In this document: positions 1 to 64,000 of the stretch, piece after piece
Layout of the letters: each line of letters opens with the position of its first letter
Position numbering within the stretch: position 1 is the stretch's first letter
From: Leucoraja erinacea
Taxonomy: Eukaryota
Reading direction: 5' to 3'
DNA length: 64,000 nt
Assembly (NCBI RefSeq): GCF_028641065.1
Contig: NC_073389.1
Coordinates: forward strand, 41,726,001-41,790,000
Position numbers and translations under genes: made by a program
The notes under the pieces: model-generated
Told to the model about the DNA's origin: nothing
The model's database searches: none
What the model saw: the letters and a program-made list of their open reading frames with translations, nothing else

Positions 1-734
1 AGTAAAATTGGTTGAAAATACTTCAGAGCAATACTGAGAAGTGAATTGGGAGACGCGTCTGTTATTCGGATTATTGGGATCAGTGGGAATAGTGGGAACG
101 GTAGTAACGGTGGTTTAAAAGTCTAAATTCTTCGATCCAAATTTTACTAAATTCACGGCTTCATATTGAAGGACACGGGTTATTGTATAGAGATCCTTCA
201 TTGATCTGTTCCGGGCTTTCATATTGAGGGCACTGGCTACTGTACATTAATAAAAGTGTATATATTAGATTTTTTGATAACTTGAGTTGAATAAATAATA
301 TATCGTTAATATTGCCATTGATTTATAGTGTAAAGTCTGTTTAATATTGCCATCGATTATTGTGTATTGCCGTTAATTTAGAGTGTTTGTGTGTTAGATA
401 CTATGATTGGAATCGTAGTCCGAATCGTCGCTGTGCGATCAAGGGGGCATATCCTTTCGTTCAGGGACGAGTAACCCGTTAGTGGAAAAGTAACTTGGAA
501 GTGGAATAAGTATCTATTAGTGGAAAAAGTACCATGAAGGGAATCGTACTGCCAAGTGAAAATGTACTTTGAAGGGAAAGTCTCGTAACCATGGGAGGGG
601 TACCGTTGATTGACACCAGCATGATTTAGGTAATTTAAAATATTGCAATTTATTTCATAACTGTACAGTTAGCGAATGTTTTATTAGTCGAATGCTTGTG
701 TTTTGTATTGCAGCGTGTTTTTACATGATAGTTA

Positions 735-1405
735 TCTATATAATTAAAAGTGTCACCTTGACCACTTCCTGTTTGCACTGTGCTTTGATTTGAGAAAAAA
801 ACGCTACCACATATAACTGGATTTTTTGGCCTTCTTACTCAGAGTCCTCCTCCGCTGCGCAGGCCCCGAGGTTTTTTCCCATCGATTAAAAATAAAAGAC
901 ATTAGTGTTTTAAAAATCTTGAGATTTTCTCTCCTGTCAATCACCACCATGAAGGCCATGCTCCTTCCGGTGGGAGGGGGGAGGGACTATAAAACCCAGA
1001 AGTGTGGGTGTGGCTCAGTCTGTCTGCAACATGGTGAGGGAGAGGTCACGGCTCTCTGTCTGAACTGGGAAAATACAGAACTGTGAGTATGCAATGTACT
1101 TGAATAAATGATTTGTTAACCCTTAATGAAAATGAAATGAGTTGTTTGGCCTGCCCTATGCTTGAAACTGCAATGGCAATGGGAATAAAATGAAAATGCA
1201 ATGAGCTATTTGGCTTGGGCCTGCCCTGTGTTTGAAAGTGCAATGGCAATGGAAATGTAGTGAAAATGCAATGAGCTGTTTGGCTTGAACCTGCCCTGTG
1301 TTTGAAAGTGCAATGGCAATGGAAATGGTAGAGAGGTGGAATATTGCGTTGGGGGACCAGCCATCCCGTGTGAACATCGGACCCAATGGGTCCCACTTAG
1401 TCTAG
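735..1405 (+). mobile_element. Non-autonomous Helitron inserted in the ERV leader
   Basis: Begins TCTATATAATTAAAAG after A734; ends CTAG (1402-1405) before T1406; subterminal hairpin GGACCC-AAT-GGGTCC (1379-1393); A|T target with no TSD. Confidence 0.85.
1125..1331 (+). repeat. Three tandem copies of a ~65-70 bp unit inside the Helitron
   Basis: Unit tgaaaatgcaatgagct(a/g)tttggctt..cctgccctgtgtttgaaagtgcaatggcaatggaaat repeated three times. Confidence 0.85.
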
Positions 1406-1814
1406 TTAGTAGTATAATTTCTTGTTTAAGTACGATTTTGCTTGTGTGTTATGAGCTCATCTGTCGTTGTCTAGATTGAAGTGTTTTGGGTGTAGGAGAT
1501 CTGCTGCTGAAGCGTGTTTGATTGTTCCGTCTCACCTGAGATTAAAGCACCTTAGATCATTTGTCGACTTAAGATTGTTTACAGGTTTGAAAGCTTGTGT
1601 TAATTTTTGTGTGTGAGATTGTGTGAAAGAATGTTTGGGGTACCCGGGTTGAAAGGAGAGATCGATTGCATTGAAAGGAGAGACTGATTGTGTGCGAGAC
1701 TTGATGGCACGTTGAAGAACTTTAGGCCATTGTTTGGGAGCGAACTTGTTAAGTCTCAGGAAGTTGCGAGTGGAGTGTGAATCGTTTGAGATATTGTGTC
1801 CATTGTTGGTAACA

Positions 1815-2987
1815 ATGGGGAACCAAATTGAACGACATACAATGGAAGATCCATAAAACCCACCACAATTAGTATGCAGCGGGTTCCCGCAGAAAGCGGA
1901 AAGATTGAAATACTTTTCAGGAGCCTTGAATAAGAAGCTAGGAGTTGATTTGTGGTCCGAAGGAAGGGTTGGAACATTGAATGGAGTGAGATACATAGAG
2001 AAGATTATTTGGCAATGTAGTAACAGTGATGTAGCAAAGGAGCTGATTGGATTATGGAGAAGATATAATGAAGAAGTAAAAGCACGTAAAGAGGCTGTGA
2101 TAATGGCGAATTGGCAGGAGGCAGCTTTGAAGCTTGGAATAGAGTTAAAAGATGATAAAGGGACAGACTTCCAGATACCTTGAGGAAGGAATGTGGATGT
2201 ATTAAGGAACATAATGAACGGGAGAAAAAGAAAACCCCTGAAGGGAAACTGGCATTTGTAGACTTAGAGTTCAGGGACCCGTTGGTTGGCTTTGGTTTTG
2301 AAGGGGGAGACGATGAATATTTAGAAAATTGGTAGAGCGTTAGAATTAGGAGAAGTTTGCAGCCTCCACCTTATTCCCCTTGCGCTCCCTATATTCCACC
2401 TTCAAATCCAGCATCTTGCACATCCTGTGTGCATCACAGACCTCCTCCTGAGCCTGCAGCACCTCCCACACCTCCTGCTGATTCTATAATAAAACCTGCT
2501 TCCCAGACAGCAGCAACACCAGTCCAGAGTTCTTTGACTCCAATCGCTCCACTACTGGCATGTAGTCCAGTAGCGCACGGTACCAGGAGTAAACAGAGAA
2601 AATACCTCCCATGTTTAAAGAGAAAGATGTTACTAAAGATAAAGTACAATCACCAAAACCAGTTTATGAGCCTAACCCTAGGAGAGTAAGACGACCACCT
2701 AGAGATGAAAGATGTGCATTTAAAAAGTACTGTATTCCCCTAGTGATGAGGAAGATATATCGGAGGGTGAAACAGTAACAGGGGACATTGAGAGTTAGTC
2801 AGATGTAGCTAATATTATGAAAGCAGAACAAATATCCTGTCGTCAATTCCCAGTTATGGAAATGCCTAACCCAGACTTTGATCTGGCTAGTGGGTGAAAA
2901 CAATCCCCGAACCATTGATGTATATACCCCATGAAAACCTAACGCGATGATATGGCAGTACTGAGTAAAATACCTGACAGAAAGAAC
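1815..2987 (+). pseudogene. gag: Retroviral gag remnant (MA, Pro-rich p12-like region, start of CA)
   Basis: ATG at 1815 gives MGNQIER (Gly2 myristoylation-type start), in frame with ORF 1905-2183; PPPY late-domain motif at 2363-2374; SPVAHGTRS; DVYTP*KP near 2917-2940 resembles the CA start; several stops. Confidence 0.75.
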
Positions 2988-3216
2988 ATTTATGGAATTC
3001 CCTGCCACAGAGGGTAGTGGAGGCCAAGTCACTAGATGGATTTAAGAGAGAGTCAGATAGAGCTCTAGGGGCTAGTGGAGTCAAGGGATATGGGGAGAAG
3101 GCAGGGACGGGTTATTGATAGGGGACGATCAGCCATGATTACAATGAATGGCTGTGCTGGCTCGAAGGGCCGAACGGCCTCCTCCTGCGCCTATTTTATA
3201 TGTTTCTATGTTTCTA
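2988..3216 (+). mobile_element. CR1/HER1-type LINE 3' fragment at the gag/pol junction
   Basis: LWNSLPQ..GYGEKAGTGY* C-terminus, 3'UTR and (tatgtttc)n tail; closely similar to 37265-37490. Confidence 0.9.
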
Positions 3217-3217
3217 A

Positions 3218-5915
3218 CAGGCCATTCCCAGCATAGATAAGCTAATTCAGAGATTGCTGGAAAAAGACATCTTAGTGAAGTGCCAGCCTATTTGCAACAC
3301 ACCAATTCTTGCAGTGCCAAAAGCAGGAAAAGAGGGCCAGTACAGGTTGGTCCAAGATTTAAGATCAGTTAATGCAGTGGTGGAACTGCTCCATGCTCTG
3401 GTGCTAAGCCCGGCTCATATCCTAGCTTTAATCCCAGCAGAAGCAAGAATCTTTTTAATTGTAGACCTGTAACATGCCTTATTTTCATTAACTCTACATA
3501 AGAACAGTCAGTATTTATTTGGCTTACAGGGACAACAATATACACGGACAAGACTACGTCGGGGATTCATTAATTCGCCTACCTTGTTTTCCCAATTCCT
3601 TCAAGAACAGTTAAGCACTTTGAGTTTTAAAAGGAAACCCACTTTAGTACAATACGTGGATGACTTGTTGGTAGTTGGTATAGATGAGCAAAGTAATCGT
3701 GTGGATACTGCTCAATTATTGAAACATTTGGCAAATTTAGGATATGTGTTCTCTCAGTCCAAGGTTTTCATGGCTCAACAAAATGTGACGTTTTTAGGAG
3801 TGATAATTTCAGCTACAGAAAAAAGTTCAGAAAAGAGCAGACTCGAACCAATCTGCGAACTTCCAATTCCTAAAGAGGCAAAGCAAATGAGACAGTGCCT
3901 CGGTGTGGCGAACTACTGCAGACCCTGGATCCCTAATATTGCACTAGACACCAAAGAATTGACTCCTTATACCAGCCTGGAGGGCAAATTCCAGTTGTCC
4001 AAAGGAGCTCAGGAAGCTTTTGAAAGTCTGAAGAGATCTTTAATGCAGGCCCCAGCACTAGGAAGGCCACTCTCCGATAGACCCTTCCAACTATAGTGTA
4101 CCATTCTTTCTGAGTGCTCAACTGCAGTCCTCACCCCAAAACATTGGGATAAGCACAGACCTGTGGCTTACTATTCATCCAAACTGGACTCATTAGCAAG
4201 GGGACACCCATTATGTACCCAGATCCTGACAGCAATTTATAATAGTTTCCAGTCTGCTGCAAACCTGATTTAAAAGACGCTCCTAAAGAAGACCCTGACA
4301 TAACATTGTACGTAGATGGGAGTGCATCCATTGGGCTCTGTGGAGATAAATTTTCTGGATACGCTATTGCGCTATTGTAGACCAGGAAGGGGAAAGTGTA
4401 GAGGCAGCTGCTTTTGAATCACCCTATTCAGCACAACAAGCTGAATTATTTGCTTTAATTAGGGCTTGCATTATTGGGAAAAATTTAAGGGTGAACATAT
4501 ATACAGATTCTAGATATGCATTCGGATTAGTACATGACTATGGACAGCTATGGAGGAATAAAGGATTCCTAACCTCGGCAGGAACTCAAGTATCTCATAA
4601 GCAATTGGTGATTCATCTATTAAAGGCCCTGATGCTACCTAGACAAGTTTCAGTGATGAAGTCTAGTGCACACACAAAAGGACAGACCCCGATAGACGTA
4701 GGTAATCGTTGTGCTGCCAGGCAGCAAAGGAAGTATCTCGGGAACGCAAGATGGTGGTGCCAAAAATGATGAGGCTCCCTCGGAAAAGCCAATGTCAACC
4801 ATCCAGGAAATTGTTTAGTTGCAGGAGGAAGCTTCTAAAGGGGATGTAAAATTGTGGAAACAGCTTGGATGCACAATAGATTGCATGACGGGGTTATGGA
4901 CTACTCCAGCAGGGCAGACTTGTATGACAGATACTCTTGCAGTTTGGGTTGTGGAGTGTATGCAATTTGCGACACACTGCGATGCGAGAGGAATTGGAGA
5001 TGCTCTCCTAGCTACTTGGTGGCATCCAAGAATACAAACTCTGGCCCAGAAAGTGAGTAGCTGCTGCATTATTTGTCAGAAGAATAATCCTGGTAAAGGA
5101 GTAGGTTGTGGAGATGGGAAGACACCTTTGCCCATGGGTCCTTTTGAAACTCTACAGATGGATTATATTGAGCTAGAGAAATGTCAGGGATACAGATATG
5201 TATGTACTCATACTAGTCGATGTATTCAGCAGATTCATCAAGGCCTATCCAACACTTGAGAACAAAGCGGCTACTGTTGTCAAGGTGCTTATGAGAGCAA
5301 TTATTCCTAGATTTGGTATCCCTAGTCGACTTAATTCGGACAATGGTCCTCATTTTATTGGCCAAATTAATAAAGAATTCTGCGAATAGCTGGGTATCCA
5401 ACAGCAACTACACTGTGTTTATCGACCACAGGCTGCTGGACTTGCAGAAAGATCAAATCAGACCCTGAAAACTAAATTAGCTAAATTGAACGCAGAGACA
5501 GGAATTGGTTGGATCAAATTACTCCCCATAACTTTATTTCAAATGCGTGTCATGTGTGCAGGGAAATCTAGACTGAGCCCAGCTGAAATTATTATGGCAG
5601 ACCTTAGAAAACCCCATGGAAACAAAATGCAATGAAAGTTATATTTCCATCATATGACTGCGGAAATGACCGACTACATTCTGGCCTTCACTCGGGCATT
5701 AAGAGATTTCCATTCCAGGGAGCAAACTGCATGTGGTGAATTGCCTCTTTTGATCTCTTCTACTAAGGTGACTATGTAAAGAATTGCGTAAGGAAAGGGT
5801 TGGAGGTTCGTTGGATAGGACCTTACCAGTTCTCCTGACAATTCCAAAGGTAGAAGGGAGAAATGCATGGGTACATCTTCACCACTGCAAGAGTATCAGT
5901 GGGAGAGTAGGCTGA
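3218..5915 (+). pseudogene. pol: Retroviral pol remnant (RT, RNase H, integrase)
   Basis: CNTPILAVPK..YRLVQDLR (3254 ORF); YVDD at 3653-3664; LGVANYCRPWIP; RNase H NIYTDSRYAFGLVHDYGQLW; IN CIICQKNN, PFETLQMDY, RFGIPSRLNSDNGPHF, WIGPY, WVHLHHCK; stop at 5913-5915. Confidence 0.95.
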
Positions 5916-6129
5916 TAACTTATTTTATCATGAAATCTCTTAGGTAACATCATACCCTTCGAGAGTCAAGAACAGATACAACCAACAAGATGGACGAAGG
6001 GGATTCATGCCCATGCTAACTCAGGAGATAAAGACTCATCAGTCAGAAGTAATGGAACTATGCCCATGTTAGCTTATATGACTGGAACTGTATCATCATT
6101 TTTTGTATAATTGGTTATTATAATATGAT

Positions 6130-6141
6130 AAAAGAGGGGAA
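6130..6141 (+). other. Polypurine tract (plus-strand primer site)
   Basis: AAAAGAGGGGAA directly before the TG that opens the LTR. Confidence 0.8.
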
Positions 6142-6921
6142 TGATAATATTGGGCATTTTGGTGCCTGACAAATGGATGAATTCTGCCTTTGCAAAACCT
6201 GCTTGGCATCTTTTTGCAAAGGCTGCAAAGACCATGAGGATCGTGGCTCCAGAATATCTGGCCTGAGTGGAAGTTGAGTACAGGGTGATGTCCAGATGTC
6301 CTTTAATTGTTAATATGTATAAGGGTTTTGCAGAAGGAGCTGGATCCTGCTGCAAATGCATGATCAGGATTGATTGGGAAATGATGGGTTATAATACTAT
6401 TGTTAACTATTTTGCATGGTCTTTGCACTGCTATTTGTGATTGGTCAAGGAGAGGGGCCTTGCCCAAATTGTTTACATTACCTGATAAAATGTTTCATTA
6501 CTTCAGGGAACTGTTTTTCATTAAGAACTTTCTGTAGAAACAATGTTATGGGATATTCTGTGATTGGGTTAGGGAAGTCAATTAATGTATTGTATGATCT
6601 TTATTTATGATTGGCTTGTAGGGGTTGCCCCCCCGTATATTTTGCGCCAAGGGTTTGATATAGTATAAAGGAGGGGAGAGCACATGAGAGTGTGTCGATC
6701 TTCTGGGGTAGCATTTGGGACCGTGCTGACCATCTGGAGGTGTCTATTCGCACGAGGCTGAAGGGCTTGGACGAGTAGAGACAAGGATCGGACTCGTGGT
6801 GCTGGTTAGGTATCGTTTAGGTAGTGTATTTGTGTTCGTAAAATAAAGTTAGTTGATCCAGTGCTTGACTCGGTGTTTTACTGAACCAGACTAACGGGGT
6901 GAGAATAAGACCGGAATTACA
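6142..6921 (+). promoter_or_regulatory. 3' LTR (~780 bp)
   Basis: TGATAAT...ATTACA imperfect inverted termini; TATAAA at 6664-6669; AATAAA at 6842-6847. The right end cannot be confirmed without the 5' LTR. Confidence 0.75.
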
Positions 6922-7069
6922 TCTGTGTATCTTGAGAAGGCTTTACTTGATGCCCTGTTCTGGAGCACAGGGCAGTTGCTATGCAGAATGAAGGGAAATG
7001 TTGTGACCTATGGTGAGGATTCCTTCATTGTCTCCAAGTTGGTTGAAAATCTTTTTTGTTTTGGTGGCT

Positions 7070-7368
7070 TTAAACTTTAGACTTTAGAGATGCAGTGTGG
7101 AAACAGGCCCTTTGTTCTTGCTGATCAGTCATCACCCCGTATACTAACACTACTCTACACACTAGGGACAATTTTACAATTATCACCAAGTTAATTAACC
7201 TACAAACCTGCACGTCATTGGAGCGTGGGAAGAAACTGAAGCACCCAGAGAAAACCCACGCGGTCACAGGAAGAACGTACAAACTCCGTACAGACAACAC
7301 CCGTAGTCAGGATTGAACCCAGGTCTCTGACGCTGTAAGGCAGCTACTCTACCGTTGCGCCACTGTGC
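7070..7368 (-). mobile_element. tRNA-derived V-SINE (HE1-like)
   Basis: Reverse complement has a tRNA-like head (gtggcgcaacggtag..ggttcaatcc), a V-domain (gtgggttttctctgggtgcttcagtttcttcccac) and a CR1-like tail. Confidence 0.85.
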
Positions 7369-7419
7369 TGATTGACTCTTTGTCTCTGCCTCATGATGTG
7401 GCATATCCAGGAAGAATCA

Positions 7420-7600
7420 TAGTTATAGAATCAAACAGTGTGGAAACAGGCCATCCGGCCCAACATGTCAACACCGACCAACATGCCCCATTTACACTAG
7501 TCCTACCTGCCTGCAGTGGCCCATAACCCTCGAAACCTGTCCCATCCATGTACCTGCCCAAATGTTTTAAAACATTGTGATAGTACCTGCCTCAACTACT
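7420..7600 (-). mobile_element. CR1-type LINE 3' end
   Basis: cagtgtggaaacaggcc tail and gtacctgcctcaactac; same family as 24522-24842. Confidence 0.7.
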
Positions 7601-7908
7601 TCTTCTTAAGATGGTGATCTTATAGAAACATGCTAGATGCAGAAGAAAATGTTCCCCATGCGGGGGTGTCCAGAACCAGGGGTCACAGATTAAGAATAAG
7701 GGGTAGGACAGTTAGGACTGAGATGAGGAAAAACGTTTTCACCCAGAAAGGTGTGAATCTGTGGAATTCTCTGCTGCAGAATTCAGTGGAGACCAACTGG
7801 ATGTTTTCAAGAGAGAATTGGATTTAAGTCTGAGGCCTAACGGATTCATGGGATATGGGGAAAAAGCCGGAACGGGGTACTGTTTTGGATGATCAGCAAT
7901 GATCATAT

Positions 7909-8745
7909 GTGGGTGGCGCGACCGGTGTCGCAGCGGCCTCTGCAGTCTGTCTGTGTTTTTTTGTTTTTTTGTCCTGTTGAGGGTTTAGTTTGTAGCTGTT
8001 TATCGGGGTTTTTTTTTAATGTGTATGTGTGGGGGGTGGTGGGTGGGGGAAACTTTTAATCTCTTCCCTGCATGGAGACCCGACCTTTTCCCTGTCGGAG
8101 CTCCGTTGCCGTTGAGGCCTAGCGCCGTGGAGCGGCCTCCACCGGAACGACCTGGAGGTTCAAGTCACAGAGCCTGTGGAGCTGTGGAGCCTGCTGTGGA
8201 GCCTGCTGTGGAGCCTGCTGTGGAGCCTGCTGTGCAGCCTGCTGTGCAGCCTGCTGTGCAGCCGCTGTGGAGCTGCTGAGGAGCTGCTGCAGACTTACCT
8301 ACGTGGAGCTGGCCGGCTTCGGGGCGTAGAGCGGCGGTGGCGCGTTGCTGCGGCCCGGCTCCGGTGGATGGTGTCACCGGGAGCTCGCGGATCCCCGGTG
8401 GGAGGCTGCTTTGCGGGGCCCGGCAGCGGCGACTTCTCCCGCCCGAATTGCGGGGTTGAGAGTGACCTGGAGGGGGGCCCTACAACGCCCGGCGCGGCCT
8501 TAATTTGCCGCGGACTAGCGCCCGCCGGGGGCTTTGACCTCGACTTCGGGAGGGAAATGGAGTGCAGGGGAGAGACAAGAACTTTGCCTTCCATCACAGT
8601 GAGGAGGAGAGCCACTGTGATGGATGTTTATGTGAATAGTGTTGGCGTGTGTTTTGGTTCTTTTATTGTATGGCTGCAGAAACTACATTTCGTTTGAACC
8701 TCATGTGAGGTTCAAATGACAAATAAAGGTATTGTATTGTATTGT
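7909..8745 (+). mobile_element. GC-rich non-coding retroposon (SINE-like) with 3' hairpin and (gtatt)n tail
   Basis: Homologous along its length to 50661-51525 (-); 3' hairpin 8693-8716, then atgacaaataaa and tail; flanked by ATAT. Confidence 0.75.
8181..8275 (+). repeat. 12-bp minisatellite (gctgtg(g/c)agcct)x~8
   Basis: Direct inspection; accounts for the VEPA/WSLL/STAG repeats in the ORF track. Confidence 0.9.
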
Positions 8746-9257
8746 ATATTGAATGGCGGTGCTGGCTGAATGGCCTACTCCTGCACCTATTTTCTGTGTT
8801 TCTATGAACCTCACACTGTCTTTGGTGAAAAGCTCCATCAGATTCCAATCCTACTCTTAGGATCTGCAGCTTCATAGTGCTCTGCTGGAGTCAGATGTTT
8901 AATTTTTAGTGAATTGAATACCAATAGCAAACCTATACAGATTTTAGTGGCCCATAACTTTTCCATTGGCCCGTTTTTTAAAATAGTAATTGGCTTGAAA
9001 TAATTAGTATGAATCACATTTATATTCAGTGAGTTTTCTCCCAGCAGTCTTTTGTGATGTTTATGCCATCAGGGGGCAAAACAACTAGTCATGTGATGTC
9101 TGTGTATCATCGCATGACTCGTGCTTTCGCTTGCATCATCTCACTGAATCAAGTCAAGAGTGTTTTATTGTCATATGTCCCGAAATAGAATAATGAATTT
9201 CTTACTAGCAGCACCACAGATATGTATAACATAATACTCAGGAGACATCATAATAAG

Positions 9258-9727
9258 CATAGAGACCTAGAAAATAGGTGCAAGAGTAGGCCATTCGGCC
9301 CTTTGAGCCTGCATCGCCATTCAATATAATCATGGCTGATCATCCAACTCAGTATCCTGTACCTGTCTTCTCTCCATACCCCCGGATCCCTTTAGCCACA
9401 AGGGCCACATCTAACTCCCTCTTAAATATAGCCAATGAACTGGCCTCAACTACCTTCTGTGGCAGAGAGTTCCAGTGATTCACCACTCTGTGTGTGAAAA
9501 ATGTTTTTCTCATCTCGGTCCTAAAGGATTTCCCCTTTATCCTTAAACTGTGACCCCTTGTCCTGGACTTCCCCAACATCGGGAACAATCTTCCTGCATC
9601 TAGCCTGTCTAACCCCTTAAGAATTTTGTACGTTTCTATAAGATCCCCCCTCAATCTTCTAAATTCTAGCATGTACAAGCCGAGTCTATCCAGTCTTCTT
9701 CATCTGAAAGTCCTGACATCCCAGGAA
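9258..9727 (-). mobile_element. CR1/HER1 LINE 3' fragment
   Basis: ORF 9349-9678 LEFRRLRGDLIETYKILKG..GYGEKTGTGY plus 3'UTR. Confidence 0.92.
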
Positions 9728-9769
9728 ACAACAAAGAAGTTTATTAACAAATACGTTTTTCTTACCTCC

Positions 9770-9990
9770 ATTTCCCCCCCTCTACTTTCAGACTGAAGAA
9801 GGATCTCGACCCGAAACGTCACCTATATCTTTCGCTCCCTACATGCTGCCTCACCTGCTGATTTTCTCCAGCATTTTTGTCTACCTTCGATTTTCCAGCA
9901 TCTGCAGTTCCGTCTTAAACATTGAGTTACTCCAGCACTTTGTGTCTATCTTCGGTATATTACCAGCATCTGCAGTTCCTTTCTACACAA
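9770..9990 (+). mobile_element. Penelope-derived short repeat with hammerhead-like core
   Basis: ctgaaga-aggatctcgaccc-gaaacgtc at 9793-9820, followed by the same 3' sequence found downstream of the GIY-YIG frame at 50015-50139. Confidence 0.75.
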
Positions 9991-10434
9991 AGAAGTTCAA
10001 TACACATTTTAAAAAACTTTATAGAGTAAAGAAAATAGCAAAGCCCCAAATCCCTAGTGCAATCAAGGTGCAATAGTTTGGAGTTTGGTTGGAATTCGTA
10101 GTGTTCAATAGCCTGATGGCTGTTGAATACATGACCTACATGTTGACAAAACACGGGCTTTATGAGGTTGCGGGGTGTAGGTGATCCTCTCTTACCTTAT
10201 CCTCAGGTAGAGTCAAACTTGCTAGACCTCACAGAGTAACAACCTAGAGGACTGTTATGTTTATTAAAACTGCGAAAGTGCCACATATAAAACAAATACA
10301 AATGCTACAATTGATGCAACATTGTATATGAAATTGCTGCAGGTATAATGTAGAATAATATTGTGATTATACACTAACATACTTCTATACCTTAAACAAC
10401 TGTAACTTTTAAGTCTAACCTAAGACATCTAGCA

Positions 10435-10592
10435 GTGAGTATATAAATCGAGCGCGGGGCTTGCTTTTACAGAGGCCCGGGACCGTTGCAGAGAGTGGAG
10501 GAGGGTCAGGGCTGTGAGTATATAAATCGAGCGCGGGGCTTGCTTTTACAGAGGCCCGGGACCGTTGGAGCGAGTGGAGGAGGGTCAGGGCT
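10435..10592 (+). repeat. Two tandem 79-bp monomers, each with TATATAAA (putative LINE promoter)
   Basis: gtgagtatataaatcgagcgcgggg...ggtcagggct at 10435 and 10514, nearly identical. Confidence 0.85.
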
Positions 10593-10702
10593 TACCAAAA
10601 TCTGTAACGTTCCACACTTCATAGGGAGGGTTCTGGTGGAAGCAGACTAAAGGAAGCAGCTGATTGGGTGCAACCTCAGGATAGCATTTCTGCATTCTGG
10701 TT

Positions 10703-10935
10703 AAAGGTACAGTGAGCCAAGGGTACAGTGAGCTAAGGGTACAGTGCTTTAGTAAAGGTACAGTGCTTTAGTAAAGGTACAGTGAGCTAAGGGTACAGTG
10801 CTTTAGCTAAAGGTACAGTGCTTTAGTAAAGGTACAGTGAGCTAAGGGTACAGTGAGCTAAGGGTACAGTGCTTTAGTAAAGGTACAGTGAGCTAAGGGT
10901 ACAGTGCTTTTTGTTTATATAATAAAGGTACAGTT
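10703..10935 (+). repeat. Minisatellite with 13 GGTACAGT cores in 16-bp and 19-bp unit variants
   Basis: Units aa(a/g)ggtacagtgagct and aa(a/g)ggtacagtgctttagt interspersed. Confidence 0.9.
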
Positions 10936-11039
10936 TAAAGGTCAAGAGGGAGCAGCTGTTGTGAGTCAGATACCTGCTGATTTCTCCCAGTAGTTTCTAT
11001 TGTTTTATACTTGTATCGGATCCAGGGTAAGGTGGGAGA

Positions 11040-11972
11040 ATGACAGCCAGAGCAGTGTACTGTTCGGGATGTCAGATGTGGGAGGTCATGGTGTCGGATG
11101 GCCCTCCAGACGTCCACATCTGCACCAGGTGCAGCGAGATGGGGCTCCTAAGGGACTGTATTAGGATCCTGGAGCAGCAGCTCGATGACCTCTGTCTGGT
11201 CAGGGAGAGTGAGGAGGTCATAGAGGGGAGTTATAGGGAGGTGGTCACTCCAAAACCACGGGAGAGAGACATGTGGGTCCCGCTAAGGAAGGGCAAGGGG
11301 CAGAGGCAGGGACGAGTCGGTACAATGTCGGTACACCTTGCAAATAAGTACTCCTGTTTGAGTACGGATGGGGGTGACAGCCTGCCCGGGGATAGCGATA
11401 GCGGACGGGCCTCCAGCACAGAGACCGGCCCTGTTACTCCTGAAGGTAGGGACGAAAAGAAGAGGGCAATAGTAATTGGGGACTCTATTGTTAGGGGGTC
11501 GAATAGGCGATTCTGTGGACGCAGTCGGGAGACCAGGATGGTGGTCTGCCTCCCTGGTGCCAAGGTCTCGGACGTGTCTCAATGCATCCAAGATATCCTG
11601 AAATCAGAGGGAGAGGAGCCTGAGGTCGTGGTACATATAGGTACCAATGACATAGGAAAAAAAAGGGAAGAGGTCCTGAAGGGAGTATTTAGGGAGTTGG
11701 GAGGAGAGTTAAGGAAAAGGACCAAAAAGGTAACAATCTCAGGATTACTGCCTGTGCCACGCGACAGTGAGAGTAGGAATGGGGCGAGGTGGAGGATAAA
11801 TGCGTGGCTGAAAGACTGGTGCAGAGGGCAGGGATTCAAGTTTCTGGATCATTGGGACTTCTTTTGGGGAAGGTTAGACCTGTACAGAAATGATGGGTTG
11901 CACTTGAACCCGAGGGGGACCAATATCCTGGCGGAGAAATTTGCAAAGGCTACTGGGGAGACTTTAAACTAG
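11040..11972 (+). CDS. CR1 ORF1p: C4 zinc finger, coiled coil and SGNH esterase domain
   Basis: CSGC..CTRC; heptad leucines; SGNH blocks VIGDSIVR, LPGA, HIGTND, DGLH; uninterrupted 310 aa. Confidence 0.92.
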   Translation: MTARAVYCSGCQMWEVMVSDGPPDVHICTRCSEMGLLRDCIRILEQQLDDLCLVRESEEVIEGSYREVVTPKPRERDMWVPLRKGKGQRQGRVGTMSVHLANKYSCLSTDGGDSLPGDSDSGRASSTETGPVTPEGRDEKKRAIVIGDSIVRGSNRRFCGRSRETRMVVCLPGAKVSDVSQCIQDILKSEGEEPEVVVHIGTNDIGKKREEVLKGVFRELGGELRKRTKKVTISGLLPVPRDSESRNGARWRINAWLKDWCRGQGFKFLDHWDFFWGRLDLYRNDGLHLNPRGTNILAEKFAKATGETLN

Positions 11973-12107
11973 AATGGTTGGGGCGAGGGACTCAAATAGA
12001 GAAAGCTAGTAGACAGAATGGGAGGCAGGAAGTAGAAAAGGGAAGCACTCGGGCACGAGGAGAAAGAAAAAAAAGGAAATAAACAGAGAATAAGAGGCGG
12101 GGGGTTT

Positions 12108-14901
12108 CTTAAATGTGCATATTTTAATGCTAGGAGCATTGTAAGAAAGGTGGATGAGCTTAGAGTCTGGATAGACACCTGGAAGTATGATGTTGTGGCG
12201 ATCAGTGAAACATGGTTGCAGGAGGGCTGTGATCGGAAACTAAATATTCCAGGATTTCGTTGCTTCAGGTGTGATAGAATTGGAGGGGCAAGAGGTGGAG
12301 GTGTTGCATTACTAGTCAGGGAAGATATTACAGCAGTGCTTTGGCAGGATAGATTGGAGGGCTCATCTAGGGAGGCTATTTGGGTGGAACTGAGAAGTGG
12401 GAAAGGGGTAGCAACACTTATAGGGGTGTATTATAGACCGCCAAATGGGGATCGAGAATTGGAAGAGCAAATATGTAAGGAGATAGCAGATATTCGTAGT
12501 AAGCACAAAGTAGTGATTGTGGGAGATTTCAACTTTCCACACATAGACTGGGAAACACATTCGGTAAATTGTCTGGATGGTTGGAGTTTGTAAAATGTGT
12601 GCAGGATAGTTTTTTGCAGCAATACATAGAGGTACCTACTAGAGGAGGGGCAGTGTTGGACCTCCTGTTAGGAAATGAGACGGGACAGGTGGCGGAGGTA
12701 TGCGTTGGGGAGCACTTCGGGTCCAGTGATCACAATACCATTAGTTTCAATATAATTATGGAGAGGACCTAGGGTTGAGATTATTGATTGGAGAAGGGCT
12801 AACTTTGATGAGATGCGAAATGATTTAAAAGGAGTGAACTGGGACATTTTGTTTTATGGGAAGGATGTAGAAGAGAAATGGAGGACATTTAAAGGGGAAA
12901 TTTTAAGCGTACAGAATCTTTATGTTCCTGTTCGGTTGAAAGGAAATAGTAAAAAGTGGACAGAGCCCTGGTTTTCAAGGGAAATTGGACATCTTGTTCG
13001 GAAAAAGAGGGAGATCTACTATAATTATAGGCAGCATGAAGTAAATGAGGTGATTGAGGAGTATAAGGAATGTAAAAAGAATCTTAAGAAAGAAATTAGA
13101 AAAGCTAAAAGAAGACATGAGGTTGCTTTGGCAAGTAAGGTGAAAGTAAATCCAAAGGGTTTCTACAGCTATATTAATAGCAAAAGGATAACGAGGGGTA
13201 AAATTGGTCCATTGGAGAGAAAGAGTGGACAGCTATCTGCAGAGCCAAAAGAGATGGGGGAGATATTGAACAATTTCTTTTCGTCGGTATTCACCAAGGA
13301 GAAGGATATTGAATTATGTGAGGTAAGTGAAACTAGTAGAGGAGCTATGGATACTATGAGTTTCAAAGTAAAAGAAGTACTGACACTTTTGAAAAATCTA
13401 AAAGTGGATAAGTCTCCATGTCCTGACAGGATATTCCCTAGGACATTGAGGGAAGTTAGTGTAGAAATAGTCGGGGCTATGACAGAAATATTTCAAATGT
13501 CATTAGAAACGGGAATCGTCCCCGAGGATTGGCGTACTGCGCATGTTGTTCCATTATTTAAAAAGGGTTTTAAGAGTAAACCTAGCAATTACAGGCCTGT
13601 TAGTTTGACTTCAGTGGTGGGCAAATTAATGGAAAAGATACTTAGAGATAATATATATAAGCATCTGGATAAACAGGGTCTGATTAGGAACAGTCAGCAT
13701 GGATTTGTGCCTGGAAGGTCATGTTTGACTAATCTTCTTGAATTTTTTGAAGAGGTTACTAGGGAAATTGACGAGGGTAAAGCAGTGGATGTTGTCTATA
13801 TGGACTTTAGTAAGGCCTTTGACAAGGTTCCTCATGGAAGGTTGGTTAAGAAGGTTCAACTGTTGGGTATAAATGCAGGAGTAGCAAGATGGATTCAACA
13901 GTGGCTGAATGGGAGAAGCCAGAGGGTAATGGTGGATGGTTGTTTGTCGGGTTGGAGGCAGGTGACTAGTGGGGTGCCTCGGGGATCGGTTGGGTCCTTT
14001 GTTGTTTGTCATGTACATCAATGATTTGGATGAAGGTGTGGTAAATTGGATTAGTAAGTATGCAGATGATACCAAGATAGGGGGTGTTGTGGATAATGAA
14101 GAGGATTTCCAAAGTCTACAGAGTGATTTAGGCCATTTGGAAGAATGGGCTGTAAGATGGCAGATGGAGTTTAATGCTGATAAATGTGAGGTGCTACACC
14201 TTGGCAGGACAAATCAAAATAGGACGTACATGGTAAATGGTAGGGAATTGAAGAATACAGTTGAACAGAGGAATCTGGGAATAACCGTGCATAGTTCCTT
14301 GAAGGTGGAATCTCATATAGATAGGGTGGTAAAGAAAGATTTTGGTATGCCAGCCTTTATAAATCAGAGCATTGAGTATAGAAGCTGGGATGTAATGTTA
14401 AAATTGTACAAGGCATTGGTGAGACCAAATCTGGAGTATGGTGTACAATTTCGGTCGCCCAATTATAGGAAGGATGTCAACAAAATAGAGAGAGTACAGA
14501 GGAGATTTACTAGAATGTTGCCTGGGTTTCAACAACTAAGTTACAGAGATAAGTTGAATAAGTTAGGTCTTTATTCTCTGGAGCGCAGAAGGTTAAGGGG
14601 GGACTTGATAGAGGTCTTTAAAATAATGAGAGGGATAGACAGAGTTGATGTGGATCAGCTTTTCCCTTTGAGAATAGGGAAGATTCAAACAAGAGGACAT
14701 GACTTCAGAATTAAGGGACAGAAGTTTAGGGGTAACATGAGGGGGAACTTCTTTACTCAGAGAGTGGTAGCGGTGTGGAATGAGCTTCCAGTGGAAGTGG
14801 TGGAGGCAGGTTCGTTGGTATCATTTAAAATTAAATTGGATAGGCATATGTATGAGAAGGGAATGGAGGGTTATGGTATGAGTGCAGGCAGGTGGGAATA
14901 A
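12108..14901 (+). pseudogene. CR1 ORF2 (APE endonuclease + reverse transcriptase) with three frameshifts
   Basis: FNARSI, SETW, GDFNFP, SSDH; NYRPVSLTS, YMDFSKAFDKV, YADD at ~14058; frame breaks near 12580, 12768 and 13990. Confidence 0.95.
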
Positions 14902-16377
14902 GGGAAAAAAGTTGTTCGGCACGGACTTGTAGGGCCGAGATGGCCTGTATCCGTGCTGTAATTGTTATATGGTTATATGGTTATCTACTCGTGTATATAT
15001 ACAGTATATATACAGTAGCGGCACCTAGTGGTGGCCTGGGGAATGACAAACCCTCGCTATTGGCTGGCGTGGTCATGTGATTGTGGTAGTGTTTTCCCAG
15101 GCTTTTCATTCAAGCTCCACTCAGTTAGAAGGAGTTTCGTTAATTTGGCTGTTTAAGACTCTCTCTCTCTCGTAAATCGCTTTATTATTGTTAAAAATAA
15201 ATAATTTTACTTTACTGGGATCACCGTTTGTAGCTCTGGAGTGTTGAGCCTGCAGAATCAACATCGCGGTGCTGTGGTTGTAGAGCTCCCAGCCTGGGCG
15301 ACGCTGTCCCAGGACACTTTGCCGGGAGCCGCCAGCGTTAAATCTCCGCCCAGCTTGGCCTGTGGACTTCGGGAGCAGCGGACTCTAGTAGGAAGTGGCC
15401 GATTCGGAGGTCCAATTCGCTGAAGATGTTATTTTGTTCCGACGTTGGAGTTCCATCGTCCTGGCGAGAGGGCCTGAACATCGGGCTGCCCAAATTTTAT
15501 TGTTCTCTCTGGTCTGCCATTCTTTTGGTCTCTTGGTCTGCCATTCTTTTGCCAGCTACCTTTATATATTATCCACTCAGCACACTGGATGATTCGTGTT
15601 ACAGAAGCGTTTGCAGCAATGCTGAAAAATACTGTCACTGTCCCGTGAAAAGGAAATGTAGTAATGCTAACTGGCAGTGTATGCTGGGTTCATCTCACAG
15701 ATGAGCTCACTGGGGCAAAACCACCAGCCACATGATGGTACAAAGGCACTGAATATAAATGTAGTTCATGCTATTTACTTCAATCCAAGGACTAGAGCAG
15801 TGATACAGTATATAGCCTATCATACACTCAGAAATATTCCCCTGTAGTACATGTTGTAAAGATGGGTAGACTCATGAATTCTACGTACATTCTTGATGCG
15901 TAATAGTTTAATTTATATTGAACAGGCAACAGATGTTCCATGTCAGTTATTACAAGCACAGGCAAGGCCAGCATTTATTGTCCTTTCCACAATGCCCATG
16001 AAATCAGACGCTTTCTCAGTCAGTTCAGAGGTCAACAGAGTCAAGGACTCGTAATTGAAAAGCAGCCCTGGCCATATTGTCAGGGATGCATTTTGATTAA
16101 TGGCGAGTAGTTAACTCTGACTCCTGGATGTATTGACCAGCCTGGGTAGAGACTAGTTCAGAAAGGTTTAGTGGGATGTAGGCCAAACACAGGTAAATGG
16201 GTCCAGCTTAGATAGGCATGAGCAAGTTGGTCTGGAGGGCCAGTTTCTGTGCTGCCTGAGTCTATGACTATGATTCTAAAATTATAAGCAAGGTTCTTCT
16301 CCAAAAAGTCAAAGAAAGTGATGGGCACATAAGTGTCAGATCTCTCAAGCACAGAAATAGGAATTTCATTTAATTTT

Positions 16378-16697
16378 AGTTTGGTTTAGAGATACAGGTC
16401 TTGGAAACAGGCCATTCGGCCCACTAAGTCCGTGCCGATCAGCAAACCCCGCACGCTAACACTATCCTACACATTATCCTACAGGGGCAATTTAGATTTA
16501 CAATTTACAGTTTTACCAAGCTAATTAGTCTACAAACCTGGACGCCTTTGGCGGAGGGAGGAAATCGGATATCCCGGAGAAAACCTATGCAGGTTGGGGA
16601 GAATGTACAAATTCCATACATACACTACCCATAGTCAAGATCAAACCCAGGTCTCTGGCACTCTAAGGCGGCAACTCTACCGCTGCACCACCGTGCC
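16378..16697 (-). mobile_element. V-SINE (HE1-like)
   Basis: Same tRNA head, V-domain and tail as the other copies. Confidence 0.85.
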
Positions 16698-17267
16698 CAT
16701 CCCTTTCTTTCAATCATGTACTAAAAATCCCTGATCAACACCTTTGCTGGTTGTAAATTCAATCACCAATGTAAACGTAAGTAGGCATGAAAAGCCCAAG
16801 TCCTGTAAATTCAAACTTAAATCTCCAGTTTGATAGTCCCATATATTCATCGAATAACTGTACTCTGATCCCCTAATTTCATTGGCATCTGTATACTCTT
16901 CATTGTACCTTTCAAGTGGATTAACGAAGTGTACAAATATTAAATTAAATGTGACCAGTTCTCTTCACAGATGATTTGTAACACAAGCTTAACCATGCAA
17001 TAACATAACCATGTAAAACTGACTTTCAGCACTTATTTCATTCTTGGTATCTTGGTATTGATTGTAGAGATGACAGTGTTATTGTCATATAAAAGGTTCG
17101 CTTTAGTACAATGTACAATTGCAGTTGATATTCAGATATTAAGATGCCAATATTTTCACAACCTACCGATTGTGTGTCTGAGTCCATATATGTCTCATCA
17201 ATCAGAGTTTCAGCTGACTCGGATGAATTATAGATCCAGGAATAGATTTTTTTCTGTTAAGATCATG

Positions 17268-17368
17268 CTAGAGAATGTACTGACTGATTGCATTAGAGCC
17301 TGGTTCGACAACTCAAACGTCGAGGAACAACAAGGTCTACAGAGAATGGTAGACACTTCCTGGTCCAT
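17268..17368 (+). mobile_element. Rex1/Babar RT C-terminal fragment
   Basis: LENVLTDCIRAWFDN..LQRMV resembles IESLLTYCITA(W)YG..LQRV at 48060-48140. Confidence 0.55.
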
Positions 17369-17369
17369 A

Positions 17370-17960
17370 TAGGGATGTTACAACATTTTGAGATGTTACA
17401 ATTCAAGCCTGCAATTTATCCCATCAGATAAAGCATAAAAAGATCTTTAATTTGATACCCAATCACTTTCATATCTTCAGTATTAAAAAAGGTTATGGTC
17501 ATTTTCATACTCGGATATTAACATCTTGTTCCCTAATGTCTTTCCATTAACTTAACACATCGAAGACAGTCAATTGACATAAAAGCCCATAACTTTCTTA
17601 AAAATTAAGAGAACTGAATGACATTTTCAGTTATTATAGATTGAAGCATTCTGAAATAAATATGATACATCTTACTTGGATGACCTGAAATATAATTAGT
17701 TAATTACCTAATTAAGTAGCTAATTACAAAATTAACTTGCACCGGAAATAGTAATACACACCCAGACTGCCTTGAAAATTCAAAATGTGATATTCTCAAG
17801 AACAGAAATGTAATATTATTGTATTATACGCTGTAAGTCCATAACAGACAGGTGAAGAAATTACAATTTCTAGCAAATGACCAAGTCTTCATGGAGAAGA
17901 TCAGCTGCAGGCAGGTACAATGGCATATCATAATCAGTTGCATCATCATAATCCTCAGAC
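17370..17960. mobile_element. DNA transposon left arm related to 48577-49436
   Basis: agggatgttacaacattttgagat..gcaatttatcccatcagataaagcata shared over ~200 bp; no right TIR seen. Confidence 0.65.
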
Positions 17961-17994
17961 TGCAACCAATAAACAACTCTGTACACCTTGTTTT

Positions 17995-18190
17995 TGATTT
18001 GATTCAACTTTATTGTCATTGTCCATAGTACAAGTACTTAGACAATTAAATAATTTTTCCCATACAGCCATACGAATAAAAAAAATAAAAGCACAGAACA
18101 CGATAGACCATAGCACAAACATCCCTACAGCGGTACCAACGTTTTTGCACTGTGAGGGAAGGCACCAAAGTTCAGTCACCTCCTCGTTGA
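17995..18190 (-). mobile_element. 3' end of a non-LTR retroposon (Rex1/L2-type tail)
   Basis: Reverse complement ends acaatggacaatgacaataaagttgaatcaaatc. Confidence 0.5.
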
Positions 18191-18194
18191 TGTT

Positions 18195-18362
18195 CCAGAG
18201 GTTTCCATTCAGGTTTCTTAAGTGGGACAGGGGCATAAGGAAACCTGAACGGAAACCTCTGGAGACTTTGTTCCCCACCCAAGGTTTCCGTGCGGTTCCC
18301 AGAGGTTCCCGGAGATTTTTGTCAGTCTCCCTAATGGTTCGAAAGTGGTTTCCGCTTCTTCT
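18195..18362. mobile_element. Rearranged PIF/Harbinger-type MITE (same family as 40636-40861)
   Basis: Right TIR agtgggacaggggca-TAA followed by left-arm sequence ggaaacctgaacggaaacctctggagactttg. Confidence 0.7.
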
Positions 18363-19019
18363 ATAGACCCTTCTTTAGACCCAACTCAGCCTGAAGAAGG
18401 GTCTCGTCACGAAATGTCGCCTATTCTTCTTCTCCAGACCTGTCTGAGCCGTTTAGTTACTCCAGCATTTTTTATCACTCTTGATTCTTAACTCTTGATA
18501 ATCAGTCCATCCCTTGCTTAAAATGCCAGCCACCCTTAAGTAAGAGATCTTTTCAAACTGGACTTGATGCTGAAGTGTTGACTTATGAGCGTTATTCGTG
18601 GGAACTTGCGAAACATAATCCAGACCCTAAATCGGATACATTTGTAAATTCAAACAGTGTTTCTGATGATAGGCGGTTAAAAACAATGGGAACTGGCGTT
18701 TAAACCCTAATGCCAAACATCTGAATAAATATTAAGGGGAAAATATTCTTCCTCCATTCTTCAGCTTTCTGCATGGGAATTTTGCATGCGTCAATTCTAC
18801 TTTGGGAAATAAATGCTCTATGATTAATGAGTGTTACGCGATGCATTGAGAGAGTCCTTCCCACAGGCACCACTCAGCCCGTGACCCATGACAGGAGTGA
18901 AAGTTACTGAGTGGTTGGCACAGTAAAGCCTTTGTAAAATTTGCTGCTTTAGGTCTGTGTGTTATGGAGCTTTTTGCATTTTATACATTTCAAGAAGTTG
19001 GAAAGGCATTTAAAAGAAA

Positions 19020-19815
19020 CATAGAGAATATAGAGTACAGGAACATAACCTTCAGCCCATCATGCCGAACTAACCTAATCTCATCCACATGCATGTGGTC
19101 CATATCCCTCTATTATTTGCCCATTCGTGTATCTGACTAATTGTCTCATAAATATTGTTATTGTATCTCTTTTTACCACCTCACCTAGCAGTGTGTTCCA
19201 GGCACCTTTTACTCTCTGGTCTGAAGAAAGGTCTCAATCCGAAACGTCACCCATTCCTTCTCTCCAGAGATGCTGCCTGTCTCGCTGAGTTACTACAGCA
19301 TTTTATGTCTATCTTCGATTTAAACCAGCATCTGCAGTTCATTCCTACACCTTTTACTCTCTGTTTTATAAAAAAAACTTGCCTTGCATATCTCACTTAC
19401 ACTATCTTCCTCTCACCCTAAACCTATGCCCTCTGGTATTTGCCATTTCCACCCTCGGAAATATAAACACTTATCTATGCCTTTCATAATTGTATATGCT
19501 TCTATCAGGTTGCCCCTCAGCCCCCAACACTCCAGAGAAAACAATCCAAGTTTGTCGTAACATCACTTTGTAGCTAATATACTCCAATCCAGGCAACTTC
19601 CTGGTGAAGGTCGACACAAAAAGCTGGAGTAACTCAGCGGGACAGGCAGCATCTCTGGAGAGAAGGAATGGGTGACGTTTCGGGTCGAGACCCTACTTCA
19701 GTCTGAGTTACTCCAGCTTTTTGTGGCTATATTCGGTTTCAACCAGCATCTGCAGTTCCTTCTTACACAAACTCCCTGGTGAATCTCTTCTGCACCATCT
19801 CCAAAGCCTCCACAC
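19020..19815 (-). mobile_element. Old CR1 3' fragment interrupted by two Penelope-derived repeats (19218-19348 and 19608-19770)
   Basis: LINE sequence resumes after each insert; caccttttactctctg is duplicated around the first insert. Confidence 0.7.
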
Positions 19816-20491
19816 CCTTAGTCCAGCTCACTTTTAAAATAAAAGCAGTAAATGCTGCAAATTCGCACCAGGTTAGACAGCATCTGTGGAGAGAAAAACA
19901 GCGTTAATGTTCAAGTTGATAATAACCTATTATCAGAATGGATCTTTCAGATGAAAGATTGTGAATCTGAAACTTTCCTTCTCTCCATGTTCCATAGATA
20001 CTCTGAGTTGCTGCATATTTCTTCCGCTTTCAAATTTTATCTCAGCTTTTCAGCATCTGTTTTTTGTTGCTTTTAGCTCACTTTTGATGTGCAGTCATTG
20101 GATTAGTAAACACAATAAGCAGTATACACCAACTCCAAATGGATAATAGTCATGAGATTTTCTGCGTCTTCCACTAAAATTACTAAGACAACCCATCAGG
20201 GAAATTTATTTCTGTCAGAGACACAAGGCACTGCAGATGCTGGAATCTGAAGCAAAGAACGATGTGCTGGAGGAACAATGGGTTAGGCAACACCTGGGAA
20301 GGGAATGGACAGGCAACATTTTGGGTTAGGACTGTTCTTCAAACTGATTGACTATTCAGGCTATTTCTGACTGAATTGGCTGATAAAAGAATGTTAGAAA
20401 GAGCTCATTCACCCTTTTCAAGTAGATCACATGACTGTACTGAATTTCCTGAGTGAACAAATAGGTCTGGTTTAAGATTGCATCAGAACCA

Positions 20492-20652
20492 TGGCACAGT
20501 GACACAGTGGTAGAGTTGATGCCTTACAGTGCCAGAGACCTAGAGTCGATCCTGACTATGAGCGCTGTCTGTACTGAGTTTGAATGAAGTTTATACGTTC
20601 ACCCCGTGACCTGCGTAGGTTTTCTTCGGGACCTCCAATTTCCTCCCACACC
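20492..20652 (+). mobile_element. V-SINE 5' part
   Basis: tRNA-like head and partial V-domain. Confidence 0.75.
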
Positions 20653-20879
20653 CAGGGAGGAAATGGGTTCATTCAGTTAGTCTTGAAGGTTGGAAGATGT
20701 GTGTCACAGGCAGGTGGAATATAAACAACAAACCAGCTAGCATCACCACACAGTAAATAGGAGCAAAAACACTCTTTAATTCAACCAGGTACTCGCCTTT
20801 GCCCAGATGGCAGCTTTGGGTCGCCCAGCCATGGTAAAGCAGATAAGGTGGGTGCAAAGGCTGTTCCTTTGTTAGATCT

Positions 20880-21290
20880 GGCTCAGAAAATAAGAGCAGG
20901 GAGGTTGTGGTGGAAAAGTGCAAAGCACCAGTTTGGACCACAGTTGGAGCACTATGCACAGTTCACGTCTCCAGATTGTAGGAAAAATGTAATAATGCTG
21001 GAGCGTTCGCCAAATAAATTCATAAGTGCTTCGTCAGAGCTGAAGGATTTTAACTATCAACAAAGAACTGACAGGCTGGTTTGTTTTCTTTGGAGCAGAG
21101 AGGGCTGACTGGAGATTTTACTGGGGGCGTATAAAGTCACGGTTGGCCCATTGTAAAGGAGCTTCAGTAAGGTGGTTAATTACTGAGGGTGTAGATTTAG
21201 AATGATTGCTGGTGGTTACGAAGAGGATTTAGAGGAGAAATCTCATTCATCCAGAGGATGAAGCTCACTGCTTGACGAACTGATTGAACT
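20880..21290 (+). mobile_element. Highly degraded CR1 RT C-terminal region
   Basis: PQLEHYAQFTSPDCRKNVIMLER resembles PHLEYCVQFWSP.YRKD. Confidence 0.6.
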
Positions 21291-21898
21291 TGAAATTCTC
21301 CCCACAAGCCGCTGATTAGGAGTTGGGATAATTAATCATCAGATGGAATGAACACTATGCAGAGTAAATTTTTACAATTCTTTAATCCTGGTGGTTTTAC
21401 TCCTCTCCTGCGCATTATAGTATCGCGAGCCTTCCCTCACCCGCCTGATTTATCTGTGAATCAACCCCTCCTTACCTAAATCCACTAATCACTTGTCAGC
21501 TCTGGTTCCGTCCATTTCCCTCACCTCGTTCTAACAGGTTATGTTCGTTCGCTCCATCAGCCTGAAGGAGGGTCCAGACCCAAAATCTCATCTGTCCATT
21601 TCTCTCCATCGAGGCTGCCTGACCTGCTGAGTTCCTCCAGTAATCAGCTTTTTTTTACTGTTGTCCAGGTCACAGGGTCGTACAGTGTAGAAACAGGCCA
21701 TTCAGCCCAACTTGCCCACAACCTGCCTCCGTTTTGGCCTTTTCCCTCTAAACCTGTCCTATCCATGTTCCTGTCCAAATGTTTCTTATACTATATATAC
21801 TCCATGCCTCAGGGCTTGCTCTTCATGCGAAAGGGCATCTTCATGAACTGAGAAATGGCAAATTGGACATGACGTTATCTATTGATCAGTGAAACAAA

Positions 21899-22110
21899 AA
21901 CATAGAAACTAGGTGCAGGAGTAGGCCATTCAGCCCTTCGAGCCAGCACCGCCATTCAATATGATCATGGCTGATCATCCAAAATCAGTACCCTGTTCCA
22001 TTTTTTTCCCCATATCCCTTGATCCCGTTAGCCTTAAGAGCTAAATCTAACTGTCTTTAAAACATCCAGTGAATTGGCCTCCACTGCCTTCTGTGGCAAA
22101 GAATTCCACA
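21899..22110 (-). mobile_element. CR1/HER1 3' end
   Basis: catagaaactaggtgcaggagtaggccattc tail motif. Confidence 0.8.
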
Positions 22111-22514
22111 ATTCTCTGAACTTCCTCATTTCTTCCTTAATGGAGGCAAGGACATTCATGAAGTTAATGAAGGTGATTTGATTTAGAACAGTGTGCTGAC
22201 AACCCCAGCAGAGATACCCTGGAGTGGATTTAATTGACCAACAACCAAACTATCTTCCTGTGCGCTGGGCATGACTACAATCAATAGACATTTTTCCCCA
22301 TTACTAAGATTCTCTGATACTGTATTTATTTAAACTGCTTCAATAGCAACCTAAATGATACATAAGTTTTATGATTCTCTATCATTTCTTTCATGGATGC
22401 ACATTGCTCTTATGGTCACATTTGCGAAATGCTAACACAGTGAAATTCTCTATCCCACTAGAGTGTTGCCATACCCCTGATTCTCGATTAGCAAGTGTAC
22501 AGAAATAGTCCACT

Positions 22515-23592
22515 TTAGAAATCTAGAAATAGACAATAGATGCAAGAGTAGGCCATTCACCCCATCGAGCCAGCACCGCCATTCAAGATGATCATGGCCG
22601 ATCATCCACAATCAGTACTCCGATCCTGCCTTCTCCCCATATCCCTTGATTCTGCAAGCCTTAAGAGCTCTATCTAACTCTGTTTTGAATGCACCCAATG
22701 AATTAGCCTCCACTGCCTTATGAGGCAGAGAATTCCACAAATTCACAACTCTCTGGGTGAAAAAGTATGTCCTCATCAAAGTTCTTAATGGCCTACCCCC
22801 TTATTCTTAAACTGTGGTTCCTAGTTCTGCACTTCCCCAACATAGGAAACATGTTTCCTGCTTCTAGCGTGTCCAATCCCTTAATAATTTTATATGTTTC
22901 TATAAGATCTCCTCTCATCCTAAATTCCAGTGAATACAAGCACAGTCGCTCCATTCTTTCATCATATGACAGTCCCGTCATTCCGGGTATTAACCTCGTG
23001 AACCTACGCTGCACTCCCTCAATAGCACAAATGTCCTTCCTCAAATTAGGAGACCAAAACTGCACACAATACTCCAGGTGTGGTCTCACCAGGGCCCTGT
23101 ACAACTGCGGAAGGACCGCTTTGCTCCTATACTCAACTTCTCTCGTTATGAAGGCCAACATGCCATTAGCTTTCTTCACTGCCAGCGGTACCTGCATGCT
23201 TACTTTCAGTGACAGATGTACAAGGACACCCAGGTCTCGCTTTACTTCCCCTTTTCCTAACCTGACACCCTCAGATAATAATCTGCCTTCCTGTTCTTGC
23301 CACCACTGCATCTGACATGCATCTCCCCACTCACCCAACCTGTCCAAGTCACCCTGCATCCTCATAGCATCCTCTTAACAATTCACACTGCCACCCAGCT
23401 TTGAGTCATCTGCAAATTTGCTAATGTTACTTTTATTTCCTTCATCTAAATCATTGATGTATATTGTAAATAGCTGCGGTCCCAACACTGAGCCTTGCGG
23501 CACCCCATTAGTCACTGCCTGCCATTCTGAAAGGGACCCATTAATCTCTACTCTGTGTTTCCTGTCTGCCAACCAATTTTCTATCCATGTCT
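22515..23592 (-). mobile_element. CR1/HER1 LINE RT-to-3' fragment
   Basis: [28 protein letters not shown] in ORFs 23375-23572 and 22793-23365. Confidence 0.93.
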
Positions 23593-23677
23593 ATCAGTGT
23601 CTCCGGCTTTGGACGAGGTGCTGCTGTGCTCTGAGCAACCTGGTCATGGGTGTTGGAGAGTCGGGGCGGAGGGAGGG

Positions 23678-24004
23678 ATTGAAGCAGAAGCAGCGGCGGG
23701 AGCAGATGCGGATGGGAAGCCGGGGCTGGCGAGTGTTTGCCGGGCTGGCGAGTGTTTGCTGGGCTGGCCAATCTTTGCTGGGCTGGCCAATCTTTGCTGG
23801 GCTGGCAAGTTGCTCGCTGCAGCTCTGGCTCAATGCAAGAGTCCCGGGCCATCGGAGGCGGCCGGGCCTCGGGTCGAAGACGAGGAGGAAGCGTTGCACT
23901 GTTGCCGAGAGAATCTCTGTACAGAATTCGCCCTGGTGACCGGCATGGACCAGGCTGTGGCTCGGTCCATCCTGGAGGACAACCAGTAGCTGCTGGAAGT
24001 AGGT
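23678..24004 (+). pseudogene. TDP2: TDP2-like exon 1 fragment (N-terminal UBA-like domain) with splice donor
   Basis: RENLCTEFALVTGMDQAVARSILEDNQ*LLE (23906-23998) aligns by eye to human TDP2 RRLLCVEFASVASCDAAVAQCFLAENDWEME; Trp codon is TAG; followed by GAA|GTAGGT; acidic Ala/Gly-rich N-terminus; probable ATG>ATT at 23678. Confidence 0.68.
23723..23815 (+). repeat. 19-bp minisatellite (gggctggc....tttgct)x~5
   Basis: Direct inspection. Confidence 0.85.
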
Positions 24005-24104
24005 GCCAAGCACTGTGTAGAAGCGGTGGAAGTTAGTGGCCTTCAAATGGGGATGATTGGAGAAAGCATCCTGCTTGCCTGCTAGATTTTCATTCTTATC
24101 GTAA

Positions 24105-24440
24105 CTGCAGGAAAAATGTTCCCCATGTTGGGGGAGTCCAGAACCAGGGGTCACAATTGAAGTATAAGGGGTAGACCATTTAGGACTGAGATGAGGAAAA
24201 ACTTTTTCACCCAGAGAGTTGTGAATCTGTGGAATTCTCTGCTACGGAAAGCAGTGGAGGCCACTGGATGTTTTCAAGAGAGTTAGATTTAGCTCTTGGG
24301 GCTAGTGAATTCAAGGGATATTGGGAAAAAACAGGAAAGGGGTACTGATTTTAGATGACCAGCCATGATCATATTGAATGGCAATGCTGGCTCGAAGGGC
24401 CAAATGGCCTAATCTTGCACCTATTTTCTAAGTGTCTATG
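24105..24440 (+). mobile_element. CR1/HER1 3' fragment
   Basis: gcaggaaaaatgttccccatg..accaggggtcac..gaatctgtggaattctct plus 3'UTR. Confidence 0.88.
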
Positions 24441-24521
24441 TAACTTGCTCATGCTTGAGTATATGGCAATAAATCTTGACCACTTGATTTTGAAGCATTC
24501 ATTCATGGTGGAAGGATAATG

Positions 24522-24842
24522 TAGTCATAGAGTGATACAGTGTGGAAACAGGCCCTTCGGCCCAACTTGCCCACACCGGCCAACGTGCTCCAGCTCCACT
24601 AGTCCCACCTGCCTGTGCTAGGTCCATGTCCCTTCAAACTTGTCCTATCCCTATACCTGTCTAACTGTTTCTTAAATGTTGGGATAGTCCCAGCCTCAAC
24701 TACCTCCTCTGGCAACTTGTTCCATACACCCACCACCCTTTGTGTGGAAAAAGTTACCCCTCAGATTCCTATGAAATCTTTTCCCCTTCACCTTAAATTT
24801 GTCCTCTGGTCCTCGATTCACCTACTCTGGGCAAGAGACTCA
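24522..24842 (-). mobile_element. CR1-type LINE 3' fragment (second family)
   Basis: gtcatagagtgatacagtgtggaaacaggcccttcggccc tail. Confidence 0.8.
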
Positions 24843-25499
24843 GTGCATTGAAATGTATATTTCTAATACGTTTTAGATTTCTCGAAAGTCTTACTTTTAT
24901 AAAAGGAATGCTTCCACAAACATATACCCCCTTTATTCATGTCATGGTTTGATGATTCTAAATTCAAATCTAAATGAAATGTAAATCAAAAGGAGAGCGC
25001 ACTTTCAAAATACTCTGATTTTTTTCCCCCGAGCAAAATATAATTTGTATGACTTAGCAAAATCAGGAAATGTTATGATTATTTCTTGTCCCTTTTTCCA
25101 TCTACAAACAAAAAAAAATATCCCTTGAAATTATAACACATTTAAAAGTTTTTTTGTCAAATTTTCTGTACTGTTGAAGGCACTGACGCCTGTATTATTA
25201 TCCCCCGGTTTATGGTGGTCGAGCAATTACAAAAATAATAATCACCTGCTCCTATCTCTCATGTGGGCCCTAGATTATCTTAAAAATACTTTATAAAAAA
25301 CCCCATTGAAATCATGCTTCTACAATGCACTAAAACATGATTTTAATACATCAAGTTTCAAAAAGTCCCTACTGTGGGTGGGGGGTGACTCTCTCCCACC
25401 CCTTCCCCCGCTCGGTTGCTCCGCTCCTTCGCCAGGTACCCCCAGGACTGGTGATCAGTGATTACTCAGTGCCCCCACTTTCAAAAACGCTCTGCAGCC

Positions 25500-26866
25500 C
25501 CTACATCCACTGCCTCTCCCCTGTCCATTTTAATTGTTACATTCTCAAAAAATTCCAGAAGATTAGTCAAACATAATTTCCTCCTTCGTAACTCCATGCT
25601 GACTTGGAACGATCCTGTTACTGCTATCCAAATGCACAGCTATCATGTCTTTAATATACGACTATAGCATCTTCCCCACCATCGATGTCAGGCTAACTGG
25701 TCTATAATTCCCTGCTTTCTCCCTCCATCCTTTCTTAAAAAGTGGGATAACATTAACTACCCACCAATCCACAGGAAATGATCCAGAATCTATAGAATCT
25801 ATAGAAAATAATCTCCAATGCGTCCACGATTTCTCTTTGATCACATTGAATGGTGGTGCTGGCTCAAAGGGCTGAATGGCCTACTCCTGCACCTATTGTC
25901 TATTGTCAATTGTCTACCCTGGGATGCAGACCATCAGGCCCTGGGGATTTATCAGCCTTCAGTCCCATTAGTCTACCCAACACCATTTCCTGATAAATGT
26001 GAATTCCCTTCAGTTCCTCCGTCACCCTAGGTCCTCTGGTCACTAGTATATTTGGGAGATTGTTTGTGTCTGGCTTATTGCCATAGAGGGAGTGCAGAGA
26101 CGGTTCACCAGACTGATTCCTGGGATGTCAGGACTGTCTTATGAAGAAAGACTGGATAGACTTGGTTTATACTCTCTAGAATTTAGGAGATTGAGAGGGA
26201 ATCTTATAGAAACTTACAAAATTCTTAAGGGGTTGGACAGGCTAGATGCAGGAAGATTGTTCCCGATGTTGGGGAAGTCCAGGACAAGGGGTCACAGCTT
26301 AAGGATAAGGGGGAAATCCTTTAAAACCGAGATGAGAAGAACTTTTTTTTTCACACAGAGAGTGGTGAATCTCTGGAACTCTATGCCACAGGAGGTAGTT
26401 GAGGCCAGCTCATTGGCCATAATTCAGAGGGAGTTAGATGTGGCCTTTGTGGCTAAGGGGATCAGGGGGTATGGAGAGAAGCCAGGTACGGGATACTGAG
26501 TTGGATGATCAGCCATGATCATATTGAATGGCGGTACAGGCTCGAAGGGCCGAATGGCCTACTCCTGCACCTAATTTCTATGTTTCTATGTTTCTATGTT
26601 AACTATTTTTTTCCTCTTCACATACCTAAATAAGCTTTTACTACCCTCCATTATATTCTTGGCTAGCTTACCTTCGTACTTCATCTTTTCTCCCCTTATT
26701 GCCTTTTTAGTTACCTTCTGTTGATCTTTAAAAGTTTCCAAATCCTCTGGCTTCCCGCTCATTTTTGCAATGTTATACATCTTCTCTTTTATTTTTATAC
26801 TGTCCTTGACTTCCCTTGTCAGCCACGGTCGTCTCTTACTCCTCTTAGAATCTTTCTTCCTCTTTG
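25500..26866 (-). mobile_element. CR1 ORF2 internal fragment interrupted by a younger CR1 3' end
   Basis: PLFKKG.REKAGNYRPVSLTS (25662-25844) and RPWLTREVKDSIK (26586-26933). Confidence 0.8.
26073..26596 (+). mobile_element. CR1/HER1 3' fragment
   Basis: ORF 26092-26499 QRRFTRLIPGM..GYGEKPGTGY and (tatgtttc)n tail. Confidence 0.92.
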
Positions 26867-26981
26867 GCTGTGTTAATGTGCGGGGATGGCTGGTCATCGC
26901 GGACTCGGCGGGCCGAAGGGCCTGTTTCCACACTGTATCTCTAAACTAAACTAAACTAAACTAAATTAAACTAAACTAAAC
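26867..26981 (+). mobile_element. V-SINE 3' tail with (ctaaa)n microsatellite
   Basis: gggccgaagggcctgtttcc..tctaaactaaactaaac. Confidence 0.8.
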
Positions 26982-27427
26982 CAGTTTTTCATCATCTGTT
27001 GTGATCCTTTAAAAAAAATTCACAATCCAGAAACTTCGGTAGCTTGGTGTTGCGAATTTGAAGTTTGCCACTGGATGTCAGTGTAGACATACCGATAGGA
27101 ACTGCTCTTTTCCCAGTGTCACTGTGCAGATCGAATGGTATTAAAACTATACAGTGGGAGGAACCCTAACATTTGCAGGGCTTTAGACATGATCGTCCAT
27201 TATTGTTAAGCAAGCATCCAAATGCCCTCTTCATTCTCAGCCAATGATCATGTTAAGATAGGCAGCACCTATTATAAGTTGTACAGCAAGTCAGTGGGAG
27301 ACAACAGTTTTATGCAACTTAAGGGTAAAGCCAATCGTACACTTGATCAACCCTCCAAATTTACATGACATTTACAGCATAAACACAAGCCACCCACCTC
27401 TTTATGATATAAACCTCCTCTCGTACT

Positions 27428-27735
27428 AGTTTAGTTTAGAGGTACAGCATAGAAACAGGCCCTTTGGCCCACCGAGTCCGTGCAGACCAGCGATCCCTGT
27501 ATACTAACATTATCCTACACACACGAGGGACTATTTACATTTATACCAAGCCAATTAGCCTACAGACCTGTGCGTCTTTGGAATGTGGGGGGAAACCGGA
27601 GATTCTCAGAGAAAAGCCACACAGTTCATGGGGAGAACGTACAAACTCCGCACAGACAGCTAACATAGTCAGGATCAAACCTGGGTCTCTGGCGCTGTAA
27701 TGCAGCAATTCTACCACTGCACCACTGTGCCGCCT
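27428..27735 (-). mobile_element. V-SINE (HE1-like)
   Basis: Full head, core and tail. Confidence 0.87.
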
Positions 27736-28159
27736 GTACTTGTATTCATTTCAGGCTGTTTTATTCCAAGCCATTATATTTGTAAAAGAAAATTCAACCA
27801 CTTTAAGGGTGACTAATAATGCTTTAACCATTGTCACGCGCATTGTTCCAGTGTGGCTGTATGATTTTTCCATTCAAAATATCCAAATTAAATCGGAGGG
27901 AGGTGGAAATTCAATTCTTGGAAAGGCAGATCTGGATCACAATTATTTTAGTGCAATTCAGTTCCTTATCTGCATGAGCAAATTGACAATGAAATGCTCT
28001 GTCTGCTACACTGAATGTTAACCAGCTGAAGATTGATTTAATAAGCCTGGAGGGAAGAGGGAAACGTCTGCTGCGTTCAGCATAAGCAGGTGTACCAGGC
28101 CCACCTACATTGAACCGGAAAAAATTATTCAGGAGAAAATAAAATTTCCAGTCGGCAAG

Positions 28160-28465
28160 GGGCAGCACCGTGGTGCAGCAGTGGTGTTGCGGCCTTACCC
28201 AGAGACCCGGGTTCGATCCTGACTACGGGTGCTGTCTGTACAGAGTTTGTACGTACACCCCGTCGTGACTTGGTGGGTTTTCTCCGGGATCTCCGGTTTC
28301 CTTCCACACTCTGAAGATGTACGTGTTTGTAGGTTAATTGGCGTGGTATAATTGCAGTGTATAGGATAGTGTGTGTAGGATAGTGAAAGTGTGTGGGGAT
28401 CGCTGGTTGGTGTGGATCTGGTGGGCCGCAAGGCGTGTTTCTGCGCTGAATCTCTAAACTTAACT
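28160..28465 (+). mobile_element. V-SINE (HE1-like)
   Basis: gtggtgcagcagtgg A-box, ggttcgatcc B-box, V-domain. Confidence 0.87.
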
Positions 28466-29467
28466 CCAAAAAAACGAAACAGTCCAAACGTGCTGAGTAA
28501 GTGATATCACCTTGTTATTATCAGCGTCACTGTCCATGATCATTAGGTTGCCAACTCTCCCAGACTGTCCCTGAATCTAGGTGGATGAGGAGCTAGTCCT
28601 TGGGATGCCGTCGTGAACAACTTGGAAGCTAAATCACAGGATGTGCAACAAAAAGTGTCTCTTTGCAGTCAGAAATAATGACATGAAATTATGGATAATG
28701 CACCTGCTGAGTTATGCCAGCACTTTGTGGCCTCTTGTGTAAATCAGAATCTGCAGTTCTTTGTTTCTACATTTATCTCATAGTTGTGTGTGTAAGCTTG
28801 CTCCCTACTTCCTACACTCCCTACAACAGCTGTGCTTTAGCACTATTTCAGAACAGGAAGTTACCCTATAAATGGAATTTCATTATTTAGGATCAGGGTT
28901 CCAAACATTAAAGGGAAATTTGTGAGCATTCAGCCATTGATAATGGAAATGGATAAAGGAATACGCAGCAAGTTATATTCAAGGAGACATGGGTTATACG
29001 CTGGGACAGTAGGTGGGGAATACAGGCTCTTAGAAGAGAGTGAGGGTTTTACAATGCATTTTAAAGTTGGAGGCAAATGTGGGTTGGCAGGAACTGAGGT
29101 GACAAGATCCAGCAAGGGATTTGTGTGGCACTGATCTGTAAGCAAACATTTGGCATTGGTGTCCAAGCCTGAATGTGTATTAAGAATGCCTTAATTTATG
29201 AATGGATACTTCTGGCAAGCAACCTTTCCCATTGGAAGCACCAAACAGAAATCACATGCAAGCTTCCTGTGGTTCTTGGCTCAGTGGAGTTTGTCCTGTA
29301 AAATTGCCTGGAGAGAGTGTATACACAGTAGTTCAAATTGCCAGACATAGTCTGAGCTTGAATAGCGATGGCACCAACCAGGAAGGTAGTGCCAGCATAG
29401 CAAAAACATGCATGCACGAGATGAAATGGGCGAACCTTTCAACTGCAGACTCTTCATCGCAACTGAA

Positions 29468-29852
29468 AAAAACATATACAATTCTTAATGGATTGGACAG
29501 GCTAGATGCAGGAAAAATGTTCCCGATGTTGTGGGAGTCCAGAACTAGGGTTCACAGTTTAAGAATAAGGTGTAGGCCATTTAGGACTGTGATAAGGAAA
29601 AACTTTTTCAACCAGAGAGTTGTGAATCTGTGGAATTCTCTGCCACAGAAGGCAGTGGAGGTCAATTCACTGGACGTTTTCAAGATAGTTAGATATAGCT
29701 CTTACGGCCTAACGGAATCAAGGGATGTGGGGAGAAAGCAGGAACGGGACACTGATTTTGGATGATCAGCCATGATCATATTGAATGGCGGTGCTGGCTC
29801 GAAGGGCCAAATGGCCTACTCCTGCACCTATTTTCTCTGTTTCTATGTTTCT
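29468..29852 (+). mobile_element. CR1/HER1 3' fragment
   Basis: LDRLDAGKMFPML..VVNLWNSLPQKAVE and tail. Confidence 0.9.
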
Positions 29853-30184
29853 AAGTGTCTAAAATCACAGCTAAACAGCATTTAAACAATAGCTGAGATT
29901 GATAGCTGTTCATCTTTTTTTTGTAGTTTTAACAAAGGCTCCATTCCTGAACAGTTAATTCATCTGTTCTATTCATTGATTGATTGATCTGCTCAGTGTT
30001 CTACGTATTTCACCTTTTAGTTTGGCCTCCAACAAAGGCAACATATTTTCTCTCACCTCCCAACATTGGGTCAAATATGTGAAACATAGAAACATAGAAA
30101 ATAGGTGCAGGAGTAGACCATTCGTGTGCAGGTATGCATGCACTATTCTCTGTGTTTCGCAACACAGTTTAATTAAGTTTAGTA

Positions 30185-31032
30185 TATTTAGTTTAGTTTA
30201 TTTAGTTTATAAATATCACACGTACCAAGATAAAGTGAAAAACTTTTTTGTTGTAAGTTATCCAGTCAGCGAAAAGATTATACATGATTACAATCAGGCT
30301 GTCCACAGAGTACAGATACAGGATAAAGGGTATAACCTTTAGTGCAAGATAAAGTCCAGTAAAATCTGATTTTACTTCGGAGTCACGTGAGTGACTACGT
30401 GAAGAACCATTTCCCTGCCTGTAGTTGGGAAAGAAAACAAAAAAGACCGCAGAGTAAACGCTTACCTGCAATTAGCGGCTTTTAAACTGCCGCCACGAAG
30501 GAACGTCCTTCCACCGCGTCTGGCATTTCGCAATGCGTGTAGTGATAGACGTGATGCATTAACTCGTTTCCACGGCATGAAATCACAGAGCTTTAAAATC
30601 TTCACGTAGTCACTCACGTGACTCCGAACTAAAATAGTAAGATTAAACGAAAACTTACCAGTTTGAAGTTTGATCTGTATTTTATGAGGAGTTACGATGA
30701 AGGATTACGTGCCCTCCGCTCCCACCCTGATCATATACTTAACTGGTATCTCTTCTCTAATCTTACTATGTTTAATCATTACAGTTATCTGTGATTTCAC
30801 ACCGCTGCTTTGAAGAATGACACGCATGCGTCCTGGCAGGGTTCTTCACGTAATCCCTCATCGTAACTCCTCATAAAATACAGATCAAACGTCAAACTGG
30901 TAAGTTCTCGTTTAATCTTACTATTAAAAATAGTTTGAAGTTCTCCCATGAGGTCGATGGGAGATGAGGACCACACTCTAGTTGGTGAGAGGACAGTTCA
31001 GTTGCCTGATAACAGCCGGGAAGAAACTGTCT
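30185..31032 (-). mobile_element. Non-LTR retroposon 3' end (Rex1/L2-type), host of the mini-DIRS
   Basis: Same family as 41575-41685; reads continuously as aaatctgatt|aaaaatag once 30372-30925 is removed. Confidence 0.6.
30372..30925 (+). mobile_element. Miniature non-autonomous DIRS1-type element (left terminus, ICR, right terminus)
   Basis: 30599-30632 is the reverse complement of the left end (30372-30405); 30633-30711 is the reverse complement of the right end (30847-30925); residual ITR tacgtgaagaacc/ggttcttcacgta; ATT at both junctions. Confidence 0.82.
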
Positions 31033-31344
31033 GAGAGGAAAGGTTTCCATGTTGAAAGATAATCTATCTGAAAATCTATTCTGATAGAATCTATTCATTT
31101 ATCTCCTCTTGTTACCAATTCACCAGCCCATGAAATCATTCATTTCAGACCTTTGGATAATATCAAACAAAACCATTGGCTAGATCTTTTTATTCAGCCT
31201 TCTTTGAACAGTGCTTGTTAGTGGATTATATTTAGAACCGGATATTTCTTGAAATGTATGCTAACATTGGAGAAGTTCAACACACATTAAGCAGTTTGGA
31301 TGTGGGCAAGTAAGGTGGATGGTCCACTTCCAGACTTCTGTGAC

Positions 31345-31838
31345 TTGTCATTAAGCTGAAATAGTGCAGAGAAGATTAACGAGGATGTTGTCAGGACTGA
31401 GCTATAGAGAGAGATTGGGCAATCTAGGACCTTACTCCATGGAGCGCAGGAGGCTAAGGGGTAATCGTAGAGAGGTGTATAAAATCATGAGGGGAGTTGA
31501 TAAGGTGAATGAACAATCTTTTACCCAGGGTAGGGGAATCAAGATCCAGAGGACATAGGTTTAAGGTGATAAGGGGAAAGATTTAACAGGAATCTGAGGG
31601 GCAACTTTTTCACTCAGAAGGTGGTGGGTAGATACAATGATCTGCTAGAGGAGGCAGTTGAGTTAGATACAATAACAGCAGTAAAAAGACACTTGGACAG
31701 GTATGAGTATAGGAAAGGTTTAGAGGATAGGGATTAAATGCGGGCAAATGGAGCTACCTTATACAGGGCATGTTGGTCGGCATTGACGAGCTGGGCCGAA
31801 GGGCCTGTTTCCATGCTGTATGACTCTGACTATGACTG
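31345..31838 (+). mobile_element. CR1-type 3' fragment
   Basis: QRRLTRML..MERRRLRG..VYKIMRG and (tgact)n tail. Confidence 0.85.
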
Positions 31839-32120
31839 AGTAGAAACAGCTACGGGGTGGTTGTGGTCCCAGTAAATGGATCCATTGTCAGATCATGTTC
31901 ATGAGCATTTTGAATTATATCTCATCCCTCTGTTTAGCTCAGACCTTGGCAGCTGCAGCAGAGGCATAGAATAAATGGGAATCAACTACATGGGCAGAAT
32001 ATGGGGGACTATTTTCACATATTCAATCCTTTTCATAATGTGTAAAAATGTGTAAAAATGTAAAGAACCATAAAAAGCTACTATTACAGTATACAGCAAG
32101 GACACGTTGAAAGAAATATC

Positions 32121-32426
32121 AGTGGTGCAGTGGTAGAGTTGTTGCCCTACAGCACCAGAGACCCAGGTTTGATCCTGTCTATGGGTGCTGTCTGTACGGA
32201 TCCATTATTTCTTCCTGTGACCTTCGTGGGTTTTCTCCGGGAGCTCTGGTTTCCTCCTACACTCCAAAGACTTCCAGGTTTGTAGGTTAATAAGGCTTGG
32301 TGAAAATAATGAAGTGTCCCGAGTGTGTGTAGGATAGTTTTAGTGTGTGGGGATCGCTGGTCAGTGCGGAATCAGTGGGCCAAAGGACCTGTTTCTGTGC
32401 TATATTTCGAAACTAAACTAAACTAA
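32121..32426 (+). mobile_element. V-SINE (HE1-like)
   Basis: Head, core and tail. Confidence 0.85.
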
Positions 32427-32929
32427 ATTTATTTTTTTCTACATTCAGTATCCGGAACTTAACGAGAGCTGATCTACTTTACACTTGCAGCCCTGAAGAA
32501 TCAAATGCTATAGTCTTTGCTGTGGTGGCATTTGGATTTATTTTAAGCTAATAGGACATCTGCTATCTGCACAAACTCAGCTGTGCCGCAGTGGAAAGCT
32601 ACCATTTTAATTTTTATTAATTGGAAAGGCCTCTTTCAATGTGCCACATTGATTGCTCCTCATTTGTTTACATTGCTTGAACTTCTGGTTTCAATGTGCT
32701 CAACATGTGGTTTTGCCAGTGTTCCCAAGGGGCTCCTATCAGTCTCCACAAATTCCGAACAGTCTGCAGCTGTGACTTGTACAAAAGAAAATGAAGTGAT
32801 GGAACGGATCTCAGTGCTGGGGGCTTCAGTTGCAATCAGCAGGTTAGGGCAGTCACAGGTCTCCTATATCTCTGAGCCTCTTCCTGCCCAGGCAGAGTGG
32901 TTAAGTTCTCCTGCAGAATGCAATCCTAT

Positions 32930-33240
32930 AGGTCGACTCAGTGGTACAGCAGAAGAGCTGCCCCCTTACAGTGCCAGAGACCCAGGTTCGATCCTGACGG
33001 GTGCTGAATGTACAGGGAGAGTTTGTATGTTCTCCTTGTGACCACGTGGGTTTTCTCCAGGTGCTCTGGTTTCCTCCCACACTCCAAAGATGTACAAGTT
33101 TTGTAGGTTAATTGGCATTGATAAGATTGTAAATTGCCCCTAGAGTGTAGGATAGTGCTAGTGTACGGGGTGATCGCTGGTTGGTGTGGTCTCGGAGGCC
33201 CAAAGTGCCTGTTCCCATGCTGTATCGCTAAAGTCTAAAC
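32930..33240 (+). mobile_element. V-SINE (HE1-like)
   Basis: Head, core and tail. Confidence 0.85.
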
Positions 33241-33467
33241 TGATGAAGCCAAGGTATAAGGTAGAGATTGGCGCAATACAAGCCAGAAGGCCATTCAATT
33301 CCTAATCTCTTTTCAATTAATTAATATCAAATGGAGCAGTAGAAATGAAGCCACAGGGTCCATTCTCAAGGATATGGGGTTTGTAAGTTATTTGGCCTCT
33401 GTAATTTGCCCATAGTGTGTAGGGAGTGGATGCGTAAGTGGGATAACAGGGAACTAGTGTGAATGGC

Positions 33468-33562
33468 TAGACACAAAATGCTGGAGGAACTCAGCGGGAC
33501 AGGCAGCATATCTGGAGAGAAGGAATGGTTGATGTTTCGGGTCGAGACCCTTCTTCAGACTG
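33468..33562 (-). mobile_element. Penelope-derived short repeat with hammerhead-like core, inside a SINE 3' part (33380-33635)
   Basis: Reverse complement cagtctgaagaagggtctcgacccgaaacatc; gtgtgaatgg duplicated on both sides. Confidence 0.75.
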
Positions 33563-34080
33563 TGTGTGAATGGGTGATCGATGATCGATGATGGACTGAA
33601 GGGCCTGTTTCCATGCTTTATCTTTCAATCAATCGATCAAGTTGGTAATAATCATTCTTTTGAATTGCAAAGTTAATGTCACACTGAGGCTCAACACACA
33701 AAAATTGGCAACTGATGTACCACTTGCAATTTAAAAAATCCTCCCAGTTTGTTTTCATGCAGGATAATCTAATTAAAGTCTGACACAATGTCACAAAAAT
33801 GCTTGTTCAAAGAGATTCAGTGTAAAGGTATCAGTGAAACCATATCACACATACCTGGTGAGGGATTCTAGGACACAGATCAAAGGTTAGGTTATTGAGG
33901 GTGGAATGAGGGGAATTGTGAATGAGCAAGAGGCCAGGATTGAAGAAGAGCAAGATCTGAGGTGACTGTTGCGAAGAAGGATGAATAATTTTAAAGTGAT
34001 AGCATGATGAAGGGATAGTCAGTGAGCACGGAGATGGTGAAGGTCATCGAATACTGAGATGATTTGAAATAAGGCACAGA

Positions 34081-34290
34081 ATTTGTACGTTCTCCCCGTG
34101 ACCTGCATGGGTTTTCTCCGGGATCTCTGGTTTCCTCCCACACTCCAAAGACGTACAAGTTTGTAGGTGAATTGGTTTCAGTAAAATTGTAAATTGGCCC
34201 TAGTGCGTGTAGGGTAGTGTTAGTCTGGGCGATCGCTGGTCGGCGTGGATTCGGTGGGCCGAAGGGCCTGTTTCCGCACTAGATAACGAA
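34081..34290 (+). mobile_element. V-SINE, 5'-truncated
   Basis: V-domain and tail. Confidence 0.85.
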
Positions 34291-35013
34291 ACAAAACTGT
34301 GCTGTGGACAGTTTCTTTTGGACTTTGCCCCAAAGCAGATCCTACTTTTTTACGCCACCATAAACAATTAGCCTCACTACGTGAATCCTAACCTCAACCC
34401 AAGTACCTGGGGGACAGACTGTTGCTCAAGCTACTTTCCAGGAGCCAGCGAATTCAGGAGGGAAGTGAGAAAGTTAGAATTGTGGAGGGGGGCAGGGAAA
34501 AGTGATTGATGGAAACCTTCTCTTTCTGGAATGAATCACACTTCAGCTCATTTATCTCTGTGCGGAATATGTATTTCTTCAGCTCTTAGTTGAGGCAGCA
34601 GAGAGAGGTATTTGGGATTTTGGTTTGGGATGCACTCCGGTGGAAATGGATATCCTGGACAATTTCCATCGGCACCAGTCAGTTGGTTTTTATAACCATA
34701 GGAATGTATCCATTTGAGGCATACCAGCGCCCACTCTGATTAACTGTACGATTCAAAGACATACTGTTTATTGAATTTTGAGAAGAACAACTTATCCTTT
34801 GGGCAGCTGAATAATACAAACAAATGCACAGCAATCGGTGTGTTCAATTCATTTGTAATCGTGTTATCAAATTGCTTTTGGCTCATGATGAGAAAGGGCA
34901 GCAAGTGGTCCATGGGATGGCCAATGATGGAACATAGTCTGGATGACTACAACCAAATCACCAAAGCCCCTTGGACACTTTATATATATATATACACACA
35001 TATATATATATAT

Positions 35014-35360
35014 ATAACCATATAACACCATATAACAATTACAGCACGGAAACAGGCCATCTCGACCCTTCTAGTCCGTGCTGAACATATAATCTCCCCT
35101 AGTCCCATATACCTGCGCTCAGACCATAACCCTCCATTCCCTTCCCATCCATAAACTATCCAATTTATTTTTAAATGATAAAAACGAACCTGCCTCCACC
35201 ACCTTCACTGGAAGCTCATTCCACACAGCTACCACTCTCTGAGTAAAGAAGTTCCCCCTCATGTTACCCCTAAACTTCAGTCCCTTAATTCTCAAGTCAT
35301 GTCCCATTGTTTGAATCTTCCCTACTCTCAGTGGGAAAAGCTTTTCCACGTCAACTCTGT
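35014..35360 (-). mobile_element. 3' fragment of the same CR1 family as 10435-14983
   Basis: VDVEKLFPLRVGKIQTMGHDLRIKG..; shared 3'UTR and ttatatgg tail. Confidence 0.9.
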
Positions 35361-35380
35361 ACGTCAACATCCATGTCAAC

Positions 35381-35465
<85 letters not shown>
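35381..35465. repeat. Compound (TA)n(GT)n(TA)n microsatellite; also (TA)n at 34980-35014
   Basis: Direct inspection. Confidence 0.95.
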
Positions 35466-35994
35466 CGTGCACAAATTAACAGATATATTAATGACAAAGG
35501 TGACCTGTATATATGCAGAGCATTTATCGCTCAATTGTTAAATTCCATTGCACTACAAAACATTATTGAATAAACAAAGAAATAATATGTCCGACCAAAA
35601 TAGAAAGATTAAGCAGGTAACTAAATAGTTGTTTAAGGAAGTAGATTTTAACCAGCTTAGAGTAATTGAGTTGTAGTCATACTGCTGTACAGCATGGAAA
35701 CAGGCCCTTTGACTCACATTGTCCAAGCCAACCACGTTGTCCCGTTTTCCTATATTTAGTCAATATCCCTCGAAACCCTTCCTATATCTGTCAAATTGGC
35801 TTTTCTAAGCTGAAATTGTATAAAAGAGGATGATGCAGAGGTGGGCACTTGATGCCTAGGGAACAGGTTTGGTGAAGTTACCACAACTGCCTAAATCAGG
35901 GTTGCACAAGGGGCCAGGATCAGACGACAGATAGCTTAGAGAGCTGTTGGGACTATCAAAGACACAGAAGGGAGTGACCACACAGGCACCCATA

Positions 35995-36325
35995 AGTCCA
36001 TAAGTTCATAGTTTATAACATCTAGGAGCATAAATAGGCTATTAAGTTTACTCCACCATCCAATCATGGCTGATCTGTCTTTCCCTCTCAACCCCATTCT
36101 CCTACATTAGCCCCATAACCCCCGACACCCTGACCACAAATCAAAAGTCTGTTAATCTCCACCTTAAAAATATCCATTGACCTGACCTCCACAGCCATCT
36201 GTGGCAATGAATTCCACAGATTCACCACCCTCCGACTAAAGAAATTAATTCTCATCTCCTTTCTAAATGTACACACATCCTCCACACATTCACTCTATCC
36301 AGGCCTCTCACCATTCGGTAAGTAC
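35995..36325 (-). mobile_element. CR1-type 3' fragment
   Basis: FFSRRVVNLWNSLPQMAVE..GYGANVGEWG. Confidence 0.8.
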
Positions 36326-37209
36326 TAATAAGTCTAGCGTGCAAGTATGCAATTCTTAGCTCAGATGTTCCTTCCTCCCAGCTTAAAGAAGAGTTTCGGC
36401 CAGAAACGTTGCCTATTTCCTTCGCTCCATAGATGCTGCTGCACCCACTGTGTTTCTCCAGCACTTTTGTCTACCTTCCTTCCTTCCAATACTATTTTGT
36501 AGAAATGGCGGCTGTGAGTATTTTTCTGTATTTAGCATTGCAAAAAAAAGATTGGATGCTAGGAATGGATCCGTGCACAGACTCCTGACAATCTCATCAT
36601 TTTCTGTTTGATTCCACATGTGCAGCCTCACATAATTTTTTCCTGAGGCAGCTTTTTGTTTTCCAGGTCACGGAGAGTAGTCAGATAAATCAAATCATTG
36701 ACAAGGTACAGCATCCTGCCCTCATTTGAGAAACTGCTCTCTTGTGTTACATCCATGAGCTGCCGAACTGAGTGTGCACCCCCCTCTAAAGGCACTAAGA
36801 CTGGGCTATGATATATGGCCATTTGACTACTTGCTGTACAATATCTGTACTATAGCTCTGCAGGGAAACATATTTCTTGGACACACACTGTTTCTTACTG
36901 CCATCAGAGATCTGAGGGATGCGATCAACTGTGAACTTCTCCCCATTCATTCAATGCTACCATCCTCATCAAATGATCACTCTGGAAGGCCAACTAACTC
37001 ACCTGACCCTGAGAAATTATTTGGTGCAGAAACAAGGAACTGCAGATGCTGGTTTACCAAAAAAAGACACAAGTGCTGGAGTAACTCAGTGGGTCAGGCA
37101 GCATCTCTGGAGGTCATAGACAGGTCCTGCTTTTGGGTTGGGACCCTCCTTCAGACTGATGACTTCAGTCTGAAGAAGGTTCCCGATCTGAAATGTCACC
37201 TATCTAACA

Positions 37210-37490
37210 TCTTAGAATAAAGGGGAATTTAAGACTGTGAGAAAAAACTTTTTCACCCAGAGAGTTGTGAATTTATGGAATTCCCTGCCGCAAAGGGCAG
37301 TGGAGGCCAAGTCACTGGATGGATTTAAGAGAGTGTTAGATAGAGCTCGAGGAGCTAGTGAAGTTAAGGGATATGGGGAGAAGGCAGGCACGGGTTATTG
37401 ATAGGGGCCGATCAACCATGATCACAATGAATGGCGGTGCTGGCTCGAATGGCCTCCTCCTGCACCTATTTTCTATGTTTCTATGTTTCT
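37210..37490 (+). mobile_element. CR1/HER1 3' fragment
   Basis: Same subfamily as 2988-3216. Confidence 0.85.
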
Positions 37491-39104
37491 ATCTGGTTTC
37501 CGCCAACGACTGATACAAAAAGCTGGAGTAACTCAGCGGGTCAGACAGCATCTCCGGAGAAAAGGAATAGGAGATGTTTCGGGTCGAGACCTTTCTTCAG
37601 ACATGTGTTAGCTTCAGTGTTGAGACCCGGATAATGAATGAGAAAGATTTTCTGCAATGTTTCCCTCCCATGTATTCACACTGTGAGAAATGCAAACCAT
37701 AACAAGCAAGGAGGAAGAGGAACTGAACATTGTCGAAGTGTCCAGAAAGCTTCAGCATTATATACAGTATACAAATGGAATATTATGAAGAACACTTCTT
37801 TTCCTTGACTTTCAACAATCCAAAGTCTTCGGATGCAGCAAGTATCTTGATCTCCTCCCACAAGAACCTGATGATATCCTGTCACGACAAAGGCCTCATG
37901 ATTTCTTACCAAAGCAACCATGAAGATGGGTTTATCAACAGCCATAAATTAGGGTTGGACTGGAAATTAATTTTATACATGTTCGAAGAAATAAAATGAA
38001 CAAATTGCTTGATCTTGTGTTGTTTGCTTTGGACAGCAGTGAATGTATGTAATTGTCTCTTGATTACCAGTCAGTACAGAGGTCCAACATATATCATCCA
38101 CCCCATATTACTTTGGTTCCTAAACATAGTCATAATGTCACACTATTATAGAGCACAGAAACAGTCCATGCTGACCAAGATTGCCCCATCTAAGCACATC
38201 CCATTTTCCCGTGTTTGGTCCATGCCCCTCTAAACCTTTCCTTATACTTGTGTAGGAAGGAACTGCAGATGCTGGCTTAAACCAAAGATAGACACAAAAG
38301 GCTAGAGTAACTCAGCGGGTCAGGCAGCATCTCTGGAGAAAAGATGACGCTTCGGGTCCAGACCTTTCCTCAAGTAGGCCCCATCCTGAAATGTCATCTC
38401 TTCCATTTCTTCAGAGATACTGCAGTTACTCCAGCTTTTTATATCTTTCTATATATTTTATGGTTTAGTTATTATTCTATCTCAGATTAAATGTTTTGTG
38501 GCGTCTATAGTGTCCTAATTTCACAGAACACGCAGTACAGTAATACAACAATACAACAATATTGACATTATTCAATCGTCGTCTGTTCCTTCTCTCCATA
38601 GAGGCTGCCTCACCTGCTGAGTTTCTCCAGCATTTTTTTGTCTACCTTCATGTGCATGGATGGAGATAAGTGATTTACTTTAGAGGGCTATATACAGTAC
38701 ATAGCTGGTACTGGAGAGGTAAGAGCTTGCTGTTCACCAGTGACCTTTGCCTGGTGAACAACAGGTCCTTTAGCCCACTGAGCCCGCTCATTAATCCTAC
38801 ATTAATCTCCTATTTAATATTTTTATTTATGTATATTTTTAAACCATTCACCTCTGATGTGAGAATTGAACTGGAATGTTTATCAATGAGAAATGCCTGG
38901 TTGAATTGATCTGAAATTGATTGCTATTGTGTTTCACTTAAGAACAAATACATTGATATTCAATTGCATATCACTTAATTGTAAACACAAAAACAATATC
39001 AATCAATTGCATTTCCAGGCAAATGAAATGAGATTATCATCGTAAACCTTGTCCACCCGTAGCTTAGTATTATGTATCTATTTACCTTCGCTTAGAAAAT
39101 TCGA

Positions 39105-39310
39105 AACAAGGAACTGCAGATGCTGGTTCACAAAAGAAGACACAATGCACTATAGTACCACAGCGGGTCAGGCACCATCCCTGGAGAACATGGATAGGTG
39201 ATGTTTAGGGTCAGGGCCCTTCTTCGGGATCTTGCCCCTGAAGCATTACCTATCCAAATTCTCCAGAGATGTGGCCTGACCCGCTGAGTTACTCCACCAC
39301 TTTGTGTTTT
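39105..39310. mobile_element. Penelope-derived repeat, inverted pair
   Basis: gcgggtcaggcaccatccctggagaacatggataggtgatg mirrored by cattacctatccaaattctccagagatgtggcctgacccgc. Confidence 0.7.
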
Positions 39311-40635
39311 GTTCTCTTATAAATGTAGTTATGTACAAAGTGATAACGTCACAGAACTAATTGCATGTCAAGGGTGATTACAGACAATAAAGATAATAAA
39401 ATGACACTTAGAGGACAAATATCTGACAAAACAAAAACTTGATGAACCAATCACAAGATTTAAACATGTTCTTCACGGGCTACTTCTTACAAGATTAGAT
39501 AATCAAACTCTCCTGCCTCCCCATGTGTAGTTGCTACCAGAGATAGTTTGGCCCTGCATAGTGCACAGGTATTTGTTACAAAATGAGCAGTGGAGTTGAA
39601 AACCAAATTGAATCGTAGAAATAGAAAATAGGTGCAGGAATCGTGCACCTTTATGCATAAAGAACGCATTCATGCCTGTAGGTATTATACTAAAAGATTG
39701 AAAGACTGGCCAAGGTGAGAATGATACATCAGATTCCCTCTAAACTTGCGTATTTGACATTAACAGTGTTTTCTACAGTTAAAACATGGCCTTATTGGCC
39801 CTTGCAACACTTTTGAAATGGTATCTCCTCAAAGTGAATCTAGATATTCATAAGTTCATTAATTCATATCTTATAAGAGCAGAATTAGGCCATCCAGCCC
39901 ATCAAGTCTACTCCGCCATTCAAGCGTTGCTGATCTATCTAACTTTCCTTCTCAACCCCATTCTTCTGCCTTCTCCCCATAAGACGTTGATGTAAATAGA
40001 TACAATGCTCAGGTGTGCATGGCCAGATTTAATAGAAAGTTAGTCTGGGGAATGATGTGATGCAAACCTGCCTGACTTTGTTTATCTAGCGCTTCAGTCT
40101 CAGTCGCAAGGATACCATCACTCTTTTGACACTGGGTCATTCAGTCAATCTCTGCCCTCCTACTCACTCTCCGCATGAACTCCTGGAGAACTATTAGCAA
40201 TTACGGTCAACTTCGCTGCTGCAGACATTTGTCGATGAAAAATAAATTATAACCATTCGACTATACTTCATTTAAGCCCTTTCACTTGAAACCTTCAGCA
40301 ACTGTCAGAAAGAGAGGAAACCATTGTTTCCTGTGTCTGAGCTGGTTCAAACCCAGGTCTCAGAGCCAATAAAGGCCACCATTCTAACGCACTAACATGG
40401 ATCCTTCAGAAAAAATGAACTGCCAATTATATTCTAGATTTACTTAAGCTCAAACACATTCCACTTTTATTAAAAAACAACTGACTCTATTGGAGCTGCC
40501 TAAACCCTTTCACACTCAGTGTGTAACTCATCTAGAAAAGATAGACAGGGTAAATGTAAGGAAGCAGGGTACTGGTATTTATTAGGCAGAGCATTGAAAA
40601 AATAAAAGGAAGATAGACACAAAATGCTGGAGTTA

Positions 40636-40861
40636 TGCCCCTGTCCCACTGAACAGAAACCTCTGGAGACTTTGTGCCTCACCCAAGGTTTCCGTGCAGT
40701 TCCCGGAGGTTTTATGTGGTTGCCGGAGGTTGCAGGTAGTGGAAGCAGGTAGGGAGACTGACAAAAACCTCCGGGAATCTCCGGGAACTGCACGGAAACC
40801 TTGGGTGGGACGCAAAGTCTCCAGAGGTTTCCATTTGGGTTTCCTAAGTGGGACAGTGGTG
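40636..40861. mobile_element. PIF/Harbinger-type MITE nested in a Penelope-derived repeat
   Basis: TIRs tgcccctgtcccact / agtgggacagtggtg and long internal inverted arms; flanked by TTA/TAA; host gctggag-taa-ctcagcgg restored on removal. Confidence 0.8.
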
Positions 40862-41104
40862 TAACTCAGCGGAATAGGCAGCATCTCCGCAATGAAGGAA
40901 TGGATGACGTTTTGGGCTGAGACCCTTCTTCAGTAGAAGGGTCTCGACCTGAAACGTCACCCACTCTTTCACTACAGAGATGCGGCCTGTCCCACTGAGT
41001 TACTCCAGCATTTTGTGCCTTACCTTCGGTGTAAACCAGCATCTGAAGTTCCTTCCTACACAAATAAAAGAAAGAGTTGTATCCAAAAGAAAAGAGAAAA
41101 ATAC

Positions 41105-41560
41105 AAGAACACAAGACAATAAGAATAAGTCCCTCAAGCCTGTCCCACTGTTCAACACCATCATGGCTCACCAGCATCAAGTTTCAACTCCTTTTCTGCA
41201 CCACCTTCCCATAGTCATCAATTCCCTGAAAGATTCACCTTGTCTTTAAATACCCCTGATGATCCAGCCTACACAATCCTCTAGGGTATGGAGATCTGGA
41301 GATGTAACACCCCCTGCCAGAATAAATCCCCAAGGACCCTGATTTAAAATGACCATGATTTATCATGCAACTATGTCTCCTTTTTGAAGTCTCTCTCGCT
41401 GGTCGAAACATTTCTACATCTACCTCGCCATACCTCCTTCGGTTCTGATATGTTTCAATAAGATCATCTCTGATGCTTCCAAACTCCAAATAATACAGAT
41501 CTAAATTCTAGCATCTCATGCCTGGAATTAGCCTAATGAATCTTGTTGGTCTGGCTCCAA
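41105..41560 (-). mobile_element. Old CR1-type fragment
   Basis: EFGSIRDDLIETYQ (41235-41489). Confidence 0.65.
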
Positions 41561-42864
41561 CACTAGTTTAGTTTAGTTTAGTTTATTATGTACTGAGGTA
41601 CAGTGAAAAGCTTTTTGTTGCATCCTATCCAGTCAAGAAAAGATTATACATGATTACAATCAAGTGCACATATACAAGATAAAGGACCGACTGAAGACTA
41701 GCATATCCTTTATTAAATAAGAGGGTCAAACTGTGCACAATTCTCTTGGTGTGGTCTTGCACAATTGTAACAATACAACACTATTTCCAAAAGCTAATCA
41801 CGGTGCCATCAGTGCCATTCTATCACTTTCCTTCCTACTTCTGCATCTATTTGCTAACCATTTGTGATTCATGCACAAAAATGCCAGGTTCCCAATGTAC
41901 ATAACACAAAATACTTTGCCTTTAGATTCGTCTTACTGAAGCACATGATCTCATACTTTCTCATGTTAAACCTCATTTGTTAACTTTATGCACACTCACT
42001 CAATCTATGTACAATCAGTGGCAGAGTCTGCATTCTAAAGAAAGGTGTCGACCCAAATCATCAGCCATTCCTTCTCTCCAGAGATGCTGCATGTCCCACT
42101 GACCTGCTACAGCTTTTTGTGTCTATCTTCTGTTTAAACCAGCACCTGCAGTTCCTTCCTGCATATAAACTCTTTGCAATTTACCCTCAGGTCATTAATA
42201 TAAATAATAAATAATTGAAGGCAAAACATTGATACTTGGGGCACTCCATTATTTGTAGTGATATTGGACCCATTAGTTATAGTTTTTCAAAATGCATTGA
42301 GTTTGAGAAGGTTCCGATGGATTGGAAATCCACAAGTATGACGCCCATATTGGAAAAGCAAGAGAAATGAAATGCTATGTTAGTTATATGTCTTTTGTTC
42401 ACAAATTGCCAGAGTCTGCAATCAAGGAAGCATTCACTAATTATTGGTAAAAGATCAATGCAAGCAGAAGTTCACAGGTTCTTGTAGCAGAATTTGGCCA
42501 TATAAAAGGCGGGTGCTCGAGATAGGAACTCAAGGAATTGGATCAGCATGGTTTGAAGGCTCATTATCACACAGAATCGGAATAATGGACAAAATCGGAA
42601 TCGGAGTCTTTCATATCTTAAAATAAAAATACATATATTATTTTTTTCTTTATTACTATAGCCATCCACTATTTGTCACTGCTAGCATTTCTTAAAACTA
42701 CCCACTGACATTGTTTAAACTATATTGTTGTATCAAACACTGAAGCACTGAAATAGTACAATTTTCATATCTGCACCTGCAGTCTCATGTGCCTCCAGTC
42801 TCATGTGCCTCCAGTTTTCTCAGGTGTGTTGTGATTGTTGTTGTTTTAAACTTTAGAATACTAT

Positions 42865-43070
42865 AACCATTAGGCGCAGAATTCGGCCATTCGGCCCATC
42901 AAGTCTACTCCGTCATTCAATCATGGCTGATCTCTTTTTCCCTCTCAACCCCATTCTCCTGCCTTCTCCCCGTAACCTTTGATACCCTACTAATCAAGAG
43001 CCAGTCAATCTCCGCTTTAAAAAAATCAATGTCTTGGCCTCCGCAGCCGTCTGTGGCAATGAATTCCACA
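42865..43070 (-). mobile_element. CR1-type 3' end
   Basis: ggccattcggcccatcaagtctactccgtcattcaatcatggctgatc. Confidence 0.8.
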
Positions 43071-43645
43071 AGTACTTCTTGCCAAATCTGCATCCATCTT
43101 GCACCTTGTCAGGGCTATTTAATCCTGAGTTGTGAGGAAACTGGTGCCCAATTTATTCACTGTCCTTAGCTGTGGTGTGGTGCGTACAATCACATGGTTC
43201 AGGTAGCAGGTAACTGTGTCACGACTCTTAGTAATAATTCAGCCCAAATGGCTTTGCTGTTGATTTGTGCTTCAGTCGAAGGAACGCTCCACTTAACAGA
43301 CAACGTTTACGATGGAATGTGACAGAAAATAAATCATTAGCAATCTCTTGAACTTGGAGAACTTACTTTCAGGTACATGTTAATAAGAGATTATGCTATA
43401 AATAAGGAGAGCTTGGCTGGACTATATTTATTTTATTTGAAAAAGAAAGGAGGGTGAGATAGAATAATAATCAGAGCATGTAATATTTCACGAGACTTAG
43501 ACAGGGTGAGCAGGAAGGACATATATGCACTACCCTCTGCCTGGAAAAGCCACTGGAGGCACACTGATTTTGTACCTGCAGTCTAATAATCACAAGTGCC
43601 ATTTACATGGCGGTGCCATGAACTCTTGAGAGCAAGTCTCTAGCA

Positions 43646-43966
43646 AGGGCGGCACAGTGGCACAGCAGTAGAGTTGCTGCTTTGCAGCGCCAGAGACCCC
43701 GGTTCGATCCTGCTACGGGTGCTGTCATATGTCTGAATGAGAACTAAGTTTGTATGTTCTCCCCGTGACCGTGTGAGTTTTCTCCGGGTGCTCCAGTTTC
43801 CTCCCACACTCCAAAGACGTACAGGTTTGTAGGTTAATTGGCTTCGGTAAAACATTGTAAATTTTACCTCACGTGTAGGATAGTGCTCGTGTATGGGGAT
43901 CGCTGGTCGGCGGAGACTTGGTGGGCCGAAGGGCCGGTTTCCATGCCGTACCTCTAAACTAACCTA
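43646..43966 (+). mobile_element. V-SINE (HE1-like)
   Basis: Full head, core and tail. Confidence 0.88.
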
Positions 43967-44259
43967 AAAGTCATACAGCCCAATGGTAGTGCTGCTGAGA
44001 CCACTCCATAACATGCAAGATGTGGACCTGGCATAGCAAGTCACCATCATGGGAACTTGAGACATGGAGGCTTTTTAATTGCTGTGCCTTCCACATGCAG
44101 ATTAATTGATGTGCAGGACGAGGGCTGGATTCATGATCAGTGCAGGCAGTGGGACGATGGCCCTCAAAGGCTTACTCCTGGCAGGCCACATGTAAGCTTT
44201 TAATCCCTTTCCTCTCCGCATGGAAGTTCTAAACGGAACACCTTTCCAGAGCGAGGTGG

Positions 44260-44670
44260 GCCAGCAGTGCAGTAGAATGTCCCCGGAGTCATCCAAGAGG
44301 GGACCGGGAGGTGAGTGGCCGAGGATGGACCCTGTGAGTGTGGGGGTCGGATGGGCCGAAGGTCAGACTGTGAGTGATGGAATTCAGTCGAGGATGCGCT
44401 ACCAAGAACAAAGGGGACCCGGCGTGGGAGGGGGAGGGGGCACCGAGAGAACAAAGAGGAGCTCTGTGTGAGGGGGGAGGGTGCTTAAAGAACAAAGAAG
44501 GACCATTGGAGACCATATGGAACACTTTGTACCTCTGTCAGTGCCCTATACGTGGCAACCCTTTGCATACTTTGTGTATGGCATGCAAAACAAAGAATTT
44601 CACTGTGACATGTCACACGTGACAAAAATATGGCATAATTTGTTCATTCATTCATTCATTCATTCATTCA
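44260..44670 (+). mobile_element. G-rich non-coding retroposon 3' part with (ttca)n tail
   Basis: aaagaatttcactgtgacatgtcacacgtgacaaaaa end followed by (attc)n. Confidence 0.6.
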
Positions 44671-46071
44671 CCTTTGCATAAATGTAGCGGTAAAATACTT
44701 CACTTTGCGTGGCTTTTTGATCAACGGAGAGAAAAAGTAACCGTGATTTTATTTTGTGTTGTGAACAGTAAGTTATAGAATGGGTTGCATTGACAATGAC
44801 TAATGCTCTTTACCGTTTAATAAGCCAAGTGGCAGCAATAAGCTTGAGTATCTTCACAGGTCAATTCATGTTTATGAACATAAAATAGAAGACAAGTTCA
44901 AGGATCTGAGCCTCTTGCATTGATTGACCTTACGAGTGGTCTCAGGGGGGTGAGCATCTGCTCCACAGCTGTCCAACAGTCGCTTGGTGATATTGAGATT
45001 TCCTTTGCCGATTTCCTGCTATTTAACCTGTTGCCGTATTTCCTGTTGGTCTGATTAGTCGGGCTCCGGACTGCAAGGTGCATCTCTTTGGTGCACCGGA
45101 AGAGTTATTCAGATGAGATAGTTCAAATTCGGGGCATTTTTCATTGTAACAGTTATACAGGTAGGTGGGCCAAAATGGAAAGTTATTTTTAAATGACAAA
45201 CATGCATAGGTAAAGTTGTAGGGAAAATAAATAACACATTACCACACATGTGAGGGATATGGCCACATGATATATTTATGAAAAAATGCAGTACCATCTT
45301 GTCTCAAAGTCTGAAGTAATTTGGAAGCACATAAAGGGTGGTAGGCGTATGGAACAAGCTGCCAGAGGAAGGAACTGCAGATGCTGGTTTAAACCAAAGA
45401 TAGACACAAAAAGCTGGACTAACTTAAAGGTTAGCATCTCTGGAGAGAAGGAATGGGTGACGTTTCGGATCGAGACCTTTCTTCAGAATTCAGAATCTAT
45501 GTTGTACATAGATTGAGTGAGTGGGCAAAAAGTTAACAAATGAGGTTCAGCATGAGAAAATGCGAGATCATGTGCTTCAGTAAGACTGAAGAAGGGCAAG
45601 TTAGGCCGAAGGGCCTGTTTCCACGCTGTATCACTCTATAACTCTATGACTCTAAGCACTATTTGCCTGTCGTAATTAACAATATGTTATTGTTCATAAT
45701 TGTTATTATTTTGAGATCGATTCTGAGTTCATGAAATCGCTCTTAAACAAGTTAGAATAAAAAACAGGAATGCACGGGAACATTCTTTTCAAAATTGCTA
45801 TCCTCTCAATTTTATCTTCTCGGCATCAGGATATGCTGCCTGATGCCATGACATGCTTGCCTTGTTCTGCACACACAGGTGGATTGAAGATCACCACTCT
45901 CACACTGAATAATTCCTAGTCTCACTCCAGGAGGTCCTTAAAAGGAAGTAGGCAACATAAATTTGCACTGAAACCAGGAAACGTGGAGAGGGTGAATAGC
46001 TGAATGTTGGATAATTACAACAGATAGCTCACACTGCGCACCATTTAACTATTCAGACTTATCTCGAGTAC

Positions 46072-48383
46072 ATGTCTGTAAGATGCCAGCCTTTTTTTCT
46101 ACCGAGAGAACTAACAGTCGTGATTGTCACGGCTGTGTATATTCCACCTGACGCCAATGTAAACAAGGCGCTCTCTCTCCTGCTGAACACCATTAACGAT
46201 CAGCAGCGGGACCACCCCGAAGGTGTTCACATAATCGCAGGGGACTTTAATATGGCCAACTTGAAGACTGTACTGCCGAAATTCTATCAACATGTCAAGT
46301 GTTCTACTAGAGGGGTGAACACGCTGGATCATGTCTACACCAATATCAAGCCCGCGTATAGAGCCATCCCCCTCCCCCAACTCGGCCAGTCAGATCATCT
46401 CTCCCTCCTGCTCTCTCCAGACGCAGTGCCAGGCCCACCATAAGATCTGTTACAACCTGGCCTGAAAATGCACTCTCCAATCTACAGGACTGCTTTACAC
46501 AGACAAACTGGGACATATTCGAACACCAGGATCTGGAAACTCTCACAGAATCGGTGCTGGACTATATCAAGTTCTGCATCGGAAATGTGACTGTAGACAA
46601 AAACATACGGGTTTTCCCAAACCAGAAACCCTGGATGTCCAGCCAGGTCCGCACACTCCTCAGAGCCCGCGATGCTGCCTTCAGGTCAGGTGACAGAGCT
46701 CTGTACAGGGCTGCTCGAGCCGATCTGAAAAGTGGTATTAAAAAAGCCAAGGCGGACCATAAGAGGAGCATAGAGTCCCACTTGTCCAGCAATAATACAC
46801 GGGAGGTATGGCGGGGCATACAAGACATTACCAACTACAGAGGCTGTGCCACAAAGTCAGAAGACCTGAGTGCGCCGCTGGCAGAAAAGCTAAATTGCTT
46901 CTTCTCCCGCTTTGAAACATCACAACAGCAGCACTCACCTGCTACAGCCCTGTTCCCACCCTCACCTAGCTCCTGTACTACCCCACTCACTGTCAGGGAG
47001 CACGATGTCAGACGGGTGCTCCTGGCAGTGAACCCCAAGAAGGCTACCGGCCCAGATGGAGTACCTGGTAAGGTGCTCAAAGCGTGCGCCCACCAGCTCA
47101 CTGCCATCTTCACCAGAATTTTCAACCTCTCCCTGGACCAGGCAGTTATTCCGTCCTGCCTAAAATCAGCCACAATCATCCCTGTGCCGAAGAAGTCTCC
47201 CATCACCAGCCTTAATGACTACGGTCCTGTGGCCCTCACTCCGATAATCACGAAGTGCTTCGAGAGATTGGTCCTCCAGCACATCAAGGTCTATCTACCA
47301 CCAGACTTCAACCCCCACCAATTCGCATATCGCCAAAACAGATCCACAGAAGACGCCATTACCGTAGCTCTCCACTCTGTGCTGAGCCATCTGGAGCAGG
47401 GGCAGAGCTACGTCCGGATGCTCTTTGTGGATTTTAGCTCAGCTTTTAATACAATCATTCCGGACATTCTCATTGGTAAACTGGTCACTCTCGGCCTCCC
47501 CACTCTCACATGTGCCTGGATAAAGGATTTCCTCACCAACCGGCCCCAGACTGTGAGACTCGGCCCCCACCTCTCCTCCACTCGCAGGTTGAGTACCGGT
47601 TCCCCACAGGGCTGTGTGCTAAGCCCCCTCTTATACTGTCTCTACACCCACGACTGTAGTCCGGCCCACAACAACAACCGCATCGTCAAATTTGCTGACG
47701 ACACTACTGTAGTCGGACTTATTTCAAAGGGAGACGAGGCAGCCTACAGAGAGGAAGTCCTCAAGTTGACAACCTGGTGCACAGAAAACAATCTGGCTCT
47801 GAACACCAGGAAAACAAAAGAGCTCATTGTCGACTTCAGGAGGCACAGCACCGACTTAGCCCCCCTACACATCAACGGCGAGTGTGTGGAGAGGGTCAAC
47901 ACCTTCCGGTTTCTCGGCGTCCATATCGCTGCTGACATCTCCTGGACGGACAACACGACAGCGGTCATCAAGAAGGCTCAGCAGCGGCTGCACTTCCTGA
48001 GGGTCCTCAGGAAGCACAACCTGGACTCTAACCTGCTGCTGACCTTCTACCGCTCGTCCATCGAGAGCCTGCTGACATACTGCATTACAGCATGATATGG
48101 CAGCTGCACCATGGCAGACAGGGAGAGGCTTCAGAGGGTAACTAGGACAGCGCAGAGGATCATTGGCTGCCCTCTCCCCTCCCTGATGGACATCTACACC
48201 TCCCGCTGCCTTAGCAGGGCAAAGAAGATCACCAAAGACAGCTCCCATCCTGCGTTTGGACTGTTCGACCTGCTGCCCTCTGGAAGGCGCTATAGGTGCA
48301 TCAAATCCAGGACAAATAGACTCAGAAATAGTTGCTTTCCGAGAATTATAACTACTATTAATTCTAATTCACACATGCACTGA
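46072..48383 (+). pseudogene. Rex1/Babar APE-RT polyprotein, disrupted
   Basis: PVALTPIITKCFERLV, LFVDFSSAFNTI, GSPQGCVLSP, KFADD; frameshift near 46420 and TGA at 48093-48095. Confidence 0.92.
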
Positions 48384-48576
48384 CTTCACTGCCCAACACC
48401 ACGGACTTCCATCTGTATATATGTATATATGTATGTAGCGCCGCAGAAATTGTGCACCTATTCCCCCCCCCCCCTTCTCCCTTCTGTTTTTTGTTTTTCT
48501 GTTTCTTGTTTTTTGTGCTAAATTGTATGTATGCACTGAGTACGAGCAGCTTTCAGTTTCACTGTACATGTATAGT

Positions 48577-49436
48577 AGCAATGTTACAAAATTTTGAGAT
48601 TTTAAAAATCAAGTCTGCAATTTATCCCATCAGATAAAGCATAACAATAAGTTTAATTTGACACCAAATTCACTTTCATATCTCAAGTATTAAAAAAGTT
48701 ATGGCCATTTTCATACTCGGAAATTAGCATCTTGTTCCCTATTGATTTTCAATGGACATTACAAAAAAGCTGTGATCTTGGATAATCAAAGGCCCATTTC
48801 TTAAGGAAAGATTAACATTTTTAAATAGCCTAAGTGTCCAAAGATTATTCACAAATAATTCACAATATAACATAATTTTTATATCTAATTTACATTAATT
48901 TATAGGCCAAATGGAAGGAATTTAGTGTTCAATTGCTGTAAATAAATGCCCATTTAAATCGGCTTTCTAGTGGGTTCATGTGGAACGCGCTGGTTTAGAA
49001 TGTTGACAGCGCGCTAGATTAGTGCCCTCAAATGCCGAGAAAAATACTGCGGGATATAAAAAGCCCAAAATGAACTATTCGTTATAGATAACTTGATATA
49101 TAGGGTTATATATATGCCCCGTTTAATGTAAAAATAAGGTACATACCTTTAATTGTTTGCTTTATAAAACCCTGGGGCTGCGAGAGGTTGCGGAATCAGA
49201 GAGTAATTTTAAACTATTAAAACTATATTATCGAGGCCTATAAAACTAATAATACCTTTTGCGACCGGGTCTTGCAGCGATTTTTCGTTAATGATTTAAT
49301 AGGCTGAACATCTGCGATTAGTACAGCCTAGTAAAAATCGCGTTTTAAACCCGCCCCCTCCAAACAGCGCCAAAATCGCCGACATGGCTGAGGGCAGATT
49401 CCCAATGACGATTCAGGTAGGTTTTGTAACATACTT
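48577..49436. mobile_element. Non-autonomous DNA transposon with short TIRs and a 7-9 bp TSD
   Basis: atgttacaaaa / ttttgtaacat inverted ends; ATGTATAGT duplicated at 48568-48576 and 49437-49445. Confidence 0.85.
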
Positions 49437-49591
49437 ATGTATAGTGACAATAAATGGCATATCATCTGAGGTTGTATTTAATGTAGCTCATACTGTCAGT
49501 GTCTTTCTACTTCATTTGTTAAACAGTATTTACTTAAACTATGAAAGTATTTGGATTGTTCAAATATGTAAAATTGATAACATATTTGGAA

Positions 49592-50139
49592 GGTACACAA
49601 AAATACTGGAGAAACTCAGTGGGTGCAGCAGCTGACATCTGATCTACATCGGTGAGACTAAGCGGAGGTTGGGCGATCGTTTCGCCGAACACCTCCGCTC
49701 AGTCCACTAGAACCTACCTGACCTCCCGGTGGCTCAGCACTTCAACTCCCCCTCCCATTCCCAACCCAACCTCTCTGTCCTGGGTCTCCTCCATTGCCAG
49801 AGTGAGCAACACCGGAAATTGGAGGAACAGCACCTCATATTCCGCTTGGGGAGCCTGCATCCGTCGGGCATGAACATTGAATTCTCCCAATTTTGTTAGC
49901 CCTTGCTGTCTCCTCCCCTTCCTTAGCCCTCGAGCTGTCTCCTCCCATCCCCCAGCCCTCGGGCTCCTCCTCCTCCTTTTTTTCCCTTCCTTCTCCCTGC
50001 CATCCCTTATTAGTCTGAAGAAGGGTTTCGGCCCGAAACGTTACCTATTTCCTTCGCTCCATAGATGCTGCTGCACCTGCTGAGTTTCTCCAGCATTTTT
50101 GTGTACCTTTGATTTTCCAGCATCTGCAGTTCCTTATTG
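49592..50139 (+). mobile_element. Penelope-like element 3' part (GIY-YIG endonuclease, pseudo-LTR, inverted 5' stub)
   Basis: IYIGETKRRLGDRFAEHLRS..VAQHFNSPSHS..EQHLIFRLGSLHPSGMNIEF; aacatatttggaa duplicated at 49579-49591 and 50140-50152. Confidence 0.88.
50011..50050 (+). ncRNA. Minimal hammerhead-ribozyme-like motif in the Penelope pseudo-LTR (representative copy)
   Basis: CUGAAGA, stem II (A-GGGU-UUCG-GCCC), GAAAC-GUU; stem I is weak. Confidence 0.55.
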
Positions 50140-50171
50140 AACATATTTGGAATCTAGTTTCTTTTTTTGTG

Positions 50172-50410
50172 GTTTAAAGATACAGCATGGAAACATACCC
50201 TTCGACCCTACGAGTCCGCACCGACCAGTGATCCCCACACATTAACGCTACCCTAGACACACTAGGGACAATTTTACATTTTACACCAAGCCAATTTACC
50301 TATAAAACTGTACGTCTTTGGAGTGTGGAAGGAAACCGAAGATCTTGGAGAAAACCCACACAGATCATGGGGAGGATGTACACATTCCGTAGTCAGTCGT
50401 AGTCAGGATG
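50172..50410 (-). mobile_element. V-SINE, head truncated
   Basis: Tail and V-domain. Confidence 0.82.
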
Positions 50411-50660
50411 CTGTTTTCAAGTTGTGTGACTATGTGACTGATTCAGTTTCTGGTCAGTGTTGATTCCAAGGATATTAATCCAGGGGCAATGGGGATGGAA
50501 ACGCCATTAAGGGCAAGATGAAATGGGCTGAATTATCCTTTGTTAGGCATTTGTCATTTGCTGCTGTCCATTTTGTAAATGCCACAAGCATGTGTCACAT
50601 GCCATTTATCAGCACATGCCTGAAACATTTTCAAGTGGGCATAGACAGCTTCATTTGTTA

Positions 50661-51525
50661 AATAGTCAATAGTCAATAGTCTATTTAATTGTCATTTGGA
50701 CCCCTGGAGGTCCAAATGAAATGCCGTTTCTGCAGCCATACATTACACACAAATAGACCCCAGACACAACATAATTTACATTTTACATAAACATCCATCA
50801 CATAGCTGTGATGGAAGGCCAAAGAAAACTTATCTCTCCACTGCACTCTCCCCCCCCCCCCCCCCCCCGATGTCAGAGTCAAAGTAAGAGCCCCCGGCTG
50901 GCGATGGCGTTTGTCCCGCGGCCATTAAAGCCACGCCGGGTGGTGCGAGGCCGCACACTGGGTCTTGGTGTTAGAGACCCCGGCGTGCGCTCGCAGAGTC
51001 CCGCGGCCATTCCAAGCCGCGCGGGGCAGTGATGTAGGCCCCGCTCCAGGAGCTCTTCGACCCCGCAACTCGGGCGGGAGAAGTCGCCGTTGCAGGAGCC
51101 CTGAAAAGCGGTCTCCCTCCAGGGACCCGCGGGCTCCCGGTGCCGCCGTCCGCAGACCCGCAGTAGCAGCCTCCGCATCAGCAGCAGCAGCGGCAGCAGC
51201 AGCAGCAGCAGCAGCGGCAGCGCTCCTCCACCGCTCCACCCGCTCCGGTCTCGGCCAGCTCCGCGACGGTGAGGTGAGTCGGCACCAGAGTCCCCGGCTT
51301 CTTCTGTTGGAGGCCGCTCCTCGTTGCAGCCTCAACGACAACTGAGACCCGACGAAAAAAGGTCGGGTCTCCAGTGCAGGGAGAGATTTAAAAGTTTCCC
51401 CCTCCCTCCCACCCCACCCCACCCCCCCCCCACACACACACCCCAACATAAAATAACAAAAACTACATATAAACATAGACAAAAAATAATAAAAACGCGG
51501 ACACGCTGCAGAGGCCGCTGCTGAC
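50661..51525 (-). mobile_element. GC-rich non-coding retroposon (same family as 7909-8745) with a (GCA)n tract at ~51160-51221
   Basis: Shared blocks gcagcggcctctgcag, ggcgacttctcccgcccga, ccttccatcacag, tgtatggctgcagaaac; (gactatt)n tail. Confidence 0.78.
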
Positions 51526-51620
51526 CAGACTAATTACTTAAACTATGAAAGTATTTGGATCTGTTAAAATATGTAAAAAGTTACGTTATATATTCACAAC
51601 ATATTTAGAATTTTGTTTTA

Positions 51621-51910
51621 TTAGTTTAGAGATACAGCGCCGAAACAGGCCCTTCGGCCCACCGAAACCGCACCGCCCCGCAATCCCCGCACATTAACAC
51701 CACCCTACACACACAAGGGACAATTTTACATGTTACACCAAGCCAATTAACCAACAGACCTGTACTTCTTGGGAGTGTGGGAGGAAACCGAAGATCTCTG
51801 AGAAAACCCACCCAAGTCATGGGGAGAACGTACAAACTCCGTACGGACAAGCATCTGTAGTCAGGATCGAAGTAAGGCAGTATCTCTACCACTACGCCAC
51901 CATGCCGCCC
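51621..51910 (-). mobile_element. V-SINE (HE1-like)
   Basis: Head, core and tail. Confidence 0.85.
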
Positions 51911-52579
51911 ATGGGCAGGGACTTAATCAGCGCGAGCATATGCCCCACATTTACAGGAAATTCCTCATTCATGGGAAATAATTGCAATTCCCTATATTAT
52001 TATAGAATAAGTATATTCAAATTAATAATAAACATTTTTGATTTAAAATGTTTCCACCATATTAATGACCAATATTACTAATTTGCAGCCTGGCAATGAT
52101 GTATGTATCTGTATGGCTTTCATATTCAGGGGACTTTCATTAATCAAATCTTACACCATTTGCATGTTTGCATCAATGAGGATATTTTTACATTCCTGAA
52201 ACTGAGGCCCACTCTATGCCTTTTAGCAACTGTTTGGTAATCTTTGTGTGATTAAAGTCACATAAACACTATATCAGATTGCAGTGCGAAATGAATATGC
52301 CTGGGAAAAATAAATGTTCCTTACAAAGTAGGACATTCATCAATAGCCATTCACACATACAAAAGCATATTTTTCTCCCTGTATTAATTAACAAAGGTTA
52401 AATACGTGACAACTGTCGACTTCAGCCAAGAAAGGAAAACTATCTTTAAATCTGCCTAATCACCTCCACGCATGTAGAGTTATCAGTGGTTCACGAGTGT
52501 TTGGACACTGGTTTGCTGCACATCTGATTTTGTAGGCTGAACTAAAGTGCAGCTCAATTGAAAATTAAGTAAAATATTA

Positions 52580-52890
52580 GGGCGGCATGGTGGCACAGCA
52601 GTAGAGTTGCTGCTGTACTGCACCAGAGACCCGGGTTAGATCCTGACTACGGATGCTTGTGTCTACGGCGTTTGTACGTGACCTGCATGGGTTTTCTCCG
52701 CGATCTTCGGTTTCCTCTCACACTCCAAGGACATACAGGTTTTTAGGTTAATTGGCTTGGTATGGATGTAAATTGACCTCAGTGTGTGTAGGATCGTGTT
52801 AATGTGCGGGGATCGCTGGTCGGTGCAGACTCAGCGGGCCGAAGGGCATGTTTCCGCGCTCTATTTCTAAACTTAACTAGACTAAACTAA
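52580..52890 (+). mobile_element. V-SINE (HE1-like)
   Basis: Head, core and tail. Confidence 0.87.
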
Positions 52891-53639
52891 AATGAGTCAG
52901 TTATCCCGGCCTTGAATTTGGGAACAGAAATGTAATCTGGAGGTAAATAAACAATTAAAGTAGCTGTAGAATTTCAATGGCATCGACATTCTTGCCAATT
53001 GTTCAAAATTTCTGATCCAAGCATAACGTTTCAGTACAAAATTCCAATCCCAGCATAAATTGTCCACTAATCATCTAGTTCTGGATTGTGTCCACTCTAA
53101 ATGGAGGCAGTCCACTGCCAATCTCCACCCAAAACTGCAGCACGTTTCAGAAATTTAATCGCCTCTTAGATTATGTTTTTGTCACATGTTTTCTGTTAGT
53201 TTTGTTTCAACTGAATTACTGAGCAACTAATTAAATGGCCTGTGTTCCAAATGTTTCCTAATTAGCTCTTAATATCAGCATTTTACAGAAATCCTCCAAG
53301 CTTAATCCTGATTGAAGCTACTTTCGGTAAGCTATTTAGTAGCATTCAACTGTGATGAAGATGCCAGCTCTTTGAAGGACCATTAATTGATCTGTGTTCT
53401 CTCCTTTAGCCTGCACAAACTCTCAAAGGTCTGATGGTTATAAATATCTGTCCCCATTGCCAGCACATAAGAGGGCAATTACAATAATAGAAACATATTA
53501 ATGCTGGAAATGCTCAGTAGATCCTTTGCAATGTCTGCCCGTGCCCTGCCCTTTATAAGAACACCATTACATTCTCTCAATGCCTCCAGCGCTGTTGTAT
53601 TTGTTCTGATGTAATTACAGGCGCTGATGTGCAAAATAG

Positions 53640-54105
53640 GACACATAGTGTTAAAGTAACTCAGCGGGCCAGGCAGCATCTCTGGAGATCATGGATAGGT
53701 GACACTTTGGGTCGGGACCCTTATTCAGACTGATTGTGTGTGAGAGGGGGGGGGGGGTGGGGGGGGGGTGGGGGTTTGGGGAGGCGGGGGGGGGGGAGGT
53801 AGGGGGCGGGGGGATGAAAGCTTGGCGAGAGGGGAGGCAGTACAGAACAGGGTTTGGTGATAGCTAAGACACAGGTGAGGCGGGGAGAATTGGTTGGCAG
53901 ATGGTTTGAACAAAGGCCGGAGGAAATAGGCCAGTGACAGAAAACACTGGAGTAACGCAACGGGTCAGGCAGCATCCCTGGAGAACATGGGTGACGTTTC
54001 CGGTCACAACCCATTTTCGGACTGTCCCGACCTGAAACGTCATCTATCCATATTCTCCAGCGATGCTGCCTGATCCACTGAGTTTCTCCACCATTTTGTG
54101 TCTTG
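53640..54105 (-). mobile_element. Penelope-derived repeats (tandem plus inverted) with a G-run tract at 53744-53814
   Basis: Three copies of the pseudo-LTR arm around a purine-rich spacer. Confidence 0.7.
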
Positions 54106-54577
54106 CCATAGAAATGCAGAAACCTAATAAAAATAAAATCCATCACATAGATTGGAAGTGTGCTGCATTCTAATCAAATACATATTATTGTAATATTAAG
54201 AATCAATTATTGTAATATTAATTTCTATTTGATTCCTATCATTTCAATTATTAGTCATATAATTAGGAATATGACGGTGAAAAGAAATCATATAATTTTA
54301 ACTGAAATTCAATTTGAATGGTTTTAAAACTCAGATGATTTAGTATTGAAGAACTGACTGTTAGTTTTGAGCATTTAAGTGACACATTTGGAAAATAGAG
54401 AGTTGTCAATAGCAAATCTGAACAAATTATTACCATAAACTAAACATGAATTACACCAACCTGTGTCAGCGTGAAGCAGGCAGATGATTTGTTTTCCAAT
54501 CCAATTAAAAAAAACTTTAAAAATTACTATACCACAATTCCTGGAATTCTTTCAATCCTGAGAGCACTCACAGGCAT

Positions 54578-54710
54578 CAGTCTGAAGAAGGGTCTCTACC
54601 CGAAACATCACCCATTCCTTCACTCCAGAGATGCTGCCTGTCCCGCTAAGTTACTCCAGCATTTTGTGCCTATCTTTGATTTAAACCAGTATCTGCAGTT
54701 TCTTCTGACA
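54578..54710 (+). mobile_element. Penelope-derived short repeat with hammerhead-like core
   Basis: ctgaagaagggtctctacccgaaacatc; aggcatca duplicated at both ends. Confidence 0.75.
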
Positions 54711-55594
54711 TAGGCATCAAATAAGGTGTTTTGGTCAAAGTAAAACACATCTTCTTATCTGTATGCTTGAATTAAACATATTGTCTTCCTCTGCGACATA
54801 TTGTTTGGGCCAAGTGATCCAAATTGTTTGACCAGGAAACAATTTTACAGGTTAATAGATCAGGGGTCCAAAAGCTATTTAGGTTTGAATGTAACCAGAA
54901 GTGGCACCCGCTGATAAATGTGTTACTTTCCACTGTGAAATGGACTAAAGCCAAACCAAATCAGGGATGAAATGCAATCTCAGGAACAAATTGCAATCTC
55001 CTCACATGAATACTGTAATAAAGCCATCCCCACAATTTAGACGTCTTGTGTTTGTGGCCATGTCTTCAGAGCTCTTTGCTGAGTGTGCAGGTTACTTTGA
55101 GAAGTAAGTGACTTTGGCTTTTCTGGTTTGTAAGAATAGAGAATTAATATCCTTTCAGGTTATTTACTTTGACTCGTGGTTCATTCGCGTCTAAACACAT
55201 TATTATCTGCAATGCTGCTATTTATTCTAACATTACAAAACATATTGAAGGTTTAGGATCACTGATTGATAAATGCAATCCCACAGGCGTGAATCGGGTG
55301 TTGTGAGTAATCTCACCAAGTCCTTGGGCAGAGCTTATTGCATGTATTTTTGGTTGACCTTCCCATAGTCATCCAAAATGTCCTCTTAATGAATGCGTAT
55401 GAGATTCATGAGGCATGTGTCTTACAGCAGAAGATGACGAGTTGGTAGCTGAATTCAAACAGGCCAGGGGATTGCAATTTGAGATTAATGTGTAGGATAG
55501 TGTTAGTGGCAGCGCAGACTCAGTGGGCCGAAGGGCCTGTTTCCATACTGTTACTCAAAACTAAACCAAACTAAACTAAACATTTCTTCCCACA

Positions 55595-55855
55595 ACAGCC
55601 ACAGGAGATGTAACACTGTCCCTGCTCCTACACCTCCATTCAGGGACCCCATAACTCTTTCCAGGTGAGACAGAGGTTCACATTATCTACTACAGCTGCT
55701 GTTCCCAATGTGGCCTCTTATACATTGGCGAGACCAAGCATAGTTTTCTCCATTGCCAGGGTGAGGCCACATGCACACTGGAGGAATAGCATGTCATATA
55801 CCACTTGGATAGTGTACAAATCAATGGTATGATCATTGAATTCTCCAATTGTAGG
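55595..55855 (+). mobile_element. Degraded Penelope GIY-YIG fragment
   Basis: IYYSCCSQCGLLYIGETK..IEFSNC. Confidence 0.7.
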
Positions 55856-55894
55856 TGTCCATTAACCCCCCCCCCCCCCATCCCCCACTTCTAA

Positions 55895-56240
55895 AACTTT
55901 CTTATCATGTACCTATCCCAATGTCTTTGAAATATTGTTATTGTACCTGCCTCAACTACTTCCTCTGGCAAACCCACCACCCTCCATGTGAAGATCTTCC
56001 CCTCAAGACCCTATTAAACCTTTGCCCTCTTACCTTAATTCTATGCCCTCTAATTCTTGATTCTCCTTTCCTGGGAAAAAGATTCTGGGCATGCACCCAA
56101 TTTATTACCCTTGTGGTTTGTACACGTTTATAAGTTCACCCCTCAGCCTCCTGCACTTCAAGGAATAGAGATCCAGCCTGCTCAACTTCCTATTGATCAA
56201 ACCTTTGAGTTCTGGAAACATCCTCATAAAACTTTTCTGA
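55895..56240 (-). mobile_element. Old CR1 3' fragment
   Basis: LSRLDLYSLKCRRLRGELINVYK. Confidence 0.7.
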
Positions 56241-56939
56241 AGAATAGCTTTCCTGTGCTCAACTATCACTGGTTTGGCCACGCGCATTCTTCCCATCGAA
56301 TTTCACGGTTAATTGTTGGAAGAAATTTCTCATGTATGAACTGAAAGCTTACTGTTGATCATATTCACCACGGTTGCAAATGCTACCAACTTGAGTCCGA
56401 GCCGCCATTTTGTCTTGTTCCCATGGTGACAATCGAGTATTATGCACCATGTTGTTTTCTTCGGTAATTCTCTGCATCCATCGAATTATCCTTGTTTCCA
56501 ATATTACACCAAACAAATCTTTGTGAGAAGCTGAATTTAAAGCAAGTGGTCCTGAGTTTCCAGAATCACCTCATATGCTTTTTTGTACACTGCTCCACTC
56601 AAGAACTTCACTTACTTTCCTTTGATTTCCAGTTCTTGTTGCCAATTAGTAAATCATATTCATGCATCTACATCCCTTCCTCCACATTGCTCAGCTGTAT
56701 AAAAGAGGAAGTCTAGAGCAACTACAACTGGTTTATGTAACCAACCATTCCTTTCTTAGTCAACGACTTCCTGCTTCCACTCCAGTCCTGTTGCAATAAG
56801 ACCTCTGTGGTCTTTCCCATTGTTCCACTTGAATTCTATACCCTCTTGAAGAAATGGCTCAAGCTGCTCAATGCCCTTCCAGAGTAGACATGGGGTAGGA
56901 ATTCCTGGGATGAGGTTTAGAATTTAATGTTTAGATTTA

Positions 56940-57245
56940 TTAGTTTAGAGATACACCACGGAAACATGCCCTGCGGCCCACCGAGTCCACTCCGACCAAC
57001 GATCCCTGTACACTAGCACTGTACCACACACACTAGGGACAATTTACAATTGTACCAAGCCAATTAGCCTACAAACCTGTACATCCTTCGAGCCTGGGAG
57101 GAAAACGAAGCAGCCAGAGAAAACCCACACAGGTCACGGGGAGAACGTACCAACTCTGTACAGACAAGCACCCGTTGGCAGGATCCAACCCGGGATTCTG
57201 GCATTGTAAGTCAGCAACTCTACTGGTGCGCCTCCATGCCACCGC
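56940..57245 (-). mobile_element. V-SINE (HE1-like)
   Basis: Head, core and tail. Confidence 0.85.
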
Positions 57246-57825
57246 TAAACTAAAAACTAAACTGAAATTATTTATTAGTTCCAATAATTATGGTTGGGGT
57301 TAAATATTGTTGGATAACATTTCTATGAAACATCATGGTAAATGTTTTGAAGTTAAACTTGCTTCATAAATTAAAGTAGTTTTTATTCTCTTTGTCTTTC
57401 CCGGGGCCACATCTGTGCACCATCAGTAGCTGCAGCATGACTGATGGAAACCTGCTGAATTACAGTGCAGGAGGCTCCAGATGGATTTGGAGGGTCATCT
57501 TCAGCATCTCTGGGCACTGAAAAACACGATGAAAAGTGCTGGAATAACTCAGCAGGTCAGGTCGCATCTCTGGAGAACATGGATAGGTGAACCTCTTAGC
57601 CCACTTGAATACACAGCCATTGTGCATGGCAGTCTGTGCTCCCACTTCTCTGTTACAGTTTAGGCAGCAGTGGAGACTGCAATGTTGTGGGACACTTAAT
57701 GGCGCAAATAGTGTTGGCCACTTCTTTGACATGAGAAAAATTGGCTCCACGTTCTTGCCAAGTTACTGAGGGATTGCTTCATGATCTTAACACTGGACAA
57801 GTGACAATAATTGGCAAATTGACGC

Positions 57826-58022
57826 AACAGTAGAGTTGCTCCTTAGTTCTCCCTGTGACCATGTGGGTTTTCTCCGGGTGCTCTGGTTTCCTCCCACACT
57901 CCAAAGACGTACAGGTTTGTAGGTTAATTGGCCCTAGAGTGTAGGATAGTAGTGTTAGTGTACGGGGCGATCACTGGTCGGCGCAGATTCGGTGGGCCGA
58001 AGGGCCTGTTTCCGCGCTGTAT
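57826..58022 (+). mobile_element. V-SINE, internally deleted
   Basis: V-domain and tail. Confidence 0.8.
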
Positions 58023-58574
58023 TGTGCTAATTGTCCAAATTAGTTTTAAAGGATGCTTTAAGGTGGGTGGGATTAGGAAGAGAAAGTAGAGAGGAAGAGA
58101 TGTTTATGGAGGAAATTCCAGATGTTATAGTCTTGGCAACAAAGGTCATGGCAGTCAGATGCAGGATAATTAGGGTGTTTAATTGTCATATGTACTGACA
58201 ATGGAACATTATAATCAGGGGTGATCAAAACCAGTGAAGTGCAGATGGAGATGATTGCAGGTAATGAAGTGGAGTTATTTAAATTCAGGCCCATTTAATT
58301 GCGACCCATTAATGTTCAGCAAGTATAGGAATGTTAGAAAGCAGAGCCATGTGTTGGCTGATCTTCAGTTAATGGAGCAACGATCAGGGGAGGCCAGTCA
58401 AGTCTGCTTTGGAGCAGCCAGGTCTGGAGATTGCCTTGGCAATCACTCATTTCTAGACTGGAAAATATTTACAATCTTTTCCAAGTCAATATTGCCACAG
58501 CATCCTCACAGATCCCTGAGAATCTCTGACTTGACAGCTCAAGATGGAGAAAGAGCATTTGAGATGAGAAGATA

Positions 58575-59133
58575 ATAGGAACAGAATAGGTCAAGGCCCA
58601 TTAACTCTGCAATTCAATACATGGTTAATCTATTTTTCTCCCATTCACCTGCCTTCTCTATGTAATCTTTGATGCCCTTACTAATCAAGAACCCAACAAT
58701 CTCTGCTTTAAAACTGCTCAATGTCTTGGCATCTCTAGCAATGAATTCTAATGATTCATCATCTGCTGGCTAAAGAAATTCCACCTCATCTCCATTCTAA
58801 AGGTATGTCCTTTTATTCTGAGGCTGTCTTCTAGATTCTAGGTTCTAGATTCTCCCACTAGTGGAAACATCCTCTCTACCCCCACCATCTGGCCTTTCAT
58901 TATTAGGTAAGTTTCAATTAGGTTCCCCAGCATCCTTCAAGACTCCAGCAGGTATATACGCTAAGAGCCATCAAATAAATGCTCATCATATGTTAACCCA
59001 ATCATCCCTGGGATCATTCTTGCAAACCTCCGCTGGACCCTCTTCAATGCCAGCACATCCTTCCTCAGATATAGGGCGCAAAACATCTCACGGCTTTCCA
59101 AATGTGGTCTCACCAGTGCCTTATAAAGCCTTT
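58575..59133 (-). mobile_element. CR1 RT C-terminal/3' fragment
   Basis: LYKALVRPHLES..LRKDVLALKRVQRRFARMIPGM. Confidence 0.85.
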
Positions 59134-60055
59134 TGAAATTAATGCTCGCATTGCATTTGGTTCCTAAAGGGCCTGTCCCACTTGGGCCGTCAATTACGCG
59201 ACAGGCCGGTAGTGACTGACGCACAATGGTCGCGCGCGCCATCATGCGTCCGCACAGCTGTCTGGAGCGCGTGACGTCATTTGAAGATGGACAAAAAATG
59301 CAGGAGTAACTCAGCTGGACCGGCAGCATCTGTGGAGAGAAGGAATGGATGATGTTTCGGGTTGAAACTCTTCTTCAGTCTGAATTACCTCTTTCATGCC
59401 ACAGATAAGATACAAAGTACTGCAGTAACTCAATGGGTTAGGCAGCATCTCTGGAGAAAATGGATGGTTGATATTTCAGGTCGGGACCCTTCTTTAGATC
59501 ATAAACCAGCATTTGCAGTTCTTTGTTTCTACCTCTTTCATGTCCCCTTCCCAGAGGTATTGCCACATACACTTACTTTTACACCTCATTCAGTTATTCC
59601 ATTATTGTACTTTAATTTTCTTTGACGTACTTCAGATTGCATTACAATCTTGCACCGCCCTACTCTTTGCACTCATCGTTGTATACAGTTTTGTATTTAT
59701 CATTACTGTATGTATACAGTGAGCTTCATGTGAACAAGGAATTTCATTGCACCTTGGTGTACATGACAATAATCTAATCTAAAACTGAATCTGAGATGCT
59801 CATAAAAATGGACAGTGGATCCATGAGAACAAACACCAACTGACTGCTCAGTTCAATTCTTCCTGATTGAAAAGTAAGAGCAAACTTTAACAAAGGATCA
59901 TGAAACAACAATCTGTCATTACTGGGGAAGGAAAATATGACAAAGAACAAAGATTAAAGAACAAAAAATGACGAGCATTCTAAATTATACATCAGAGTCG
60001 GCTTTTTATTGATGTTGCTATTCAACTCACTAGGGCAGAGTCTGTGCTGACTTAA

Positions 60056-60715
60056 AGGATATAAAGGAGCTGAAGGAATGCTTTGTGGTCTGTTTCACAG
60101 AGACATGGCCCACCCCCAGCTCCCCAGACTCAGACGTCCAGCCAGAAGGTTTTTCCATCCATCGCATGGACCGAACGCAGGCATCGGGGAAAGGGAGAGA
60201 CGGGGGCGTCTGCCTCATGGTCAACTCTTCATGGTGCTCAGACACGGCAGTCCTGTTTAGCTTCTGCTCTCCGCACCTGGAACATCTGGTGGTGAAGTGC
60301 CGCCACTTCTACCTCCAGAGGGAACTCACCTCCATCTTCCTGATCGTGGTCTACATCCCACCCCAGGCAGATGTCCGTCTAGCACTGGAGGAGCTGCACG
60401 CCGTGGTCAACAAGCACCAGTCAGTGTACCCCGAAGCCTTTACCACTATAGCCGGAGACTTCAACAAATCCAACCTGAAAAAATTACTCCTGAACTACCA
60501 CCAACATGTTTCCTGCAGCACCAGGGGGTGAAACACACTTGACCACTACATAGCGGCCATCAAAGATGCCTGTCGCTCCATCCCTCGCCCTCACTTCGGG
60601 AAATCCGACCATTCAGCGGTGCTGCTTTTTCCTGCACACAGACAGCAACTGAAGAGTGCACCTCCAGAGGTGAGGGCTGTACAGAGCTGGTCTGAGGAGG
60701 CAAAGGGACAACTAT
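60056..60715 (+). mobile_element. Rex1/Babar APE-domain fragment
   Basis: CFTETW, RMDRT, GGVCLMVN, VYIPPQAD, AGDFN, FGKSDH. Confidence 0.88.
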
Positions 60716-61128
60716 GAAAGGATGAGGACCCACAGTCCTGTGGAGAGAGTCAAAAACTTCAATTTCCAGGGCGTGCATCTTTCATAATTCTAAAGCAGGG
60801 TCTTGACCCCGAAACGTCACCCATTCCTTCTCTCTAGAGATGCTTCCCATTCCGCTGAGTTATTATAGCATTTTGTGTCGACCTTCGATTTAAACCAGCA
60901 TCTGCAGTTCTTTCCTACGCAGGCTATTAAACACTACAACCTTCAATTAAGTTCTGAACTCCATCGACCTGGGGGCATTGTTTTGTCTTTCCCCTATTGA
61001 TATGCTGAACGTTTTGTTGTTTATCATGGTGCTTCACGGTACTCGTTACATATCTGTTGTGCTGCCGCAAGTAAGATTTGCATTGTTCCGTTTTAGGCCA
61101 CATGACAAGACTCTTGACTGGACTCTAA

Positions 61129-61425
61129 AAGGGCCTGTTCCACGATGCGAGGTCACCCAAGAGCACCCCCGAGTTAAAAATAAAAAATCAAACTCGTGGT
61201 ACCTCATCACGAGTATTTTTTGACTCTTGGAAATTTTTCACACTGTTGAAAAAACTTCATGCGTTTCCGCGTTTCACAATTACCTGCCGTTAGCATTACG
61301 AGCCGCTACGAGACATCCACGAGCTCCGACATACCCGCTACGTACATTCTACATACTTAGCAGTACAATTTTTTTTAAAACTCGGGAGAGCTCTTGGGTG
61401 AACTCGCATCGTGGGACAGGCACTT
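61129..61425. mobile_element. PIF/Harbinger-type MITE
   Basis: ~48-bp TIRs aagggcctgttccacgatgcgaggtcacccaagag / ctcttgggtgaactcgcatcgtgggacaggcactt; a related terminus lies at 59167-59185. Confidence 0.8.
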
Positions 61426-61880
61426 AGTAAGTAAGTAAGTAGATTTTATTTATATAGCACGTTTAAATCAACTCGTGTTTAAACCAAAGTGCTTTACACA
61501 AAATAAATATTTAAGTTTCCGTACATCAATAGAAAAAAAAAAAAAAAAAGAAAAATGAAACAACACATTAAAGACTTCCAACATGAACGTCCCCCCACAA
61601 CAGAATCAAAATTTTCCACTGTGGGGAGAGGCACCAGAACGTTCAGTCCTCCTCTGTGATCACCCGAGGTCGGAGCCTATTTGTGGTCTCCGTAGCCAGT
61701 CCGATGTTTCCAGGCCCTCTTGCCGGGAAGATTGAACTCCGGCATCAGGTGAACAATCCTCGGTGGCTTGGAATATCTGGAGCGGCCGCTGCCTCCCCGG
61801 AGACCGCGGCTCCCGAAGTCCTCAGGCCGCGCTGGCTGGAGCTCTGACTGGCGATCTCAGATCCCAGGCTCCGCGATGTT
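61426..61880 (-). mobile_element. Non-coding retroposon 3' part with L2-like end and (tact)n tail
   Basis: Reverse complement ends aaagcactttgg..gtgctatataaataaaa..tacttacttact; GC-rich body. Confidence 0.55.
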
Positions 61881-62659
61881 TAACCCTTAACTCTTAATTC
61901 TTGTTACAAGATGGTGCGGAAAGCACATTTGGAAAATGGCAATATTTTTGGAGTGTGCAAACATTTATAGTTCTTATTTCCCAATAATTTTATGGAGATA
62001 TTATTGTTGGCTTTTTTCAAATAAAATATGTGCTGCTCAAGGGAATGTCAAACAGATTTTGTGGTGAAGAAATTATGAGCCCAAAAATCAGTCTTTGCAT
62101 TTATGATCTGAGAAGAATTATCTCCAAGAACTGCTCCCCTCTAGCCCTGCCAGTTCGTGGAATCACTCCATGTAGGTGTTTGTGCGTTATCAACGTGTTA
62201 ATATTTTAAGTAATTTGTTCTTGCTCAATATCTTCTGAAAATTCCTTTGTGAGCAACGTGCATGAAATAAAAAATTGTGGGATTTTCCTTGGAGTGTTGC
62301 ACACGTTTGATTTTACAAATCAATTGTTCTGTAGTTAATTTAATAAATGTATTAAAAATTAAATGTGAAAAAGTTATTAAGCGGATGAGGGAAGGAACAA
62401 TCCTTTTGTGTTATAGATTTTCTTCCTTGGAAGGAATGAAAACTATGGTGACTCGGACATTAATAGTAATTACAAGACAGGTGAAGAGCCTCTTGGCAAT
62501 ACAAAAAAATGCAAAGATAGTGAAGGATGAATTTTACATCTATGCAAAGTTTTGGGCTTTTGCTAATATTTGGGCAGCATTGTGGCGTGACGGTAGAAAT
62601 TAAAGAAACAAATAAAAGCAAATTGTACTGTATACAGCAGCATGGTATATTGAAAAATT

Positions 62660-62868
62660 CTGTGGTGCAGAGGTAAGATGTGCTTTACAGCGTAGAGACC
62701 TTGTTCGTGGCCTGGGGTGGACGGAGTCTGTGTTCTCCCCATGGGCGTGGGTTTCTCTGGTTTCGTTCCAGAGTACGGTTTGTAGGCGGTGGGTAAAAAT
62801 TGTAAATTGTCCAGTGTTGGAATCTGTGTGGGGATTGCCATGCTGTTTCCATGCTGTATCTCTAAACT
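62660..62868 (+). mobile_element. Degenerate V-SINE
   Basis: tggtgcagaggtaag head, gttctccccatgggcgtgggtttc core, ctgtatctctaaact tail. Confidence 0.7.
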
Positions 62869-63594
62869 CATTTAAAAATTAACCAGAATGTATTGATAGT
62901 GAAACAAAATCCTGTCCATGGTGCTAACATCAGCTGGCTTTATTTTGTAATAATTGCTGCCTTAAAGAAACACACTGATCCTGAGTATTCATATCTGCTC
63001 GGTTCAGGCCAGGAAATAAGCTGAATTATCTGCACAACACTCGATTCTTAATCTTAAATATGCACTTTATACACAGGCAGTCAACATTTGGGAATCTTTT
63101 GCTGAGAAGACAAACACTGCAATCAATAGATATGTATATGGTGTTGGATAACATCAGTCAGCTAACCCTAGGCCGAAAGAGCATGGAAATAATTCTGATT
63201 ATAATTCAGATGGTTTGGAGAATATTTTTCAATTTGAGATTGTAATTTGAATACTGGTTTATGCGGCCAGGACAATATATATTTATTAAACCATATCAAG
63301 GCCTTCAAAATCTGCTTCGTACTTTTACTTCAATTTACCAGTTTCCCCTCCTGATGTCCTTCTTTCCTCGTTTACATATCAACGTGGCATCATTTGCCTT
63401 CATGTTCATAAAGCATTGGGTTGGGTGGCATTTGACTTCATGGGATAATGGGCTTCAGTATTTGATAATGTGAAGTGCAATGCTTCAGTGTAGCCTTTGT
63501 CTGTTCAACATCCTAATGTGGTCTGTTCATCCAGCATTTGCCAACCACTCTCACTCTCATGACGGTTACTGTTAGAAATGTTAGATTAGTACTG

Positions 63595-63720
63595 GTGCCA
63601 GGGTTTATGGGGAGAAGGCAGGAGAATGTGATTAGGAGAGAGAGATAGATCAGCCATGATCGCATGACGAAGTAGAATTGATGGGCCAAATTGCCTAATT
63701 CTGCTCCTAACACTTATGAG
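63595..63720 (+). mobile_element. CR1-type 3' end
   Basis: tatggggagaaggcaggagaatg..gatcagccatgatc. Confidence 0.7.
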
Positions 63721-64000
63721 ACCAGAAATACCTCACAAATGCATTCATCTGAAATGAGTGCAGAGGACTGTTTCATTCCAAGTGGCTCACTTGAAGGTTA
63801 AAGAAAAGCAATAACAAGGGCATGGCTCAAATAAATACAAGAGTCAAGGTTTGGAGGGGCTATGTTGGAGCATAGAGGGTGGGAGAAGAAGGTGGGAAAA
63901 CAATTAACTTATCTTCTTCTTCTTCAACTTCTTGCATATGGCGTGCACAGCGTAAAGTTGTAGGTTGTAAACTTGTTCTATTTGATCTTGTTTGCGCATG

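Follow-up and report, generated by a model that had tools for sequence, protein, structure and literature searches.

The window, i.e., the whole stretch of 64,000 nucleotides of Leucoraja erinacea DNA that was analysed, contains a key insertion (49592..50143, + strand) composed of an inverted short arm and a 5′-truncated Penelope-like element (PLE). It is flanked by a target-site duplication (TSD) of 13 nt at 49579-49591 and 50140-50152. The inverted arm (49590..49632, − strand) has the short 3′ end and corresponds to +53..+95, in an element numbering that counts C3 of the hammerhead as +1. The remainder comprises the C-terminal part of a PLE GIY-YIG endonuclease (49636..49896, + strand), 5′-truncated and with one in-frame stop, a pyrimidine-rich 3′ UTR, a minimal hammerhead and a long tail. 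The hammerhead (50012..50044, + strand) belongs to a subfamily with a UUCG loop and passes a strict descriptor; its scissile bond is predicted after 50042. The preliminary description had tied the motifs to PLEs by a copy directly behind a GIY-YIG frame. This link holds: the motif at 50015 follows the frame at a distance of 118 nt.

The endonuclease fragment is 62% identical (53/85, E 4e-37) to P0003, an RT-GIY-YIG protein of the whale shark with Pfam RVT_1 and GIY-YIG matches plus a Cys linker; its top matches are proteins of L. erinacea itself (89% and 73%). Pfam finds no family in the window fragment, but does so in the homologue P0003; the RVT_1 matches of P0003 and P0009 are weak. The Cys linker lies between RT and EN in the homologues P0002, P0003, P0009 and P0020, outside the segment that the window fragment covers, and is common to Neptune and Nematis (10.1101/2021.04.23.441226). 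Judged from this linker of the homologues, the clade is likely of the Neptune/Nematis type. Since the repeat at 49592-50143 follows a GIY-YIG C-terminus whose homologues carry such a linker, it is considered the pseudo-LTR end of a PLE, and the Penelope origin proposed earlier is upheld. The window contains neither a full-length element nor an RT, its copy being 5′-truncated, and only one of the 26 insertions reaches the endonuclease frame. For these reasons, the link between the main subfamily and an autonomous partner is drawn from ~86% similarity to the 50015 copy and from related GIY-YIG ends, which are present in DNA contigs. A second GIY-YIG relic (55670..55855, + strand) is decayed and has no adjoining hammerhead match. 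A search of the skate and ray literature yielded no paper on this repeat family; Repbase and Dfam, which were outside that search, may contain it.

All 24 motif positions of the preliminary description (11 plus, 13 minus) lie within ~20 nt of matches of a profile HMM, which gave 36 matches at E ≤ 1 in the window, whereas reversing the window left a single one (E 0.91). The very high local density is upheld, with ~27 motifs in 64 kb. Each motif starts a repeat of 95–135 nt, and the window total is 36 arms in 26 insertions. Exact motif scans of metagenome contigs and of viral contigs yielded 0 loci in each.

The consensus noted earlier (CTGAAGA ... GAAAC-GTC) is the column majority of 27 aligned copies. 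It carries the hammerhead core, C3 U4 G5 A6 N7 G8 A9 ... G12 A13 A14 A15.1 ... U16.1 H17, which is complete in 10 of the 27 copies. The shape is that of a minimal type I hammerhead: CUGAAGA, an unpaired A between A9 and 10.1, a stem II of 4–5 bp (at least 4 bp in the consensus) opened by G10.1-C11.1, GAAA, a palindromic 15.2-16.2 stem III without loop 3, ACGU in the majority, and a stem I of 2 bp. The minimal type I form with its palindromic stem III is thus real, but the strict minimal-hammerhead descriptor is passed by 3/27 copies only, i.e., those at 9793, 50015 and, solely via G-U wobbles, 37170. The warning that stem I is short proved justified: among 22 scored copies, ten keep both inner pairs (2 bp) and one has three. 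This equals the 2 bp of D. virilis, not the 4–5 bp of Schistosoma (PMC4209133). The suspicion that most copies are inactive is likewise borne out, in that 24 of the 27 have lost key ribozyme features and, by this token, are likely inactive.

Solo copies with a long tail are found at 9790..9988 (+; descriptor passed, followed by a tail-only piece in direct tandem), 19217..19352 (+; G10.1 changed to A, TSD 17/18 nt), 20219..20346 (−; old, 33% off the column majority), 54578..54710 (+; stem III CpG decayed, TSD 10/11 nt) and 60789..60918 (+; damaged core). Solo copies with the short end lie at 18388..18477 (+; damaged stem II), 21558..21642 (+; damaged core), 33466..33562 (−; stem III CpG decayed, TSD 11/12 nt), 36380..36477 (+; UUCG subfamily, damaged core, TSD 12/13 nt), 37505..37602 (−; G10.1 changed to A) and 59283..59381 (−; adjoining the TSD of the next insertion). 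The copy at 53613..53732 (−) stands after a C-rich tract resembling a PLE 3′ UTR. The piece at 28694..28771 (+) is a tail without hammerhead, and the one at 38574..38648 (+) is 5′-truncated and lacks the first core half. A 10-of-11 repeat near 60790 was considered as a TSD and rejected, as its distances from the ends are 21 and 7 nt.

Inverted arms are joined head-to-head in nine pairs. Among them are 19601..19773 (TSD 13/14 nt; short minus arm with the hammerhead at 19701, long plus arm from +65), the old insertion 19836..20069 (short minus arm, long plus arm, 11-nt flanking direct repeat), 37020..37203 (both arms from near −3, with another repeat truncating the plus arm at +34), 38250..38458 and 39103..39313 (long minus arm and short plus arm in each), 40603..41061 (TSD 13/14 nt; long plus arm, the short minus arm interrupted at 40634-40856 by a palindromic element), 53936..54103 (plus arm short, end class of the minus arm not scorable) and 59400..59530 (TSD 14/15 nt; short minus arm with hammerhead, the plus arm being long tail only). 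The two 3′ ends, at about +95 and +130, are 34–35 nt apart, and the long “tail” is on one arm only. All seven scorable pairs combine one long with one short arm (0.5^7 = 0.008); two of the nine are unscorable.

TSDs of 10–17 matching nt accompany 9/26 insertions, five of them around head-to-head pairs; the other 17 show no clear TSD. A match of at least 10 nt occurred in 1.8% of 1000 random intervals, a control that used 40-nt windows, while the TSD search itself used larger ones of 70 nt. No empty-site joint was seen among the joints listed (15 of 420). The 5′ boundary is sharp and near −2; the copies begin ~30 nt upstream of the scissile bond. In both RNA runs (X22 and X24), loose ends across the family gather at 50012/50013, at 50108/50109 and at 50143; those at 50012 recur in both DNA runs. 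An inverted 5′-truncated copy with a tail of 30–40 bp on one end has been described for PLEs (10.1101/2021.04.23.441226; PMC3846280), and the insertion layout carries this published signature.

The best explanation, to which we give a probability of about 85%, is that the motifs are minimal hammerheads opening a repeat of 95–135 nt behind a GIY-YIG end, and that retrotransposition of a Neptune-type PLE probably left the copies behind as dead products. Such motifs are what a transposon of this known type would be expected to leave, and do not amount to a new RNA system. The RT-endonuclease would nick both target strands, 10–17 nt apart, and reverse transcription would begin at one of two internal positions of the RNA, ~+95 or ~+130. 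This start is modelled on the anole element PAc, for which two RT start sites, extension of both strands and unprocessed RNA as template were reported in vitro (PMC11167929). Uncleaved RNA, copied back to a stop at about −2, would yield the solo copies; the stop is likely the 5′ end of the RNA or a stall of the RT at the pyrimidine tract. When both target strands are extended, one per start site, the two cDNAs would likely be joined by microhomology, to which the TCAG-N-CTGA palindrome may contribute, and head-to-head insertions would result. The endonuclease frame would be carried only by read-through RNA, as at 49592-50143. The ribozyme would act, if at all, in the source element, either as a dimer or together with the PLE protein. 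Cleavage by dimers of PLE hammerheads was described by Luense, Weinberg and Breaker in 2016 (as cited in PMC6765202). Once inserted, the copies would drift neutrally.

The closest parallels are published. The minimal PLE hammerheads of Cervera and De la Pena (2014, PMC4209133) equally have no stem III loop, a palindromic 15.2-16.2, an extra unpaired base between A9 and 10.1, and G10.1-C11.1; they, too, occur mainly as single dispersed copies of truncated PLEs with some close opposite-strand pairs. The fish elements listed with them are Xena, Poseidon and Neptune, and the text consulted does not mention cartilaginous fishes. Neptune-clade EN+ PLEs (Craig et al. 2021, 10.1101/2021.04.23.441226) resemble the skate element in the C-terminal GIY-YIG, the Cys linker of its relatives, 5′ truncation, the inverted 5′-truncated copy, a one-end tail of 30–40 bp, variable TSDs and the pseudo-LTR hammerhead. 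In contrast to them, the window has no full-length copy, linker and RT are seen in homologues only, and most insertions consist of hammerhead plus tail. In PAc, from Anolis carolinensis (Frangieh et al. 2024, PMC11167929), the two internal RT starts, just over 100 nt past the hammerhead, define the tail; the template is unprocessed RNA, and public reads showed no RNA ends at the cleavage site, as in the skate. PAc, however, belongs to the Penelope/Poseidon clade and is backed by in vitro data, whereas the presumably Neptune/Nematis-type skate element is known from sequence alone.

Alternatively, the short copies could be a PLE-driven SINE, a 135-nt unit with its own start site and RT-priming signal that is mobilised in trans. 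This view, which we consider possible but tentative, fits the PLE origin and differs solely in the source of the template RNA. The sharp 5′ boundary falls on TCAGTCT, which we take to be initiator-like. The summed DNA depth in run X1, which is not a copy number, is 21–26 million in hammerhead-tail bins versus 1.8–4.0 million in GIY-YIG bins (~6–10x). The change of G10.1 to A, at a non-CpG site, is common to 5/22 copies, as if a source with damaged ribozyme had gone on spreading. Two long-tail copies, at 42035 (41930..42163, +) and 45486 (45366..45590, −), have an upstream extension of ~100 nt in common, 92% identical over 85 nt. In rotifers, pLTRs suffice in cis for mobilisation in trans (PMC3846280), and the Penelope element of D. 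virilis has an internal promoter (PMC2377424).

The RNA, however, looks like a passenger of other transcripts, since 95% (run X24) and 81% (run X22) of the reads continue into unlike sequence and RNA starts do not pile up at −2 in either run. These runs, two fragmented poly(A) libraries chosen by species label, are a weak test of cleavage ends, and their organism, perhaps another species, shares at best 0.62 of the words of the window. Moreover, no separate family is needed to account for short copies if priming occurs internally, near the 5′ end of an autonomous RNA. Rather unlikely, in our view, is the extended version: 10^5–10^6 copies in skate genomes of a Penelope-driven SINE of 95–135 nt, with start site, hammerhead and RT-priming signal, whose head-to-head insertions would record twin priming by a PLE dimer, with the far site on one strand and the near site on the other. 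If true, the integration mechanism of PLEs and the dispensability of the ribozyme could be tested by counting alone.

The preliminary description had called the family retrozyme-like. A non-LTR retrozyme would arise from tandem units that are cut by paired hammerheads into monomers, which circularise and reinsert. Such retrozymes (PMC7229834; 10.64898/2026.07.22.740005), with up to 120,000 copies in the axolotl, are also non-coding, high-copy, PLE-related and equipped with type I hammerheads; a descent from PLE pseudo-LTRs has been proposed for them, and a count exists for one chondrichthyan (10.64898/2026.07.22.740005). As described there, however, they are head-to-tail tandems of 150–450 bp with canonical hammerheads and circles, whereas the skate copies are dispersed or head-to-head, minimal, without the canonical stems and loops (PMC7229834), and not bounded by cleavage. 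None of the 31 TRF tandem arrays of the window contains the motif, and just 1–2 of 37 aligned arm pieces begin near +29. A short-end piece at 57520..57590 (−) starts at +27 to +30, close to where cleavage is predicted. Two same-strand copies, at 59497 and 59378, are only 119 nt apart, but their cores are damaged. DNA contigs contain a few short joints of the head-to-tail type (from 50042 or 50055 back to 50012-50024), and one of them occurs in three reads of the poly(A) libraries; as this joint also stands in DNA, it would reflect genomic tandems rather than circles. The retrozyme label is not supported on these grounds, and such a life cycle is improbable.

Still less probable is the idea that host pre-mRNA is cleaved, as the preliminary description had suggested, or regulated in cis by copies that were retained or co-opted for this role. 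In its favour, the three descriptor-passing copies are all on the plus strand, poly(A) RNA contains the family in abundance, with 27,478 out of 12.9 million reads falling on an 851-nt stretch that includes another repeat, and motif reads of a single-cell run are ~5:1 on the minus strand. This excess, however, is likely due largely to oligo-dT priming, since 6,082 reads end in the T-run upstream of the motif. The strands of the motifs are balanced (11 vs. 13, p=0.84), and the RNA ends proposed at GUC did not appear as a pile-up of starts or ends in the two poly(A) runs. The core decays like its flank: among non-CpG cells, 19/220 (8.6%) are changed vs. 90/716 (12.6%), so that the core is slightly better kept, but not significantly (p=0.12); the test has little power with 22 copies, and differences between subfamilies inflate the value for the flank. 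Five of the 27 arms were left out, four truncated within the motif at a junction and one interrupted at +34. G12, decaying at its CpG, is lost in 7/22 copies, and the 15.2/16.2 CpG is changed in 14/44 cells. Stem I has 2 bp, stem III no loop, and MFE folds of four copies, as monomer and dimer, gave the hammerhead in 0/4. Of the claim that stem II varies while keeping its pairing, one-sided wobble survives, yet two-sided changes are absent (0) in 13 long copies, where 85% of cells are paired, no better than in shuffles. RNAalifold on these 13 found one 8-bp helix (+48..55 to the tail), which is not taken as evidence of structure, as 0/8 pairs show two-sided change. The minimal PLE hammerheads in the literature show no activity as monomers and weak activity as dimers (PMC4209133), and the anole hammerhead needs its protein (PMC11167929). 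Among the 25 candidates of a crude splice-signal scan of the window, no host exon could be recognised.

That an unrelated SINE has the hammerhead shape by chance is scarcely credible: Rfam gave 12 matches at E ≤ 1, microRNAs among them but no hammerhead family, and compensatory stem II changes and active MFE folds are missing, yet the consensus combines every core position with the additional base behind A9, with G10.1-C11.1 and with the ACGU palindrome where PLEs carry them, and the descriptor found one match in total in 100 shuffled windows.

As a ribozyme the family has little novelty; minimal hammerheads are near-universal and already described in the pseudo-LTRs of PLEs, and the majority of the present copies are broken. 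Its value is in scale and clarity, and it deserves attention mainly for its density. PMC4209133 gives ~4,000 per genome for the coelacanth and ~9,000 for Xenopus; the skate has three descriptor-passing and 27 recognisable copies in 64 kb, and ~27 per 64 kb would put a skate-size genome far above these numbers, an uncertain extrapolation from one window. The strict pairing of a long with a short arm within one TSD connects the “tail” known from PLEs with the two RT start sites seen in vitro and suggests that each target strand uses a different one.

The hammerhead repeats of the skate are read here as probable by-products of a Penelope-like element (PLE). A regular-expression scan of the window for CTGANGA...GAAA yielded 10 family copies. 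A profile HMM built from the window copies yielded 36 matches at E ≤ 1, as against one in the reversed window. All 24 motif positions of the preliminary description coincide with matches of the scans. With hammerhead C3 numbered +1, the repeat extends from about −2 to +95 or, in long arms, to +130. When 37 arm pieces were aligned against three copies taken as reference, they resolved into 36 arms in 26 insertions. Over +1 to +89, 21 copies diverge from the column majority by 4.5–33% (median 15%); the family is thus old and comprises several subfamilies. The density of 27 motifs per 64 kb, three of them passing a strict descriptor, is the one striking figure, based on a single window.

Direct repeats with 10–17 matches adjoin 9 of the 26 insertions; at least 10 matches were seen in 1.8% of 1000 random intervals, which had smaller search windows than the insertions. 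Five of the nine flank head-to-head pairs of arms, and each pair is therefore a single insertion event. There are nine such pairs, and all seven that can be scored combine one long with one short arm (chance 0.008 if arms were independent). When family-wide reads were placed on 49450–50300 at 80% likeness, loose read ends were found at 50012/50013, 50108/50109 and 50143, which define a single 5′ boundary and a pair of 3′ ends lying 34–35 nt apart. Divergence of the 3′ UTR may contribute to the 5′ pile, but the starts defined by target site duplications (TSDs) at 19221, 33558, 36383 and 54582 lie between −4 and −1. According to the available text of Craig et al. (10.1101/2021.04.23.441226), PLEs bring along an inverted 5′-truncated copy and a 30–40 bp tail, usually at one end; Arkhipova et al. 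(PMC3846280, in part) describe the same layout with TSDs of 9–10 bp. The scorable head-to-head insertions of the skate likewise have an inverted arm and a one-ended tail.

At 49636–49896, a frame interrupted by one stop corresponds to the C-terminal portion of a GIY-YIG endonuclease. The best of its 25 longer relatives are Leucoraja erinacea proteins (89% and 73%) and the whale shark protein P0003 (62%), in which Pfam detects RVT_1 and GIY-YIG; this ranking suggests a skate-like host. The insertion concerned begins with a TSD and an inverted arm (+53 to +95); the endonuclease end follows, then a 3′ UTR rich in pyrimidines, the hammerhead, the long tail and the second TSD, which matches the first in 13 of 13 nt. 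No RT of this element was found within the 64-kb window. In the relatives P0002, P0003, P0009 and P0020, a Cys linker precedes the endonuclease, a mark of Neptune and Nematis in the accessible part of Craig et al. (10.1101/2021.04.23.441226). Because the vertebrate PLE clades are Neptune and Poseidon, as stated in the visible portion of a retrozyme preprint (10.64898/2026.07.22.740005), Neptune is the likely clade of the skate element. The endonuclease fragment also occurs inside annotated skate and shark gene models (P0001, P0002, P0016, P0018 and P0025), those with the fragment including neuromedin-U receptor 1, an RTP3-like gene and a DCC isoform; this is presumably exonisation or annotation error. 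Record-level literature searches, with repeat databases outside their scope, on Penelope hammerheads of skates, sharks and chondrichthyans, on Neptune non-autonomous SINE hammerheads and on solo pLTRs gave no description of the present family. In the retrozyme preprint, one chondrichthyan was sampled, and its families average 363 bp.

The column majority of 27 copies comprises CUGAAGA, one unpaired A, a stem II of 4–5 bp beginning with G10.1-C11.1, GAAA, CGU and C17. Stem III is the palindrome ACGU without a loop; stem I has 2 bp in 10 and 3 bp in one of 22 copies. Leaving the length of stem I aside, the same features are listed for minimal PLE hammerheads in the available text of PMC4209133. 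The strict hammerhead descriptor is passed by only 3 of the 27 copies (9793, 50015 and, via wobble pairs, 37170), with one match in total over 100 shuffled windows as background. An Rfam search of the window gave no hammerhead match.

In 22 copies, five truncated or interrupted arms being left out, non-CpG cells depart from the majority in 19/220 cases in the core and in 90/716 in the flank, where the rate is inflated by differences among subfamilies. The slightly better conservation of the core counts against the reading as by-products, yet it is not significant (Fisher p = 0.12). Among CpG sites, G12 is altered in 7 of 22 copies, 15.2/16.2 in 14/44 cells and the flank CpG in 10/44 cells. Changes from C to T or from G to A predominate, as expected from methylation decay. 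At a non-CpG site, G10.1 has become A in five of the 22 copies (19221, 37600, 38373, 42035 and 45486), which may mark a source lineage spreading with a damaged ribozyme. Two-sided changes of stem II are absent from 13 long copies, and its pairing does not exceed that of shuffles. In most long copies (e.g., 50012–50143), +48 to +55 forms an 8-bp inverted repeat with the tail, a candidate RT-binding hairpin; no covariation was found there among long copies.

As to mechanism, priming by the PLE protein would occur within the RNA, at either +95 or +130, with reverse transcription running back to a stop near −2. The template RNAs appear to have been uncut, as in 14 of 17 stand-alone copies the core on the upstream side of the scissile bond is complete; one begins near this bond (+27 to +30) and two further down. 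That the stop is the RNA 5′ end has a little less than an even chance; TCAGTCT at the boundary presumably fits the initiator consensus. Penelope of D. virilis has an internal promoter, according to the accessible part of PMC2377424. A stall of the RT at the pyrimidine tract would be the alternative cause of the stop, only slightly less probable. This tract, upstream of the hammerhead, also resembles a splice acceptor, and in D. virilis an intron ends at helix I (PMC4209133, in part). Where both target strands are extended, one per priming site, the cDNAs would join via microhomology. In seven of the nine pairs one arm extends to about +1 to −4 exactly at the junction, and TCAG-N-CTGA is self-complementary.

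Compatible with PLE by-products is the tentative idea that the short copies propagate themselves as a PLE-driven SINE. The sharp 5′ end would fit, as would the summed DNA depth, 6–10-fold above that of the endonuclease part (not a copy number), the G10.1 change common to several copies and the upstream sequence common to 42035 and 45486. The latter comprises about 100 nt, at 41930–42033 (+) and 45487–45590 (−), with 92% identity over 85 nt, above that of the repeat bodies. Beyond the extension of 45486 lies an inverted hammerhead start. The common stretch may go back to a 5′ transduction, to a longer subfamily or to a local duplication in inverted orientation. The label "retrozyme-like" given to the repeats earlier is improbable, being contradicted by the tandem arrays, none of which holds the motif, by the unit boundaries and by the ribozyme type (PMC7229834, in part). 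Cleavage of host pre-mRNAs, also proposed, is still less credible in view of the ribozyme decay, the strand balance and the weak activity of such motifs in the available texts of PMC4209133 and PMC11167929.

A bulk oligo-dT run had 27,478 of its 12.9 million reads on 49450–50300, a stretch whose right end is occupied by another repeat, and 95% of these reads continue into unlike sequence; the single-cell run gave 37,351 of 17.6 million and 81%. No pile-up of molecule starts or ends was seen in these two libraries, which is weak evidence, because they are fragmented, poly(A)-selected and possibly from another species. Over the motif, minus reads of the single-cell run exceed plus reads about 5:1; 6,082 minus-strand reads end in a T-run, as expected from internal priming. 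A go-back joint from 50055 to 50012 occurs in three RNA reads and in DNA contigs, too. In a few DNA contigs, joints from 50042 or 50055 back to 50012–50024 mark short genomic stretches in which the hammerhead alone is repeated head-to-tail; among natural sequences, they would be the best candidates for a dimer.

The window holds other elements. A pol region relic at 3473–5259 (+), left by an endogenous retrovirus or an LTR element, consists of three separate open stretches, the first with Pfam matches to RVT_1 and, weakly, to RNase H-like; the later ones resemble RNase H and integrase by eye. A near-complete LINE at 11031–14901 (+), which we take to be of the CR1/L2 type, encodes an SGNH/GDSL esterase in ORF1 and an endonuclease-RT in ORF2, which is frameshifted; many 3′ fragments of related LINEs are scattered elsewhere. 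In a second LINE type (46015–48095, +), the C-terminal domain behind the RT is ALKBH8_N-like; a piece at 60034–60531 (+) resembles its endonuclease by eye. MITE-like palindromic elements, whose inverted arms are long, lie at 40634–40856, about 18250–18330, 30369–30925 and 61129–61425; the first, presumably Harbinger-like, sits at a TTA/TAA site within an arm of the hammerhead repeat. Another abundant SINE family, whose core we take to resemble V-SINE/HE1, is found at 28256–28342, 32209–32295, 33029–33115, 34090–34176, 43756–43842, 52670–52756 and 57846–57932.
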